Positions 1-64,000 of a DNA stretch of 64,000 nucleotides are shown one piece after another; the first letter of the stretch is position 1; each line of letters opens with the position of its first letter. A program made the translations under genes and the position numbers. Source of the stretch: Octopus sinensis (taxonomy: Eukaryota); assembly GCF_006345805.1 (NCBI RefSeq), contig NC_043002.1, positions 19,158,001 through 19,222,000 on the forward strand, written 5' to 3'. Below the pieces are notes generated by a model. That model had not been told where the DNA came from. It ran no database searches and was given only the letters and a program-made list of their open reading frames with translations.

Positions 1-857
1 ACTATTGTAACATAACGTTTGTTCTTGATTTATCATGTGCATCATGACATGTTATTGGGAAATATTACAAAATGTTTGGAATAGCGTTTCATTTCTAATC
101 TTTTTTATTAGTTTGATATAGAGTAAGGTGAGTGCTTATAGCTTTTGCAGGCCACTACAAACCGATGGAATCGAGGCGGTTAATATTCCTCTTGAACAAT
201 TACAAGTTGATGGTAGCACTAAAAATAAGAACAAGGAGAAAATTCTAGAAAACCGAATTTTCTGGGGTGGAAGAAAAATGCTTTAATGGCTAGTGGGTAG
301 CTTTTGAGGATAAAATATGGCTAACATATAAGTAAGAGAGACGTGTAAGACTGGAATGGCTGAGTGGAAGTGCACAAGACACTCTAATTATAGGGATAGA
401 GCTAAAGTAGTAGCAACAGTAAACGCACAATGAAGAGACAGCATTTCTGTGGGCCAGAGGTTGACCCTGTTGGTGAGTGACTTTATACTTAGTAGGATGG
501 TCAGTTTTCAGATACAGCTTTGGATGCTGGCACTGTACCAGATATAAAAACAATACACCGCTTGAATTTTATAGAGGGATAGTAGTTGTGGTGGGCGGAA
601 ATATTTCATGATCTGATTGGAAGACCTCTGTTTATGGAATTTCTGTTTGGCTTGAAGTGATTAGGTTGTTCGTGGCTGATGTATGGGTGCGAACGTTTAA
701 GGAGGAATAAAGAGTGCTATCATCTGCATAGGCATGAGTGTTGGTGGACCTAGAAGCGTGAAGGTAATTGATGCAAAAGGATATAAATAAAATAGAATGT
801 AGGGGTGAGGATAAATTTTATATTGTGTAAATGGACAGACAGCGCTCTCTAGCACAC
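1..857 (-). mobile_element. Decayed CR1/L2/Jockey-group LINE reverse transcriptase 3' fragment
   Basis: THAYADDSTL with the RT YADD motif at 719-730; downstream LAHRNAVSSLCVYCCYYF resembles the LxHRRxVxSLxLFYRYY C-terminal motif of these LINEs. Confidence 0.65.
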
Positions 858-874
858 GCCCGTTAGAGGCTATC

Positions 875-1286
875 TGTTTCTTTATTACCCACAAGGGGTC
901 AAACATAGAGGGGACAAACAAGGACAGACAAACGGATTAAGTCGATTACATCGACCCCAGTACGTAACTGGTACTTAATTTATCGACTCCAAAAGGATGA
1001 AAGGCAAAGTCGACCTCGGCGGAATTTGAACGCAGAACGTAGCGGCAGACGAAATACCTATTTCTTTATTACCCACAAGGGGCTAAACACAGAGGGGACA
1101 AACAAGGACAGACATAGGTATTAGGTCGATTACATCGACCTCAGTGCGTAACTGGTACTTAATTTATCGACCCCGAAGAGATGAAAGGCAAAGTCGACCT
1201 CGGCGGAATTTGAACTCACAACGTAACGGCAGACGAAATACCGCTAAGCATTTCGCCCGGCGTGCTAACGTTTGTGCCAGCTCGCC
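875..1286 (-). mobile_element. tRNA-derived SINE with Nin-like core, two tandem body units
   Basis: Head GGCGGCGAGCTGGCA (A box) and GAGTTCAAATTCC (B box); core gtcgactttgcctttcatc.tt.ggggtcgataaattaagtacc; ~17-bp target-site duplication gcccgttagRggctatc at 858-874 and 1287-1303. Confidence 0.85.
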
Positions 1287-1354
1287 GCCCGTTAGGGGCT
1301 ATCGGCTTATGGAACAATACGATGACTACACCTGCTATGACACACATACACACG

Positions 1355-1400
<46 letters not shown>

Positions 1401-2269
1401 CCTTTCTCTCTCTCTCTCACTCTCTCATTTTATAGTATGTATATACCAAAGGTGACTCCAGATCATCAGCGTCACTCAGGCTCTTCACAGATTTCTGATA
1501 AGACAAATGCCTGCTCGAAGAATTTCACGTTTTTCCGCAATATTCCTAGCCTCAAGTGACTTAGGCTTATTTTCTATACCTAGCATTATGTCTTTCTCTA
1601 TTTCTAAGTTAAGTTAAGAAACTCTGCAAAACAACTGGACTTTACTCACTGACACACAGAATAATAGCAATGAAATAACGACATCGAAGTGCACAACAAC
1701 CATCTGTGATCTGACTGTCGCCTGTACTCTTGATAAGGGATGCCAGTTAGTCTTTTACACCTACCAGGCTCGTTCGTATTAGCCCAAGTTTCTGAATAAT
1801 TTTTCGTTCCCTTAAAAATATTGTAGAACGGGAACTTTTCATAAATTGGAATTTAAATCCTAATCACTATAGAAATAAATTGTTTCAGGAAAACATTGAA
1901 TTTGAATTACTTTTGATTTTTACGATGGTAGATAACAACTCGGGCTGTAACTTCTTAACCCGAGCCAGGCGCGTGTGAACGATGTCGCGAGAACGTCTGC
2001 TACGAATGTCATTTTTTGACACAGGGCACCTCTAAGACGACCGCCAGGCGCTGAACGAAAATAAATGAACTACGACCAGGCTCAATGAAAGAAGCCCGAG
2101 GTATTGGCTGAAATTACATACTTGAAGTTAGTGTTGGCAGAAATTAAATCAGCTTGCAAATACACGTTCACTTTACTAAATTTATACTCGGGTTAGGCCC
2201 GAACAGCACGAGTGTCGGAGTCACCACTAGTATATACAGATACATGTATGTATGTATATATAAATGGAT

Positions 2270-2590
2270 CTCAATCAGAAATCCCGACTAATTGAACTAC
2301 CAAGCTCAGGAAATTAGCATGAAATTGAAGGAGAATTTCACGGAATCAGTGTGACACAATGTAACAGGGCTGGACTTTCTGAACAAGAATTAAATTCCAT
2401 CTGGCGGATTTCTACACAATTTCCGTCTAGTCAATTATACTCGCAAAATATTTATATTTCTCCAACAACCGTTCAGAACCTATACGAGTCAATTCCTCGC
2501 CGTATTAAAGCTGTAATTGATGTCAAAGATGAACCAACTACTCACTGAATAATAAACTTCGATTTAACAAGGTATTTCCAACACTTGTGT
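2270..2590 (+). mobile_element. Tc1-like transposase C-terminal remnant
   Basis: TVQNLYESIPRRIKAVIDVKDEPTTH* matches the usual Tc1 C-terminus (xxNLxESIPRRxxAVxxxKGGPTxY). Confidence 0.7.
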
Positions 2591-2615
2591 ATGTATATAT
2601 GTATATAAATATATA

Positions 2616-2651
<36 letters not shown>

Positions 2652-2667
2652 TGTATGTATGTATGTA

Positions 2668-3562
2668 GTATGTAGAAAGACAAAGATAAAGGGGTACATG
2701 GCATGTGTGCTCCCTTCTCTTCGCTATGCCTGTGAGACATGGGTCACATATCGATACCACCTTAAACAACTGGAACGTTTCCATCAGATGTGCCTCAGAC
2801 GGATCTATGGCATTAAGAGGAAGGACTGCATAAGTGATCTTGAAATATTGGAAGGCTCTCGGTGTGAAAGTATAGAAGCTCTTGTGTTAAAGCAAAAGCT
2901 CAGATGGAGTGGTCATCTGGTCAGGATGAAGGATTCAAGGATGCCAAAACAACTCTTTTATGGAGAGTTAGTTAAAGGAGAACGACCTCCACATAAACCA
3001 AAAAAGAGGTATAAGGACTTGCTGAAGGCTTCCATAAGAGATGCTTGCATCTCTCCTGACACATGGGAAGGCATAGCTATTGATCGTAGCAGGTGGAGAA
3101 GGATTGTGCATGAGGGGACAGCCACTTTTGAGAAATCTCGAGTTGCATATGAGAAAGTAAGGAGGGATGTCAGGAAGGGCATCGCTGTTACACTTCCAGA
3201 AGGGAAGGGTCTTCCTTTGATGCTGACATGCAAAGCTGGACTCAAGAGTCATCTTCGTAGTCATTAAACGAGACAGATGAGTGACAACCTGGCCGCTGGT
3301 GGTGGTGTAACACACCATACTAATCATATCTGTCGGGCATGTGGAAGAGAGTGTAATTCGGCAGGGGGACTTAAACGACATGCAAAGGTACATGAAACCC
3401 AGTTACAACTACAGCCGGCTATTACCGGTAAAGGTTTTAGTTGCCAATTCTGTACAAGACATTGTAGATCTTTAGCTGGGCTAAAAAGTCACATTCGATC
3501 ACAGTACCAGTAACAGTTAAGCTTCGTGCAATGGCCATACTCGATAACGAGGGGCAGCCATA
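2668..3562 (+). mobile_element. 5'-truncated RTE-clade LINE 3' end with C-terminal C2H2-like fingers and (TATG)n tail
   Basis: YACETW...LERFHQMCLRRI...LRWSGHLVRMKDSRMPKQLFYGEL...KRYKD is typical RTE; CRACGRECNSAGGLKRHAKVH and CQFCTRHCRSLAGLKSH follow; (TATG)n on both sides. Confidence 0.9.
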
Positions 3563-3905
3563 ATGTATGTAAGTATGTATGTATGTATGTATGTATGTAT
3601 GTATGTATGTATGTATGTATGTATGTATGTATGTATAAGCAACAAGGATATCCAGAGGTAATGCAATACGATCGTTTCATGCAACTCCATTTAATTGAAC
3701 AATGAAACCATTACATCAATTTAAAATGCAGAACAAATCTTCACTTGCACAAAGACATAGAATTTAATTAAATTAGAACGGATGGACATATTAGTATAAT
3801 TAATCTAAAATCCCCAAGAATTTAAGCAGATAGACAATGAACATGCTGTTCTTACTCCAGCATATAAGTATGACAGTATGTATGTATGTGTGTGAGTGTG
3901 TGCGC

Positions 3906-3969
<64 letters not shown>

Positions 3970-4017
3970 GCGTACACACATACATACATACATACATACA
4001 AGTATAAATACATATAG

Positions 4018-4057
<40 letters not shown>

Positions 4058-4516
4058 TATTATATATATATATGCATATATGCGTGTCTGTGTGTCTGTG
4101 CGCGCGTGCGTGTATTTATGCACGTATGCCTGTATATATATTCATATATTCATATATGTATATATTAATCATATACGTCAACTCTAACATGATTAAAATA
4201 TGTTTTACCTTACTGATATATGTATTATGCATGTGTACACGTGTGTGTGTAGTAATCGTTTAGATATAATATATATATATGAATATATATATGTATATAT
4301 ATATATATTATATATATATATATCTATATATATATATATAATATATATATATTATATATATATATATGTATGTATGTATAACTCCAAACTTACAGGGAAA
4401 ATTTCGATTTAGTATTAAATCAAATTTCACAGTATAAATATATAAAATATAAATTAGAGATAAAACCACTATTATGCAACTCAAACAGTGATAGACATAA
4501 ACCAATACATAAATAA

Positions 4517-4567
<51 letters not shown>

Positions 4568-5233
4568 ATATATATAACTTATAACTAGATCTCAAAAAGT
4601 ATAAAATATAATATGTAAAAACACTACGTACGTTTCATGGCTACAATTAAATTCGAATTACAATTAAGTTAAAATTCAATTGAAATAAATTCGATTTAAA
4701 ATTATAGTCAATCTTCAGGTTAATGATAATAGTTAAATAAATAAGGAAATAGAGTTAAACAATATTTATTCAATAAATAAATAAATAATAATTTTTCTTA
4801 TAGAAAAAACTATATTAACTAAATTATAAACTTAAAACATTAGGATTATTTCCTACAACACATTTATTATGTTAAATATTTAATTTTTAATTTTTCAAGT
4901 AAAAAATAGATAGAAATATGTATTTATCTCTGAAGATATAATTTGGCTTTAAAAAACATAATAAACTCTCGAATATCTTCAACTTAGTTATACTCCAATA
5001 TTTAATTACCAAATTATTTAACAAAATAATCGCTATCAATATTTTTAGATTCAAGTTCACATCTAATAATTATAAAATAATATATACATAAAAATAAGTA
5101 TCTAAATTATAATCAACAAATATAGTAATTAAAAATCTAATATTTTCTCTATCAATAAATATATAGACATATATAAAAATAAATAAATTAATTAGTCCAT
5201 TATTACTTACATAAATATTATAAATACCTATAG

Positions 5234-5282
<49 letters not shown>

Positions 5283-5368
5283 ATATGTATGTGTATACAT
5301 ATGTATATATGTACGTATGGATGTATGTATGTATGTGTACATATATACATATATATGTTTATATGTGT

Positions 5369-5539
5369 GTAGCCATGATAAAACTCCGAGTTTCAGATGC
5401 CGAGGTGGAAAACTACGCGGTCATCTCTTCAGTTATCCGGCCATCGGAAAAATGCTATGAAAAATGACCGGATTACTGAAGAGATAGCGGCGTGGTTTTC
5501 CACCTCGGCATCCGAAACTCGGAGTTTTATCATGGCTAC
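5369..5539. ncRNA. ~170-bp palindrome carrying a type I hammerhead-like motif on each strand
   Basis: Arms 5369-5440 and 5468-5539. Each strand reads GATWA-CTGAAGA-GAT(G)...(C)ATC-Y-GAAAC-TCGGA-GTT-TTATC: stem I, core, stem II, GAAA, stem III, GUU site. Confidence 0.6.
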
Positions 5540-5594
5540 CAGATTTACATAATATCGAGGTCTCTCTCATTCTTTTGTTGTCTTACCATTTTTA

Positions 5595-5646
<52 letters not shown>

Positions 5647-5924
5647 ACACACACACACATATATATATATGTATATATGTATATATATGGAGATCTTCTG
5701 ACGGAATGACAAAGAACCAGATAGATTTCATTTTTGTTCAAGAAAGATGAAAATGAAACATCACAAATTGCAGGATATACACTGGCGCTGACTGCGACTC
5801 TAACCACTATCTTCTGATGGCTACATGGAGAATGCGAATGAAAAACTTGAAAAAGGAATTCCCCACCCCTACGATATGACCTCGAAAATCTCAATAAAGA
5901 TTACACGGTAGTTATCAACAACAG

Positions 5925-6157
5925 GCGGCGAGCTGGCAGAAACGTTAGCACGTCGGGCGAGACGCTTAGTGGTATTTCGTCTGCTGTTACGTTCTGAGTT
6001 CAAATCCGCCGAGGTCGACTTTGCCTTTCATCCTTTCGGGGTCGATTAAATAAGTACCAGTTACGCACAAGGGTCGATATAATCGACTTAATTCGTTTGT
6101 CTGTCCTTGTTTCTTTGTCTCCTCTATGTTTAGCCCCTTGTGGGTAGTAAAGAAATA
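5925..6157 (+). mobile_element. Nin-like tRNA SINE, single unit
   Basis: Full head and body ending aaagaaata; perfect 18-bp TSD ggtagttatcaacaacag at 5907-5924 and 6158-6175. Confidence 0.9.
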
Positions 6158-6828
6158 GGTAGTTATCAACAACAGACTCGAAACGATACTCAAGATTTGA
6201 GAAGGCAAGAGCCCAGACAAATTGTGGCAATTGATAAGTGAAATTCTTGAATATACACTTACTAATGAGAAAGAGAATCAAAAAGCAACTATGGAGTTCT
6301 GTAGCAACTATGACTCTTGTTGAGAAGACTAGGAAAACAACAACTTTGGGTTCCAATTTTGAATGTAAAAAGATCAACAAAGAAATTAAACGAGAATGTG
6401 GGAAAAATTAAAAACAATTACATAACCAATTTGTGCGAAAATCTAGAAGAACAAGCAAAATACAATAACTCGAAAGGAATTTCCCAATAGGTGAAGGAAC
6501 TCAAAGGAGAATACACTGCTCAGATGGACAGTATTAAATCAGGAGGAATAATCATAACAGCAGCACAACAGGTAGAGTACACCAAGAAATTGTATGAAAT
6601 CGGTCCAAAGATCGCCTTGGTTGACAGATTTAAGGTAAGAGAATGAACTTGGACCACTAATAAGTGAAGTAGAAAGAGCTCTGAAAAAGATAAAACAAAA
6701 ACAGGGAAGCTCAGTGTCTAGATACAGTATCGATTGAACTGATCAAAGGTGCATAATAATACTCCACAACCTCAACTGTAAGACCTGGAGAGAGAAAGAA
6801 TGGCAGTAGAACAAGAGACAGGCAAAGA

Positions 6829-7438
6829 CGGCGAGCTGGCAGAAACGTTAGCACACCAGGCGAAATCCTTAGCAGTATTTTGTCTGCCGCTACGTTCTGA
6901 GTTCAAATTCCGCCGAGGTCGACTTTGCCTTTCATCCTTTCGGGGTCGATAAATTAAGTACCAGTCACGCACTGGGGTCGATATAATCGACTTAATCCGT
7001 TTGTCTGTCCTTGTTTTTCCTCTCTGTGTTTAGCCCCTTGTGGGTAGTAAAGAAATAGGTATTTCGTCTGCCGACCCCAAAAGGATGAAAGGCAAAGTCA
7101 AATTCCGCCGTGGTCGACTTTGCCTTTCATCTTTTCGGGGTTGATAAATTAAGTACCAGTTACGCACTGGGGTCGATGTAATCGACTTAATCCGTCTGTC
7201 TGTCCTAGTTCGTCTCCTCTGTGTTTAGCCCCTTGTGGGCAGTGAAGAAATAGGTATTTCGCCTGCCGCTACGTTCTGAGTTCAAATTCCGCCGAGGTCG
7301 ACTTTGCCTTTCATCCTTTCGGGGTCGATTAAATAAGTACCAGTTACGCACCGGGGGTCGATATAACCGACTTAATCCATTTGTCTGTCCTTGTCTGTCC
7401 CATCTGTGTGTAACCCCTTGTGGGCAGTAAAGAAATAA
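6829..7438 (+). mobile_element. Nin-like tRNA SINE, about three tandem body units with an internal rearrangement at ~7075-7110
   Basis: One head followed by repeated ggtatttcg...aaagaaata units. Confidence 0.85.
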
Positions 7439-7583
7439 GAGGCAAGCAAAGATCGCAATGGATGGACAATATCAAGAGCTGGTTGGACAAAAGTAGCAAG
7501 AGAGTTGGATAACTCGCGCTTAATCGGGAAGACTTTCGTTGTAGTGTCATCAATGCGCTGCAGACGTACGATACGTAACAACG

Positions 7584-7584
<1 letters not shown>

Positions 7585-7679
<95 letters not shown>

Positions 7680-7687
7680 GTCTATCT
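7585..7687. repeat. (TATC)n microsatellite
   Basis: Directly visible; source of the YLSI-repeat ORF. Confidence 0.95.
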
Positions 7688-8112
7688 ACATACTACAATT
7701 TTTTCTCATTATTGCTGTTTTGTGCCCATCCGGTGATATTATTTTACTGTGAATATTAAACTTGAAGAGATAAAATGGCGAGCTGGCAGAACTGTTACTG
7801 AGTCGGTCAAAATGATTAGCAACATTTATTCCTTCTTTTACGTTCTGAGCTCAAACTTCGCCGTGGACGACTTTCGGGATCGATAAAATAAGTACCAGCT
7901 GTGCACTGGGGTCAATATAATCGACTTACACCTGTTCTCTGCAAGAAATTGCAAGGCCAGCAAGAAATTGTTGGCCTTGTGCTAAAATTTGTAGCCGATA
8001 TTAAATTTGAAGAGTCATAGAACAAGGACTTAATATACATACGAACACACTCATATGTATATATATATGTGTGTATATATATATATGTATAAGATTATAT
8101 ATATACTTATAT

Positions 8113-8195
<83 letters not shown>

Positions 8196-8485
8196 TGTAC
8201 ATACTTATTCTATATAGAATTAAGAATAAAACCAGGTGGTCAGCGTGAAATAAAAACCTCATCGGTAATTTATGCATGCTAAAATTTAGGAAAATTCAGG
8301 AAAAAACCTTCACCGATACGCTAAAATATAGCTGCCGATGGCACTGAAAAAAACCCCACCGTAAATCTCTCACAGCACACATTGTAAGTGTGCAAATGAA
8401 AAATAATAAATGGAGCTTCACAATTAATTTTGTATTGGAACCAATTTCGGGCTGAAAGCAATGAAATGCCTAGTGAAGTTCTATT

Positions 8486-8552
<67 letters not shown>

Positions 8553-8556
8553 ATAT

Positions 8557-8852
8557 AAAGGAAATGAAGAAAATGCTGATAAAATAATTTAAGTAAGGGA
8601 GAGTGTATTTAATTTACCGGTTGCGCATTTGTTATGCTTATCAAAAGATATTTTTTAAAAGAGATAGAGTTCCTTTCTGATAGATTTTTTTCTCAGATTT
8701 TTTTCTCAGATAAGAGAAAAAAATCTATCAGAAAGGAACTCTATCTCTTTTAAAAAAATATCTTTTGATAAGCATAACAAATGCGCAACCGGTAAATTAA
8801 ATACACTCTCCCATACTTAAATTATTTTGTCAGCATTTTCTTCATTTCCTTT
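8557..8852. repeat. ~296-bp near-perfect palindrome (arms ~137 bp) with degenerate hammerhead-like motif
   Basis: Arms 8557-8694 and 8714-8852; each strand contains TTGATAA-GCAT-AACAA-ATGC-GCAAC-CG-GTA, with the core mutated at GAAA. Confidence 0.8.
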
Positions 8853-8889
8853 TTTTATATATCACAACTCGTGCTCCACATCTCCTTTT

Positions 8890-8966
<77 letters not shown>

Positions 8967-9010
8967 TATATATATATAATATATATATATATATAATATA
9001 TATATATATA

Positions 9011-11270
9011 CAGGCATACTCCACCTTACACTGTTAATTGGTTCCAGGAGACACGTCATAAGTCGAATTAACTTGTCTCTAGGCTAAACCGATAATAACT
9101 ATTCCCACTTCTGTTCTTTATTTATGAATGCCTTTTCAATAATGCATGGTTAATAAAAACCTATTCTAAGCTTACAAACAAATAAATTTTATTTTTTAAT
9201 ACAGTTCAGTAAAAAAAAAGTAATGGTAAAATAGAAGCCTTTTTTAAGCTTAAAAACAAATTCAGTAACTATCATTATTTTTCAACAGTAAGAAACAAAA
9301 ACTAAATTATTTTAAATACCCTACTACAAACATGCAATTTGGTGGTTTACATCGCGGATGTAGATGGCTGTGGATCGTCAACATCAACAGCTGACTCTGG
9401 TTGTTCTTGACCTTTTTCGATCTATGCAAATGCTTGCTACATTCTCTTAATGGTAAAGTGACGTGGCTCAGGGTCGACTTCCTCTTCTTCTTTATTTTGC
9501 TGCTCGTGAAGCTCTATCAAATCATCGTTCATCAAGGACTGCTTGTCTTTTTCAAATAAATCTGTAAAATACTCCTCCTCCAAATCCATTTCCAGTTCTT
9601 TGCTCGTAGTCACTAACGTTTTGTTGAAGGCAACATTATCAGGCTCCTTAAAATCATTCACGGATTGCAGGCAAAGCTTCTTCATACACCATTCATAGCT
9701 GCGCTCTGTACAGTATTCCATGCCGCTGCTATGTTCTGTACAGCCTCGTAGATATCGTAACTCTTCCAAAAGTCAAGTGTGATAGGCTCATCAAGATCAG
9801 TTGCAGCTATTACTTGCCTCAGTGTACGCTTCATATAGTAACGCCTGAAGATAGCAATTATTCCCTGATCAATTGGCTGCAGAAGAGACGTAGTATTTGG
9901 AGGGAGGTATACGTCGGTAACGTTGGGGTCAAAATCTACGATGTTTTGCGGGTGGCCAGGAGCATTATCTAAGATAAGTAAAACCTTGAAAGGAATTCCC
10001 TTCTCCTTACAATACTCTGCTGCTGGGATAAAATTATCGAAGAACCAATCTTCAAAATCAACAACAGTAACCCATGCTTATGGATTAGCCATCCATATAA
10101 CAGGAGAAAATGCCTTGGGTATGTTCTTCAGGGCACGGGGGTTGATTGCATGATACACAAGCAGTGGCTTTAACTTAAAATCTCCTGTACAATTACCTCC
10201 CAACATAGTGGTCACACGTTCTTTTGAGATCTTGTAGCCTGGAATAGTTTTCTCCTTGTTGGAAATGAATGAACGGTATGACAATTTTTTCCAATATAAT
10301 CCAGTTTCGTCTACGGTAAAAATCTGTTCGGGAAGAAACCCATTTTTTCGATGATTTTCTTTAATGCATTAGGAAATTCTGTTGGTGCTTGTTTGTCAGC
10401 TGATGCACTTTCACCTTGCTTCTTAATGGAGTAATAACTTCTTCGCTCCTTAAATCTCATGAACCATCCTTGACTTGCCTTGAACTCTACATCTTTCTCA
10501 TCTGGATATTTTTTCTTCAGGTCTTCAAGCAAAGACAACACTTTCTCTTGAATGTTTACTTGACTAAGAGTAGCATGCTGACGATTCAAACTAACAATTC
10601 AAAGAGAAAGAAGTTTTTCCCTTTCTTCAAAGATTTTGCCTCTTTTCTTATTGATGGCAGTGTTCTTGATCCCTGTCCGACTCATTCCAAAAGACCGTGC
10701 ACTTGCTACACTTTTTCACCTTTTTCATGGCGTTTTATCATAGCCAGTTTATCTTCCAGCGTTATAGCATGATGCTTAGTACTTTCACTATGAATTTTCT
10801 GAGGAGCCAAGGGAGCCAAAAATAAAGTCACAAATGAATGAGAATGAGAAAAGAGCCGATAAACAGACGTAAACAAATCTGAATTCAAAACAATCGCGGG
10901 AATCACGAGTGCAGCGACGCCTAACGGTAGAAATTGGAACTACAGTGCAATATGAGCTCCGAAAGACCGATAAATAAGACAACACAGATGATTTAATGAT
11001 TTCGTTCACTAAGCTACACTACTTTATGATGTGTATCTTAACATTTACTGTACATATTTTAATATGATTTTGTATGCTTTTATTCTTATTCATTATACAG
11101 AAACATTGCTTTATGTGCTTTTAACGATTTTCTAGTGATTTTATGATTCCAATATTTGTAGCAGACAAATGTAAAGTTGAGTAAAATGGCTTAACTTTTT
11201 ATTTTTCCATATATTACTTTTGAACACCAACGTATAATTGAGAATGACTTAAATCGAAACGACTTAAGTC
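9011..11270 (-). mobile_element. Tigger/pogo-family DNA transposon, frameshifted transposase (ends approximate)
   Basis: HTH-psq (ITLEDKLAMIKRHEKGEK); CENP-B-type HTH (FKASQGWFMRFKER); DDE_1 motifs (DETGLYWK, KERVTTMLGGNCTGDFKLKPLLVY). Confidence 0.9.
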
Positions 11271-11310
11271 TCTCTATCTCTCTCTCTCTCACCATATCTC
11301 TCTCTCTTTC

Positions 11311-11348
<38 letters not shown>

Positions 11349-11622
11349 CATATATATGTATATATATATGTATGTATATTTATATATATATATGTATATA
11401 TATGCATATATACTTATATTTATGTGCATATATAAGTATGTATACTTATATATATATATGTGTGTGTGTATATGTATATATACATATATCTATAAATATA
11501 TATATATATAATTGAAATTTACAGAAAAACAAACGACGAAGACAGGTGTATAAATAAGCAGGTGTATACACACACACATATATATATATGTATATATATA
11601 TATATAATATATATATATATAC

Positions 11623-11857
11623 ACAGAGTTGGACAAAAGTCACCTGACAATAAATCAAAACCATTTAATTCCAAGATTTATTTATGTTTAACAATGAATA
11701 AATTTAATAAAAGCATCTAAATATGAAACATCACGGAAATTGTTCAAAAGGAAGTCCTTCTTGAGCGGCACATTTTCCCAATCGAGTCAATACAGAATTA
11801 CAGATAGTATTTATGGAATTTTTGATTTACTGCCGAGTGACTTTTGGCCAACACTAT
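11623..11857. mobile_element. Tc1/mariner-type MITE
   Basis: ~20-bp TIRs cagagttggacaaaagtcac / gtgacttttggccaacacta within (TA)n. Confidence 0.6.
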
Positions 11858-11878
11858 ATATATATATATATATATATG

Positions 11879-11920
<42 letters not shown>

Positions 11921-12203
11921 TGAAGAGAGAGAGAGAGAGATGGAGAGAGAGAGAGAGAGAGAGAGATATCTAATATAGGATAAAATTTCTTTCGAAAAAA
12001 AAATTTATCAATGGCCAGCATATTAAAAAATACCTTTAAAGTTTAAATTTATAAACAACTTATAAACAAGGGCAAAAGAAAAAAATTATAATGCCAAATA
12101 TGCCGAAATAGACTTAATCGTCAATAACCATATAGTTTATCACTATAAGCACGTATTTCGAAGAAAACCGACAGAAATTTGCTAAAAAATTCCGTTATTA
12201 CCA

Positions 12204-12257
12204 TATCGGACCCGATTTCAGAGTTGGTTCGTAAGAACCTTCCCTTCGTCAGTGATA
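12204..12257 (-). ncRNA. Type I hammerhead ribozyme-like motif in a probable Penelope-like terminal fragment (~11990-12305)
   Basis: TATC-A-CTGACGA-[AGGG AA GGTTC TTAC GAACC AA CTCT]-GAAA-TCGGG-TC-C-GATA: intact core, well-paired stem II, GUC site; one A.C mismatch in stem I. Confidence 0.55.
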
Positions 12258-12907
12258 AATGCGGCAAAGGAATAAAGTTTTTCTTTTGTCCTTGTTTATA
12301 AGTTGTATATTATATATATATATATATATATAATCAGTTGGTTTGGATCCAATTGTTCGGTACCTTTCAGCATGTAATTGACCAGCGGTTTACATTTTAG
12401 GGACACAAATAAATAAGTGAATGAATTTATTTATCAATTAGTTATATATCCATTCTCTCATTCCATCACAAGACTAAGAACAATTATTTAATGATATCAA
12501 ATATTCCACAACTCCAGTCGCAGTGGCAACATTAGTCATGAATGTTAAGCGGGGAAGCAATATAACAAAAGGAGATGAATGGAAGATGGCGGTGTAATAC
12601 GTGCTAAATGTTACACTAGCATAGTACTGTATTTATAATTCGTGCACTACGTGATACAAAGATACCAGGTATTTCATTAGGCACCTGGGTGCTAGTAGAA
12701 TAAAAATCGATTTTAATCGACAAGCAATTGGTACCTGATGGCTCGAGTATTGAATAATGAATAAACTACTATGCACGAATAATGAATAAACTACTATGCT
12801 ATTGAAAGCTATGTAAAATAGATTGAACTGGCATTGTCCATTCATCTTCTTATATTACACATACACACACGCGCTCACAAACACACCCATATATGCATAT
12901 ATGCATG

Positions 12908-12981
<74 letters not shown>

Positions 12982-13123
12982 TTATACATCATACATACAT
13001 ACACACAAGCATGCTTGCATACATACATAGATACATATATACATACATATATATATATATATACACACATACATACATATATATATATACATCATACATA
13101 TACATACATACATATATATATAA

Positions 13124-13457
13124 AGACCCCCTTCGGTCATGAATGACCATGGGATTGCACCTAGAAAGTTACGCTCCTAGACACAAGTCCGGGCAAGGTT
13201 GTTTATGGAAGACCAGCAGTCGCCCATGCATACCAGCCTCCCCTCTCCACGCCACCAGTGTTATCCTAGGGAAAGACAAAGGTCGATACAGCTTGGCACC
13301 AGTGACGTCGCAACTCATTTCTACAGCTGAGTGAACTGGAGCAACGTGAAATAAAGTGCCTTGCTCGAGAACACAACACACAGCCCGGTCCGGGATTCGA
13401 GCTCACAACCTCACGATCGTAAGCTCGACGCTCTAACCACTGAGCCATGCGCCTTCA
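13124..13457 (-). mobile_element. tRNA-derived SINE, second family
   Basis: Head ggcgcatggctcagtggttagagcg...tcgaatcccgg; a second copy lies at 53626-53956. Confidence 0.85.
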
Positions 13458-13495
13458 CTATTATATATATATAATATATATATATATATTATATT

Positions 13496-13545
<50 letters not shown>

Positions 13546-13546
13546 A

Positions 13547-13605
<59 letters not shown>

Positions 13606-13609
13606 ACAC

Positions 13610-15130
13610 CGCTTGAGCGATTTACTAGACATTCTTTTGAAACATTTCCTTAGTTACATCAAACGTTTCATAAGAGATGATCTTGACATGCTCATGCACC
13701 TCCCGTAAACAACTAGAGAGGAGGCATTCTTGGTCTCCTTTGATGTTATCAACCTCTATACCAACATCCCACATGAATATGGTATTGAGGCAATTAATTT
13801 CTGGCTGGAGATACACCCAGAAGTATTTCCTAACCGCATTATCAAGACCTTCATTATAGAATCACTCAAGTTCATTTTGACAACAATTACTTCCTCTTCG
13901 AAAATACACACTACCGTAAAAAATGTGGTATCGCGATGGGTACCAAAGCTGCAATAGACCTTGCGAACCTCATATGGGTTTCTTAGATCTATCACTTTAT
14001 GAGATATCACGCCAGAAATTTGGACACCTTTTCCACATCTACTTAATGGAAAACTGGAAAAGATACCTTGATGATTGTTTCATCATATGGAAAAAATCTT
14101 ATGAAAAACTTCTGGAATTCAAAACCAAACTTAACAACATACATCCCAATATTCAATTCACTATGGAATTCAGCAAACATCATCTCCCTTTTCTTGATCT
14201 CCTAATTATAAAAACACCTAACAACCAAATCACAACTGACATCAACCACAAACCTACAGAATCACAACAATACTTCCTCTTCAGTTCATGCCACTCCAGA
14301 CGCACCAAGATAAATATCCCATTCAACTCAGCTAAAAGGATTTGCACCATTGTCTCGAATCCAAAAGCTCGAGAAATACGCCTTCAAGACCTCAAAAAAC
14401 ACCATTACAACGCCAATATTCCTCCACACTCATAGACTATGGAATAAAACGTGCCAAGGGACTCGACAATAATACACTGAAAACCACTCAACGCAGTAAC
14501 ACATCCAAACTCAAAATATTTCCATACATTTCCACCCACGACCCCAAAAACATCGAAGCATACACCACAGTCATACAAACCCTCTCCTTAATGTCCACAG
14601 CCCCAAAAATGAATAATATTATTAATACACATAAAATCCTTAAATGCAAAAGACAACATAAATCATTGAAAAAACTCTTAACAAATGCCAAACTTCACAC
14701 ACTACATCCACCCCCATCAGTTAAAAAATGTGCACGCCCTAACTGTGGTACCTGCCCTTTCCTACTTGAAGGCTCTGAATTTACTTTCAAACAAGGAATA
14801 AAGTTTAAAATCAAGACCAACTTCTCTTGCTCCTCCGAGAACCTCATTTAGATTCTTACATGCACCGGTTGCCAACACAATTATATCGGACAAACGAGCC
14901 TTCCTTTACTCAAAAGAGTAGTAGTCCATAAAGAACAGATAAATCTCCCACAATACCGTCAAATTCCACTCAGTAGCCACATAGACTCTTGCGCTAGAAA
15001 TAAAAATCCCAAATTTCATATATTCCCTTTCTACCAATGTAAAGACAGAATCTCAACACAAGAAAGAATCAAAAAGGAGAATCTTTTTATTGAAAAATAT
15101 CCAAATGCTTCTTAATATGCAAACTCCACG
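13610..15130 (+). mobile_element. Penelope-like element (RT plus GIY-YIG endonuclease), 5'-truncated and frameshifted
   Basis: VSFDVINLYTNIPH; GIAMGTK-like segment; WKRYLDDCFIIW; LPFLDL; CGTCPFL; SCSSENLI; CTGCQHNYIGQT. Confidence 0.9.
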
Positions 15131-15640
15131 GTGACCGTATTCCTTTTTCTGGCATCCTGTCTGACAAAAAATAGATATAAGCCTCCTGTTTGACAAAAAA
15201 CCAGCATTCCAATTACAGAGTATAAAATCCACAGAATTTTCCCCCTTATTCACAGGAACTGGATAACTCATACCCCATTTCCTGTTTTGACACATAAACA
15301 TCCAACTTTTTCAAACAAAACACTACTCTTAAACAAATGCATCCTTATCCTCCAAAGAAGTTTTTCCATGGACTAACATTGAACTCTAAAAGCATAAAGA
15401 CACTACAATGTATTGGTATACTTAATTATTAATTTTTGTATACACTTATTATTTTTTTGAAAATAAAACACTGTAAATTTCTTTTTTCCCCTTCCTCAAA
15501 AAAAAAATTCCCCTTCCAAATCTTGAAAATATGCCTTGGAATGAAAGCCGGTTTGATTTCTTTTTTAATTTTTCATAAACCCATTTGTATTAAAATTTAC
15601 TTTCAATTTAGCATTCTGCCTTATTATTTTTTCCTCTCCC

Positions 15641-15671
<31 letters not shown>

Positions 15672-16824
15672 TGTATGTATACATCTATCCTATAATAAAG
15701 TTGGTTATTGTTTACGAATAAAAGATTTTTGCTGAAGGAAAATAATTGTTAAATTCTACACAGTTTAGAAAATTCTTTAACATCCCAATTTTCATATATA
15801 TTCAAAATCAAAATGTTGTTTTCAAGATTCTTTTACTATTTCACCCGCATGATTAAACCAGAAAACCAGTTTTAATTCACTGCAAGATAGCATTTTGTAA
15901 CTTCTTACTCTCTTTATTTGTGTCCCTTTCCGTACAATGTTCTCATTCACTCTTTCCCTCTCTTTTTCGAACTCTTCTTTATTTCCCGTTTCTATTCCAA
16001 TTAGTCTACCTTCTCTATTATTACAGCTTTTCCTCTTTCGCTCTTACCTACATGTATTTTTTCTTCTCATTCTCCTTTCTCTATTTGTCTCCTCTCTCGC
16101 CCAAATTTTATTCGCATTTCTCCGTTATCTTATTTAATATATTACATCTTTCTCCTCACACCCTGCTACTTATACATTTTCTTTACAAGACTTTCTCTGT
16201 CTCCATCTCTGCTCTCTCTATTTTGCACTTTCGCTTGCTCTCTCTTTTGCTCTCTCTTATCCTCTCTTACTTTCTCTCTCTCTCTTGCTTTTTCACTTGC
16301 TCTCTCTCTCTCTCCCTCTCTCTCTCTCTCTTACCCTCTTTTTCTCTCTCTCTTGTTCTCACTGTCCCTCTTTCTGTTTCTCTACCGCTTCTTTTCAATT
16401 GTTTTCATTAAAAGTAAGCGATTACAAAATTTTTTTGAGAAACTTTCAGCATATTCGTGAACAATTTTATACTATATCTATAAACCATATCAAAATTACA
16501 TAGTTATTTTTTCATTTCAAGTTTCATTCCGTTATACACAAATGAGCAATCCATGATCCCCTGAGAAATGACACCCTTGTGTTCTTTTCTGTGCCTACAA
16601 CGACTTTGCGTTTATTGTTAGGTAATATATTGATTTCATTTAACAATGATGCAATATACATACTGTGCTATTTGTTTCCACTCTAGAATTTTTAATTCAG
16701 TATGGGTCGTCCAAAAATATGCGACAAAAACCGAACAAATGATTGAATACACGTGTAGGAGTATGACAGAAACAAATGACTGAATGCATGTGTAGGAATA
16801 GAATATATGATTCCATTTCTTAAT

Positions 16825-17045
16825 TCTTTATTGCCCACAAGGGGCTAAACATAGAGGGGGACAAACAAGCACAGACAAAGGAATTAAGTAAATTACATCG
16901 ACCCCAGTGTGTAACTGGTGCATAATTTATCGACCCCGAAAGGATGAAAGGCAAAGTCGACCTCGGAGGAATTTGAACTCAGAACGTAGAGGCAGACGAA
17001 ATACCGCTAAATATTTCGCCCGGCGTGCTAACGATTCTGCCAGCT
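16825..17045 (-). mobile_element. Nin-like tRNA SINE, single unit
   Basis: Same head and body as 5925-6157. Confidence 0.85.
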
Positions 17046-18035
17046 CTGTTTCTGCTACACATGACAGACTGGCCAGGATATCTCAAGAGGAAAAATTATC
17101 TACTTCAAAACGATACGCTTTGCCAGCTTTCACAATCTGTACGTATTCAAATGCCAATTGATAATCAATATTAAACGGACAGGACATGCAGATAAATATT
17201 TTATGCAACTAGTAGTAAGATACAAATAGCAACAGCAGTGGAAACAAACAGGATGCAGAAAAACCAAACTGAATATACAAGCATAGATGTAAAAACTTTT
17301 CAACTAGGAACAAGTCTATTAAAGGAATAACAATGAATACTAATTCCGATGTCTTTCGAGAACAGGATGTCATGTCTGTTATACATCTACATAATGCAGA
17401 GAGTCACGCCGACGATGTTTGCTCACACTTCATGGCTTACAGATGGCCTACTGAATCAAAATCTCTTTGCAGCTTTGAGGGGAAGGTAAAACTTGACAAC
17501 CTTTATTCTCCTCCACCAAATATTTTTTGGTACTTTGTTGTTCATTCTGGAAACAGTTTCATAGAAAATACATGTTAATATAACAAAACACTGACATTCG
17601 CTTCTCTGTGACACAGAGAAATGAGAGCCCCAGATTTAGTTCTACATTACAGCAGTTTCGTACAAGCAAACAATACATATACTTGCAGAAAACCGCTCGG
17701 AAAGCGGGTTAAGTCTAGTACCCGAGTAGAAAATTGCGGGATTTGAACTCGGAACACAAAGAATAGGAACAAATACCGCAAGATATTCCAGTTCGGACTT
17801 CTCACAGTTTCGCTAATCCACCGCTTTGGACAGCTACATTTTTTTTTATTAATCCATAAGAATGAAGAGCAAAGTTGAACCTTGTGAGATTTGAACTCCG
17901 AGAGCAGAAAATCGGATCAAATACCGCAAAACATTCTTTGCGACGCTCTAACGAGTCTGCCAATTCGCCGCCAACAAATAATCTTAAAACTCCAATGAAG
18001 AGAAAAATATACATACTTACATACTTGCATACATT

Positions 18036-18060
18036 CATGCATGCATGCATACATACATAG

Positions 18061-18091
<31 letters not shown>

Positions 18092-18137
18092 CATACATAC
18101 ATACATACATACACACATACATACATACATACATACA

Positions 18138-18165
<28 letters not shown>
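18036..18165. repeat. (CATA)n microsatellite
   Basis: Directly visible. Confidence 0.95.
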
Positions 18166-18168
<3 letters not shown>

Positions 18169-19124
18169 GTGTAACTACTTTCATACACACCTAATGCATA
18201 CATATGTCCCGATAGCGATCGCCAAAGAGAAATAATTACCTATTCAGTAGTAATTGAGCAGCCATCTCCAGAGAGATGAGGGGGTAATCAATAAGGATTA
18301 CAGATGCTCCTTCTAGGAAACATACAGATTTATCCTGGAGAAAAATCTAGAATGAAAATTAGTTTTATTAGACTGCAGTGTGACAAGAAGTTTGAAAAAT
18401 GTATCATCTCTGAATTACACCGAAACCATACAAAACTAATAGTAATATCCTTGATGTTTTGATTTTAAAAAACAACAACTTTAAGGTGGATGCAAGAAGG
18501 GACCAGGAAGAGATTTCATTGTGGCTACTGATACATGGGAAGCTTAACTTCACTCGAAGATATATTATTTTACCGTCAAGCTCAAATGATATATGTATGC
18601 TCCCGTCAGTAATTTACATGCCAAAATATAAATAATAAAATCTATACAGTTTGAATTTGTATTAAACATGTGTTATTTTTGTTGAAGAAATCTGAAGTGT
18701 GATTGGCTCAAACCTACAAGCCTCTCCTGCAGCGTCGTTATCAACGACCGATTTTATTCTCCGATATCTGACAAAGAATGATGCAGGTACTTAGAAAACA
18801 TGTTCTCTGATAAGCTCTTGTAAAGAGAGACAAACAGTCTGAGTAAAAGAAAAAAAGAAAAAAGCAATGATCATCAGAGTTCTCTGCAAACAATAAATCA
18901 GTATTTAGGAGGGAACACTTTGGAAAGTATGGGTTGGATGATGACGTTTTTCTGCAATTACTTCGGTTTTGGTAGATTTGCTTGCTATTCGTACTGTCGT
19001 TTGAAGGCAGTTTAAATCTTGTGTAAAGAAAAAGTGTCAGTTGCTGGTAAATGTAGAGTAAACCCTCCCCCCACATACATACAAACACACACACATATAC
19101 TGTATATAGCTAAATGATAAGAAG

Positions 19125-19990
19125 GAGACAAAGAAAAAATTCAGTTCTATGTTAAAGAGATAAGGAATTATGTACATTATTTACATTTGACGGATATTTG
19201 TCTTCATCGTGTTTGTTGTTAACACGTTTCGACTGATATACCCTCCAGCCTTCATCAGGTGTCTTGGGGAAATTTCGAACTTGGGCTCTCATTCCTAAGG
19301 TATTTTTCGATGTTGTTGTTGTTGTTATTATTATTATTATTATTATTATTCATGTCACTGCCTGGATTCGAAGTAGGAATCTTGGGGTTAGTAGCCCGTG
19401 CTCTTAACCACTACGCCATATGCCTTATGGAGTGAGTTTTGGGGCTTATAAATCTTATATTCTCCAATCCTTTCATAATACCGGTTCCCATATGTTCATA
19501 TCTGCACTCGGTCTGCTTAGGAGGATATTGTGTCCTAGCATATGTGGTGCTCCTTTTAGTTTTTGTATTTTCCAGTGGTGTTCACTGTCTATTATTTTAA
19601 CTTCATCCCACAGGAGGAGGTGGTCTCCATTTTTTCATACATGATCAGCTATACCCGATCTATCAATATCTCCTCATGTCACAGCTTTGCAATGTTCTTC
19701 TACCCTTATTTTGAGTGGGCGGCATGTTTTGCCTTTGTATAACCTACCACAGCTGTATGGGATGGAGTACACGCAGTTCTTGGTCATATTCTCTTCTATT
19801 GGTGGTTTTACTCGAAGGGGATATTTGCGAAGTGTTGTATTACTTTTGAATACTGTCCTGATGTCAAATGGGTCGCATATGTTTTGTATCTTTAACTCAT
19901 CTTTAATGATACGTTACAATTTTTTCTGCACCAACTCTGTTTGCAACACCAGTTTATGCAAAAATTCGAAGTGAAAATTTACGTAATGTT
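19125..19990 (-). mobile_element. Penelope-like 3' fragment: GIY-YIG C-terminus, tRNA-like segment, (AAT)n and degenerate hammerhead
   Basis: KGKTCRPLKIRVEEH...SGIADHV and WDEVKIIDSEHHWK on the minus strand; A/B-box segment at 19361-19434; ACAC-CTGATGA-A-GGCTG...CAGTC-GAAAC-GT at 19222-19262. Confidence 0.75.
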
Positions 19991-20165
19991 TGCGGTTTTG
20001 GACATCTACGGTGTGATCGATCGTCTTGAGACTTGGATTTTCTACACCTGAGGAATTCCAGCTTTGGCCTGAAAATCAACTGTGTTGATCGACCAGTATT
20101 CGGGACGAGTGCTTCTCTGGAAATAATCTACTAGGACCTTAGGCACACACACACACACACACACA

Positions 20166-20240
<75 letters not shown>

Positions 20241-20320
20241 AATGGTAAGACAACAAAAGAATGAAAGAGACCTCGATATTATGTAAATAGAGGAATTTAT
20301 CTGTAAATATAATGTGACAT

Positions 20321-20495
20321 TTATTCGGTAGCCATGATAAAACTCCGAGTTTCGGATGTCGGGGCGGAAACCCACGCCACCATCTCTTCAGTTATCCGAC
20401 CATCGAAAAAATTTTTTCTTTCGATGGCTGGATAACTGGCGTGGGTTTCCGCCCCGACATCCGAAACTCGGAGTTTTATCATGGCTACCGAATAA
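20321..20495. ncRNA. Second hammerhead palindrome (same family as 5369-5539); minus-strand motif at 20336-20396 intact, plus-strand core deleted
   Basis: Inverted arms; arm 2 lacks about 11 nt that include most of CTGAAGA. Shares the flank aaatggtaagacaacaaaagaatg..agagacctcgatattatgtaaa with the 5.5-kb copy, in opposite orientation. Confidence 0.6.
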
Positions 20496-20527
20496 TTGTC
20501 ACATATTATAATTACACACACACACAC

Positions 20528-20569
<42 letters not shown>

Positions 20570-20593
20570 ACACACACATATAATATATATATA

Positions 20594-20634
<41 letters not shown>

Positions 20635-20637
<3 letters not shown>

Positions 20638-21505
20638 GGTGAGTGGAAAGTAACTAGGCACTAGAAATTGCTTGTAAAATTTTTAGTATTACTGAAGACA
20701 CGACAAAAACATTTTGTAAACGCACAACATTAACATGGATTTTTTAATTTTCTTATTGTCTTAATTCTTATTTTTCAGATGGACGGTCACTTGACCGTTC
20801 AAGAGTGAGCTAAGATAGCAGTACGCTATGAAGTGTGGAATTCCATTGTTTTGATTCAGAGATGGTGGCGTGCATAGCATACAACACTATGTCTGGAGAC
20901 AATAACATGTTACCAAGCAAAGCTGACGACCAAGGGCTCTGCGAACGATGCAAGAAGTGGCCGTCTAACCACATCACGATCAGCGGAGAACGTGGCAACA
21001 GTGCAGGAAATGTTTAATGGCAGCCCTCAAAAATCAACACGTCAAGCAGCTCGTGAAAGTGGACTAACAAGACACAATACGTACGGTGTTGAATAAAGAA
21101 CTGAACTTTCGTCCGTGGAAACCCCCATTACGTGCAGGAGCTAAAATCTGAAGTCTGTGACCGCAGAAGTCCAGAAGTCCAGATCTCCATGTGATTTTTT
21201 ACCTGTGGAGTTACACAAAAGAGGTGTACAAGACAAAACCTTGCACACTGGGGGACTTAGAGACACGTATTCAGGAGCTTTCAATGATATCCCAGACAAC
21301 GTCTTTTAGAAGGTTGTTCAAACCCCTCCTCCTCCGGGCCGTTTGAGGAAGCTGCTTGACGCCACCAATGCTTACGTTGAAATATAAAGATTTACTCTCA
21401 TTTTTCCATGTAATAAAGAACGTGTATCATTTGTTTCAATAAATTTGTAAAAGGAATATGGATTTTATTACTCATTTTTAATGCCTACTTAATTTTCACC
21501 CACAT
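20635..21505 (+). mobile_element. Decayed Tc1/mariner-superfamily transposon
   Basis: TA-cagggtg start; RSGR..TSRSAENVATVQEMF..SPQKSTRQAARESGL and SPDL...FYLW remnants. Confidence 0.7.
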
Positions 21506-21535
21506 ATATACATACATATATATATATACATATAT

Positions 21536-21695
21536 ACGACGGGCTTCTTTCAGTTTCCGTCTACCAAATCCACTCACAAGGCTTTGGTCGGCCCGAGGCT
21601 ATAGTAGAAGACACTTGCCCAAGGTGCCACGCAGTGGGACTGAACCCGGAACCATGTGGCTGGTAAGCAAGCTACTTACCACACAGCCACTCCTA
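21536..21695 (-). mobile_element. tRNA-derived SINE 5' part, third family
   Basis: aggagtggctgtgtggtaagtagcttgct...ggttcagtccc; the full copy is at 53036-53462. Confidence 0.85.
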
Positions 21696-22372
21696 CGCCT
21701 ACACCATTGACTGGAAACGAAATCGCAGGTTTTGCATTCAGAGTTTTCTTTCCTTCAGAGAAATGTCTACGCAATGCTCGAGCGCTCTCGCTCATAGCTG
21801 TTGGTCGGCCGTTAATTCTACTGAGAGCTTCCGCTTTTTGACAGGTTTTGTTTTTTGTCCTGCAGGATGTCTAATAAAAACTTCTAATAAAAGCTACCGT
21901 CTTTATTAAGTAGACTCTATAGGGATGCAAGCTAAATCGCCGACGCTGACAGGTCGTATTTTGTTATGTGCTACAAGTAGCACTAAGAGTGATCTGACAG
22001 ATATACATACATACACATATATGTGCGTGTATCTAAGAAGGAGAGAAAGAAAGAGAGAGAGAGGAAGAAGCAGCGAAAAATGTAGCAATAATTATTAGAG
22101 AGAAAGAGAGAAAGAGAGAGAAAGAGTGAGTGAGGAAAAGAGAAGAGAAACGTAATAACCGTTATAAAGAAATTTGTATCAACCTGCCTCTGTACTTTAC
22201 TGTTTAAAGCTTGCTGGAACGAAAAGGTGATTGAAAATTAATATTCTTGTAAAATATAGTAAAAGTTATAAAACTATACATACACGTCACGTGTGATTCC
22301 AATTATCAATTACATCAATTATATAATTTATATTTATATATATGATCAACGGTGCCTTCTCATTTTATATGT

Positions 22373-22432
<60 letters not shown>

Positions 22433-22486
22433 TATATTATATATAATATATATATATATTATATATATATATACATACATACATAT

Positions 22487-22519
<33 letters not shown>

Positions 22520-22732
22520 ATTATATAACGGAAGCTTTATGAAATAAACAAAAGACGAAGGCAGGTGGAAAACAACGAACAATTGTATAGTATGGCGCTC
22601 AGGAAATATATAAAACAAGTCTTTAACTTTTCGAGCCTACGCTCTTCAACAGAAAGATACACATAGAGAGAAAAACACAGAAAGAAGGAGAGAAAAAAAA
22701 TGCGTGCAGTAGCTAACGAATCAACATGGCGA

Positions 22733-22782
<50 letters not shown>

Positions 22783-22809
22783 TAAGAGAACAAAGTGGAC
22801 GTACGTCGC

Positions 22810-22835
<26 letters not shown>

Positions 22836-22840
<5 letters not shown>

Positions 22841-23319
22841 AAATAAAATCCAAATGGGACAAGAACGCAAAACATCCGGACAACTAGGTGATACAAGCCG
22901 TAAGGCTTCATTTCCACACACGCAAGCTGAATTCAATTCGTCCCCAGTCGAAAGACACCTGTTGTTATGTCCTGTTATTATTATTACTACTGTTATTTTT
23001 ATTGTATTTTTGTATTTATATTCGTGTAACATCTTCTGTTTTTCCGTCCTTGTTTTCGTATACATTCGATGCTTTTTTCCAAGGAATCTAATGCGCTTAG
23101 CTTAGTTTTTCGTTGGGGCTGGCCAGATTGGAGCAATCTCAAGATTAATCAGCCGAAATTGCAAGGATGATTCGGTTCTTGACTGAAGATAAAAGGCTTC
23201 GAATGACCCGTCCTTGTTTTTTTGTATCGTCTATCTGGATGTTTTGTTGTCCCTTTTTGTATCACCTAGTTGTCCGGATGCTTTGCGTTCTTGTCCCTTT
23301 TTGTATTTTATTTTATATA
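22836..23319. mobile_element. Element with ~55-60-bp terminal inverted repeats embedded in (TA)n
   Basis: 22842-22896 is the reverse complement of 23257-23312 with few mismatches. Confidence 0.7.
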
Positions 23320-23328
23320 TATACATAT

Positions 23329-23410
<82 letters not shown>

Positions 23411-23481
23411 ACATTACAACCAGGGTTTTTATCTGTTTATTTGAATCATTCTCTCTCTCTCTTCCCCTCTTTCGCTCCTCT

Positions 23482-23514
<33 letters not shown>

Positions 23515-23744
23515 TACTTGTTTCAGTCATTGGACTGCAGCCATGCTGGGGCACTACCTTCAAGAGTGTAACCGAACAAATCAACCCCAATACTTTTTTT
23601 AATGCTATTCACTCCGATCCCTTTGCCCGACCGCTAAGTTACGGGGATGAAAACACACTTACACAGGTTATCAAGTGTTGGTGGAGGACAAATACAACAC
23701 AAAAACAACGACACATGCAGATGCATACATATATACATAACTAT

Positions 23745-24128
23745 ATCGTTCGTCCGTCGTTATCGACGATGATCAGGGATATCAGATGGGAGAAAGATAC
23801 AGGATACGGTGTGTCCAGCTGTGGCCGATCAGTCCGATGTGTGCTCGGACGCCTCTGCTGCAAGTCGGGTACTGGTGCTCAACAGGGACTGACAGTGAGG
23901 AGTGGGTTCTGGGCTTGGGTTTTTCGCATTTTCTTTGTACCCATGCGAACCTGTTCTCGTTGGAGGTGGCCCTTCTGTTGATGCAGCTTTGCCAGGCAGG
24001 ACGGTCTTGCACTTGTGTTTCCCAAGTGTCGGAGTTCATCTCAAAGCTCTTCAATGTGACTTTAAATGTATCCTTGAAGCACTTTGTCCACCTTGCATGC
24101 CCTTGCCTACTGCCAGTTCGCTGTCTCT
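23745..24128 (-). mobile_element. RTE-clade LINE 3' fragment
   Basis: TWETQVQDRPAWQSCI...CPTCSR-like YPTCSRGVRAHIGLIGHSWTH on the minus strand. Confidence 0.8.
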
Positions 24129-24479
24129 CGTATGTATGTATGTATGTATGTATGTATGTATGTATTTATATATGTATGTATATATATGCATATATATACA
24201 TACATATACATACATACATACATACATACATACATACAAACATACATGCAATCATACCTGTAATTATTGGGGTACTTGGATTTGTAACACACTACCTAAA
24301 TACCAATCTAGAGAGATTAGGATTCTCAAAACCAGGAAGGAGAATGCTAATTCAAAGACTACAGATCTAGACCATCACTGGAACTGTAAAAATCTGTAAA
24401 ACTCTCCAGTTTATCATTTAATTATATTTGTCTAGTCATGCAACTATATGCATGAGAATACAAACATAAAACAAAACAT

Positions 24480-24848
24480 ACAAATCTGCACATACACATA
24501 CATACAACCATACAATTATACATACATTCATATATACATACATACATACAATCATACATACATACAATCATACATACATACATACATATATACATACATA
24601 CATACATATATACATACATACATACATACATACATACATGCATGCATACATACATATATACATACATGCATACATACATACATACATACATACATACATA
24701 CATACATACATACATACATGCATACATACATACATACATGCATGCATGCATGCATGCATACATACATACATACATGCATACATACATACATACATACATA
24801 CATACATACATACATACATACATACATACATACATACATACATACATA
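24480..24848. repeat. Long (CATA)n array, the tail of an RTE 3' tip at ~24849-24900
   Basis: Directly visible; explains the HTYI/MYVC ORFs. Confidence 0.9.
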
Positions 24849-26599
24849 GTAGCTGCTTTCTCGTATACGTGCAAAGCCATTGCTAGAAAGAATCATTGAT
24901 GATGCAATGTGAGGCCCTAGTATGACTATTAAGCCCGGCCAAAGATTTGCTCATTCTATTGCATAATGCACAGGTGTACTTGCTGGCAGAAAGAACTTTG
25001 CCACAGTATGGAGTCTTTTGACATGCTCAATGATGTGAGAATGAAGAACATTCGTTTTGGCATAAAACAGACACACATACGTAAGATAGGTATCTTTTAT
25101 ATATTTATATGTTTTAATATTTTCTTAAGAAATGATTACCAAATACGAATAGCACCAGGAACAATGACTGTGTCATTCTTGACATAAAGTAATATATCAG
25201 AAATACGTCTTGATAAAACTAGGTTTATGTTTTCAACGTGTTACTTGTGTCAGTTTCAGCTGTTTATTGCGGACTATAATTTTGGACAGTTTATACAATA
25301 TTATATAAACAGCTGTTGTTTTAGGTGCTTCAGCAGTCATTTAGAATTATAAGCTAAGTTAAATATGCTGTAAATAACGCAATAATTTTTTTCTTTTTGT
25401 TCGCTGGCAACTTCAGAGAGATTTTGTCTTCTTGGTAATGAGAGATACTGTATTTTGCTTCCAAAGCTGAATAAAGAACTCTGTAAAAAAAATGTAATTC
25501 TGGAGAGCATTGTTCGGGAGTCATTGTAAGGAGCAGTGGGCTTGTTGCTTTGAAGCATCTGAGACTGGCTCTGTATTTGATGTATGTCGCTGAGAGCCAA
25601 GACAAACGGGAAAAGATAGTTTTGAAAGAGAACTATCAAAAGTGTGTGAGTGAAAGTAGAAGAAATGGGAGAAGCAGCTGCGAAGATTTTATCGTGGGAG
25701 TGCTGTTTAGAGAGCCACCATAGCTGAGAAATAGAAAGAAGGAAGATAAATTTGGTAAAGGAACTTTCGACAAACTACAAGCAATAATTGCAGTCGGTGA
25801 GACTGGAGGATTTGCCGACTGTATGATGAACAGAAACTTGCTTTGCAATTTGGATGTAGTCATGCAGGGATTGCAGTGTTGCGTTAAAGCCGTCAAGTTT
25901 GTAGAGATGGGGTAATTTTGTCCAAGCGTTTAACGCTCTATCCTATTCCTTGAATCAAGTGGATCATCCATAGCTGCAATGCAACCTTGAATGAAGAACT
26001 TTAAGATCTAGGAGTCACGAATTTGGTTGTGTGATGGATGTAGAGAGATATACTTAAGAGGATGATTTCATTCACACTGGGAGTTGTCTCTGATGTGTCA
26101 CAAGGGAAGCACATGCATTGCAAGAATTAACATAATACAAGTGGATCTCTAGCAAATGAGCTGATTTGAAGTGCCATAGTGTTTCAGGGGTGGTGAGGAA
26201 GTGTCGTATGAAGATGTAATGTGGTTTGTGAAAAGGCAGTGGTTTGATGGTTCCTTAAATGGAGGAACAGTGCCTGTTTCACCGAGGTTTAGTTTGGAGA
26301 TTATAATTACTGTATACCATTCGCCTCCTCCTCTTCCTCCTCCCCTCCTATCCTCCTTTTCCTACCCTCCTCTTCCTCCTTCTCCTCCTTCTCTTCATCT
26401 TCCTTTCTCTCTTCTTCCTCTCCTCCTCTTCCTCCCCCTCTTCCTCTCCTCCCCTTTTCCTCTTTCACCCCCCCTCCTCTTCCTCCCCCCTCAGGCTGAA
26501 GGAATGGATTTTAGTGGGGGAGGACTGCAAATCAACAGTATACCGGAAACGACACGAGGAATTCGAAGTATACTTTGGTGTTTGTGAAAATCTCTGTTT

Positions 26600-26900
26600 C
26601 TGCAAAGATATAAAATAGTTTGCTTGCAGCTATTGGCATTGATCATGACCCAAAAGAAAAGCGACTTTTCATAGATAGCTCAGCAAGAAGTCTCAAAACA
26701 GTTTTAATGCAAAATGGAAATCAAGATCCATTTCTGCCTATTACTTACTCTATACAGGTGAAGGAACTATATGAAATGTCAAAAAGCTTCTTCAGAAAAT
26801 AAACTATGAGGAATAAAAGTAGGATTCTGTGGTGACTTTAAGAAGCTTGTCTCCTTGCTTAGATTGCAGGGTAGATACACAAAATATTCGTGTTGGAAGA
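26600..26900 (+). mobile_element. DNA-transposon transposase fragment (LFIDSS..SLK.VL..NGN type; superfamily not assigned)
   Basis: RLFIDSSARSLKTVLMQNGN...PITYSIQVKELYE resembles a widespread invertebrate transposase motif. Confidence 0.5.
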
Positions 26901-26959
26901 ATATAGCTGCAAATCTAGACATAGGCGGCAGGGGCCTTAATATAACATCGTTGTTATTT

Positions 26960-29900
26960 CTTCTTGTGATAGGAACTTAAATGCGGTGGAGACGCCTGTG
27001 TCTGAGGAGCCTTTTTAAGGAGAGCACAACTCACCCAAAATTTTGGTAAAGTGCGTGAAAAGGTGCACTAAACGTTGGGTAGTTTACTGCGGCTATTGGC
27101 GGTTCATTCAAGCAGGAAAGAAAAAAATGAATCACACAGCAAAACATTTATGAAAAAATGAATTAGAATAAATATTTGCTGTTGGAATGTCAGAACTCTT
27201 CTGGATGAAAGCTCTTCAAATCGACCAGAGAGAACCGGACTGGTAACAAAAGAATTTCAAAGATTAGATACAGATATTGCAGCCTTGTGAGAAACACGCC
27301 TATCAAGGTGTGATCGGCTGACTGAGGCGTCATCAAGTTTCACACTTTTCTGGACAGGGAAACCAAAAAGAGAACGGCGAAATGGTAGTGTAGGTTTTGC
27401 AGTGCTTGAAACTGTAGCACAACAATTAGAGTGCCCCTCTAGAATCAGTGACCGTATAATGAAGTTGCGGATACCACTTGCATGCAGGCGATATACAACA
27501 ATTCTGTCAGTTTATGCTCTAACTCCCAAAGTAATATGACATTCTATGAATCCTTTCGTGTCACAATTGTATCTACTTCAGTCGAAGAAAAAGTTATCAT
27601 TCTTTGTGATTTCAATGCCCGAGTTGGCAAACACCATGAGACATGGGATGCATTAGGCCATTACGGCATCGGTTAGATGAATGTCAATGGTCTGAAGCTG
27701 CTTGAGTCTTGTTCAGAGCTCAACCTAGCAATTGATAACAGATTCTTCCGCCAAAAGAAGAAGAATAAAGTTACCTGGATACATCCAAGGTCAAAAGATG
27801 GCCACATGATAGATTCCATTGTAACCTGGAGATGCGATCTGAATGATGTCTGCAATGTGCGTGTCATACGCGGTGCAAAATGTATCACAGACCATAAGAT
27901 GTTTCAGGGAAATTTAAGTTACGTATTCGGAAAAAATCTCGTATGTGTGGGATCAAAATTCTGAAGCGTATTGATGTCGCAAAGTTAAAACAGCAAGAGA
28001 TATCTGAGGCTTTGAAAAAACTTTTGAATGATATTGATTTCGATGGAACATAGATAAACTTCAGGGATCATTTGTACACAGCAGGAGCAGAACTTGGATT
28101 CATAATAAAAACAACATAAAGATTGATTTGATGATAATTATCTGGTTATCAGTCAACTTTTAATGAAAAAGCATGCTCTTCATGAAAAGCTTCCAGCAAA
28201 GTGCTCTAAGAATTTATCTGCTTTTAAAAAGACATATAAAGAATATAAAACCACCTTACTACGTGAGCATTCAAAGAGCTTATAACGCAAAGGATTTAAA
28301 ACTGTTCTATAGTCTTTTGCGTGTAGTATATGGTCCAACAACTTTGTCTATTGTTCCCATTAGGTCCAAGGAGATTACTGCCGTCATCAAAGAGTCAGAG
28401 AAAATCCTTAAACGTTGGCAAGAACATTTCACTAATTTATTTGATAAACCATCATCAGTTGATCATGATGAGCTAGATGGCGTCACTCAATGCCTTGTAA
28501 ATTTCAAAATGGATCGATTACCAAACTATAATGAGGTTAAAATGGCCATCAACCAGTTAAACACAGGTAAGGCACCTGGATCAGATGGAATTCTTGTAGA
28601 ACTGTTAAAGGTTGGTAATAAGAACATAACACAAACAATACTTCATCTCATCACAGAGTGGTGGGATGGAGTTCCTACACCACAAGACTGGATAGATGGT
28701 ATCTTGGTGATTTTGTTTAATGGCAAGGGGAATATCACTAACGCGATATCACCCTGATGGAGTCTGTAGGCAAAGTTCTTGTTAGGTTATTGTTGAAGAG
28801 GTTGATGAAAGACATTTGTCCTACAGTAATCCTTGAATCAGTAAGCTTTTGATAAAGTGAACAGAGGTGCACTGTGAAAAATATTTGGGAAAATAGGGTG
28901 CCCACCAAAATTTATTGATATGATCGTTCGACTGCACAGAAATATGAAGGCTTGGGTTGTCTTGAATGGAAAATTGTTCAATGAAATCCCAGTTGATAAT
29001 GGCGTGAAGCAGCGAGATATCCTGGTGTCCACACTGTTCTCAATATTTTTTACTGTGATGCTACCTCATGCATTCCAGGACTGTGTAAAAGGTATTCTAT
29101 TGAAAATTAAAACTACAGGAAGGATCTTTGACTCAAGAAGGTTCAATTTCAAATCAAAGGTGTTCCAAATATTAGAGAACTCTTGTATGCAGAGGATGTT
29201 GACTTTTTGACTCCCTCTCAGGATGACACGCAACATATCATGGATTGTTTGCAGCATATTGTAATGCCTTAGGCATGAAAATTATTTAAAAAAAGATTAA
29301 GGTAATGTTCACCCCATCACCAGGAGAAGCATATATCGAGCGAAATATTATGATGCATGGATCTAGGTTGGGTGTAGATGACACTTTTGCTTACCTGGGC
29401 AGCACATTATAAAGGGATGGTTCACTAGATGCAGAAATACACATGAGCATTCAGAAGGCCTCTGTAGCCTTTGGAAAACTCGAAAACATAGTGTGGGCAG
29501 ATCATGGCATCAAAATCAAGACCAAGATTAGTGTGCACAAGGCCTGCATGTTAAGTGCTCTGTTGTACTCTTCGGAAACGTGGACAGTACATCGTAAGCA
29601 GCTTAATTTGCTTGAACACTTTAACCAAAAGTGTTTAAGAAGAATCCTAAACCTCAAATGGCAACAGAAATTACCTGACACACAAATCCTTATAGATGTT
29701 GGCTGCCACAGCATTGAATCTCTCAAATGCGTTGGGTAGGCCATGTTGTGTTCATAAATGAGTAAAACTCCCAAAACAACTACTTTGCAATCAATTGCAC
29801 TCTGGGAAACGCTCTCATCACAAACCAAGAAAAAGATATAAAGGATTCCATAAAAAACAGCCTTAAAGATCTTCAGCTTGAAGATCAGATCTGAGAAGTG

Positions 29901-30435
29901 CTTGCTTTAAAGGGGTGTAAATGTGGAGGTTATGTGAAGGAAGGTTGCAGAATGTTTGAAGAGAGACGCCTTGATCATGAAAACCTTAAACGCCAACTTC
30001 GAAAAGGCCAAACTATGAACATCAAAAAGAACATGGTGAGCTGGATTTGTGAGGTGTGTGGTCATTTACTGCTCTCTAAATTTGGGTGCATCACTCATTG
30101 AAAATCACATAAAAAGCCAAATGTACGCAGCTCTATCCCTCCAATGTTAGGTGAGACAACATGCGTGGTATGCAAAAAGATCGGCAAATCAACATATGGT
30201 CTTAAAAGACATGTGTGGGTACACAAGGATAACATCCCACATGCTGACCCAATAAATCCAATAGAGGGAGCATTTTCGTCTGTCACGTTTGCTCCAGACC
30301 GTACAAATCTAATGCTGGACTTAAAAGCCACATAAGGGTCATGGGCGGACGTTTGGAGCTGATGATTGTTGATGGGAGCACATAGGAAGACGGCAATCAT
30401 CTGCAAAAATGAAGCAATCACAATGTATGTATGTG
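26960..30435 (+). mobile_element. Near full-length decayed RTE-clade LINE (APE, RT, C-terminal C2H2-like fingers, (TATG)n tail)
   Basis: CWNVRTLLD; CDFNARVG; TWIHPRSKDGHMID; KAPGSDGILVELLK; GVKQRDILVSTLFSIFF; LLYSSETW...LEHFNQKCLRRILNLKWQ; many stops and frameshifts. Confidence 0.9.
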
Positions 30436-31084
30436 TGTAGAGTTTAGCAAAAAACATGACCGTAAAGTAATATATGAATTCCTCCTAGAAACAATGATAG
30501 ATATCTTCAGTACACATGGCACCAGAAGTACGCGCATAAGTACTGAAAAAATATGCATGGAATGTGAAGAATTTTTAAGGGAATCTTAAGAGAAAGATGC
30601 TCGAGGAACATCTCCGTGGTTCACAGGATAAACAGTCCAAATTCTTTGAATCGCCATCAGTTACACAAGGTATGTGACTTCCCCATTCTTTTTGGTAGAC
30701 AACATATTGCATTAAAAAGTGGAATGTAGATATGCTCGTGGCCTGTATTCGGCATGGCAAACAAAAAAGTCACATAGTGAAGTGTATGAGATTACTAGTT
30801 TTAGATGTAGTGATCATTAGCGGGATCAAAATTTCTGAGACGCTCTCGCTTGCCGATTGAGAGGCTTACGTCTTTATCAGTCATTCCAAACCGTGATAGT
30901 TTTTTTTCTAGAAGCCCTGTACCCAGATGACCAGAATGTCGTCTTAGACGATGAATGCAGGAACCGTATGAGAGCATCTGACAGTAGAAATGATTTAACC
31001 CGCTCTGGTATTTCTGTCTGGTAAGTTTTGCACGGAATTTCCGAACACAAGAATGTGGACTTGTACAAATTGCAGTTGGCTATT

Positions 31085-31638
31085 TATTGGGTTGACCGGA
31101 AAGTTCGTGCCGATTTTTAAAGGAAAGAAAAAGGTCAATAGATACTTGCCATTACATTTTTAATTTACCAAATATGAACCATTTTGTTGCACAGTGCGTC
31201 TCCATCTTTCCTTTAACTTGAAAATACCCTCTTCCCAGAATTGAGCTGGTTTCATGGGAAAGAATTCATCAAGGTATCTTTTTACGTCATCCAAGGAATT
31301 GAAATTTTTACCATTAAGACTATTCTGCAGAGACCGAAGGAGCAATATCTGGTGAATATGGGGGGGGGGGTTAACACATCCCAGCCGAGCTGCAGCAATT
31401 TTTGTCTTGTTCCCAAAGCATCGAGTGCCGAAAATGAACTTGCTTATCTTCCATTTTAAAGGGTTACAGAATTAACACAGGTTATAGGAACATAAACCTT
31501 CTTCCACGAAAGATAGCTTAAACTGTGCTCTAAATGGAGGTGTAGTCAAATGCTATTTTATGGACTCAACCATGTTCTAAAATAAGTTGAAAGGTAAGCT
31601 ACTATAAATCGGCACGAACTTTCCGGTCAACCCAATAG
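31085..31638 (-). mobile_element. Internally deleted mariner element
   Basis: TA-flanked ~32-bp TIRs tattgggttgaccggaaagttcgtgccgattt / aaatcggcacgaactttccggtcaacccaata; SLQNSLNGKNFNSLDDVK...GIFKLKERW C-terminus. Confidence 0.9.
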
Positions 31639-32089
31639 TTTGGAGCAGATTATTGTGGGATAATCGAAAGAAATAATCTAAGCAGTCAACAATGTAGGAT
31701 AAGTGAAAGAAATAATCTGAGTAGTCAACATATACGTATGTACGCGTATATGTACGAGCTCATAAAAGAGTATGTTCATGAGTTTTTATGTAGACGAAAA
31801 ATAATATTGAAGAGAATATATTAATTTATTTCGACACGTTGCTATTACATTTTTCCACGGGCACGAATTTGATAACAAAAAAAAAAAAAAAATGAAAAAA
31901 GCATCGGAGTAACGAATGAGTAACGATTCCAATAAATAAATGAAGTTGTGGATTTTTAGATATCTCTATATAAGTAGAAGCAGTGTTTTAGGTAATACAA
32001 TGAAACACGGTCTCCATGTTGCTACATGTTTTTAGTATTTATTTAATTGACAACATAAACACTTAAAAATACAGAACACCGAATTTTAT

Positions 32090-32157
32090 TTAACATTGTT
32101 CCAGTCCATCAGTGGGAAATTTCCGCCAGCTTCCGTACATATGTTTTAACTTACAAC
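32090..32157 (-). CDS. Gene B terminal coding exon: (G)CKLKHMYGSWRKFPTDGLEQC*
   Basis: Acceptor tttttctttccag; TAA at 32090-32092 overlaps AATAAA (32085-32090). Spliced CDS = 76+123+132+68 = 399 nt (132 aa, 12 Cys in the mature part). Confidence 0.85.
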
Positions 32158-32593
32158 CTGGAAAGAAAAACGTCCAATAAATATTAAGCGTATTCATCAG
32201 AGAAAGCAACATTAGTCAAGAATCTCCTGAACTTTATCAGGATAAAATATAAGCTCAAGAGCGAATGACATAGCTCTAGACAAGAAATTTTAGACAAATT
32301 TAGTGTACGAATCTCGGGTACAATGGGTTGGAAATTCGACAATTGTATATTGTTGATGCTGGCTTGTAATCGCTCGCTAAGGATGAATAGAAACACGAAA
32401 TCCAATTATCAAAGGAGAGGTTCATGAAAAGAAGTATAAAATCAAACATACTTGAAAATCATGAATATGAGCGAAAGAAATTGTTTGTACAAGATATATG
32501 TACACAGGAACGTGTATCAATTAATTCAGATTATGAATCAATATAATAGCAGAGACTGATTCGTTACATCTTACAATCTATGGATATACATAG

Positions 32594-32825
32594 GGCGGCG
32601 AGCTGGCAGAGACGTTAACACGCTGGGCGAAATGCTCAGAGGTGTTTTGTCTGCCGCTACGTTCTGAGTTCAAATTCCGCCGAGGCCAACTTTGCCTTTC
32701 ATCCTTTCGGGGTAGATTAAATAAGTACCAGTTACGCACTGGGGTCGATGTAATCGACTTAATCCGTTTGTCTGTCCTTGTTTGTCCCCTCTGTGTTTAG
32801 CCCCTTGTGGGTAGTAAAGAAATAG
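32594..32825 (+). mobile_element. Nin-like tRNA SINE in the last intron of gene B
   Basis: Full head and body. Confidence 0.85.
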
Positions 32826-32832
32826 ATATACA

Positions 32833-32879
<47 letters not shown>

Positions 32880-32950
32880 CGATGGCACTCGAAGAAATCC
32901 AGCGAATCAACACAAAGGACTTTTACCAAACTTTGGCAAAACAATTTCTT

Positions 32951-33118
32951 CAATCTTCAGGTAATTGAAATATCAGACTCTATATTCGTTTGTCTGTCCT
33001 TGTATATATATGCATGTATATCTATTTCTTTACTACCCACAAGGGGCAAAACACAGAAGGGACAAACAAGGACAGACAAACGAATATAGAGTCTGATATT
33101 TCAATTACCTGAAGATTG
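32951..33118. repeat. 53-bp perfect inverted duplication spanning a SINE/unique-DNA junction
   Basis: 32951-33003 is the reverse complement of 33066-33118. Confidence 0.9.
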
Positions 33119-33308
33119 ACTGTAACCATAACTCGAATTATTACGAATTGGACAGCCATGAAACGATCGTAGTGTTTTACTCATTATCTTTTATTAAACT
33201 TTTAATACTTTTGATATATATTTAAAATAATATAAATTAATTATTTTATGTATTGGCTTAAGTTTTTCATTGTTTGATTTGCCTAATTGTGGTTTTATCT
33301 CTAATTTA

Positions 33309-33374
<66 letters not shown>

Positions 33375-33375
33375 G

Positions 33376-33406
<31 letters not shown>

Positions 33407-33511
33407 TGTGTGTGGTGTGTATATATATATACACATATATATACTTGCATACATACATACATATATACATACATACATACATACATACATACATACATAC
33501 ATACATACATA

Positions 33512-34062
33512 GTGGTGGCTGCCCCCTCGTTATCGAGTATGACCATTGCACGAAGCTTAATCAATGTTGTTATCGTGCAATGCCTGTACAAGAAGATTTT
33601 TTTTAAGTGAGGAAAGGCTGTGCACTGAGTTAATCCCACTCACTAAGCAACAGCAGCCATAATCCGAAAAGAAGAACAAGTCAACATCATCGGTAACCAC
33701 TGAGCCGCAGGTTTTATGTCGGAGTTATCCCAGTTACCTGAGTTACCTTCTAGAGGGATGCCCTAACAAAGGCTTGGAGTCCTTCACTCCCAATGGTTTA
33801 ACCGCGCGATCAGGTATTCAGTCCAATTATTTCTATATCCCCGCGCATGATACAGCCTTAAGACATTTATTGGATGGCCGTTGACTCTCAAGAGTTCCCT
33901 CGCCCTTTGACGGGTTTTGTTTTTCATCCCGCAGGGTGTCCAATAAACACCCTCCTCACCAAGCAAGCTTGGTGGGGTTGCCGGTTTAGTCGCCGACGAC
34001 CCGACCATGCAACAGGTTGTACTGGGTTACATGTTACCAGTAGCACTCGAAAGTGACCTGAC
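33512..34062 (-). mobile_element. RTE-derived non-autonomous element (5' UTR-like part fused to RTE 3' end), flanked by (TATG)n
   Basis: 3' end ttaagcttcgtgcaatggtcatactcgataacgagggggcagcc matches the RTE end at ~3515-3560; no RT ORF; 5' part resembles 48130-48540. Confidence 0.65.
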
Positions 34063-34144
34063 ATAACATACATACATACATACATACATACATACATACA
34101 TACATACATACGTACATACATACGTACATACATACATACATACA

Positions 34145-34176
<32 letters not shown>

Positions 34177-34238
34177 CATATATATATATGTGTGTGTGTG
34201 TATTGTGCATATACTACTAAATAATAAGGTTTACTTAC

Positions 34239-34370
34239 CCAGACCCAAATGTACGAATAATCTAGGTATATTGTTCTGTATCGTGCAGGAAAATCTTACA
34301 CAAAAATTACCAAGAACACCAAATTGTACGGCATTAATGTGTAAGCAATTTCCTGCATTATCCCTGCAAT
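34239..34370 (-). CDS. Gene B exon 4: Cys module 2, (Y)CRDNAGNCLHINAVQFGVLGNFCVRFSCTIQNNIPRLFVHLGL
   Basis: Acceptor ccttttttcag; donor CTGG|gtaagt; 132 nt, phase 1-1; shares YCxDNxGNCL with gene A exon 4. Not in the ORF track. Confidence 0.9.
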
Positions 34371-34460
34371 CTGAAAAAAGGTAACAAAAATTTAATTATG
34401 ACTCGCATACGTACGAACTGAGTACATACATACAAGCATACATATATAAAGGTGTGTGTG

Positions 34461-34538
<78 letters not shown>

Positions 34539-34599
34539 TGTCTGTGATTGTACTTTTGTATTTAATACTTTACAAGAGCGGAGACAGTGACTCTCGGCC

Positions 34600-35210
34600 T
34601 GTTAACCTTCTTCAGACTGTAACATTGTCTTTAGTTTTTCTTTACTAGTTTCAGCTCGAGAGCTGCGGTCATGCTGGGACACCGCGGTTAGCTTTGCTAC
34701 ACTTTCAGTACTTGAAACCTCCTCCAGTATATGACATTTGCTGAATGAGGGAGTTTGATGTTGCAACCCCCATCTGCATCTCTTGCTGCGTAGTAAGTTC
34801 ATCTGGAACTTTTAACAGGAGGAGAGTCAGTTTTGCTTTGAAGACGCCTATATCCGCCCTATGTAAGTCTCTCAGTTTTTTGGGGGAGGATACTAAAGAG
34901 CTGTGGGCCTTGAAACTCAAGCCGTTGCAGTACCTGGTCCTGTATCCTGATAGAAGTATTAGGATTTTTGGAACTGTGCAGTGGCGTTCCGTTCTGCTGT
35001 TTGTGTAACTGTCAATGCCAAAGTTTGGTAAAAGTCCTTTGTGTTGATTCGCTGGATTTCTTCGAGTGCCATCGTTAATTTTACACTGTGTGGTGACCAG
35101 AGTTGGGAGCAGTATGAGGACAAATGTCCTCCAGAGGACCATCATGATTTCCTGTTCTCTCGTTCTGAAAGTTCTAAGGATCCATCCAACCAACCGTCTG
35201 CATTTGATGT
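34600..35210 (-). mobile_element. CR1-group LINE 3' fragment
   Basis: GWILRTFRTREQEIMMVLWRTFV...VFKAKL..LLLKVPDE...TSNSL. Confidence 0.75.
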
Positions 35211-35315
35211 ATATATAAACACACACACACACACACAACACACACACACACGCACACACACACACACGCACACACACACGCATACACACACACACACACA
35301 CACACACATACACAC

Positions 35316-36562
35316 ACAAAGGTGAGTCAAAAGTTTTGCAACATTTGCATACGAGCTAGTTTGCAGCGTGTATATCATGTGACCTAAGCAGTTCAAGCCG
35401 TGGAAGGTACCTACTGAGGTTGGTAGTATCATGGTAGTTGGTGCGCCAACACGTTTGTGTATTGCTTCATTCCGTGTGTGATTTGAAAGCTGCTCAGATA
35501 TGAACGTGCAACGTAGACTAACTCGGTAACTTTTGTTTGGAGAGATCGAACTTGACCATAACGCCGCGAAAGCAGCCATACGCATTTCTCGTGTGAAAGG
35601 TAAAGGCGCAGTTGCTCACTGCACAGTAACAAGATGGTTCAAGAAATTTCGCTTCGGTTGCAAGAACCTCGACAATAGACAAGGTCGAGTAGACCTAAAA
35701 CCGTGAATTCCGAAGTCTTGCTTCAAATCATAGAGGCAAATCCGGCGAGTAGCACTCAGAGAGTATCAGGTGAGGTCGGCATCTTACAGTCCAGAGTAGT
35801 CCGTCACCTTCACGAGCTCGGGGAAAAGTATCCGGAACTGCAGAATTGTGTCTCACAAACTGATCCCAGCTCAAGCACAAACGCCAGTGGTTGTTTGCAA
35901 GGAACTCCTGGAAAACCGCGTGATCTGCATTCCTCAAGAGTTTAATAATATGCGATGAAAAGTGTATGCTGTTCCGCAATCCTAACGTACATAAGCAGTT
36001 GTTAAAAAAGGGCTAGCTTCGGAACCTGTCACCAAGATTAGGAGTTTCGAACAGAAGGTGATGCTCTGCGCCTGGGGGAATTATGAGTGTATAATTCGCT
36101 ACGAATTCATTCCGGACGGTCGAATTATTGATGCCAGCCAAAAAATACCACCAGCTGGAACCGGTTTATGCCACTATCCGGCAAAAATATCCGGCATTTA
36201 TTACCAGAAAGTAAGTTCTTCTGCAGCAAGAAAGTGCAATACCTCATACGTCTCAGACGACCCGAAATAAATTCCACGAACTTAAGAAAATCGAACTGCT
36301 GCCACACTCGGATTATTACTTGTTCCGATGTATAGCTCATATCCTGTGCTCGTAATACTTCATCGATCAAGAGGAGATGGAAGCTTCAGCGAAGAAGCTC
36401 TTCGCCACGAAGGACAGAAACTAATATCAGCATGGGATCAAAAACTGTCAGAAAAGACCCTGCAACAGGATAACATCTATTTGAATGTTAGGGTCCTTTT
36501 GTTGTAATTTGACGAATAAAGCTAAGTTACAAAAATATTGCAAAACTTTTGACTCAATCTAG
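35316..36562 (+). mobile_element. Decayed mariner transposon
   Basis: TIR-like ends gagtcaaaagttttgcaa / ttgcaaaacttttgactc; CDEK, KVMLC.WG, PH.S..T..K..EL remnants. Confidence 0.75.
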
Positions 36563-36574
36563 AATATATGTATG

Positions 36575-36700
36575 TGGAGGCGCAATGGCCCAGTGGTTAG
36601 GGCAGCAGACACGCGGTCGGAGGATCGCGGTTTCGATTCCCAGATCGGGCGTTGTGTGTGTTTATTGAGCGAAAACACCTAAAGCTCCACGAGGCTCCGA
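36575..36700 (+). mobile_element. tRNA-derived SINE 5' fragment
   Basis: ggcgcaatggcccagtggttagggc...ggtttcgattccc (A and B boxes). Confidence 0.7.
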
Positions 36701-36810
36701 AATTAATTAAAATCGCAATAGACATTAAGTATTTAAGAAATTATATATAAAAACAAAACTAATAGTTTGAGAGATGAATTATGTGACATGAATATTTCAG
36801 TCTTACTTAC

Positions 36811-36933
36811 AAGTTTGAAGAACTTTGATTATGCCCCCAACACATTCTACTTTCAAACAGGTATAAAGTCTTCTATATACACCTGTTGTACCATTACAAA
36901 TACACATTCCTGCTACGTAACATCCATTACATT
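36811..36933 (-). CDS. Gene B exon 3: Cys module 1, (E)CNGCYVAGMCICNGTTGVYRRLYTCLKVECVGGIIKVLQT
   Basis: Acceptor ttttttcttacag; donor ACTT|gtaagt; 123 nt, phase 1-1; 6 Cys. Confidence 0.9.
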
Positions 36934-37493
36934 CTGTAAGAAAAAAATCAAAACGTTGTTTACGTGAGGAGTGAAGCAGTATTCTATGGCATAATTGAAA
37001 AGAAAGTTCCGGAGGTATAGAATAATTGACAGATATTTTGAGAAAAATCATATGGGCGGCTTATGAATATTGACTTAGGAGGAACATGTGTTAAATACGG
37101 ACATAAAAGAAAAATAGTCACTGATTTGTTGTAAGTTTGCAATATAACCCTTTTTTTTTTAGCACAACTGTATGTAAGAAATCTAGAATGCTTATTTACA
37201 TAAGAGAGATGTCTACTGTTTGAATCCAGAAAAGTACGTCAGGAAGCCATTCTACACATGCGTTAGTAATTATGCTTTTGTGCAAAGTTATGTTTTGGAA
37301 AGCGACTGTTAAATGTGGCTATTACAATGTGAATTATTTCTTTACTGAATAAGCGTTTAAGCTTTATTTCCTGTAAGATTCGGAGAAATATCTTGGAAGG
37401 TTTTAAATATTAGCTGGGCACATATCAGTGTCCTATAAAGTCAACTCAGTGGTATGAATAGAAAATCAGTAATTTATGAATACTGAAACATAC

Positions 37494-37569
37494 CTGTACG
37501 ACCAAATGAAACCACAACAACAATTATTGGAAGTAGAAGAAAAAACAAAGCTCTCAGAAGCATACACAT
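37494..37569 (-). CDS. Gene B exon 2: signal peptide MCMLLRALFFLLLPIIVVVVSFGRT
   Basis: Acceptor ctactttacag|ATG; donor ACAG|gtatgt; 76 nt, phase 1; strongly hydrophobic. Confidence 0.9.
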
Positions 37570-40500
37570 CTGTAAAGTAGAATAAACAAACGAAAAATGT
37601 ATTCGCTTTTTTTCATAGTATTGATAATAAATAACTTCTACAAAGGAGTACCTCTTGAGTAAGTCTAATAATTTATCTGTCAAAGTACACTTTTAAATAT
37701 TTGGAAAATATATGTGTATCTTCCTGTTCATACTAGCACGATCACTTCAGGTGATGTCAGAGTGCCTGTTATCTGATAAAACTTCAAACAACAGAACAAA
37801 AATGCGTTAAAAAGAAGCTTCAAGACACTACCATCAAGGTATTTGCCAATATAAGTATTTTAAATCAAGTGTACTGTCATGCTACAGAAAATTGTTTTAA
37901 TTGATAGCATGGGAAAATGGTATGCATCAATGTATGCATTTAAATGCGCGTTTGTAATCAGCGCATATACGGAGAAACCCGTCTATCTCATGCTCTGTCC
38001 AGATCACAGACGAACCATTTCTGACTCCCGAGTAATCTGATGGTATAATAATACCCATCATTCTCACTCTTGTCTTTAAATTCTTGTAAATGAACTGGTA
38101 CTCGTTTGCTGTTATTGTGAGTACTACTACTGGTAGTATTTTAACTAATTTCATAATTAATCTTTTGATTTTCCTGGTGAGAGTTTTTTTTTCTCTCTTG
38201 GAAACCTATTCCTTATCTTTTTTTTTTTCAGTTTTTTCAGAAATATCTGTTCAACATGTGTTAATGACTGCATATTCAAACTTCTAACACTTTGTTATTT
38301 GATTAAGAAAGTGCGTGTGCAAAAATCCAATGGACGAGTGATAGATCATGTTTAATTGCTTTGTGCAGATCAATGTTGTCAAAGAACATGCTGGGTTGAG
38401 TCTGGTTGGTTTAGTTTTGGTATTTTGGAAAATACAATTGTAGAGTACTGTGTTATGGTTAAAGTGAAGTTTGCTTAATTGAGATATTATGGTTGGTTTC
38501 AGAGTGACCGCGATACTAGATACAATACATTTTTACTGTTATTTTCGGTTAAATTACAAACTGAGATGTGAAAAAAAAAAACATCGATAAATTTAAACAG
38601 CAACTCTGCAGCTGCTTTGTCTGCAGTTGAGATGCAATTCATGATTTCAAAGCGTTTGTAAATTCATCTACACAGGAAAGGTTGAAAGTGTCCATCATAA
38701 TTATGTTTTCAGAATTGCATAAGTGACTGAAGGATTCGATTCAGATGCGGCACAGTTGGAAGCACAGGGGAGACATACGTGAGATCTGCCGACATCAACT
38801 ATAATTAAGTCATTTTCTTTATTGTAGACAGATTCACAGTAAGTGTGGGAAAACATGTCCTTTATGTCAACTGTAAAGGAATCAAGGAAAAAACCAGCAA
38901 CTCCTCTGATGAAACATTTTCAGAGTTATGATCGACTCCTAAACATCGGACTCGCTCCATTGTATTTTATATCTAATTAAATTTTAATTAATTAAAACTT
39001 TGTGTTGTTACTTTGGGGGTTTTAGATAAAACTAGTCATTTAGATTATGGCTATTCTTATCACTAAGAGTGTCATTTTAAACAATTCATTTTCTTTAGGC
39101 TTCCGACATCATCTATTGTAGCATCCGCGTTACTATTGCCATACAAGACGCTTGAGGGAAATTTGGTGAGAAACTTTGCACATTCAGTCTAAAGTTTGGA
39201 ATATGTATAGGTGAATGCTGCAAATCGAGTGCTATGAGGTTGTCCTTAATACTCAGGTTAGTCGACTTGTTAAGAAAACGGCGATGATGAACATCAAAAA
39301 GAAATTGATTTTAATTTTAGAAAACCGTGTTGATGATAAAATGTGAGACATCAGCAGCGGCGAAAATCTATTAGGAAGAGCATCTGTGTCCTAAATCTAG
39401 AGTTATGGAGTGTCTGTCGAAAATTGTGCTTCCAATGATAACCAGCATATGTAAGTCAATTTGAGGTTGGCTCGTAGAATGAAACTGATCCCAGTGTAGG
39501 TTCCTCTCAGATAAAAGTGATCACTTATTTTGTTCGTAATGATATGTGGTAAATAAACGTCAATATTGCTTTCTGTCCCTCGTATATTGGTTTCAAATTT
39601 TGGTACAAGGGTAGCAATTCGGAGGTGGGGATAAGTCGATTACATCGACCTCAGTACTTATTTTATCAACTGGCATTCATTTTATCGATTCCGAAAGGAT
39701 GAAAGGCAAAGTCGATCCCGTAAGAATCTGAACTCAGAACGTAAAGCATTTCACCCGACGTGCTAATGTTTCCGCTAGTTTGCCGCCTTGTCTCTCTCGT
39801 ATATTAATATAAACGGGAAGTTATTCGAAAATGTGCATGGATGACTGCCCTCTTTAGTTTGGTTATTAAATTCCTAATGGTACAAGCGAAGTTCGGCAAG
39901 GATATATGCAGCTTGGAGAACAAATACTGGGTGGATTAAGGTGTTCAACGTTGTTATAATTCTTTAAACCTCTCGTTTCTATTTTGTCGTTAAGAAATGT
40001 GTGTGACTGCTCTGTGCGTTTTATGAATAAGTCCTTTAATATCTCGTATGGTTAGTACATCGCTAATGAGGCGATAATGTTGCAAAATTCTCTGGTGACT
40101 ACAGAGGAGTGGTTTGCAGTATTATATATTCTAATTTCCTGTTAGCACTTAGTGATACTCCAAATTGCACATTATCTATCTGCTAGTGCGCACAAACGTA
40201 TAGTGTCTGCAGATTAAAAGAAAGGGACCTTAAGAGTAATTATTGCTATGATAGCATCAGTCGTGTTTATAGACTGGAATCTGACTGGGTAATGGTTAGA
40301 TCCACAGAGAAAGATTAAGGTATAAATCAGTAATAACTGGCACTAATGAAAAATATCTCGTTGCGTTTGCTAATAAATCGCATTTCAGGATATGCTGCCT
40401 TCTAACACAGACAATACAAATGTTGGTTGGTTGGAAACAATATTACAATAGTTCAATGGAAACATTAAAAAGCCCAATTAATCCTCTCGTGTTTTGACTA

Positions 40501-40879
40501 TAAAAATATGAGTTTATCCAAGTAGAAGCAAACTGCAACGGAATCGTATTGCAGTCGAATGTTACATTCAGTGCTTATGTATCTGAAGTGATTCAGATAT
40601 TTGATATTCTAGATATTTCTTAATATTTTCATATAATACTGTTAGATGATGACTTTGTTAATTTCTCTTTATTCACCTGGATCTTATGCATAGATATGTA
40701 TATCTCCAACTTTAGAGAATGGAGGTAGACAAAATCCAGGCTGCATATGTTTCCTAGTTAACGGAATCTCAGAAGTAGTAATTGCCCTAACGAGGGGTAC
40801 CCCGCTAGCTAATCGTCTGGCCAAAGATACCTTAGTCAAATGAAGGTTATATTTTCGTCAAGGGATCCCATGTTAACTC

Positions 40880-43170
40880 GTAGGAGATTTGAGTGATTCT
40901 CCTGCGAGTTATATCTACTACATTCCCTAAATTTGAATTTTTATTCGCCATCACCTGTGCAAAACAACTGAAGAAAAACCTGTATATTGTTTGGCTAGAT
41001 CTTGCCAATGCTTATGGATTTGTTCCGCACGCAATAATAAAAACAGCGATGGACTTCTTTGGATTCCAAAAGATGTTCAACGAAAGCTCATGTACTACGA
41101 CAACCTGAGGATGAGATTTACAGCAGGAAAGTTCACAACGGAGTGGCAACGGCTTGAAATAGGTATTGCAGCCGGATGCACGATATCAGTCATCTTATTC
41201 GTGCTAGTCATGGAAATGTTACTTAGATCTACAAACTGTGAGAAAGCTGTTACAAAGACACCATTAAGGGCTTTAATGGACGCCGTAACTATATTATCGG
41301 AAAGTAGAGAAGCAGCAGAGGGAACGTTAGAGCGGTTGGACGAACTGATAGGATGAAATTCAAAGACAAAAAGTATCGAAGCGTGGCTTTCGTGAAAGAA
41401 GGCAAGAAGAAGTGAAATTCAGGATAGGAGGTGAAGACATACCAACAGTGAAAGAACAACTAGTAAAGAGTCTCGGCAGATGGTATTGAGATTTATTAAA
41501 TGATAAGAAGCAAGGGAAAGAAACACACGAGTTAGTAGAACAAGGATTAAAGACAATTGACAGAACAACGCTGCCGGGAAAATTCAAATGTTGAATACAG
41601 CAATTTGGGCTGTACCCAAGAATAATGAGGCCATTGCAAATGTACGAAATAGCCTCGAGTAGAGTAGAAAGGATGGAACAAAGATGCAGTGTGTTTATCA
41701 GAAAATGGCTTGGTCTGCCGAAACCACTGAATATAACTGTACTATATGGAAAACCTGTGCTGCAACTACCAATAACATCAATCGCCTAAGAATATAAGGT
41801 TGGAAAGGCAAGGACAGTAATGATGCTAAGGTATTCAAAAGATCAGAGCATCTGGGAAAACCCAAAGGTACGAACAGGGAGGAAATGGAAGGCGGAAGAG
41901 GCAGTAAGCAGGGAGATCGGAAAAAAAAGGCACACAGATATAGTCGGAGCAATACAAGAAGCAAGAACCGGCTTAGGGTCGCAAAATTTCAGGCCATTTT
42001 GCAAGAGCAGTATAAAAGAGATGAAAGAGGCAGTGTTATACGAAGTGAGAAAGGAGGAAGAAGAAAGGTGAAATGTACATTTGGTGCAATGCAGTCAACA
42101 GAGACAGTGCCTGAGATGGGAGGAATATGTGATCAGCCGCAGAATATCATGGAAGGAACTTTGGGCTTGGGAACAAGCAAGAACATCCTTCCTGATCAAG
42201 TCTAGCTTCGACGTTCTACCCTCACCGGCGAACTTAGTCCGGTGGAACATAAAAACAACCGATGAGTGTAGATGCGGAGAGAAAGCGACGGTTAGACATG
42301 TTCAGTCAAATTGCAGACTAGCACTAGAAAGATAGACATAGCGGCATAATCAAGTCCTCGGCGTCATAAGCGCAGCACTCAAGGAGAAGATCGAGAGGTA
42401 TAATAGGGGAGAGTACCCAAAAGTAGAAAAGCGCAGAAAAGTATACTTCCACAAGGAGGGAAAAGAACATAAAACCAGGCCTACAAGTAAAGTATACGAT
42501 ATAGACGAAAGATGGAAGGGATACTGAGAGCTGGCCACGGACTTGGAACGACAAGTAATATTTCCATTAATAAAAACAACAAAAAGACCAGATTTAGTCC
42601 TATGAAACAGAGACCGGAGAATAGGAATTTTACTAGAATTGACAGTACCTTGGGAAGAGAACATCGGCAATGCAGAGGAACGAAAGAAGAGGTACGAAAA
42701 GCTAATCGAAGAATGCAGAGAAAAGGGATGGAATGTCGAATATTATCCCCTGGCAGTGGGGGCTAGAGGCTTCATTGAAAGGAAAATGACAACGCTTTTC
42801 AAAAGAAGATTTGTTTTTCTAGCTCCGAACTGCGAAAACTAATGAGAGCACAGGAGGCGGTCGAAAAAGCCAGCTTCTATATATGGCTGAAGCGGGAAGA
42901 CCAAAAATGGCTTGAAAGTCATAACATGCCGGCGGGAAATAACATCACTAGGTGAGACAAGCTGACACTGAATCAGTTTCGCTGACTGACAGGTGACGGT
43001 CGTTTAGAGAATACGCGGGCTAAAACTACGCGCCTTCACTAGTCAGTTAAGGTGAGACAGTGTCACATGACAACTTGCTGGGGTTGCCTGCTGGAGCCTA
43101 GCAGCAGGTATTTAAAGAGAAAAATTTGACAAGTCAGTCAGTCACCGGCTGACACTCGCTGACGATACAT
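40880..43170 (+). mobile_element. Hero-like (R2-group, restriction-like endonuclease) non-LTR retrotransposon, 5'-truncated and decayed, in gene B intron 1
   Basis: WLDLANAYG; EIGIAAGCTISVILFVLVME; LPGKFK; KVRTGRKWKAEEAV; CRCGEKATVRHVQSNC knuckle; RHNQVL; PDLV...ELTVPWEEN PD-(D/E)xK motif. Confidence 0.85.
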
Positions 43171-43570
43171 CGAAGAGGCTAGGGAACAGAAGAAAGAAGA
43201 AGAAAGAAGACATGCACCCAATACCAGAGCTGAAGACACCTCCGAAAGGTGGGGCCCCGCCACGTCAAAACGGTAGAGGAGTAGGGCCGAAACCGGACGT
43301 GGTTCCTTCTGATGATATCTTGAGCTAACTGGATCCTATAAAGGAGCTGTTGTGGTAGCAGACCACGAAGCACGGTTGTAATTCCCCCAACCCCATTTGC
43401 TAACCGTGAACTATAAAATAACTTTTCCCAGCTTATCGAACTTCGATATGGGAAACATTTACAACCTTCTACGTCAATAAACCACAATTGTTCCTGAAAG
43501 TTGCCTTTTATACCTTCCACGGACTGCTTGAAGCTTACTAACTTCCTACACCTTGATCTTTGGATCTTAC

Positions 43571-43623
43571 CTTTACACACACACAAGATAGATTTAGTCT
43601 TTGTTATATCCATGGATAATACT
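43571..43623 (-). other. Candidate alternative 5' UTR exon in gene B intron 1, containing an upstream ATG
   Basis: Long polypyrimidine tract plus cag acceptor (43624-43626); AAAG|GTAAGA donor; 53 nt; ATG at 43613. Confidence 0.35.
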
Positions 43624-43807
43624 CTGAATGAAAATGAAAGCATAAGAAAGAGAAACGAAACTATCATATTCCAGCAAAACAATGTTAAGATGAGTCATGT
43701 GTCTCATGAATAATAGTTATATACACGTAATACTGCTTTTCTCTTAAATCATTCGATACTGAAGCGAGCTTGAACAGTACATTATGGTATTTCATAGATT
43801 CACTTAC

Positions 43808-43842
43808 CTTATGAACTTGAAGATGGCCCTATGTTCAGAAAT
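43808..43842 (-). other. Gene B non-coding exon 1 (5' UTR; 5' boundary approximate)
   Basis: ...ttctgaacatagggccatcttcaagttcataag|GTAAGTG; paralog of 58868-58903. Confidence 0.6.
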
Positions 43843-44099
43843 AGAGAACGATATAAGTTAATTTTCAAATACCACTCAAATTCTGGCAGTTGCAAACACC
43901 AGCTGCTATTAAGCAGTTATAACTGAAATTCGCAATTGCTTCTTAATGATTCTGCTTCACCTGTCATTTCGATTTATCATGCGAGTCGTGGAGTGTCATA
44001 GGGAAATATTACAAAAGGCTAAAAACTACTTGTTTTCTTTATCTTTTTTTTTGTTAGTTTCATCTAACAAAATTGTTTTTGTTAGTTTTTTCATTTTGG

Positions 44100-45200
44100 G
44101 GGGGAGGGATTAGTTTTTGTTAGTTAGGCGGGGGCTGGATCAATGGCCTCCGCGATCTTTCCTGCTCTGGTAGGACCGAGATGATTCATGTTCCCTTCTG
44201 AATAGTCGCGAGTTGATGACTGCACAGATAATATTTTCAGCAAGGGAATTCTCGATAGCTGACGATCTGAGGAGGAAAGACCGCAAATCGTTGTTAAGGC
44301 GAGAATTTTAGCAGACAAAAAGATTGAGTTGGGAGTGCCTGAGTGGTGATGGCACCAAGCTTCGAGGAAACAGAACGTTTCTGGGCTAGAGATTGGAGTG
44401 TATTGATGACTGACATTAGCAGCTTGTTTTGGTATGTAGTATATGATGTAGGCATGTGCAGCAGTAGCACTGTGCCAGATGCTGGAACAGTCAGCATCCC
44501 CATCTTTCACTCACATAATTTGTTGAAGCTACAGTGTTGCTCATGACCTAATTAGGCGATATTGTCGAAGTTTGTATTTAAGGCGTTTACTTTTTGTCGT
44601 CACACCGAATATTCCAGTTATTATTTGTACTGTGTTCGCCTTCATGCCCCCGCATCTTGAATATTTCACTTTTAAAATACTAGTATTTTGACAGGTTCTA
44701 CTTCTTTCCATGGGATTGCGATGTCTATCAGTGTACACATTTCCACCTCCAATCCTTGATTACCATATCTGAATAGTTTCCTCTGATCTCTTCGTTAGTT
44801 TGGACAGGCATATCCCAGATGATTGTGATTTGTAAGTCAGTACATCTTACTAAAGAATGATTTCTGCGCGTCCTGAGGCTGGTGGAGAAGCAGTGATACT
44901 TGCTTAATTATCTCAGTGCATTAAATTTAAATGTGGTAGTTTTTAGCGAGATGAGGATTTTCGAAGCACGCACAGTTGCCTCCTTTCAGGTCAACTAAAG
45001 GAGTAACCCTTTTTCGGTAGCCTAATGTTAGTCGGTAATCCTGAACAAGAGTAGCAGTAAATATGGTAATGCTTTTAGACGGATGACTTTTTATTCCCCA
45101 ACAATCACTGGACGACCGGAAATCCTTAGATGATTATACAATCTTTGGAACATCTAACTTTTTTTTAATGTTAAATGTCACCTAACGCACGCAGGGATTG
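44100..45200 (-). mobile_element. Decayed CR1/L2/Jockey-group LINE fragment (ends approximate)
   Basis: DCSSIWHSATAAHAYIIYYIPKQA resembles the YCS.IW.G.....LD.IQ..A RT C-terminal motif; similar character to 1-857. Confidence 0.5.
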
Positions 45201-45522
45201 GGGTCGTTGTAATCCGTGAAATTCAATTCATTCGTTTCTCGACTTTCCAACAAGATAGTGTTTAAAGCATTTTGAACTAGAATTTGAACTCTGTTAGGTC
45301 ACACGTATCCTATTCCTATCATTCCTTTTAATTAATATGTTGGATTTGCAACTTCTCGAGATACATGTTGTACTTCAGTTTCCTCCATTATACGGCACTG
45401 ATCATTCAATACAGTATCTAATATTCTTCCTTTTGAGGCTCCAGATAAATTTACTTAATAAGGTGAAAATGAAGTTTTTAAATGAAGATTTGTGATTATA
45501 TATATCATAACATAATAATTAT

Positions 45523-46191
45523 TAGGGTGGAGTGAAAATAAAAAAAATTGTAGAAACTGAAAATGCTTGAGAGCTAAAATGTTGGCATATTTGATTATTA
45601 GAAAAATGCTAAGTTTTCTCTGCGATCAACCAAGGGGCATTTACTCCCCCAAGCCCCCTAAACTCCGAAAATAGGGGATTTTTGTAAACTTTTTACAATA
45701 GCGGAGTTTACAGGGTTGAGGCAGTAAATGACCTTGACTGATCTAAGCGAAAATTTAGCATTTTTCTAGTAATAATATGTAGCAAGATTTTAGGTCTCAG
45801 GCATTTTCAATTTCCATAATTTTTTATTTACACTCCACCCTAGATTACATAATCTGCCTACACGCACACACATACATGTGTGTTAGAGTGGAGTGAAAAT
45901 AAAAAAAAATTGAAAATGCCTGAGACCTAAAGATCTTGTTATATATTATTATCAGAAAAACGTTAAATTTTCACTTAGGTCACTCAAGGGCATTTACTCC
46001 CTCGAACCCCACAAACTCTGCTATTGTAAAAGTTTACAAGAATCACCCATTTTCGGAGTTTATGGGGCTTGAGGGAGTAAACGCTCTTGATTGCAGCGAA
46101 AATTTTGCATTTTTCTAATAATCAAATATAGCAACATTTTAGCTCTCAAGCATTTTCAATTTCTACTATTTTTTATTTTCACTCCACCCTA
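45523..46191. mobile_element. Two inverted copies of a TA-flanked MITE forming a ~670-bp nested palindrome
   Basis: Copies at 45523-45842 and 45884-46191; each has TIRs tagRgtggagtgaaaata / tattt.cactccacccta, and the two are mutually reverse-complementary. Confidence 0.8.
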
Positions 46192-46731
46192 ATAATTATA
46201 TGATATCATACAGACAAGAAAGAAATATTCCGAACGCAATATAGCCGTGAAAACAGCAGAAAAATTGGGCATTTTACCCCTATATGACGGAAGAAGTTGT
46301 CAGCAGACAACCACGGGACTCGAACCCGCACCTCCCAAATACCGGCAGTGTACTCTGCCAATTAATTTAAACTGCCCGCTGAAAACAATTCCCGTCAAAT
46401 TGACGCTAAATACATACCATCTTTTGAAATACAACATATGTAAACAAACTTTTTTTGTTTTTGGAAGCATTGACTATGTATCGTATCATATAGACAAGAA
46501 AGTGATATTCCGAATGCAGTATAGCCGTGAAAACGGCAGAATATGACAATATGCTGGTTGTGTCGGTACGACAGTCCATACCCAACATATTGTCGAAGAG
46601 AATCGAATTTAAAAACAACCTCACACAACACCACCTCACACACTCACACACATACACACATGCAAATATAATTGAACGACTGGGGAATAATCATCAACTG
46701 GTTAATTGCTGCTGATGCTACAACTTAGGGT

Positions 46732-46838
46732 CTAATAACGGACAAAGAGACTTCTCATCAGAGGCTTTTGCCAGTGAAGACGCTGATGCAGACCGTCAGT
46801 CAGCGTATCTATGCTTTTCGATACTTTTACGTCGCACG
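46732..46838 (-). CDS. Gene A terminal coding exon: (T)CDVKVSKSIDTLTDGLHQRLHWQKPLMRSLFVRY*
   Basis: Acceptor attttattcag; the phase-1 frame is the longest of the three; shares xC...TDGLxQ with the gene B terminal exon. Spliced CDS = 76+120+132+107 = 435 nt (144 aa). Confidence 0.75.
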
Positions 46839-47389
46839 CTGAATAAAATGGATTCAAAGATTGTAACAAACAGGTAGATTAGTTATATCATTAATTTCAA
46901 ACAACTATTTTATGCATTATTAACATTTATTTTATTGTTATCGGAAGGATTAAAGAATATCGATGATTAAATTTTTATTCAACAGCGTTTCAGGTCATCC
47001 CCCAGATATGTCTGTCCTCCCGCATAAATATGCTGCAGCGAACACTCTACAAAATATAACAAAACAATACAGTTTTAATTCAATTTATTCACCAGGCAAA
47101 GGCATACTGATCATATTTTCTCGTATACCTTTTCAATACATGAGGATTAAAATATTTGATTGTATTCATTGGTTATAGTACTATACAAGAACATTTGATA
47201 AGTTTTCTAACAAATGTGGTGATTGGTTTGGTGTGGTGGTTTGGAAGTCATACACCCGAAGAGATGTAGAGGGTGATAATTGTCTCATGTTACAGATAAG
47301 ATATAAGGTCGTATAGAGAAGCATATAATCTTGACTCTCTGCTAATCGTGTTATAGAATATGATTTTCTGATTTTGTTCATACAATATA

Positions 47390-47484
<95 letters not shown>

Positions 47485-48129
47485 TATACAAAATAAGAAA
47501 ATGGAGAAATACATCCAAATCAAATATCAATTACCAGATAATACCCAATCACATACTTTATTAAACCACCACATAAGAAACTTTAAGGTCAAACATAATA
47601 ATATAGAACAAAACAGTGTACATAAAGGAGTGTACATAAAGGAGTAATGTGATACAATAAGTGCAATATTGGATATATGTTATCCAATGGAGGGTTGTAT
47701 TTACAATCCCTATCTCAATTTGTATATATATATATTGTCACATATAACTGGTTCCAAATTTTGACACATGGCTATCAATTCCGGGAAAGTGGCACTTATT
47801 TTATCAACTCCGAAAAGATGAAAGGCAAAGTCAATCCCGACGGTATTTGAATTCAGAGAGTAAAGCCGGAAGAAATAAAGCCAAGGGATTTTGACCGGTG
47901 CGATAACAATTCTGCCAGCTGGCCGTCGTATTGTCTGTCACGTAAAAACAATACATAAATGATATTGTTTAAGCCGTTGTGATTACTCGACAAATTTTCT
48001 TTTTTCAGTATTCCAACTGGTTTTATGGACAATGGAGAGTGTTCGATCTTTTGTGCCAAATTCTTTCTTTCATGGTCAAGTTTCTAAGTATTATTCTAAA
48101 GTGGCATGTGTGTGTGTATCTAGTTATTC

Positions 48130-48540
48130 ATGAGTGCTGCTAGTAGCATGTCTTGTACAACCAGCTGTATAGTCGGATCATCTTCAACTAAACAGACTCC
48201 TCTACCAGGCTTGCTTGGTGAAGAGGATTGCTAGAAACCCATTAGGACAAAATCAAGACTTTTGAAAAGTACGGTTGAATCCACTGTAGGGTCATCGACG
48301 ATCTAGCAACAGAAAGTCATTAAAAATTCCAGATTCGTGTCTGATTTGCTATAAGAGTACTGGGAGTGGGACACTCCCTAGCTTTTGATAAAGTATATCT
48401 CTGCTCTGGCAGTATAACTTGTTGGGTGGTATCGGTTCGACTGCCTCGGAAGACAGCCAGACTAAGAGGACAACTCCGACCATAAACACACACTATGAGA
48501 GCCTACAGAGAAACAAAATCTAAGTGGGGTCAAACCTGAC
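48130..48540 (+). mobile_element. RTE 5' UTR-like fragment
   Basis: Shares gcttgcttggtga.gagg and gga.aactccgac with 33512-34062. Confidence 0.45.
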
Positions 48541-48589
48541 AGTAAATCAGAAGAGAATTCCGAACCATATTCATCCGGAAGAATATGTG

Positions 48590-48750
48590 ATGTGCGTGTG
48601 TGTGGTCTGTGTGTGTGCGTGTGTGTGTGTGTGTGTGTAGTGTGTGTGTGTGTGGTCTGTGTGTGTGCGTGTAGTGTGTGTGTGTGCGTGTGTGTGGTCT
48701 ATGTGTGGTGTGTGTGTGTGTGTGTGTAGTGTGTGTGTGTGTGTGGTCTG

Positions 48751-48781
<31 letters not shown>

Positions 48782-48840
48782 TGTGTGTGTGTGTGTGTGG
48801 TCTATGTGTGTGTGTGTAGTGTGTGTGTGCGTGTGTGTGG

Positions 48841-48871
<31 letters not shown>

Positions 48872-48971
48872 AGTGTGTGTGTGTGCGTGTGTGTGGTCTA
48901 TGTGTGTGGTGTGTGTGTGTGTATGTGTGTGTGTGTAGTGTGTGTGTGCGTGAGTGTGGTCTGTGTGTGTG

Positions 48972-49020
<49 letters not shown>
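48590..49020. repeat. Compound (TG)n array with recurring tagtg/tggtct interruptions
   Basis: Directly visible. Confidence 0.9.
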
Positions 49021-49028
<8 letters not shown>

Positions 49029-49057
49029 TGAAGACATTAAACTCAAAGTGTACCTAC

Positions 49058-49189
49058 TCGCATTATAAATAACCTTCAAATGAAAATCGTTTACCACTTT
49101 CGTGCATTCAAATGTTACACAACGTTCGTTAAACACACCAGGATGTTTCTCCCCTGCGTCCAGACAATTTCCCTTATTATCTTTGCAAT
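49058..49189 (-). CDS. Gene A exon 4: Cys module 2, (Y)CKDNKGNCLDAGEKHPGVFNERCVTFECTKVVNDFHLKVIYNA
   Basis: Acceptor tgtgttttcag; donor GCGA|gtaggt; 132 nt, phase 1-1; same length as gene B exon 4 and 18/44 residues identical to it by manual alignment. Confidence 0.9.
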
Positions 49190-49379
49190 CTGAAAACACA
49201 ATTGACTTCATAATTATGACTTCTTCAAATACACAAATGAAAATATCTCTCACAGTAAATATGTGTATACGTATGCGTATATATACAAACTGCCACAATT
49301 ATTTCAGAAATTTTTCTAAGATTGTTAAATCTAAACTTAATGTATTCAAATGTTTGTAGAATGTATTTAAGGTATAGCT

Positions 49380-49688
49380 ATGATGTATGTGTCGGTTGTG
49401 TGTGTTTATGTGTGTGTGTGTATGTGTGTATATACTTGTGTGTGTGTGTATGGGGGGGTGTTGTGTGCGTTTGTATGTGTGTGTGTGTATGTGTATATAC
49501 TTGTGTGCGTGTGTGTGTGTGGGTGTGTGTATACTTGTGTGTGTGTGTGGGGGGGTTGTGTGCGTTTGTATGCGTGTGTGTATGTGTATATACTTGTGTG
49601 TGTGTGTGTGTGTGTGGGTATGTGTATACCTGTGTGTGTGTGGGGGGGAGGTTGTGTGCGTTGTATGCGTGTGTGTATGTGTATATAC

Positions 49689-49725
<37 letters not shown>

Positions 49726-49735
49726 TGTGTATGCT
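49380..49735. repeat. TG-rich minisatellite, ~55-60-bp higher-order unit (tatacttgtgtg...ggggg.ttgtgtgcgttt)
   Basis: Directly visible; about five units. Confidence 0.85.
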
Positions 49736-49915
49736 TGTTTGAGTATGTCCGGTATGGAACAAGGACTTCAAATAAAGATACAACTCACGTGTTGGGTAGA
49801 TGTGCTTGCCCTACAGAGAGATCATTCGTTTTACGGATCCATGAACAATGGTTAATGTCTCTGGTTTCGTAAAACGATTGAATTTTCAGTTGGGCCTTTT
49901 ACTTACACACACACA

Positions 49916-49975
<60 letters not shown>

Positions 49976-50061
49976 AGCGTCAAATAATACTTTAATTGTT
50001 CCACGTCCTCGCATTGCTGTGTTTTTTCTGTGTTTTCTTGTTTGGATTAACTATATATATA

Positions 50062-50101
<40 letters not shown>

Positions 50102-50134
50102 TGATCAAAATAAAAACATGATGCCAAGGATTCA

Positions 50135-50212
50135 GCGGTACATATGTTTCGGGCCTTTATTAGACAGATTTATAACAATGCATAATGTATGTCTGTGGCC
50201 TTCTTCAGCCGC
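50135..50212 (-). ncRNA. Type I hammerhead ribozyme-like motif at the 3' end of a decayed Penelope-like remnant (~50100-50880)
   Basis: GCGG-CTGAAGA-A-GGCC...GGCC-C-GAAA-CATATG-TA-CCGC: perfect 4-bp stem I, palindromic stem III (ACATATGT), GUA site. Confidence 0.65.
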
Positions 50213-51391
50213 GCACAACAGCTTCCACAAGGACATGTGTTACATCAAAAATTCTTGGTTGGGGATGCAAATCCTCTCATTCGCGTACGACATAATGCGG
50301 CAACAGCATAGAATTGAAGCGTCCATCTCTTTCTTCTCTCAATGTAGAATGAGGAAATTTGGATGTTGAAGTAATGTAAATAAATTAATAAATAAATACA
50401 TATATAGACGTGAAGGAACCTGGTAATAAGAGTAAATAGGGGTAAAGATGGAGGGGCGAGAATTCAGGACGAAGGATAAAAAATATATAAAAAATATATA
50501 AAAAGTGTAAGTATAGAAAAATATAAAAATGTAGAGTATAAAGATATAAAGAGATATAAGGAGATATAAAGGGGATATAAAGAATATAAAAAAATATAAA
50601 TGAATATAAAGGCATAAGGTTATAAAGTAAAAATAGAAATAGAAATAAAAGTAAAGAAATAAAAATAGGAATAAAAAAGGAATAAAAATGATAAAAATGT
50701 AAAAAAATGTAAAAAAATATAAAGATAAGGGATGTATAGAGGTTACGGACCAAACATGGTGGTCAGGAAATTGACAAAATTTAGTTGTAGAAGCTTTGGG
50801 TGTCAATAAATCAACAGGGTCGTCTGGGGACCTAGTGTATTGTAAATCAGAGCTGTTGAGCGGTTAATCTAGTTCTTTGAGTTAAGTGGTCATCTTGTAC
50901 ATACATACCAGCATGGATACATACACCCATATACACGCGCACATATACGCGCGCATACACGGCTCCAAGCATATAAGCATACATATGCACTCACGTGTAA
51001 ACATGTACATGAACACATATAAACCCACACACATGCGCATATATACATACATACAACAGAATATGCGCATATATACACGGACATTATACGTGTAGACACC
51101 CATATATACATACGCACGTCCATCCTTACATACACATACACAGATGCCCACACGTCCAGGTTTAGATATAAGATATTAAAGGATGTATATAAGAACGCAT
51201 GTAAAGAATCACGCACTCACGTCTACACGTGTACGCACACATGGCTGTGTGTCCATATGTTTCGGTTCCGTTATAGCATGTATATGTTATATTATAGGAA
51301 AAATCAAAACCAAGGCAGAACGAGTATCTCAAGTCATTTACAATAGTTTAATTAAGCTAAGGTGAATTTGAAGTCTTACAGCTGAATATAC

Positions 51392-51603
51392 AAGGAGGTG
51401 CTGAAAAGTTCCTGGTTTTAAGGGTATCGCGAAAGGCCTGATTGGAAGCCCAACTTTCCGACTTCTTTTACAGGGCTTAGAAAAACTGAAGAGCCACTGT
51501 AATAAGTGTGTGAAACTGAGAGGAGAAAATGTTGGATATAAAATCGTAATTTACTGATACTCCCGTGTTTTCTTTTACCCAAACCATGAACTTTTCTATA
51601 CCT
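51392..51603. mobile_element. Mariner-derived MITE (related copy at 60791-60975)
   Basis: TIR-like gaggtgctgaaaagttcctgg / ccatgaacttttctatacct; shared core ttcttttacaggg.ttaga...tgtgtgaaactgagaggagaaa. Confidence 0.7.
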
Positions 51604-52740
51604 TCTCGTGTGTTTGCATATTTATTTTTTAATTCCTTTCTTCGATAAATATTTAGCCAAGTTTCTATTTGCGGGTATTCCTCGCTTTTTCCATTCAACA
51701 TTTATTTCTTCTGTTTCTTCATTGAACATGCTGATAGTGTAAAATCTACATATGTCTATAAATACACCATCATCACTACATGATTCTTTGCAAAATATTT
51801 TCGATGGGGAAATTGCATACATTAATATTTTCTCTAAATGGTTCTCCTTCAAAGTAACATCATCCTCTTGAACATACATTTCACTTTATAAATGCCAAAA
51901 ATGATAGTATGAAATAATTTCAACAACTGACATAACACACACCGCAATGTAGAAGCCAGATATATAAAATTCACACTATATTGGATTTAAGAAATTATGT
52001 ATAAAAGTGAAATCAATAATGAACAAAATGATTGAGTGCTTACATATTTTATCTTACGACCAAAAAAGTATCAAATAAATTACACTTCGTAAGAACATTA
52101 TAGCTCTTTCCGGAACTTGATAGATCATAATATCGATCTACAAGAAATGTGCACGAGTTGGAGAAACCAAATAATTAATGTAGGAAATTACATAGAGACA
52201 TCATCCTCATAACATGTTCTGTGATTATCACTCATAAGTATGACCTGGTAATGTGTATCATGCTTTATAGGTGACTGTTTTGCGCATCTGTATAGACACA
52301 AGCAGAGACACCGTCTTTGCCCTCCAGCCTTTGGAGTAGCAAAATAGCGAGGATGTGTAAGTTGGAGGGAGAGAAGGCGGTACCAGTACTTATTTGTTAT
52401 TCAAGATCTTATGGCTGTATGCCTAACACTCTAATCATTTGGTCAGATATATGGAACATAATAATTGAATAAGTGCTAAGATAGCGAGCTAGCAGAATCG
52501 TTAGCACGCCGGGCAAAATACCGAACGGCATTTTTGCCTGTCTTATGTTCTGGGCTCAAATTCCGCCGAAGTCGATTTTTACCTATCATCCCTTCCAGAT
52601 CGATAAAATATGTAGAAATTTAGCACAGAAATCGATGTTATCGAAAAGCTCACACACACACAACAAAATTTGAAGCCCTTTGTCTATAGGAAAAAAAGAA
52701 AGAAAAATTTTCAGAATGAAATATTTTAGATTTGACTTAC

Positions 52741-52860
52741 ATGTTTTTATAACTTTTGCCACTTCGTTTTTACAGTCTATTTCTGTACATGTATGGGCGG
52801 ATTTACTTTTACCTTTGCCATCACAAAAGCATTTTCCATCAAAAACACATCCTTTACAGG
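52741..52860 (-). CDS. Gene A exon 3: Cys module 1, (A)CKGCVFDGKCFCDGKGKSKSAHTCTEIDCKNEVAKVIKT
   Basis: Acceptor tttctttttcag; donor ACAT|gtaagt; 120 nt, phase 1-1; 6 Cys aligning with gene B exon 3. Not shown in the ORF track. Confidence 0.9.
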
Positions 52861-53035
52861 CTGAAAAAGAAATATATTTAGTAAAGAAAAAAAGAAACGT
52901 TATTTCTTTATTCGAGATGATGGATTAATGGCAATGTCTACTTTATGTTTTACCCTGCTTTAAATTTCGATTAATTTAATTAATTCAAATTAGAAGTTAG
53001 TATTCTAAATATTAATAAATAGTAAAGAGAAAATT

Positions 53036-53196
53036 CTGGAGTGACTGTGTGGTAAGTAGCTTGCTTACGAACCACATGATTCCGGGTTCATTCCCACTGC
53101 GTGGCACCTTGGGCACGTGTCTTCTACTATAGCCTCGGACCGACCAAAACCATATGAGTGGATTTGGTAGACGGAAACTGAAAGAAGCCCGCTGTA

Positions 53197-53269
<73 letters not shown>

Positions 53270-53462
53270 ATGTCTGTGTTTGTCCCCCAAGATCGCTTGA
53301 CAACCGATGCTGGTGTGTTTACGTCGCCATAACTTAGCGGTTCAGCAAAAGAGACCGATATAATAAGTACTAGGCTTCCAAAGAATAAGTCCTGGGGTCG
53401 ATTTTCTCGACTAAAGCGGTACTCCAGCATGGCCGCAGTCAAATGACTGAAACAAGTAACAG
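53036..53462 (+). mobile_element. tRNA-derived SINE with internal (TA)n/(TG)n, third family, full copy
   Basis: Head ggagtgactgtgtggtaag...ccgggttca; tail ctccagcatggccgcagtcaaatgactgaaacaagtaa; fragments also at 23505-23700, 59800-60090 and 63780-63930. Confidence 0.85.
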
Positions 53463-53625
53463 AGAGTAAAAAAAAAAGAGAGACAAAAAACGTAAAAGAC
53501 ATAAAAAAATATGTGGGATTTCTGAAATTTTAAACTAGAGGGAAAAGGTGAAGAAATAATCTGGTGTAAATTAAGTTAGAGTGACATTGTTTTAGGAAGA
53601 TAATCTTCAAAAGTAGAAATAAAGA

Positions 53626-53956
53626 ACCCCTATGGTCATGAATGACCATGGGATTCGACCAAGATAATTACCCTCCGAGGTACAAGCCCGGGCAAGGTTG
53701 TTTACGGAAGACCATCAGTCGCCCATGCATACCGGTCTCTCCTCTCCTCGCCACCGATGTTATCCAAGGATTAGGCAAAAGCCGATACAGCTTGGCACCA
53801 GTGACGTAGCAACTCATTTCTACAGCTGAGTGAACTGGAGCAACATGAAATAAAGTTAATTGCTCAAGAACGCAACACACAGCCCGGTCGGGAATCGAAC
53901 TCACAACCTCATGACTGTGAGCACGATGCTCTAACCACTGAGCCATGCGCCTTCAC
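53626..53956 (-). mobile_element. tRNA-derived SINE, second family
   Basis: Matches 13124-13457. Confidence 0.85.
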
Positions 53957-54118
53957 TAGTATTCAAAAGTATTTACAAACAAAACTTGATATGACACTGC
54001 TCTGTAATAGGCCAATGTTAATGTGTGTGAGGGTGTAAGTGTGTGTAAAAGTACCACAAGAGATACAAAGAGACCAAAAGAAAAAGATGCAAAATTAAAT
54101 CAACATCCTGAAATATAC

Positions 54119-54194
54119 CTGCATTTATTCCTGGAACTTCAGTTACAATTGGAAGGACTAGAAGAGGAAGCAAAACTTTCAGACTAATATACAT
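54119..54194 (-). CDS. Gene A exon 2: signal peptide MYISLKVLLPLLVLPIVTEVPGINA
   Basis: Acceptor ttttacttacag|ATG; donor GCAG|gtatat; 76 nt ending in phase 1; hydrophobic core. Same length and same cag|ATG layout as gene B exon 2. Confidence 0.85.
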
Positions 54195-54329
54195 CTGTAA
54201 GTAAAACAGAATTAGCATGCGTAAAATATGTTGACAGTTTCAAAATTTTAATGATTAATAATTAGATTTTGTTTTTAGTTTGCAAGATTCTTGATGTGTA
54301 AACGTGAGTTGGAGCAAATTTTGTCGTGG

Positions 54330-54740
54330 GTCATTTTACCAGCTATAAACACACGCACGTGTTTAATTTCACTTTATTTTGCATCAATTAGTTAGTTATT
54401 TAACAACTAACTCATCGAGTGTTCCATTAATCATTTTGTTAATCAGTTATTCAGTTGTGTTTACCAAAGTCCTTTTGTCGCCATTTGAGGCCTCTTCAAA
54501 TAAATGCCTTCTCCACATTTTGTTAGCTTCAGTTCCGATCTGTTCATGTCATTCGCGGTTTCTTCATGTCACTAAAGAGGTCGCGAATGACGTCAAGACT
54601 TGGGTAAACACAACTGACTGACTGATTAATTGAATGATTAATCAAACGATCGATTAGTTAGTTGGTTAAATAGCTAACCAATTAACGAAAAATTAAGAAG
54701 TGAAACCAAACCAGTGCGTGTGCTTATTATTGGCACTATG
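54330..54740. mobile_element. Old foldback/MITE-like element with long imperfect inverted arms
   Basis: acacacgcac...aatttcactt versus aagtgaaacc...gtgcgtgtg; ttagttagttatttaacaactaac versus ttagttagttggttaaatagctaa. Confidence 0.5.
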
Positions 54741-55915
54741 TTGCCCCCGAGATACAAGAAATGATTCATAATTTCTGCGAGAATTTTAACTATTAAGTAA
54801 ATAATATATCATTTTACCAGTCAAACTTAACTGTATTAAGTTTTCTATACTTAGATATATACCGCCAAGATCAGTTAACTTGAATTGATTCAGTTTACTT
54901 AAACATCATTCTTCTCAAATCAAGAGTTAAATGTATTTTCAGAAATGTCCATACAGACTTCAGTAACGAAGATGTAAGATGTGCATGAATATTTTTAAAG
55001 ATTTTCGATTGCATTTCTCCTTATCTGATTCTGTTTGTCAAGATTATATTTTGGAACGTGTACTGGAAGATTCGGAATATATTATAGTATATGCGAAAGT
55101 AATATTAAATTCAACGGATGCAAAGATCGGAAAATGCTTTCACTCTCCGGCCGAAAAACTATACTTTAGTACGTGTTTAATGTTTTTAAGAAAAGAAAGA
55201 AAAAATCTGTTGTGTCAAAACTACTGAAAAGGTTGCAAGACACAACGAAAATTTTAGAAAATAAAAATAAGAAATAAGTGGAAATTTTACCGGTGAATGT
55301 GTTAAATAATAAGGCACTAAAAGAGAATGACTCTCCCCAGACACAACAGAATATGCTTCAACACACGAACTCATATAAAGAATCTTGCAAACCAAATCCA
55401 AAATCGAAAGAAAAATTCATTAAACTTTCATCCCTTAAAATACTAAGATTTCGTTCCAAGTCAAAATGAAAATAATATAATTAGAGAACGTTGTTTTGTA
55501 ACACCTGAACAAGGCGAGAAAGTACAAAATAGACTACAAAAGGAAAAGAAAACGAAACAAAGTTGCAGTTTTACTTTGTATTTCTTTATTTCGAGGTGAA
55601 GACCTCGTCTTCAGGATATTTAGAAAAAGTAGTAGTTGGTAAAAGCTGTTGCTCAGATGTGTGTGGGAGAAGGGGATAAGGGAGAAAGGAGGGTGACATG
55701 TGCAGACTGGTATTGCTAAAGCAACCATACTGCTTCGTGTAGTTCCTTCCTTTTGTTAATGTTACTAATATAATTAGTATTGTAACAGTTATATAGGAGT
55801 ATATTAACTTTAAACCTACCCCGCATAATAGGGAATATTGCATACGTTAACATAGATTTTTATTTAGACCGTGATTCTGTAAATCATAGAAATTGTCAAG
55901 AGCTTTGTTCTTAAC

Positions 55916-56515
55916 TCATTTCTCTATTGCCCACAAGGAGCTAAACATAGAGGAGACAAACAAGGACAGACAAAGGGATTAAGTCGATTACATCGACCCC
56001 AGTGCGTAACTGGTACTTTATTTATCGACCCCGAAAGGATGAGAGGCGAAGTCCTCGGCGGAATTGGAACTCAGAACATAAAGATAGACGAAATACTGCT
56101 AAGCATTTCGCCCGGCGTGCTAACGTTTCTTATTTCTTTATTGCCCACAATGGGATAAACATAGAGGGGACACATAAGGACAGACAAAGGGATTAAGTCG
56201 ATTACATCGAACCCCCAGTGGAAAAACTGGTACTTAATTTATCGACCCCGGAAGGATGAACGGCAAAGTCGACCTCGGCGGAATTTGAACTCAGAACATA
56301 AAGACAGACGAAATACCTATTTCTTTACTACCCACAAGGGACTAAACAGAGAGGGGATAAACAAGGACAGACAAACGGATTAAGTCGATTATATCGACCC
56401 CAGTGCGTAACTGGTACTTATTTAATCGACCCCGAAGGGATGAAAGGCAAAGTCGATCTCGGCGGAATTTGAACTCAGAACGTAGCGGCAGACGAAATAC
56501 GGCTACGCATTTCGC
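55916..56515 (-). mobile_element. Nin-like SINE multimer (three body units, two heads)
   Basis: Repeated units as in 6829-7438. Confidence 0.85.
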
Positions 56516-56670
56516 ATTTCATATATATGTATATACGTACTAAAATTATTCTTTTATAGTTACACATGTACATGCACGCACAAACTCTCGCCCTGTCTGT
56601 TATAGTTGTAGTTCCATTATAACATCCCACATATATTCTTATTTTTTACTTTTATTCTCTTATATATTAT

Positions 56671-56727
<57 letters not shown>

Positions 56728-56838
56728 CACACGAGGGACAGACAGGCAGGGCGTGAGTTTGTGCATGCATGTACATGTGTAACTATAAAAGAATAATTTT
56801 AGTACGTATATACATATATGCATGCATGCATACATACA

Positions 56839-56870
<32 letters not shown>

Positions 56871-56949
56871 CATACATACATACATACATACATACATACA
56901 TACACACTGAGTGAGTACTGCGTCAATGCCTCTCCCGAAATATATAACA

Positions 56950-58690
56950 TCACCAGTGAAACCATCCTGGCGGTTACTATGAAACTGTTAAACGGAAAAA
57001 TCACCTGGGAGACACCTGATGGTAGGCTATTGGTACAAAATACTCGCGCTCTACAAAAACATTTTCACGACCCTGCCCCAAAATGGATGCTGAGCTAAGT
57101 ATACCAGATTTGTTGACGTATGACGGACAAATAAACCTTTGTAACCAAAACCTACAGGCCCATAACATGCTTGAATGTTATGTACAAACTGTACACAGGT
57201 TGTTTGAATGTTTCTCTAAGAACATTTCCAAAGAAATAGTGTGAAAATGGACGAACAAGCGGGGGAAAAGAAAGGGAGCTGGAGCTGTACGGAACAGTTC
57301 TTCATCTGAGAAAGCCAAGAAACATCGCCGTCACCTCTTAACAATATAGGAAAATTACAAGAAGGCGTTCAGCTTTGTTCCTTTGCGTAGAATTACTATA
57401 CTTTTCCAAAATACCAGCTGCTGTGGCGAGTGTCATTGAAACAAACCATAACATAGTCCACACAGTTATCACTGACAACTACTAAAGCAACACCTATTGT
57501 TACAAATAGAATTAAGCTATCAGCAGGCATATTCTAGGGTGACACTTTATCTGTAGTGTTGTTTGTACTGGCAATGAACTCCTTGTCTGTCCTATTAACA
57601 AAATGCCAAGGATACATGCAGGGATATGCAGAAAAGCATAAAAGTAATGTCACCTACACATTTTTTGTTGATAACCTAGTTATATTCTAGTAACATGAAC
57701 AACGTCGAGAGACAATTAGAACGTGTCACAGTTTGCGCAAAGCAAACACTCATACATGATAGTCAACTGAAAAAAGATTGTCGACCAGAAAAAACATTTA
57801 CATTGATAGTTCGTCTATCTCCACCCGAAATCGATGAGAATGTTGCATACGTGGGCACTGTGAGTAAAGCTAAAATAACAAAATAGTACTTCTGTAGACT
57901 CCGGGAAATATGAAACTCAGAACTGTTTGCATTTAACAAGGCCATATCTCACAATGTTATTGCAGTGCCAGAGATAGTACCAATATCTGAAATATTGGCA
58001 TGGGAACTTGATAAGATCCTCAGTCTGGATATAAAAACTAGAAAGATACTGACCACCAACGGTAACTTTCACATTAACAGTGACACGGATAGGATCTATG
58101 TGAGAGTGGAGATGGCAGTAGAGGCATAAGGTCGGTCCAAATAGCCTCTGAATGCTGCAGTGTATCACTCAGACAACATCTGCTGAATAGTATCGAAAGA
58201 AATTAGTGCATTACATGCGTACTCAAATGAGAGCAACATCTTTAGGGAAGAGGAAAAACTACTGAGCAGGTATTCTGAGCGTACAACTGTCCCATCCGTT
58301 CCAATGCAGGCTTGGCTGGCCTACCTTAACAGAAGCTTGGAAGAGAAGCACACATCATACCTCCAAAGGGTACATATCCCATAAACTAGAAAATAATAGC
58401 AGCATTTACAGGAAGAATAGCCTCTTCTGGGCTTGTGGTTAATTCATTACCTCCCACCTAGAATAATACCTTCGCTATCCAGAAACATGTGATTGCTACA
58501 AAATACGGGTAAGCAACAGAAACAATGATACCACCAAACCGCCACGTTGTAATAGAAAATTTCAGCAGCTGCCCCAAAATGTACCCAAGATATTACCTGC
58601 CCCTGAAGCATGATGTAAAGACTATTTACAATACTACCCACATGAAGGTTGTCTTGAAAAGATTGCCATGAAAGGATTACCCTGACGTAT
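56950..58690 (+). mobile_element. Decayed R4/Dong-like non-LTR retrotransposon in gene A intron 1 (ends approximate)
   Basis: AGIF*GDTLSVVLFVLAMNSLSVLL...NVTYTFFVDNL at ~57520-57690; HVIATKY and LKHD remnants near the 3' end. Confidence 0.7.
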
Positions 58691-58867
58691 ACATGAATAG
58701 TGTATCAGAACCAGAGTGTATTCTCACCATTATAAAAAAGGAATACTACCATAATTATCTGATAGATAGCGATTAATAATTAAATGTATTTGGCATTGTA
58801 ATTATATACATTTAGCATCAAAATTCTATTTCACTGTTAAATAGAACACTACACATATTTCACTTAC

Positions 58868-58903
58868 CTTCTGATCTTGAAGATGACTTCTACGTTCAGA
58901 AAT
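58868..58903 (-). other. Gene A non-coding exon 1 (5' UTR; 5' boundary approximate)
   Basis: Minus strand reads ...ttctgaacgtagaagtcatcttcaagatcagaag|GTAAGTG, a consensus donor. A close homolog with the same donor sits at 43808-43842. Confidence 0.6.
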
Positions 58904-58904
58904 A

Positions 58905-58966
58905 TATACATCTATATACATACACACACATACAAGCATAAACACATGCATAAATATGTGTGCATG

Positions 58967-59042
<76 letters not shown>

Positions 59043-59049
59043 ATATGTT

Positions 59050-59117
<68 letters not shown>

Positions 59118-59123
59118 TGTATG

Positions 59124-59163
<40 letters not shown>

Positions 59164-59213
59164 TATATATATATATATATGTTTATATATATATATATAT
59201 ATGTTTATATATA

Positions 59214-59249
<36 letters not shown>

Positions 59250-59251
59250 TG

Positions 59252-59303
<52 letters not shown>

Positions 59304-59395
59304 CACTCATTTATACATATATATATAATGTTTACATGTGTGTGTGTATGTATATATGTGTGTGTGTGAGTGTGTGCATGGTGTGTGTGTATGTG
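58905..59395. repeat. Compound (TA)n/(TATG)n/(TG)n block with ~120-bp higher-order duplication, immediately upstream of gene A exon 1
   Basis: Directly visible. Confidence 0.9.
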
Positions 59396-60748
59396 TAGTA
59401 CGCCAGCTGTAAAGAAAATTTCCTAATAAATATGTCAGTGCTCTAGGTTTTCTTTTCATATTCACAATTACGTTTTAATGTTTACTTCCGATTTATTATG
59501 TGAGCCATGATACTGTAGGATAACACGACAAAATGTTTGGAACTTATTTTCCTCTCCTTCTCTCTTTGGGATGTTGAATTATTACCATCAATAATTGACT
59601 TTGCCTTTCATCCTTTCGGGGTCGATAAATTAAGTACTAGTTACGCACTGGGGTCGATGTAATCGACTTAATACCTATGTCTGTCCTTGTTTGTCTCCTC
59701 TGTCTTTAGCCCCTTGTGGGTAATAAATAAAGAAAAATCAATAATTATCGCCCGAATTATAAAGAATGATTTTTTTAAACCATAAGAATAATGAAACAGA
59801 CTTATTCACTCACGGCTGAACAAAGTCTTGTGAGTGGATTTGGTACACAGAAACAGCAAGAATCCTGCCATCTACATATATATATATATAATGTTTGTGT
59901 GAGTCTTTGCGTCTGTGTTATCTCCCATCACTGCTTGACAAGTGGTGTTGGTATATTTACATCCCAGTAACCTAGCGGTTCGGCAAAAATGACTGATAGA
60001 ATATGTACAAGGCTTTAAAAAGTCTAAACCCTTCAAGGCCATGTCCTAGCATGGTCTCAGTCAAATGACAGAAACAAATTAAGGATTAAAAAATGATCAG
60101 TTTAAAATTTAAAATATTTTTGCCATTTTAAGATAATTAGCGTTATAAAAGACGGTATTAAGTGTATTGGGCCACTTAGCGTAATTGTACAGAGCACTTA
60201 ACTGGGGTCTGAGAGGTACTTGGTTTGATTCTATGTGCTAAAGGAATGTAGATCTTCTAAGCGGTCTTCACAGCTATACTGCGTTCCAGATTTACTTCAG
60301 AGGAAAGGGCTTAGCGGTTCGGCAAAATGACCGATGAAATAAGTCTGTTGACGATTAGTTCGACTAAAATTCTTCGAGGCGGTACCCCAGCATAGCCGCT
60401 ATCTAATGTCTGAAGCAAGTAAAAAATATATACGACAGGCTTTGTGTAGGTGAGCCAAATTCATTCACAAGGTGATCTATAAGTCCCAAAACACAGGCAC
60501 TAATATATTTGTCAATAAATTGTGCGTATATTAATCTTTACACTATACAATAGTATAGATACATTTCAACCGACTTTACTAATCGGTTTCACACGCGAAT
60601 TAGGTAATTAGGTGATAATCCAAGACGGCAGTAGTCAGAGTGGCTAGTATGGAAAATATGACAACCGCTCGCTACTACAGGAAGTCAGCAAGTGTCACAA
60701 CCGGTTTGCGGATGCTGTGATACCACAGGTGGTTCTGGTTTACACACA

Positions 60749-60790
<42 letters not shown>

Positions 60791-60987
60791 GAGGGGGCGC
60801 TTTAAGAGTATTGCGAAAGTCCTAGTTGGAGACCCAAATTTCCAAGTTCTTTTACAGGGTTTAGAACAACTAAGGATCCGCTACAATAATTGTGTGAAAC
60901 TGAGAGGAGAAATAAAATCTTAACTGATCCTACTGTATTTTTTTTTACCCAAAGCCAAGAACTTTTCAACACCGCCGCGCATGTGTG

Positions 60988-61019
<32 letters not shown>

Positions 61020-62089
61020 ATATATATATATATATATGAATTGTTACTTCCAGAGACTTGCTTAGATTTTTATAATAAATTGACCTATTCTAATAACTAT
61101 ATAGATCTAGAAAAGCAGAAGTAACTGATCTTTGATATGACTTATTTTAAGCTGCCTAAAATTTGGTCGTTAAATGACGGAGCCCAATTTCACAATGAAA
61201 TTAAATATAGGTTTATTAAACATAAGGATATGGCACCGTAAATATGTCAACTAATACACCTAATATTGCTGACAGCAATTAAGTTCAGATTTTCAGAACG
61301 AAAGTAGATTAGCGTTATTTGTTGTATTTTCAGAAATTCAAATTTATGATTCTTTAGGTCAATTTGATTTAGTTCCCTAATCTAAAGCACTCTAAACTAC
61401 CCATTTAACTTAAAATTACTCAATATCTGCAAAAATTACAAGACCAACCACAGTTTGTTTACATAATTCTGTAAAAATTGCTGTGTTAAATGTTCGCAAT
61501 AAACAGCAGACACACGTAACACATTGCACTCGTAAAATTGGTCTTAAGATGTATTTCTGCATTATTCATAAGATAAGCATCAGTTTTTAGTCAAGAATGA
61601 CATGTTCATTGTTTGACTTACTGTTAGCATTTGTTAATCATTCTTTACAGATATATGGATGATCACGTTTATGTGAACGCATATATACATGTTTACGCAT
61701 ACACATGTATACATATACGCGCATGCACACGCACACATACACATAGTATTAGCACCAACTCCGGCATCACCCGCTGAGGCCCCTTACTCATGTAGGGACC
61801 ACCAAAATTTCGCAACCATACCTTTTACTCCAAAATCATTGAAGTGCAATGTAACAAACTTAGCAAATTAAACTTGGGCATTTAGTAGTTGAAATGAATA
61901 AACCTTATGTAAATGATAGCAAAAAACGTGGCCTTTATACATCCCCAAAAGGACTAATACTAAAGAACTTGAGCTCGTTAATATTAGGGATATATTTGAA
62001 TGCCAAATTGGAAAGTGTTCTGTGTTTGCAAACACACTGTCAAGTGCATATTGTTGCATCAATTACTTACGTATTTCGTTATATAAGCA

Positions 62090-62400
62090 TACGAAGGAGT
62101 ACCCAAAAGTAACCGGAAACGTTCTCTGTGGAACGAACTCGTTGTAGTTCAGGCTTCTGCCGCTAGAAGCCATTTGATGCGATTATCAGACATCAGTAAG
62201 TCGACCGGTTTCGTCGTGTGTAGTCCTAGTGCCGCGTGGTTCGTCTTTGCTTTGCTGTGCTTCTTTCCGGTTCATCGATTTTAGCGATGGCTGAAACGAA
62301 GGAACAACATGCTTCCATGAAATTCCGTTTCCTACTGGGGAAAACAGCAGCCAAAACAGTTGTCATGCTTCTAACAGCTTACAAGACTCCTACACTTTTA
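62090..62400 (+). mobile_element. Mariner 5' end (TIR plus N-terminal HTH)
   Basis: TA-cgaaggagtacccaaaagtaaccggaa; MAETKEQHASMKFRFLLGKTAAKTVVML. Confidence 0.75.
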
Positions 62401-62574
62401 ATTTCACGATGACAGTCAGTTCAACCAAAAAAGTTGTGTTATCTGCAAAGAAATCAAGACAAGTTAAGCACAGAAGACTTTGTTTACCTTCGAAAAGCTG
62501 TCACTTATGACGATGAACCAAGACATATGTTGGCCAGCCAGTCACACTGCCATATATATATTCACAGCAGGAAG

Positions 62575-63160
62575 GCGATGAGCTGGCAGAAACGTTAGCA
62601 CGCCGGGCGAAATGCTTTGCGGTATTTCGTCTGCCGTTACGTTCTGAGTTCAAATTCCGCCGAGGTCGACTTTGCCTTTCATCCTTTCGGGGTCGATTAA
62701 ATAAGTACCAGTTACGCACTGGGGTCGATGTAATCGACTTAATCCGTTTGTCTGTCCTTGTTTGTCCTCTCTGTGTTTAGCCCCTTGTGAGTAGTAAAGA
62801 AATAGAAATAGGTATTCGTCTGCCCCTACGTTCTAAGTTCAAATTCCACCTAGGTCAACTTTGCCTTTCATCCTTTTGGGGTCGATTAAATAAGTACCAG
62901 TTTTTCACTGGGGTCGATATAATCGATTTAATCCGTTTGTCTGTCCTTGTTTGTCCTCTCTGTGTTAAACCCCTTGCAGGCAGTAAAGAAATAGGTATTT
63001 CGTTTGCCGTTACGTTCTGAGTTCAAATTCCGCCGAGGTCGACTTTGCCTTTCATCCTTCGGGATCGATAAATTAAGTACCAGTTGCGTACTGGGGTCGA
63101 TCTAATCGACTGGTCCCCCACCCTCAAAATTTCGGGCCTTGTGCCTTGAGTAGAAAAGAA
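62575..63160 (+). mobile_element. Nin-like SINE trimer; the last unit carries a different 3' tail
   Basis: Head plus three body units; the third ends gactggtccccca...ggccttgtgcc instead of aaagaaata. Confidence 0.85.
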
Positions 63161-63714
63161 TATTCACAGGAGGACAGTGAGATATATATGAACGAACTCA
63201 AGATGCAATGACTTATGTCAGAAAATTTGGCCGGTTTGATCCCTTCATTACGTTCATTACATGTAATGTGAAATGGGTAGGAACATTCAATGAACTCTTT
63301 CGACATTATTTGCTAAGACGCAATTTCTTGTTGCAACAAAGAAATGGCGTCTGGAAATTTCCCTTGTCAAGGTGTCAAACCATTGTACTGCCTTAGAATA
63401 TTTTCGATAATTTGGAGCAACGGACATGATCTCTCCATACACACACACACACACACACACATATGTAGTGAGGGCGCATGGTTAGGGTATTGCACTCTCG
63501 ATCCAAACTAGTGGTGCGTTGTGTTCTTGCTCTGTGATCACTTCGACAACTGACCTGTGGTACATAGTGCACCTGATCAGACAGCATCGATTTGATGGAG
63601 AGAGTGCTCTAATGTGCGGTACGAACATTCGATCACTATAAACAAATCATTTGTACAGGTCGTTCGGCAAAAGCTGAACGCTAATACGTCGACTTCGATG
63701 GAAGAGTCCATCTG

Positions 63715-63759
<45 letters not shown>

Positions 63760-64000
63760 TGTGTGTGTGTGTGTGTATACATACGAAGGGCGTCTTTCAA
63801 TTTCTGTCTACGAAATGCACTCATAAGCCTTTGGCTATAGTGAAAAACACTTGCCCAAGGTGCCACGTAGTAGAACCGAACCTGGAACTATGTGGTTAGA
63901 AAGCAAGCTTCTTACCACACACCTACGCCCGTGTCTAGAGTCTGCATTTTCTCTCTTATTGAGTTTTGTCAGTCTTTGTCAATGTCAAGTTTGTTTTAAG

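Follow-up and report, generated by a model that had tools for sequence, protein, structure and literature searches.

Two genes, A and B, lie on the minus strand of the 64,000-nt window Octopus sinensis CM016864.1:19,158,001-19,222,000. Both appear from their sequence to be real, unannotated five-exon genes encoding small, putatively secreted 12-cysteine proteins (Table 1). Their plan comprises a tiny 5′UTR exon, a second exon that opens with the ATG and encodes a predicted signal peptide, two phase 1-1 exons of 120/123 and 132 nt, and a 68-nt exon ending in Cys-stop. We consider A and B intact tandem same-strand paralogues of an Octopus-restricted family, clustered with gene C (LOC118763828) and at least one further gene (D) just left of the window (probability about 0.85). 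Directly supported are the structure of the genes, their homology and clustering, their restricted taxonomic range, their absence from annotation and the conservation of the scaffold.

Table 1. Features of genes A and B, in positions of the window
Feature	Coordinates	Strand	Remarks
Gene A distal promoter block	59450..59567	-	Aligns to conserved gene C promoter (64% over 120 nt, E=2.8e-8); microsatellite lies between block and exon 1
(TATA/ATAC)n microsatellite splitting the ancestral gene A promoter	58967..59327	.	TRF row 58967-59327; between two promoter homology blocks
Gene A exon 1 (5′UTR exon)	58868..58904	-	5′ end approximate; donor after 58868; 84-92% identical to B and C UTR exons, then GTAAGT
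Gene A exon 2	54119..54194	-	76 nt from ATG; predicted signal peptide, hydrophobic core LLPLLVLPIV (10-residue Kyte-Doolittle mean 2.87); intron 1 ends …ttacag/ATG, conserved in A, B, C and P0004
Gene A exon 3	52741..52860	-	120 nt, phase 1-1; cysteines 1-6; junctions verified; family HMM E=1.6e-10
Gene A exon 4	49058..49189	-	132 nt, phase 1-1; cysteines 7-10; junctions verified; family HMM E=1.1e-13
Gene A corrected terminal coding exon	46979..47046	-	68 nt, (K)CSLQHIYAGGQTYLGDDLKRC + TGA; fits gene C homology over 330 nt, HMM match, shuffle score and 12-cysteine alignment
Gene A conserved 3′UTR	46874..46978	-	AATAAA at 46979-46974 and 46936-46931; block TGTTRAATAAAA...CAATAAAATAAATGT common to A, B, C, P0004 and D; 46900-46874 matches gene D 3′UTR
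Earlier call of gene A terminal exon	46732..46838	-	At most an alternative 3′ exon; no family HMM match, no paralogous DNA counterpart, chance-level peptide similarity, no 12th cysteine
Gene B promoter block	43844..44066	-	Conserved with gene C
Gene B exon 1 (5′UTR exon)	43808..43843	-	5′ end approximate; GT donor; conserved with A and C
Gene B exon 2	37494..37569	-	76 nt; ATG and predicted signal peptide, hydrophobic core LLLPIIVVVV (10-residue Kyte-Doolittle mean 3.56)
Gene B exon 3	36811..36933	-	123 nt; cysteines 1-6 and N-glycosylation sequon NGT; HMM E=8e-13; 84% identical to O. bimaculoides orthologue P0001
Gene B exon 4	34239..34370	-	132 nt; cysteines 7-10; HMM E=1.1e-12; 77% identical to P0001
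Gene B terminal exon	32042..32157	-	68 nt CDS ending ...TDGLEQC-TAA at 32090, then 3′UTR with AATAAA (32090-32085) and ATTAAA (32047-32042); HMM E=0.013; 71% identical to P0001

All eight splice junctions named in an earlier note on this DNA have a GT donor and an AG acceptor behind a polypyrimidine tract. Splicing them yields exactly the products it described (A, 144 aa; B, 132 aa), with coding exons of 76/120/132/107 nt in A and 76/123/132/68 nt in B. The kinship it proposed between A and B is far above chance (BLASTP, 36% identity, E=1e-19). With the corrected terminal exon of A, coding exons measure 76/120/132/68 nt in A, 76/123/132/68 nt in B, 85/123/132/68 nt in P0003 and 73/123/132/68 nt in P0004. 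Exon phases are identical across the four genes, and lengths match except in exon 2 and in exon 3 of A. P0003 and P0004 are independent gene models from other octopus records. Exons, promoter and UTR blocks can be aligned between paralogues; introns cannot, apart from shared SINE-like repeats. A, B and the adjacent gene C share a conserved short 5′UTR exon that ends ...CATCTTCAAGnTnAnAAG/GTAAGT, and the upstream regions of B and C, including exon 1, are 71% identical over 290 nt (E=5e-34). A family HMM matched exons 3-5 of both A and B; elsewhere in the window it gave no hit below E=1.

LOC118763828 (P0003), the next family gene, starts ~130 bp left of the window, which is 100% identical to the LOC118763828 flank in GCA_006345805.1. 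This proximity to the window edge indicates a tandem cluster, and with genes C and D immediately to the left, the larger cluster suspected in the earlier note is borne out. LOC118763828, O. bimaculoides LOC106869796 and LOC106869804, and about nine further loci share with A and B the predicted signal peptide, 12 aligned cysteines, five exons, and 5′UTR, promoter and 3′UTR blocks. B is the orthologue of O. bimaculoides A0A0L8HM59 (77% identical).

Family members are ~130-aa proteins with a predicted signal peptide and 12 cysteines (10 in the divergent P0018). An N-terminal hydrophobic core is present in every full-length member and is followed by exactly 12 cysteines in 12 of 13. All 12 cysteine columns align across the family, including B and the corrected A; the version of A first proposed had 11. 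P0001-P0004 were matched by a profile built from A and B, with E-values between 3e-39 and 7e-30. When 1.84e9 representative proteins were searched by profile, 17 hits came back; every credible one belongs to Octopus (O. bimaculoides, O. sinensis and O. vulgaris only), and three long repetitive hits were rejected as artefacts. Relatives in three Octopus species only, together with the hydrophobic N-terminus and aligned cysteines, support the earlier proposal of a lineage-restricted family of disulfide-rich proteins predicted to be secreted.

The genes had been described as unrecognised and liable to be missed by annotation. A and B are unannotated, and both are missing from a protein collection of 5.8e9 clusters, though their neighbour is present. 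The family itself was already recorded: loci predicted as 'uncharacterized protein', the name its members carry in databases, number at least 11 in O. bimaculoides and 2 in O. sinensis. A near-identical O. vulgaris orthologue of A or B was not found in the same 5.8e9 clusters. Low or very restricted expression could account for the absence of A and B from this collection. No literature on an Octopus 12-cysteine family was found, and four family accessions were sought without success in two octopus proteome supplements, one for skin mucus and one for the posterior salivary gland.

We infer that A- and B-type proteins are secreted and disulfide-bonded and serve in binding. Signal peptide and cleavage were judged by hydropathy; small residues precede Cys1. 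The pre-protein would enter the ER and lose its signal peptide around residue 23-26, leaving a mildly basic mature chain of ~106 aa (~11.7-11.9 kDa). This chain is predicted to adopt an elongated all-beta fold, built of small beta-sheet modules and held by six disulfides. An N-glycan sequon follows Cys4 in most paralogues, not in A. The protein would be set free as a soluble extracellular protein. It has neither a transmembrane segment nor the hydrophobic C-terminus that GPI anchoring would need. Mature-region dN/dS is 0.27-0.65. The cysteine scaffold and the motifs CKDxxGNC and GVxxNxCVTxxC are fixed while loops diverge fast, a pattern suggestive of extracellular binding proteins that diversify as a set under shared cis-regulation.

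The neighbouring paralogue P0003 was modeled with AlphaFold2 from a 13-sequence alignment (mean pLDDT 79.7). Averaged over 10-residue blocks, pLDDT is ~90 or higher throughout residues 31-110; the core is all-beta. The best Foldseek matches of this model in the PDB are fibronectin type I (FnI) pairs (8-9FnI and 2-3FnI; e.g. PDB 3gxe, 3ejh and 3cal), over ~90 columns at E 0.02-0.65, with TM scores of 0.47-0.57 by target; the VWF C4 domain ranks 37th (E=1.6). The family may be a very divergent offshoot of FnI or von Willebrand C-like small disulfide-stapled beta modules rather than a new fold, a reading we regard as possible but doubtful. FnI pairs, like the predicted family structure, are tandem small beta-hairpin or beta-sheet modules stapled by disulfides. 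VWC domains and arthropod single-VWC proteins such as Vago, the latter short secreted one-domain proteins, are small all-beta modules that bind outside the cell, secreted and rich in cysteine, as is predicted of the octopus family. However, no Foldseek match reached E<=0.001, TM by query is just 0.34-0.40, and sequence identity to the FnI pairs is ~10%. Checked against Pfam, no member of the octopus family matched an entry, and FN1 (PF00039), VWC (PF00093) and UPAR_LY6 gave no match at E<=10 in 12 members (A, B and 10 relatives including P0007). A family profile search of PDB sequences was empty. Cysteine spacing also differs. An FnI module, built of a beta-hairpin and a three-stranded sheet, has 4 cysteines per 45 aa, whereas the family has 12 per ~105 aa in its own spacing; VWC has CxxCxC and CCxxC, whereas the octopus proteins have CxxC-x5-CxC and no adjacent CC. 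The two exon-encoded modules have no detectable mutual kinship (hhalign E=0.2).

Gene A differs from the annotated family loci in several respects. Its promoter is broken by the ~360-bp microsatellite, which leaves 36-46 nt of proximal homology. Exon 3 carries a 3-nt deletion (one residue) and the N-glycosylation sequon is lost. Its dN/dS (0.43-0.65) is the highest of the clade, and the sets searched contain no annotated orthologue, the closest relative being 40% identical. These features would fit a decaying or silenced copy, structurally intact and no longer properly expressed, a fate that would concern A and not B. We consider this unlikely: the ORF of A is intact, all four coding exons have canonical splice sites, the 12 cysteines and the CKDNKGNC and CVTFxC motifs are kept, conservation extends to the stop/poly(A) block, and dN/dS remains <1.

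The last exon of gene A is 47046-46979 and not 46838-46732 as first called. The exon at 47046-46979 has the acceptor ttttgtag/AG, is phase-compatible, and ends ...LKRC-TGA with AATAAA directly after. It gives a 131-aa protein with 12 cysteines and the C-terminus …KCSLQHIYAGGQTYLGDDLKRC. With its flanks it aligns to the gene C terminal exon and 3′UTR over 330 nt (67% identity, E=3e-21), and the family HMM matches this exon and not the other. Against family C-termini it scores 61 (shuffle mean 20), a score reached by 0 of 500 shuffles. The exon first called scores 26, which 9.4% of shuffles reach, so the "TDGLxQ" motif that the earlier note saw as shared by A and B is a chance resemblance. The call at 47046-46979 restores the 12th cysteine, the 68-nt length and the stop/3′UTR block common to the paralogues. 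The junction 49058/46838 is not confirmed as the terminal splice of A; the family-type exon lies upstream of 46838-46732. Use of 46838-46732 as a genuine alternative 3′ exon, giving an isoform of 144 aa that lacks cysteine 12, is unlikely. In its favour, its AG acceptor is good and its frame open, and the O. bimaculoides paralogues LOC128248178, LOC128248169 and LOC128248166 are annotated with isoforms (X1-X4) distinguished solely by their C-terminal exon. However, it comes after both the conserved stop and the 3′UTR block AATAAA...AATAAAATAAATG, has no homology to any paralogue at the DNA or HMM level, and would leave an odd number of cysteines.

A Ly6/uPAR three-finger identity is highly improbable: UniRef names A0A0L8H3R2 (P0007) 'UPAR/Ly6 domain-containing protein', both groups are small disulfide-rich beta proteins (predicted for the family), and the mature proteins begin with CxxC, as many Ly6 domains do, but the family fails sequence, motif and fold tests. 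Neither P0007 nor any other member matched UPAR_LY6 (PF00021), and the 50 best Foldseek PDB matches of the pLDDT-80 model include nothing with a three-finger or snake-toxin-like structure. The 12 cysteines are spaced differently, and the C-terminal CC...CN motif and the GPI tail are both missing.

A and B are best read as intact genes and new members of an already existing, unstudied gene family. Tentatively, the family may be an innovation at the level of the octopus genus or family: a new disulfide-rich beta fold without a detectable ancestor, tandem-expanded into at least two chromosomal arrays of fast-diversifying secreted ligands or binders for octopus-specific biology, with A and B functional and uncaptured by annotation. 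If this were true, candidate biology would include chemical communication, reproduction, host-microbe recognition and prey handling.

The minus-strand genes A and B each have five exons and encode paralogous, predicted secreted 12-cysteine proteins. On the minus strand, each of the eight splice junctions proposed in the earlier note pairs a GTAAGT-, GTATGT- or GTAGGT-type donor with a (Y)nCAG acceptor, and exon joining recovered the note's proteins exactly (A, 144 aa; B, 132 aa). Coding exons in those models are 76/120/132/107 nt in A and 76/123/132/68 nt in B. The two proteins share 36% identity (E = 1e-19) with all cysteines in register, a similarity far beyond chance. In tblastn and six-frame family-HMM scans of the window, family-type exons were confined to the positions of A and B, with no further paralogues or pseudo-exons outside them; the window therefore carries exactly two copies.

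One exon was mis-called. Using database paralogues as tblastn queries, a second terminal-exon candidate for A was located upstream of the exon first proposed (46838–46732). It encodes (K)CSLQHIYAGGQTYLGDDLKRC, followed by a TGA that overlaps AATAAA. The 68-nt length, Cys-stop ending and stop/poly(A) layout are also found in B, in C (O. sinensis LOC118763828, protein P0003), in the database family protein P0004 and in D, a further family member. With its flanks, the corrected exon aligns to the terminal exon and 3′UTR of C over 330 nt at 67% identity (E = 3e-21). The family HMM matches this exon and misses the original one. Against family C-termini, the corrected peptide scores 61, which was reached in 0 of 500 shuffles. 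The original exon sits past the conserved 3′UTR block, and its peptide scores 26, which 9.4% of shuffles reach. At most it might be a minor alternative 3′ exon of A, an unlikely reading; among O. bimaculoides paralogues, several have annotated isoforms that differ in the last exon alone. With the correction, A has 131 aa and 12 cysteines and agrees with the family alignment throughout.

Coordinates of genes and other features in the window and neighboring records (L001, record holding LOC118763828; L003, O. sinensis LOC118763783 locus; L004, O. bimaculoides LOC128248060 locus)
Feature	Record	Position	Strand	Remark
Gene A	Window	58.9–46.9 kb	minus	
Gene B	Window	43.8–32.0 kb	minus	
A corrected terminal exon	Window	acceptor ttgttatattttgtag/AG at 47046	minus	then 68 nt in the right phase
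A distal promoter block	Window	59567–59450		survives
Gene C (LOC118763828)	L001	7700–19748	same as A and B	left of window position 1
Gene D terminal exon (…CLLDHVYSQWQRSITQTMAEC)	L001	28339–28253	opposite, convergent	beyond C
Tandem duplication, ~320 bp	Window	46191–45883, 45842–45522		75% identity
(TG)n/(CA)n tract	Window	48586–49021		begins 36 nt past donor
(TG)n/(CA)n tract	Window	49397–49730		95-bp higher-order period
~185-bp repeat (…GTTCAAATTCCGCCGAGGTCGACTTTGCCTTTCATCC…)	Window	873–1242, 5971–6158, 6875–7437, 16815–17005, 32641–32829, 55918–56500, 59597–59738, 62621–63111		
Degraded retroelement ORFs	Window	2587–3267, 13923–14851, 28173–28757	plus	reverse-transcriptase fragments by eye, no Pfam match
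Degraded retroelement ORF	Window	40991–41356	plus	weak RVT_1 match (E = 5e-4), alone among the four
First-cysteine-module-like coding sequence	L003	9800–10171		HMM E = 1e-7
Family-type terminal exon	L004	232–357		HMM E = 0.03

The larger cluster suspected in the earlier note was found to the left of the window. Window positions 1–7602 are 100% identical to the flank of LOC118763828 (CM016864.1, GCA_006345805.1), which places the window at CM016864.1:19,158,001–19,222,000. The 5′UTR exon of C lies just outside, ~130 bp from position 1 of the window, and its coding exons another 2.4–12.1 kb to the left. From the exon positions of C and D, the order is therefore A, B, a 32-kb repeat-rich spacer, C and D, a cluster of at least four genes. 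The 3-kb spacer between A and B contains a tandem duplication.

A word-indexed protein search with A alone returned no matches because the paralogues have no 5-mers in common, and an A+B alignment was required as a profile to reach relatives. This profile matched "uncharacterized proteins" of O. bimaculoides and O. sinensis (E = 3e-39 to 7e-30). A profile built from three database relatives gave 17 matches in 1.84 billion representative proteins; three of these (P0008, P0014 and P0016) are long and repetitive and were rejected as repeat-driven artefacts. The remaining matches with a reported source are all from O. bimaculoides, O. sinensis or O. vulgaris, in agreement with the lineage restriction first proposed. 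Most relatives from this search are 120–155 aa, with truncated or chimeric models accounting for a few. Apart from one that was automatically labelled "UPAR/Ly6 domain-containing", the Octopus matches all lack names. Neither A, B nor a near-identical O. vulgaris protein is in the protein collection searched, unlike the neighboring C. Within the sources covered, A and B thus have no protein annotation, as the earlier note had anticipated.

A, B, C and P0004 group in a single clade. The O. bimaculoides protein A0A0L8HM59 is the orthologue of B (77% identity), and the closest relative of A is only 40% identical. O. bimaculoides has at least 11 family loci, all on chromosome CM046606.1. XP accession numbers are near-consecutive in six of them, and these numbers, rather than mapping, suggest a second tandem array in that species. 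A Pfam scan of A, B and 10 relatives (E ≤ 10) returned noise alone, and neither A by itself nor the family profile matched any PDB sequence. Literature searches by LOC, XP and UniProt identifiers, peptide motifs and topic found, in the library covered, no description of the family, its loci or its motifs. The novelty claimed earlier holds for the two genes, which are new and unannotated, but not for the family, which is already predicted in public databases; A and B are thus new members of an existing, uncharacterised Octopus-restricted family and not a new kind of system. The original observation is real apart from the one exon, and its interpretation is supported.

Mature-region dN/dS is 0.27–0.65 with all 12 cysteines invariant, which is fast but below 1 and is evidence of constrained genes. 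Introns of the paralogues retain no similarity except shared SINE-like repeats. Coding exons, the end of intron 1 (…ttacag/ATG), the 5′UTR exon and the stop/3′UTR block are still alignable, and B and C also have an alignable promoter stretch of about 250 nt (71% identity over 290 nt including exon 1). These conserved promoter blocks suggest that at least B and C may share regulation. The weakest member is A, in which dN/dS is highest, 3 nt have been deleted and the N-glycan sequon is missing; its promoter is split by a ~360-bp microsatellite, with the proximal part replaced. Long (TG)n/(CA)n tracts lie on either side of A exon 4.

Every full-length member has an N-terminal hydrophobic core, then a short polar stretch before Cys1; a second hydrophobic segment or hydrophobic C-terminal tail is absent from all members. 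Mature chains are about 106–107 aa and 11.7–12.7 kDa, with a pI of 7.1–8.8. B, C, P0004 and several others have a sequon (NGT/NGS/NHT/NQT) right after Cys4. An AlphaFold2 model of P0003 built on only 3 sequences was of low quality (pLDDT 55). A family alignment of 13 sequences gave a mean pLDDT of 79.7, with 10-residue block means of about 90 or more across residues 31–110. The model contains a beta-hairpin, two three-stranded sheets and a short C-terminal helix. Foldseek found no PDB match at E ≤ 0.001 and nothing among viral structures. The best neighbors were fibronectin type I module pairs (E = 0.02–0.65; TM by target 0.47–0.57), with VWF C4 ranking much lower. The cysteine modules of exons 3 and 4 were compared for internal duplication, without a significant result (hhalign E = 0.2).

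We infer secretion, disulfide bonding and binding by the family proteins. In the best-supported reading, the chain would enter the ER co-translationally, lose its signal peptide, form six disulfides in the mature region and leave the cell as a soluble binding protein, elongated and rich in beta structure. One N-glycan would be present on most paralogues, and rapidly diverging loops would be displayed on a fixed cysteine scaffold. The supplements of an O. vulgaris skin-mucus proteome and of a study on the posterior salivary gland were checked for four family UniProt accessions and contained none of them, a weak negative.

The window is AT-rich, at about 37% G+C, and dense in microsatellites, copies of a SINE-like repeat and degraded retroelement ORFs. 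The ~185-bp repeat has 21 matches in the window, often with two or three copies joined head to tail, and is present in the O. bimaculoides loci as well. It seems to be a SINE or satellite abundant in octopus, with no tRNA or RNA-family match (ARAGORN, Rfam). Across the whole window, neither Rfam nor a tRNA scan gave any match. Other window ORFs of at least 120 aa are microsatellite translations or degraded retroelement fragments.

P0002 (XP_014771142.1, O. bimaculoides LOC106869796) is an older, chimeric model that joins exons 3–4 of the B orthologue, the first cysteine-module exon (the exon 3 equivalent) of the C orthologue and an unrelated tail. At the locus of the divergent family member P0028 (O. 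sinensis LOC118763783), coding sequence similar to the first cysteine-module exon continues upstream past the annotated start (L003 10001), and the model beginning MCALKLC… therefore looks N-terminally truncated. A terminal exon ~10 kb upstream of the gene for the divergent member P0018 (LOC128248060) hints at one more family member there.

The O. sinensis annotation gains two missing genes with corrected exon models, and errors come to light in one O. bimaculoides model, a chimera, and in one O. sinensis model, apparently truncated at its N-terminus. The family is unsurprising in kind because cephalopod genomes are known for many taxon-restricted genes. Lineage-restricted secreted families often underlie traits peculiar to a clade, for example in venom, pheromones, immunity and reproduction. 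Beyond annotation repair, the value lies in concrete junctions and constructs for testing and in delineating an Octopus-restricted, tandemly expanded family of predicted secreted 12-cysteine proteins without Pfam entry, solved relative or literature. This defined family, its confident structural model and the B–C promoter blocks provide a usable start for expression and functional work.
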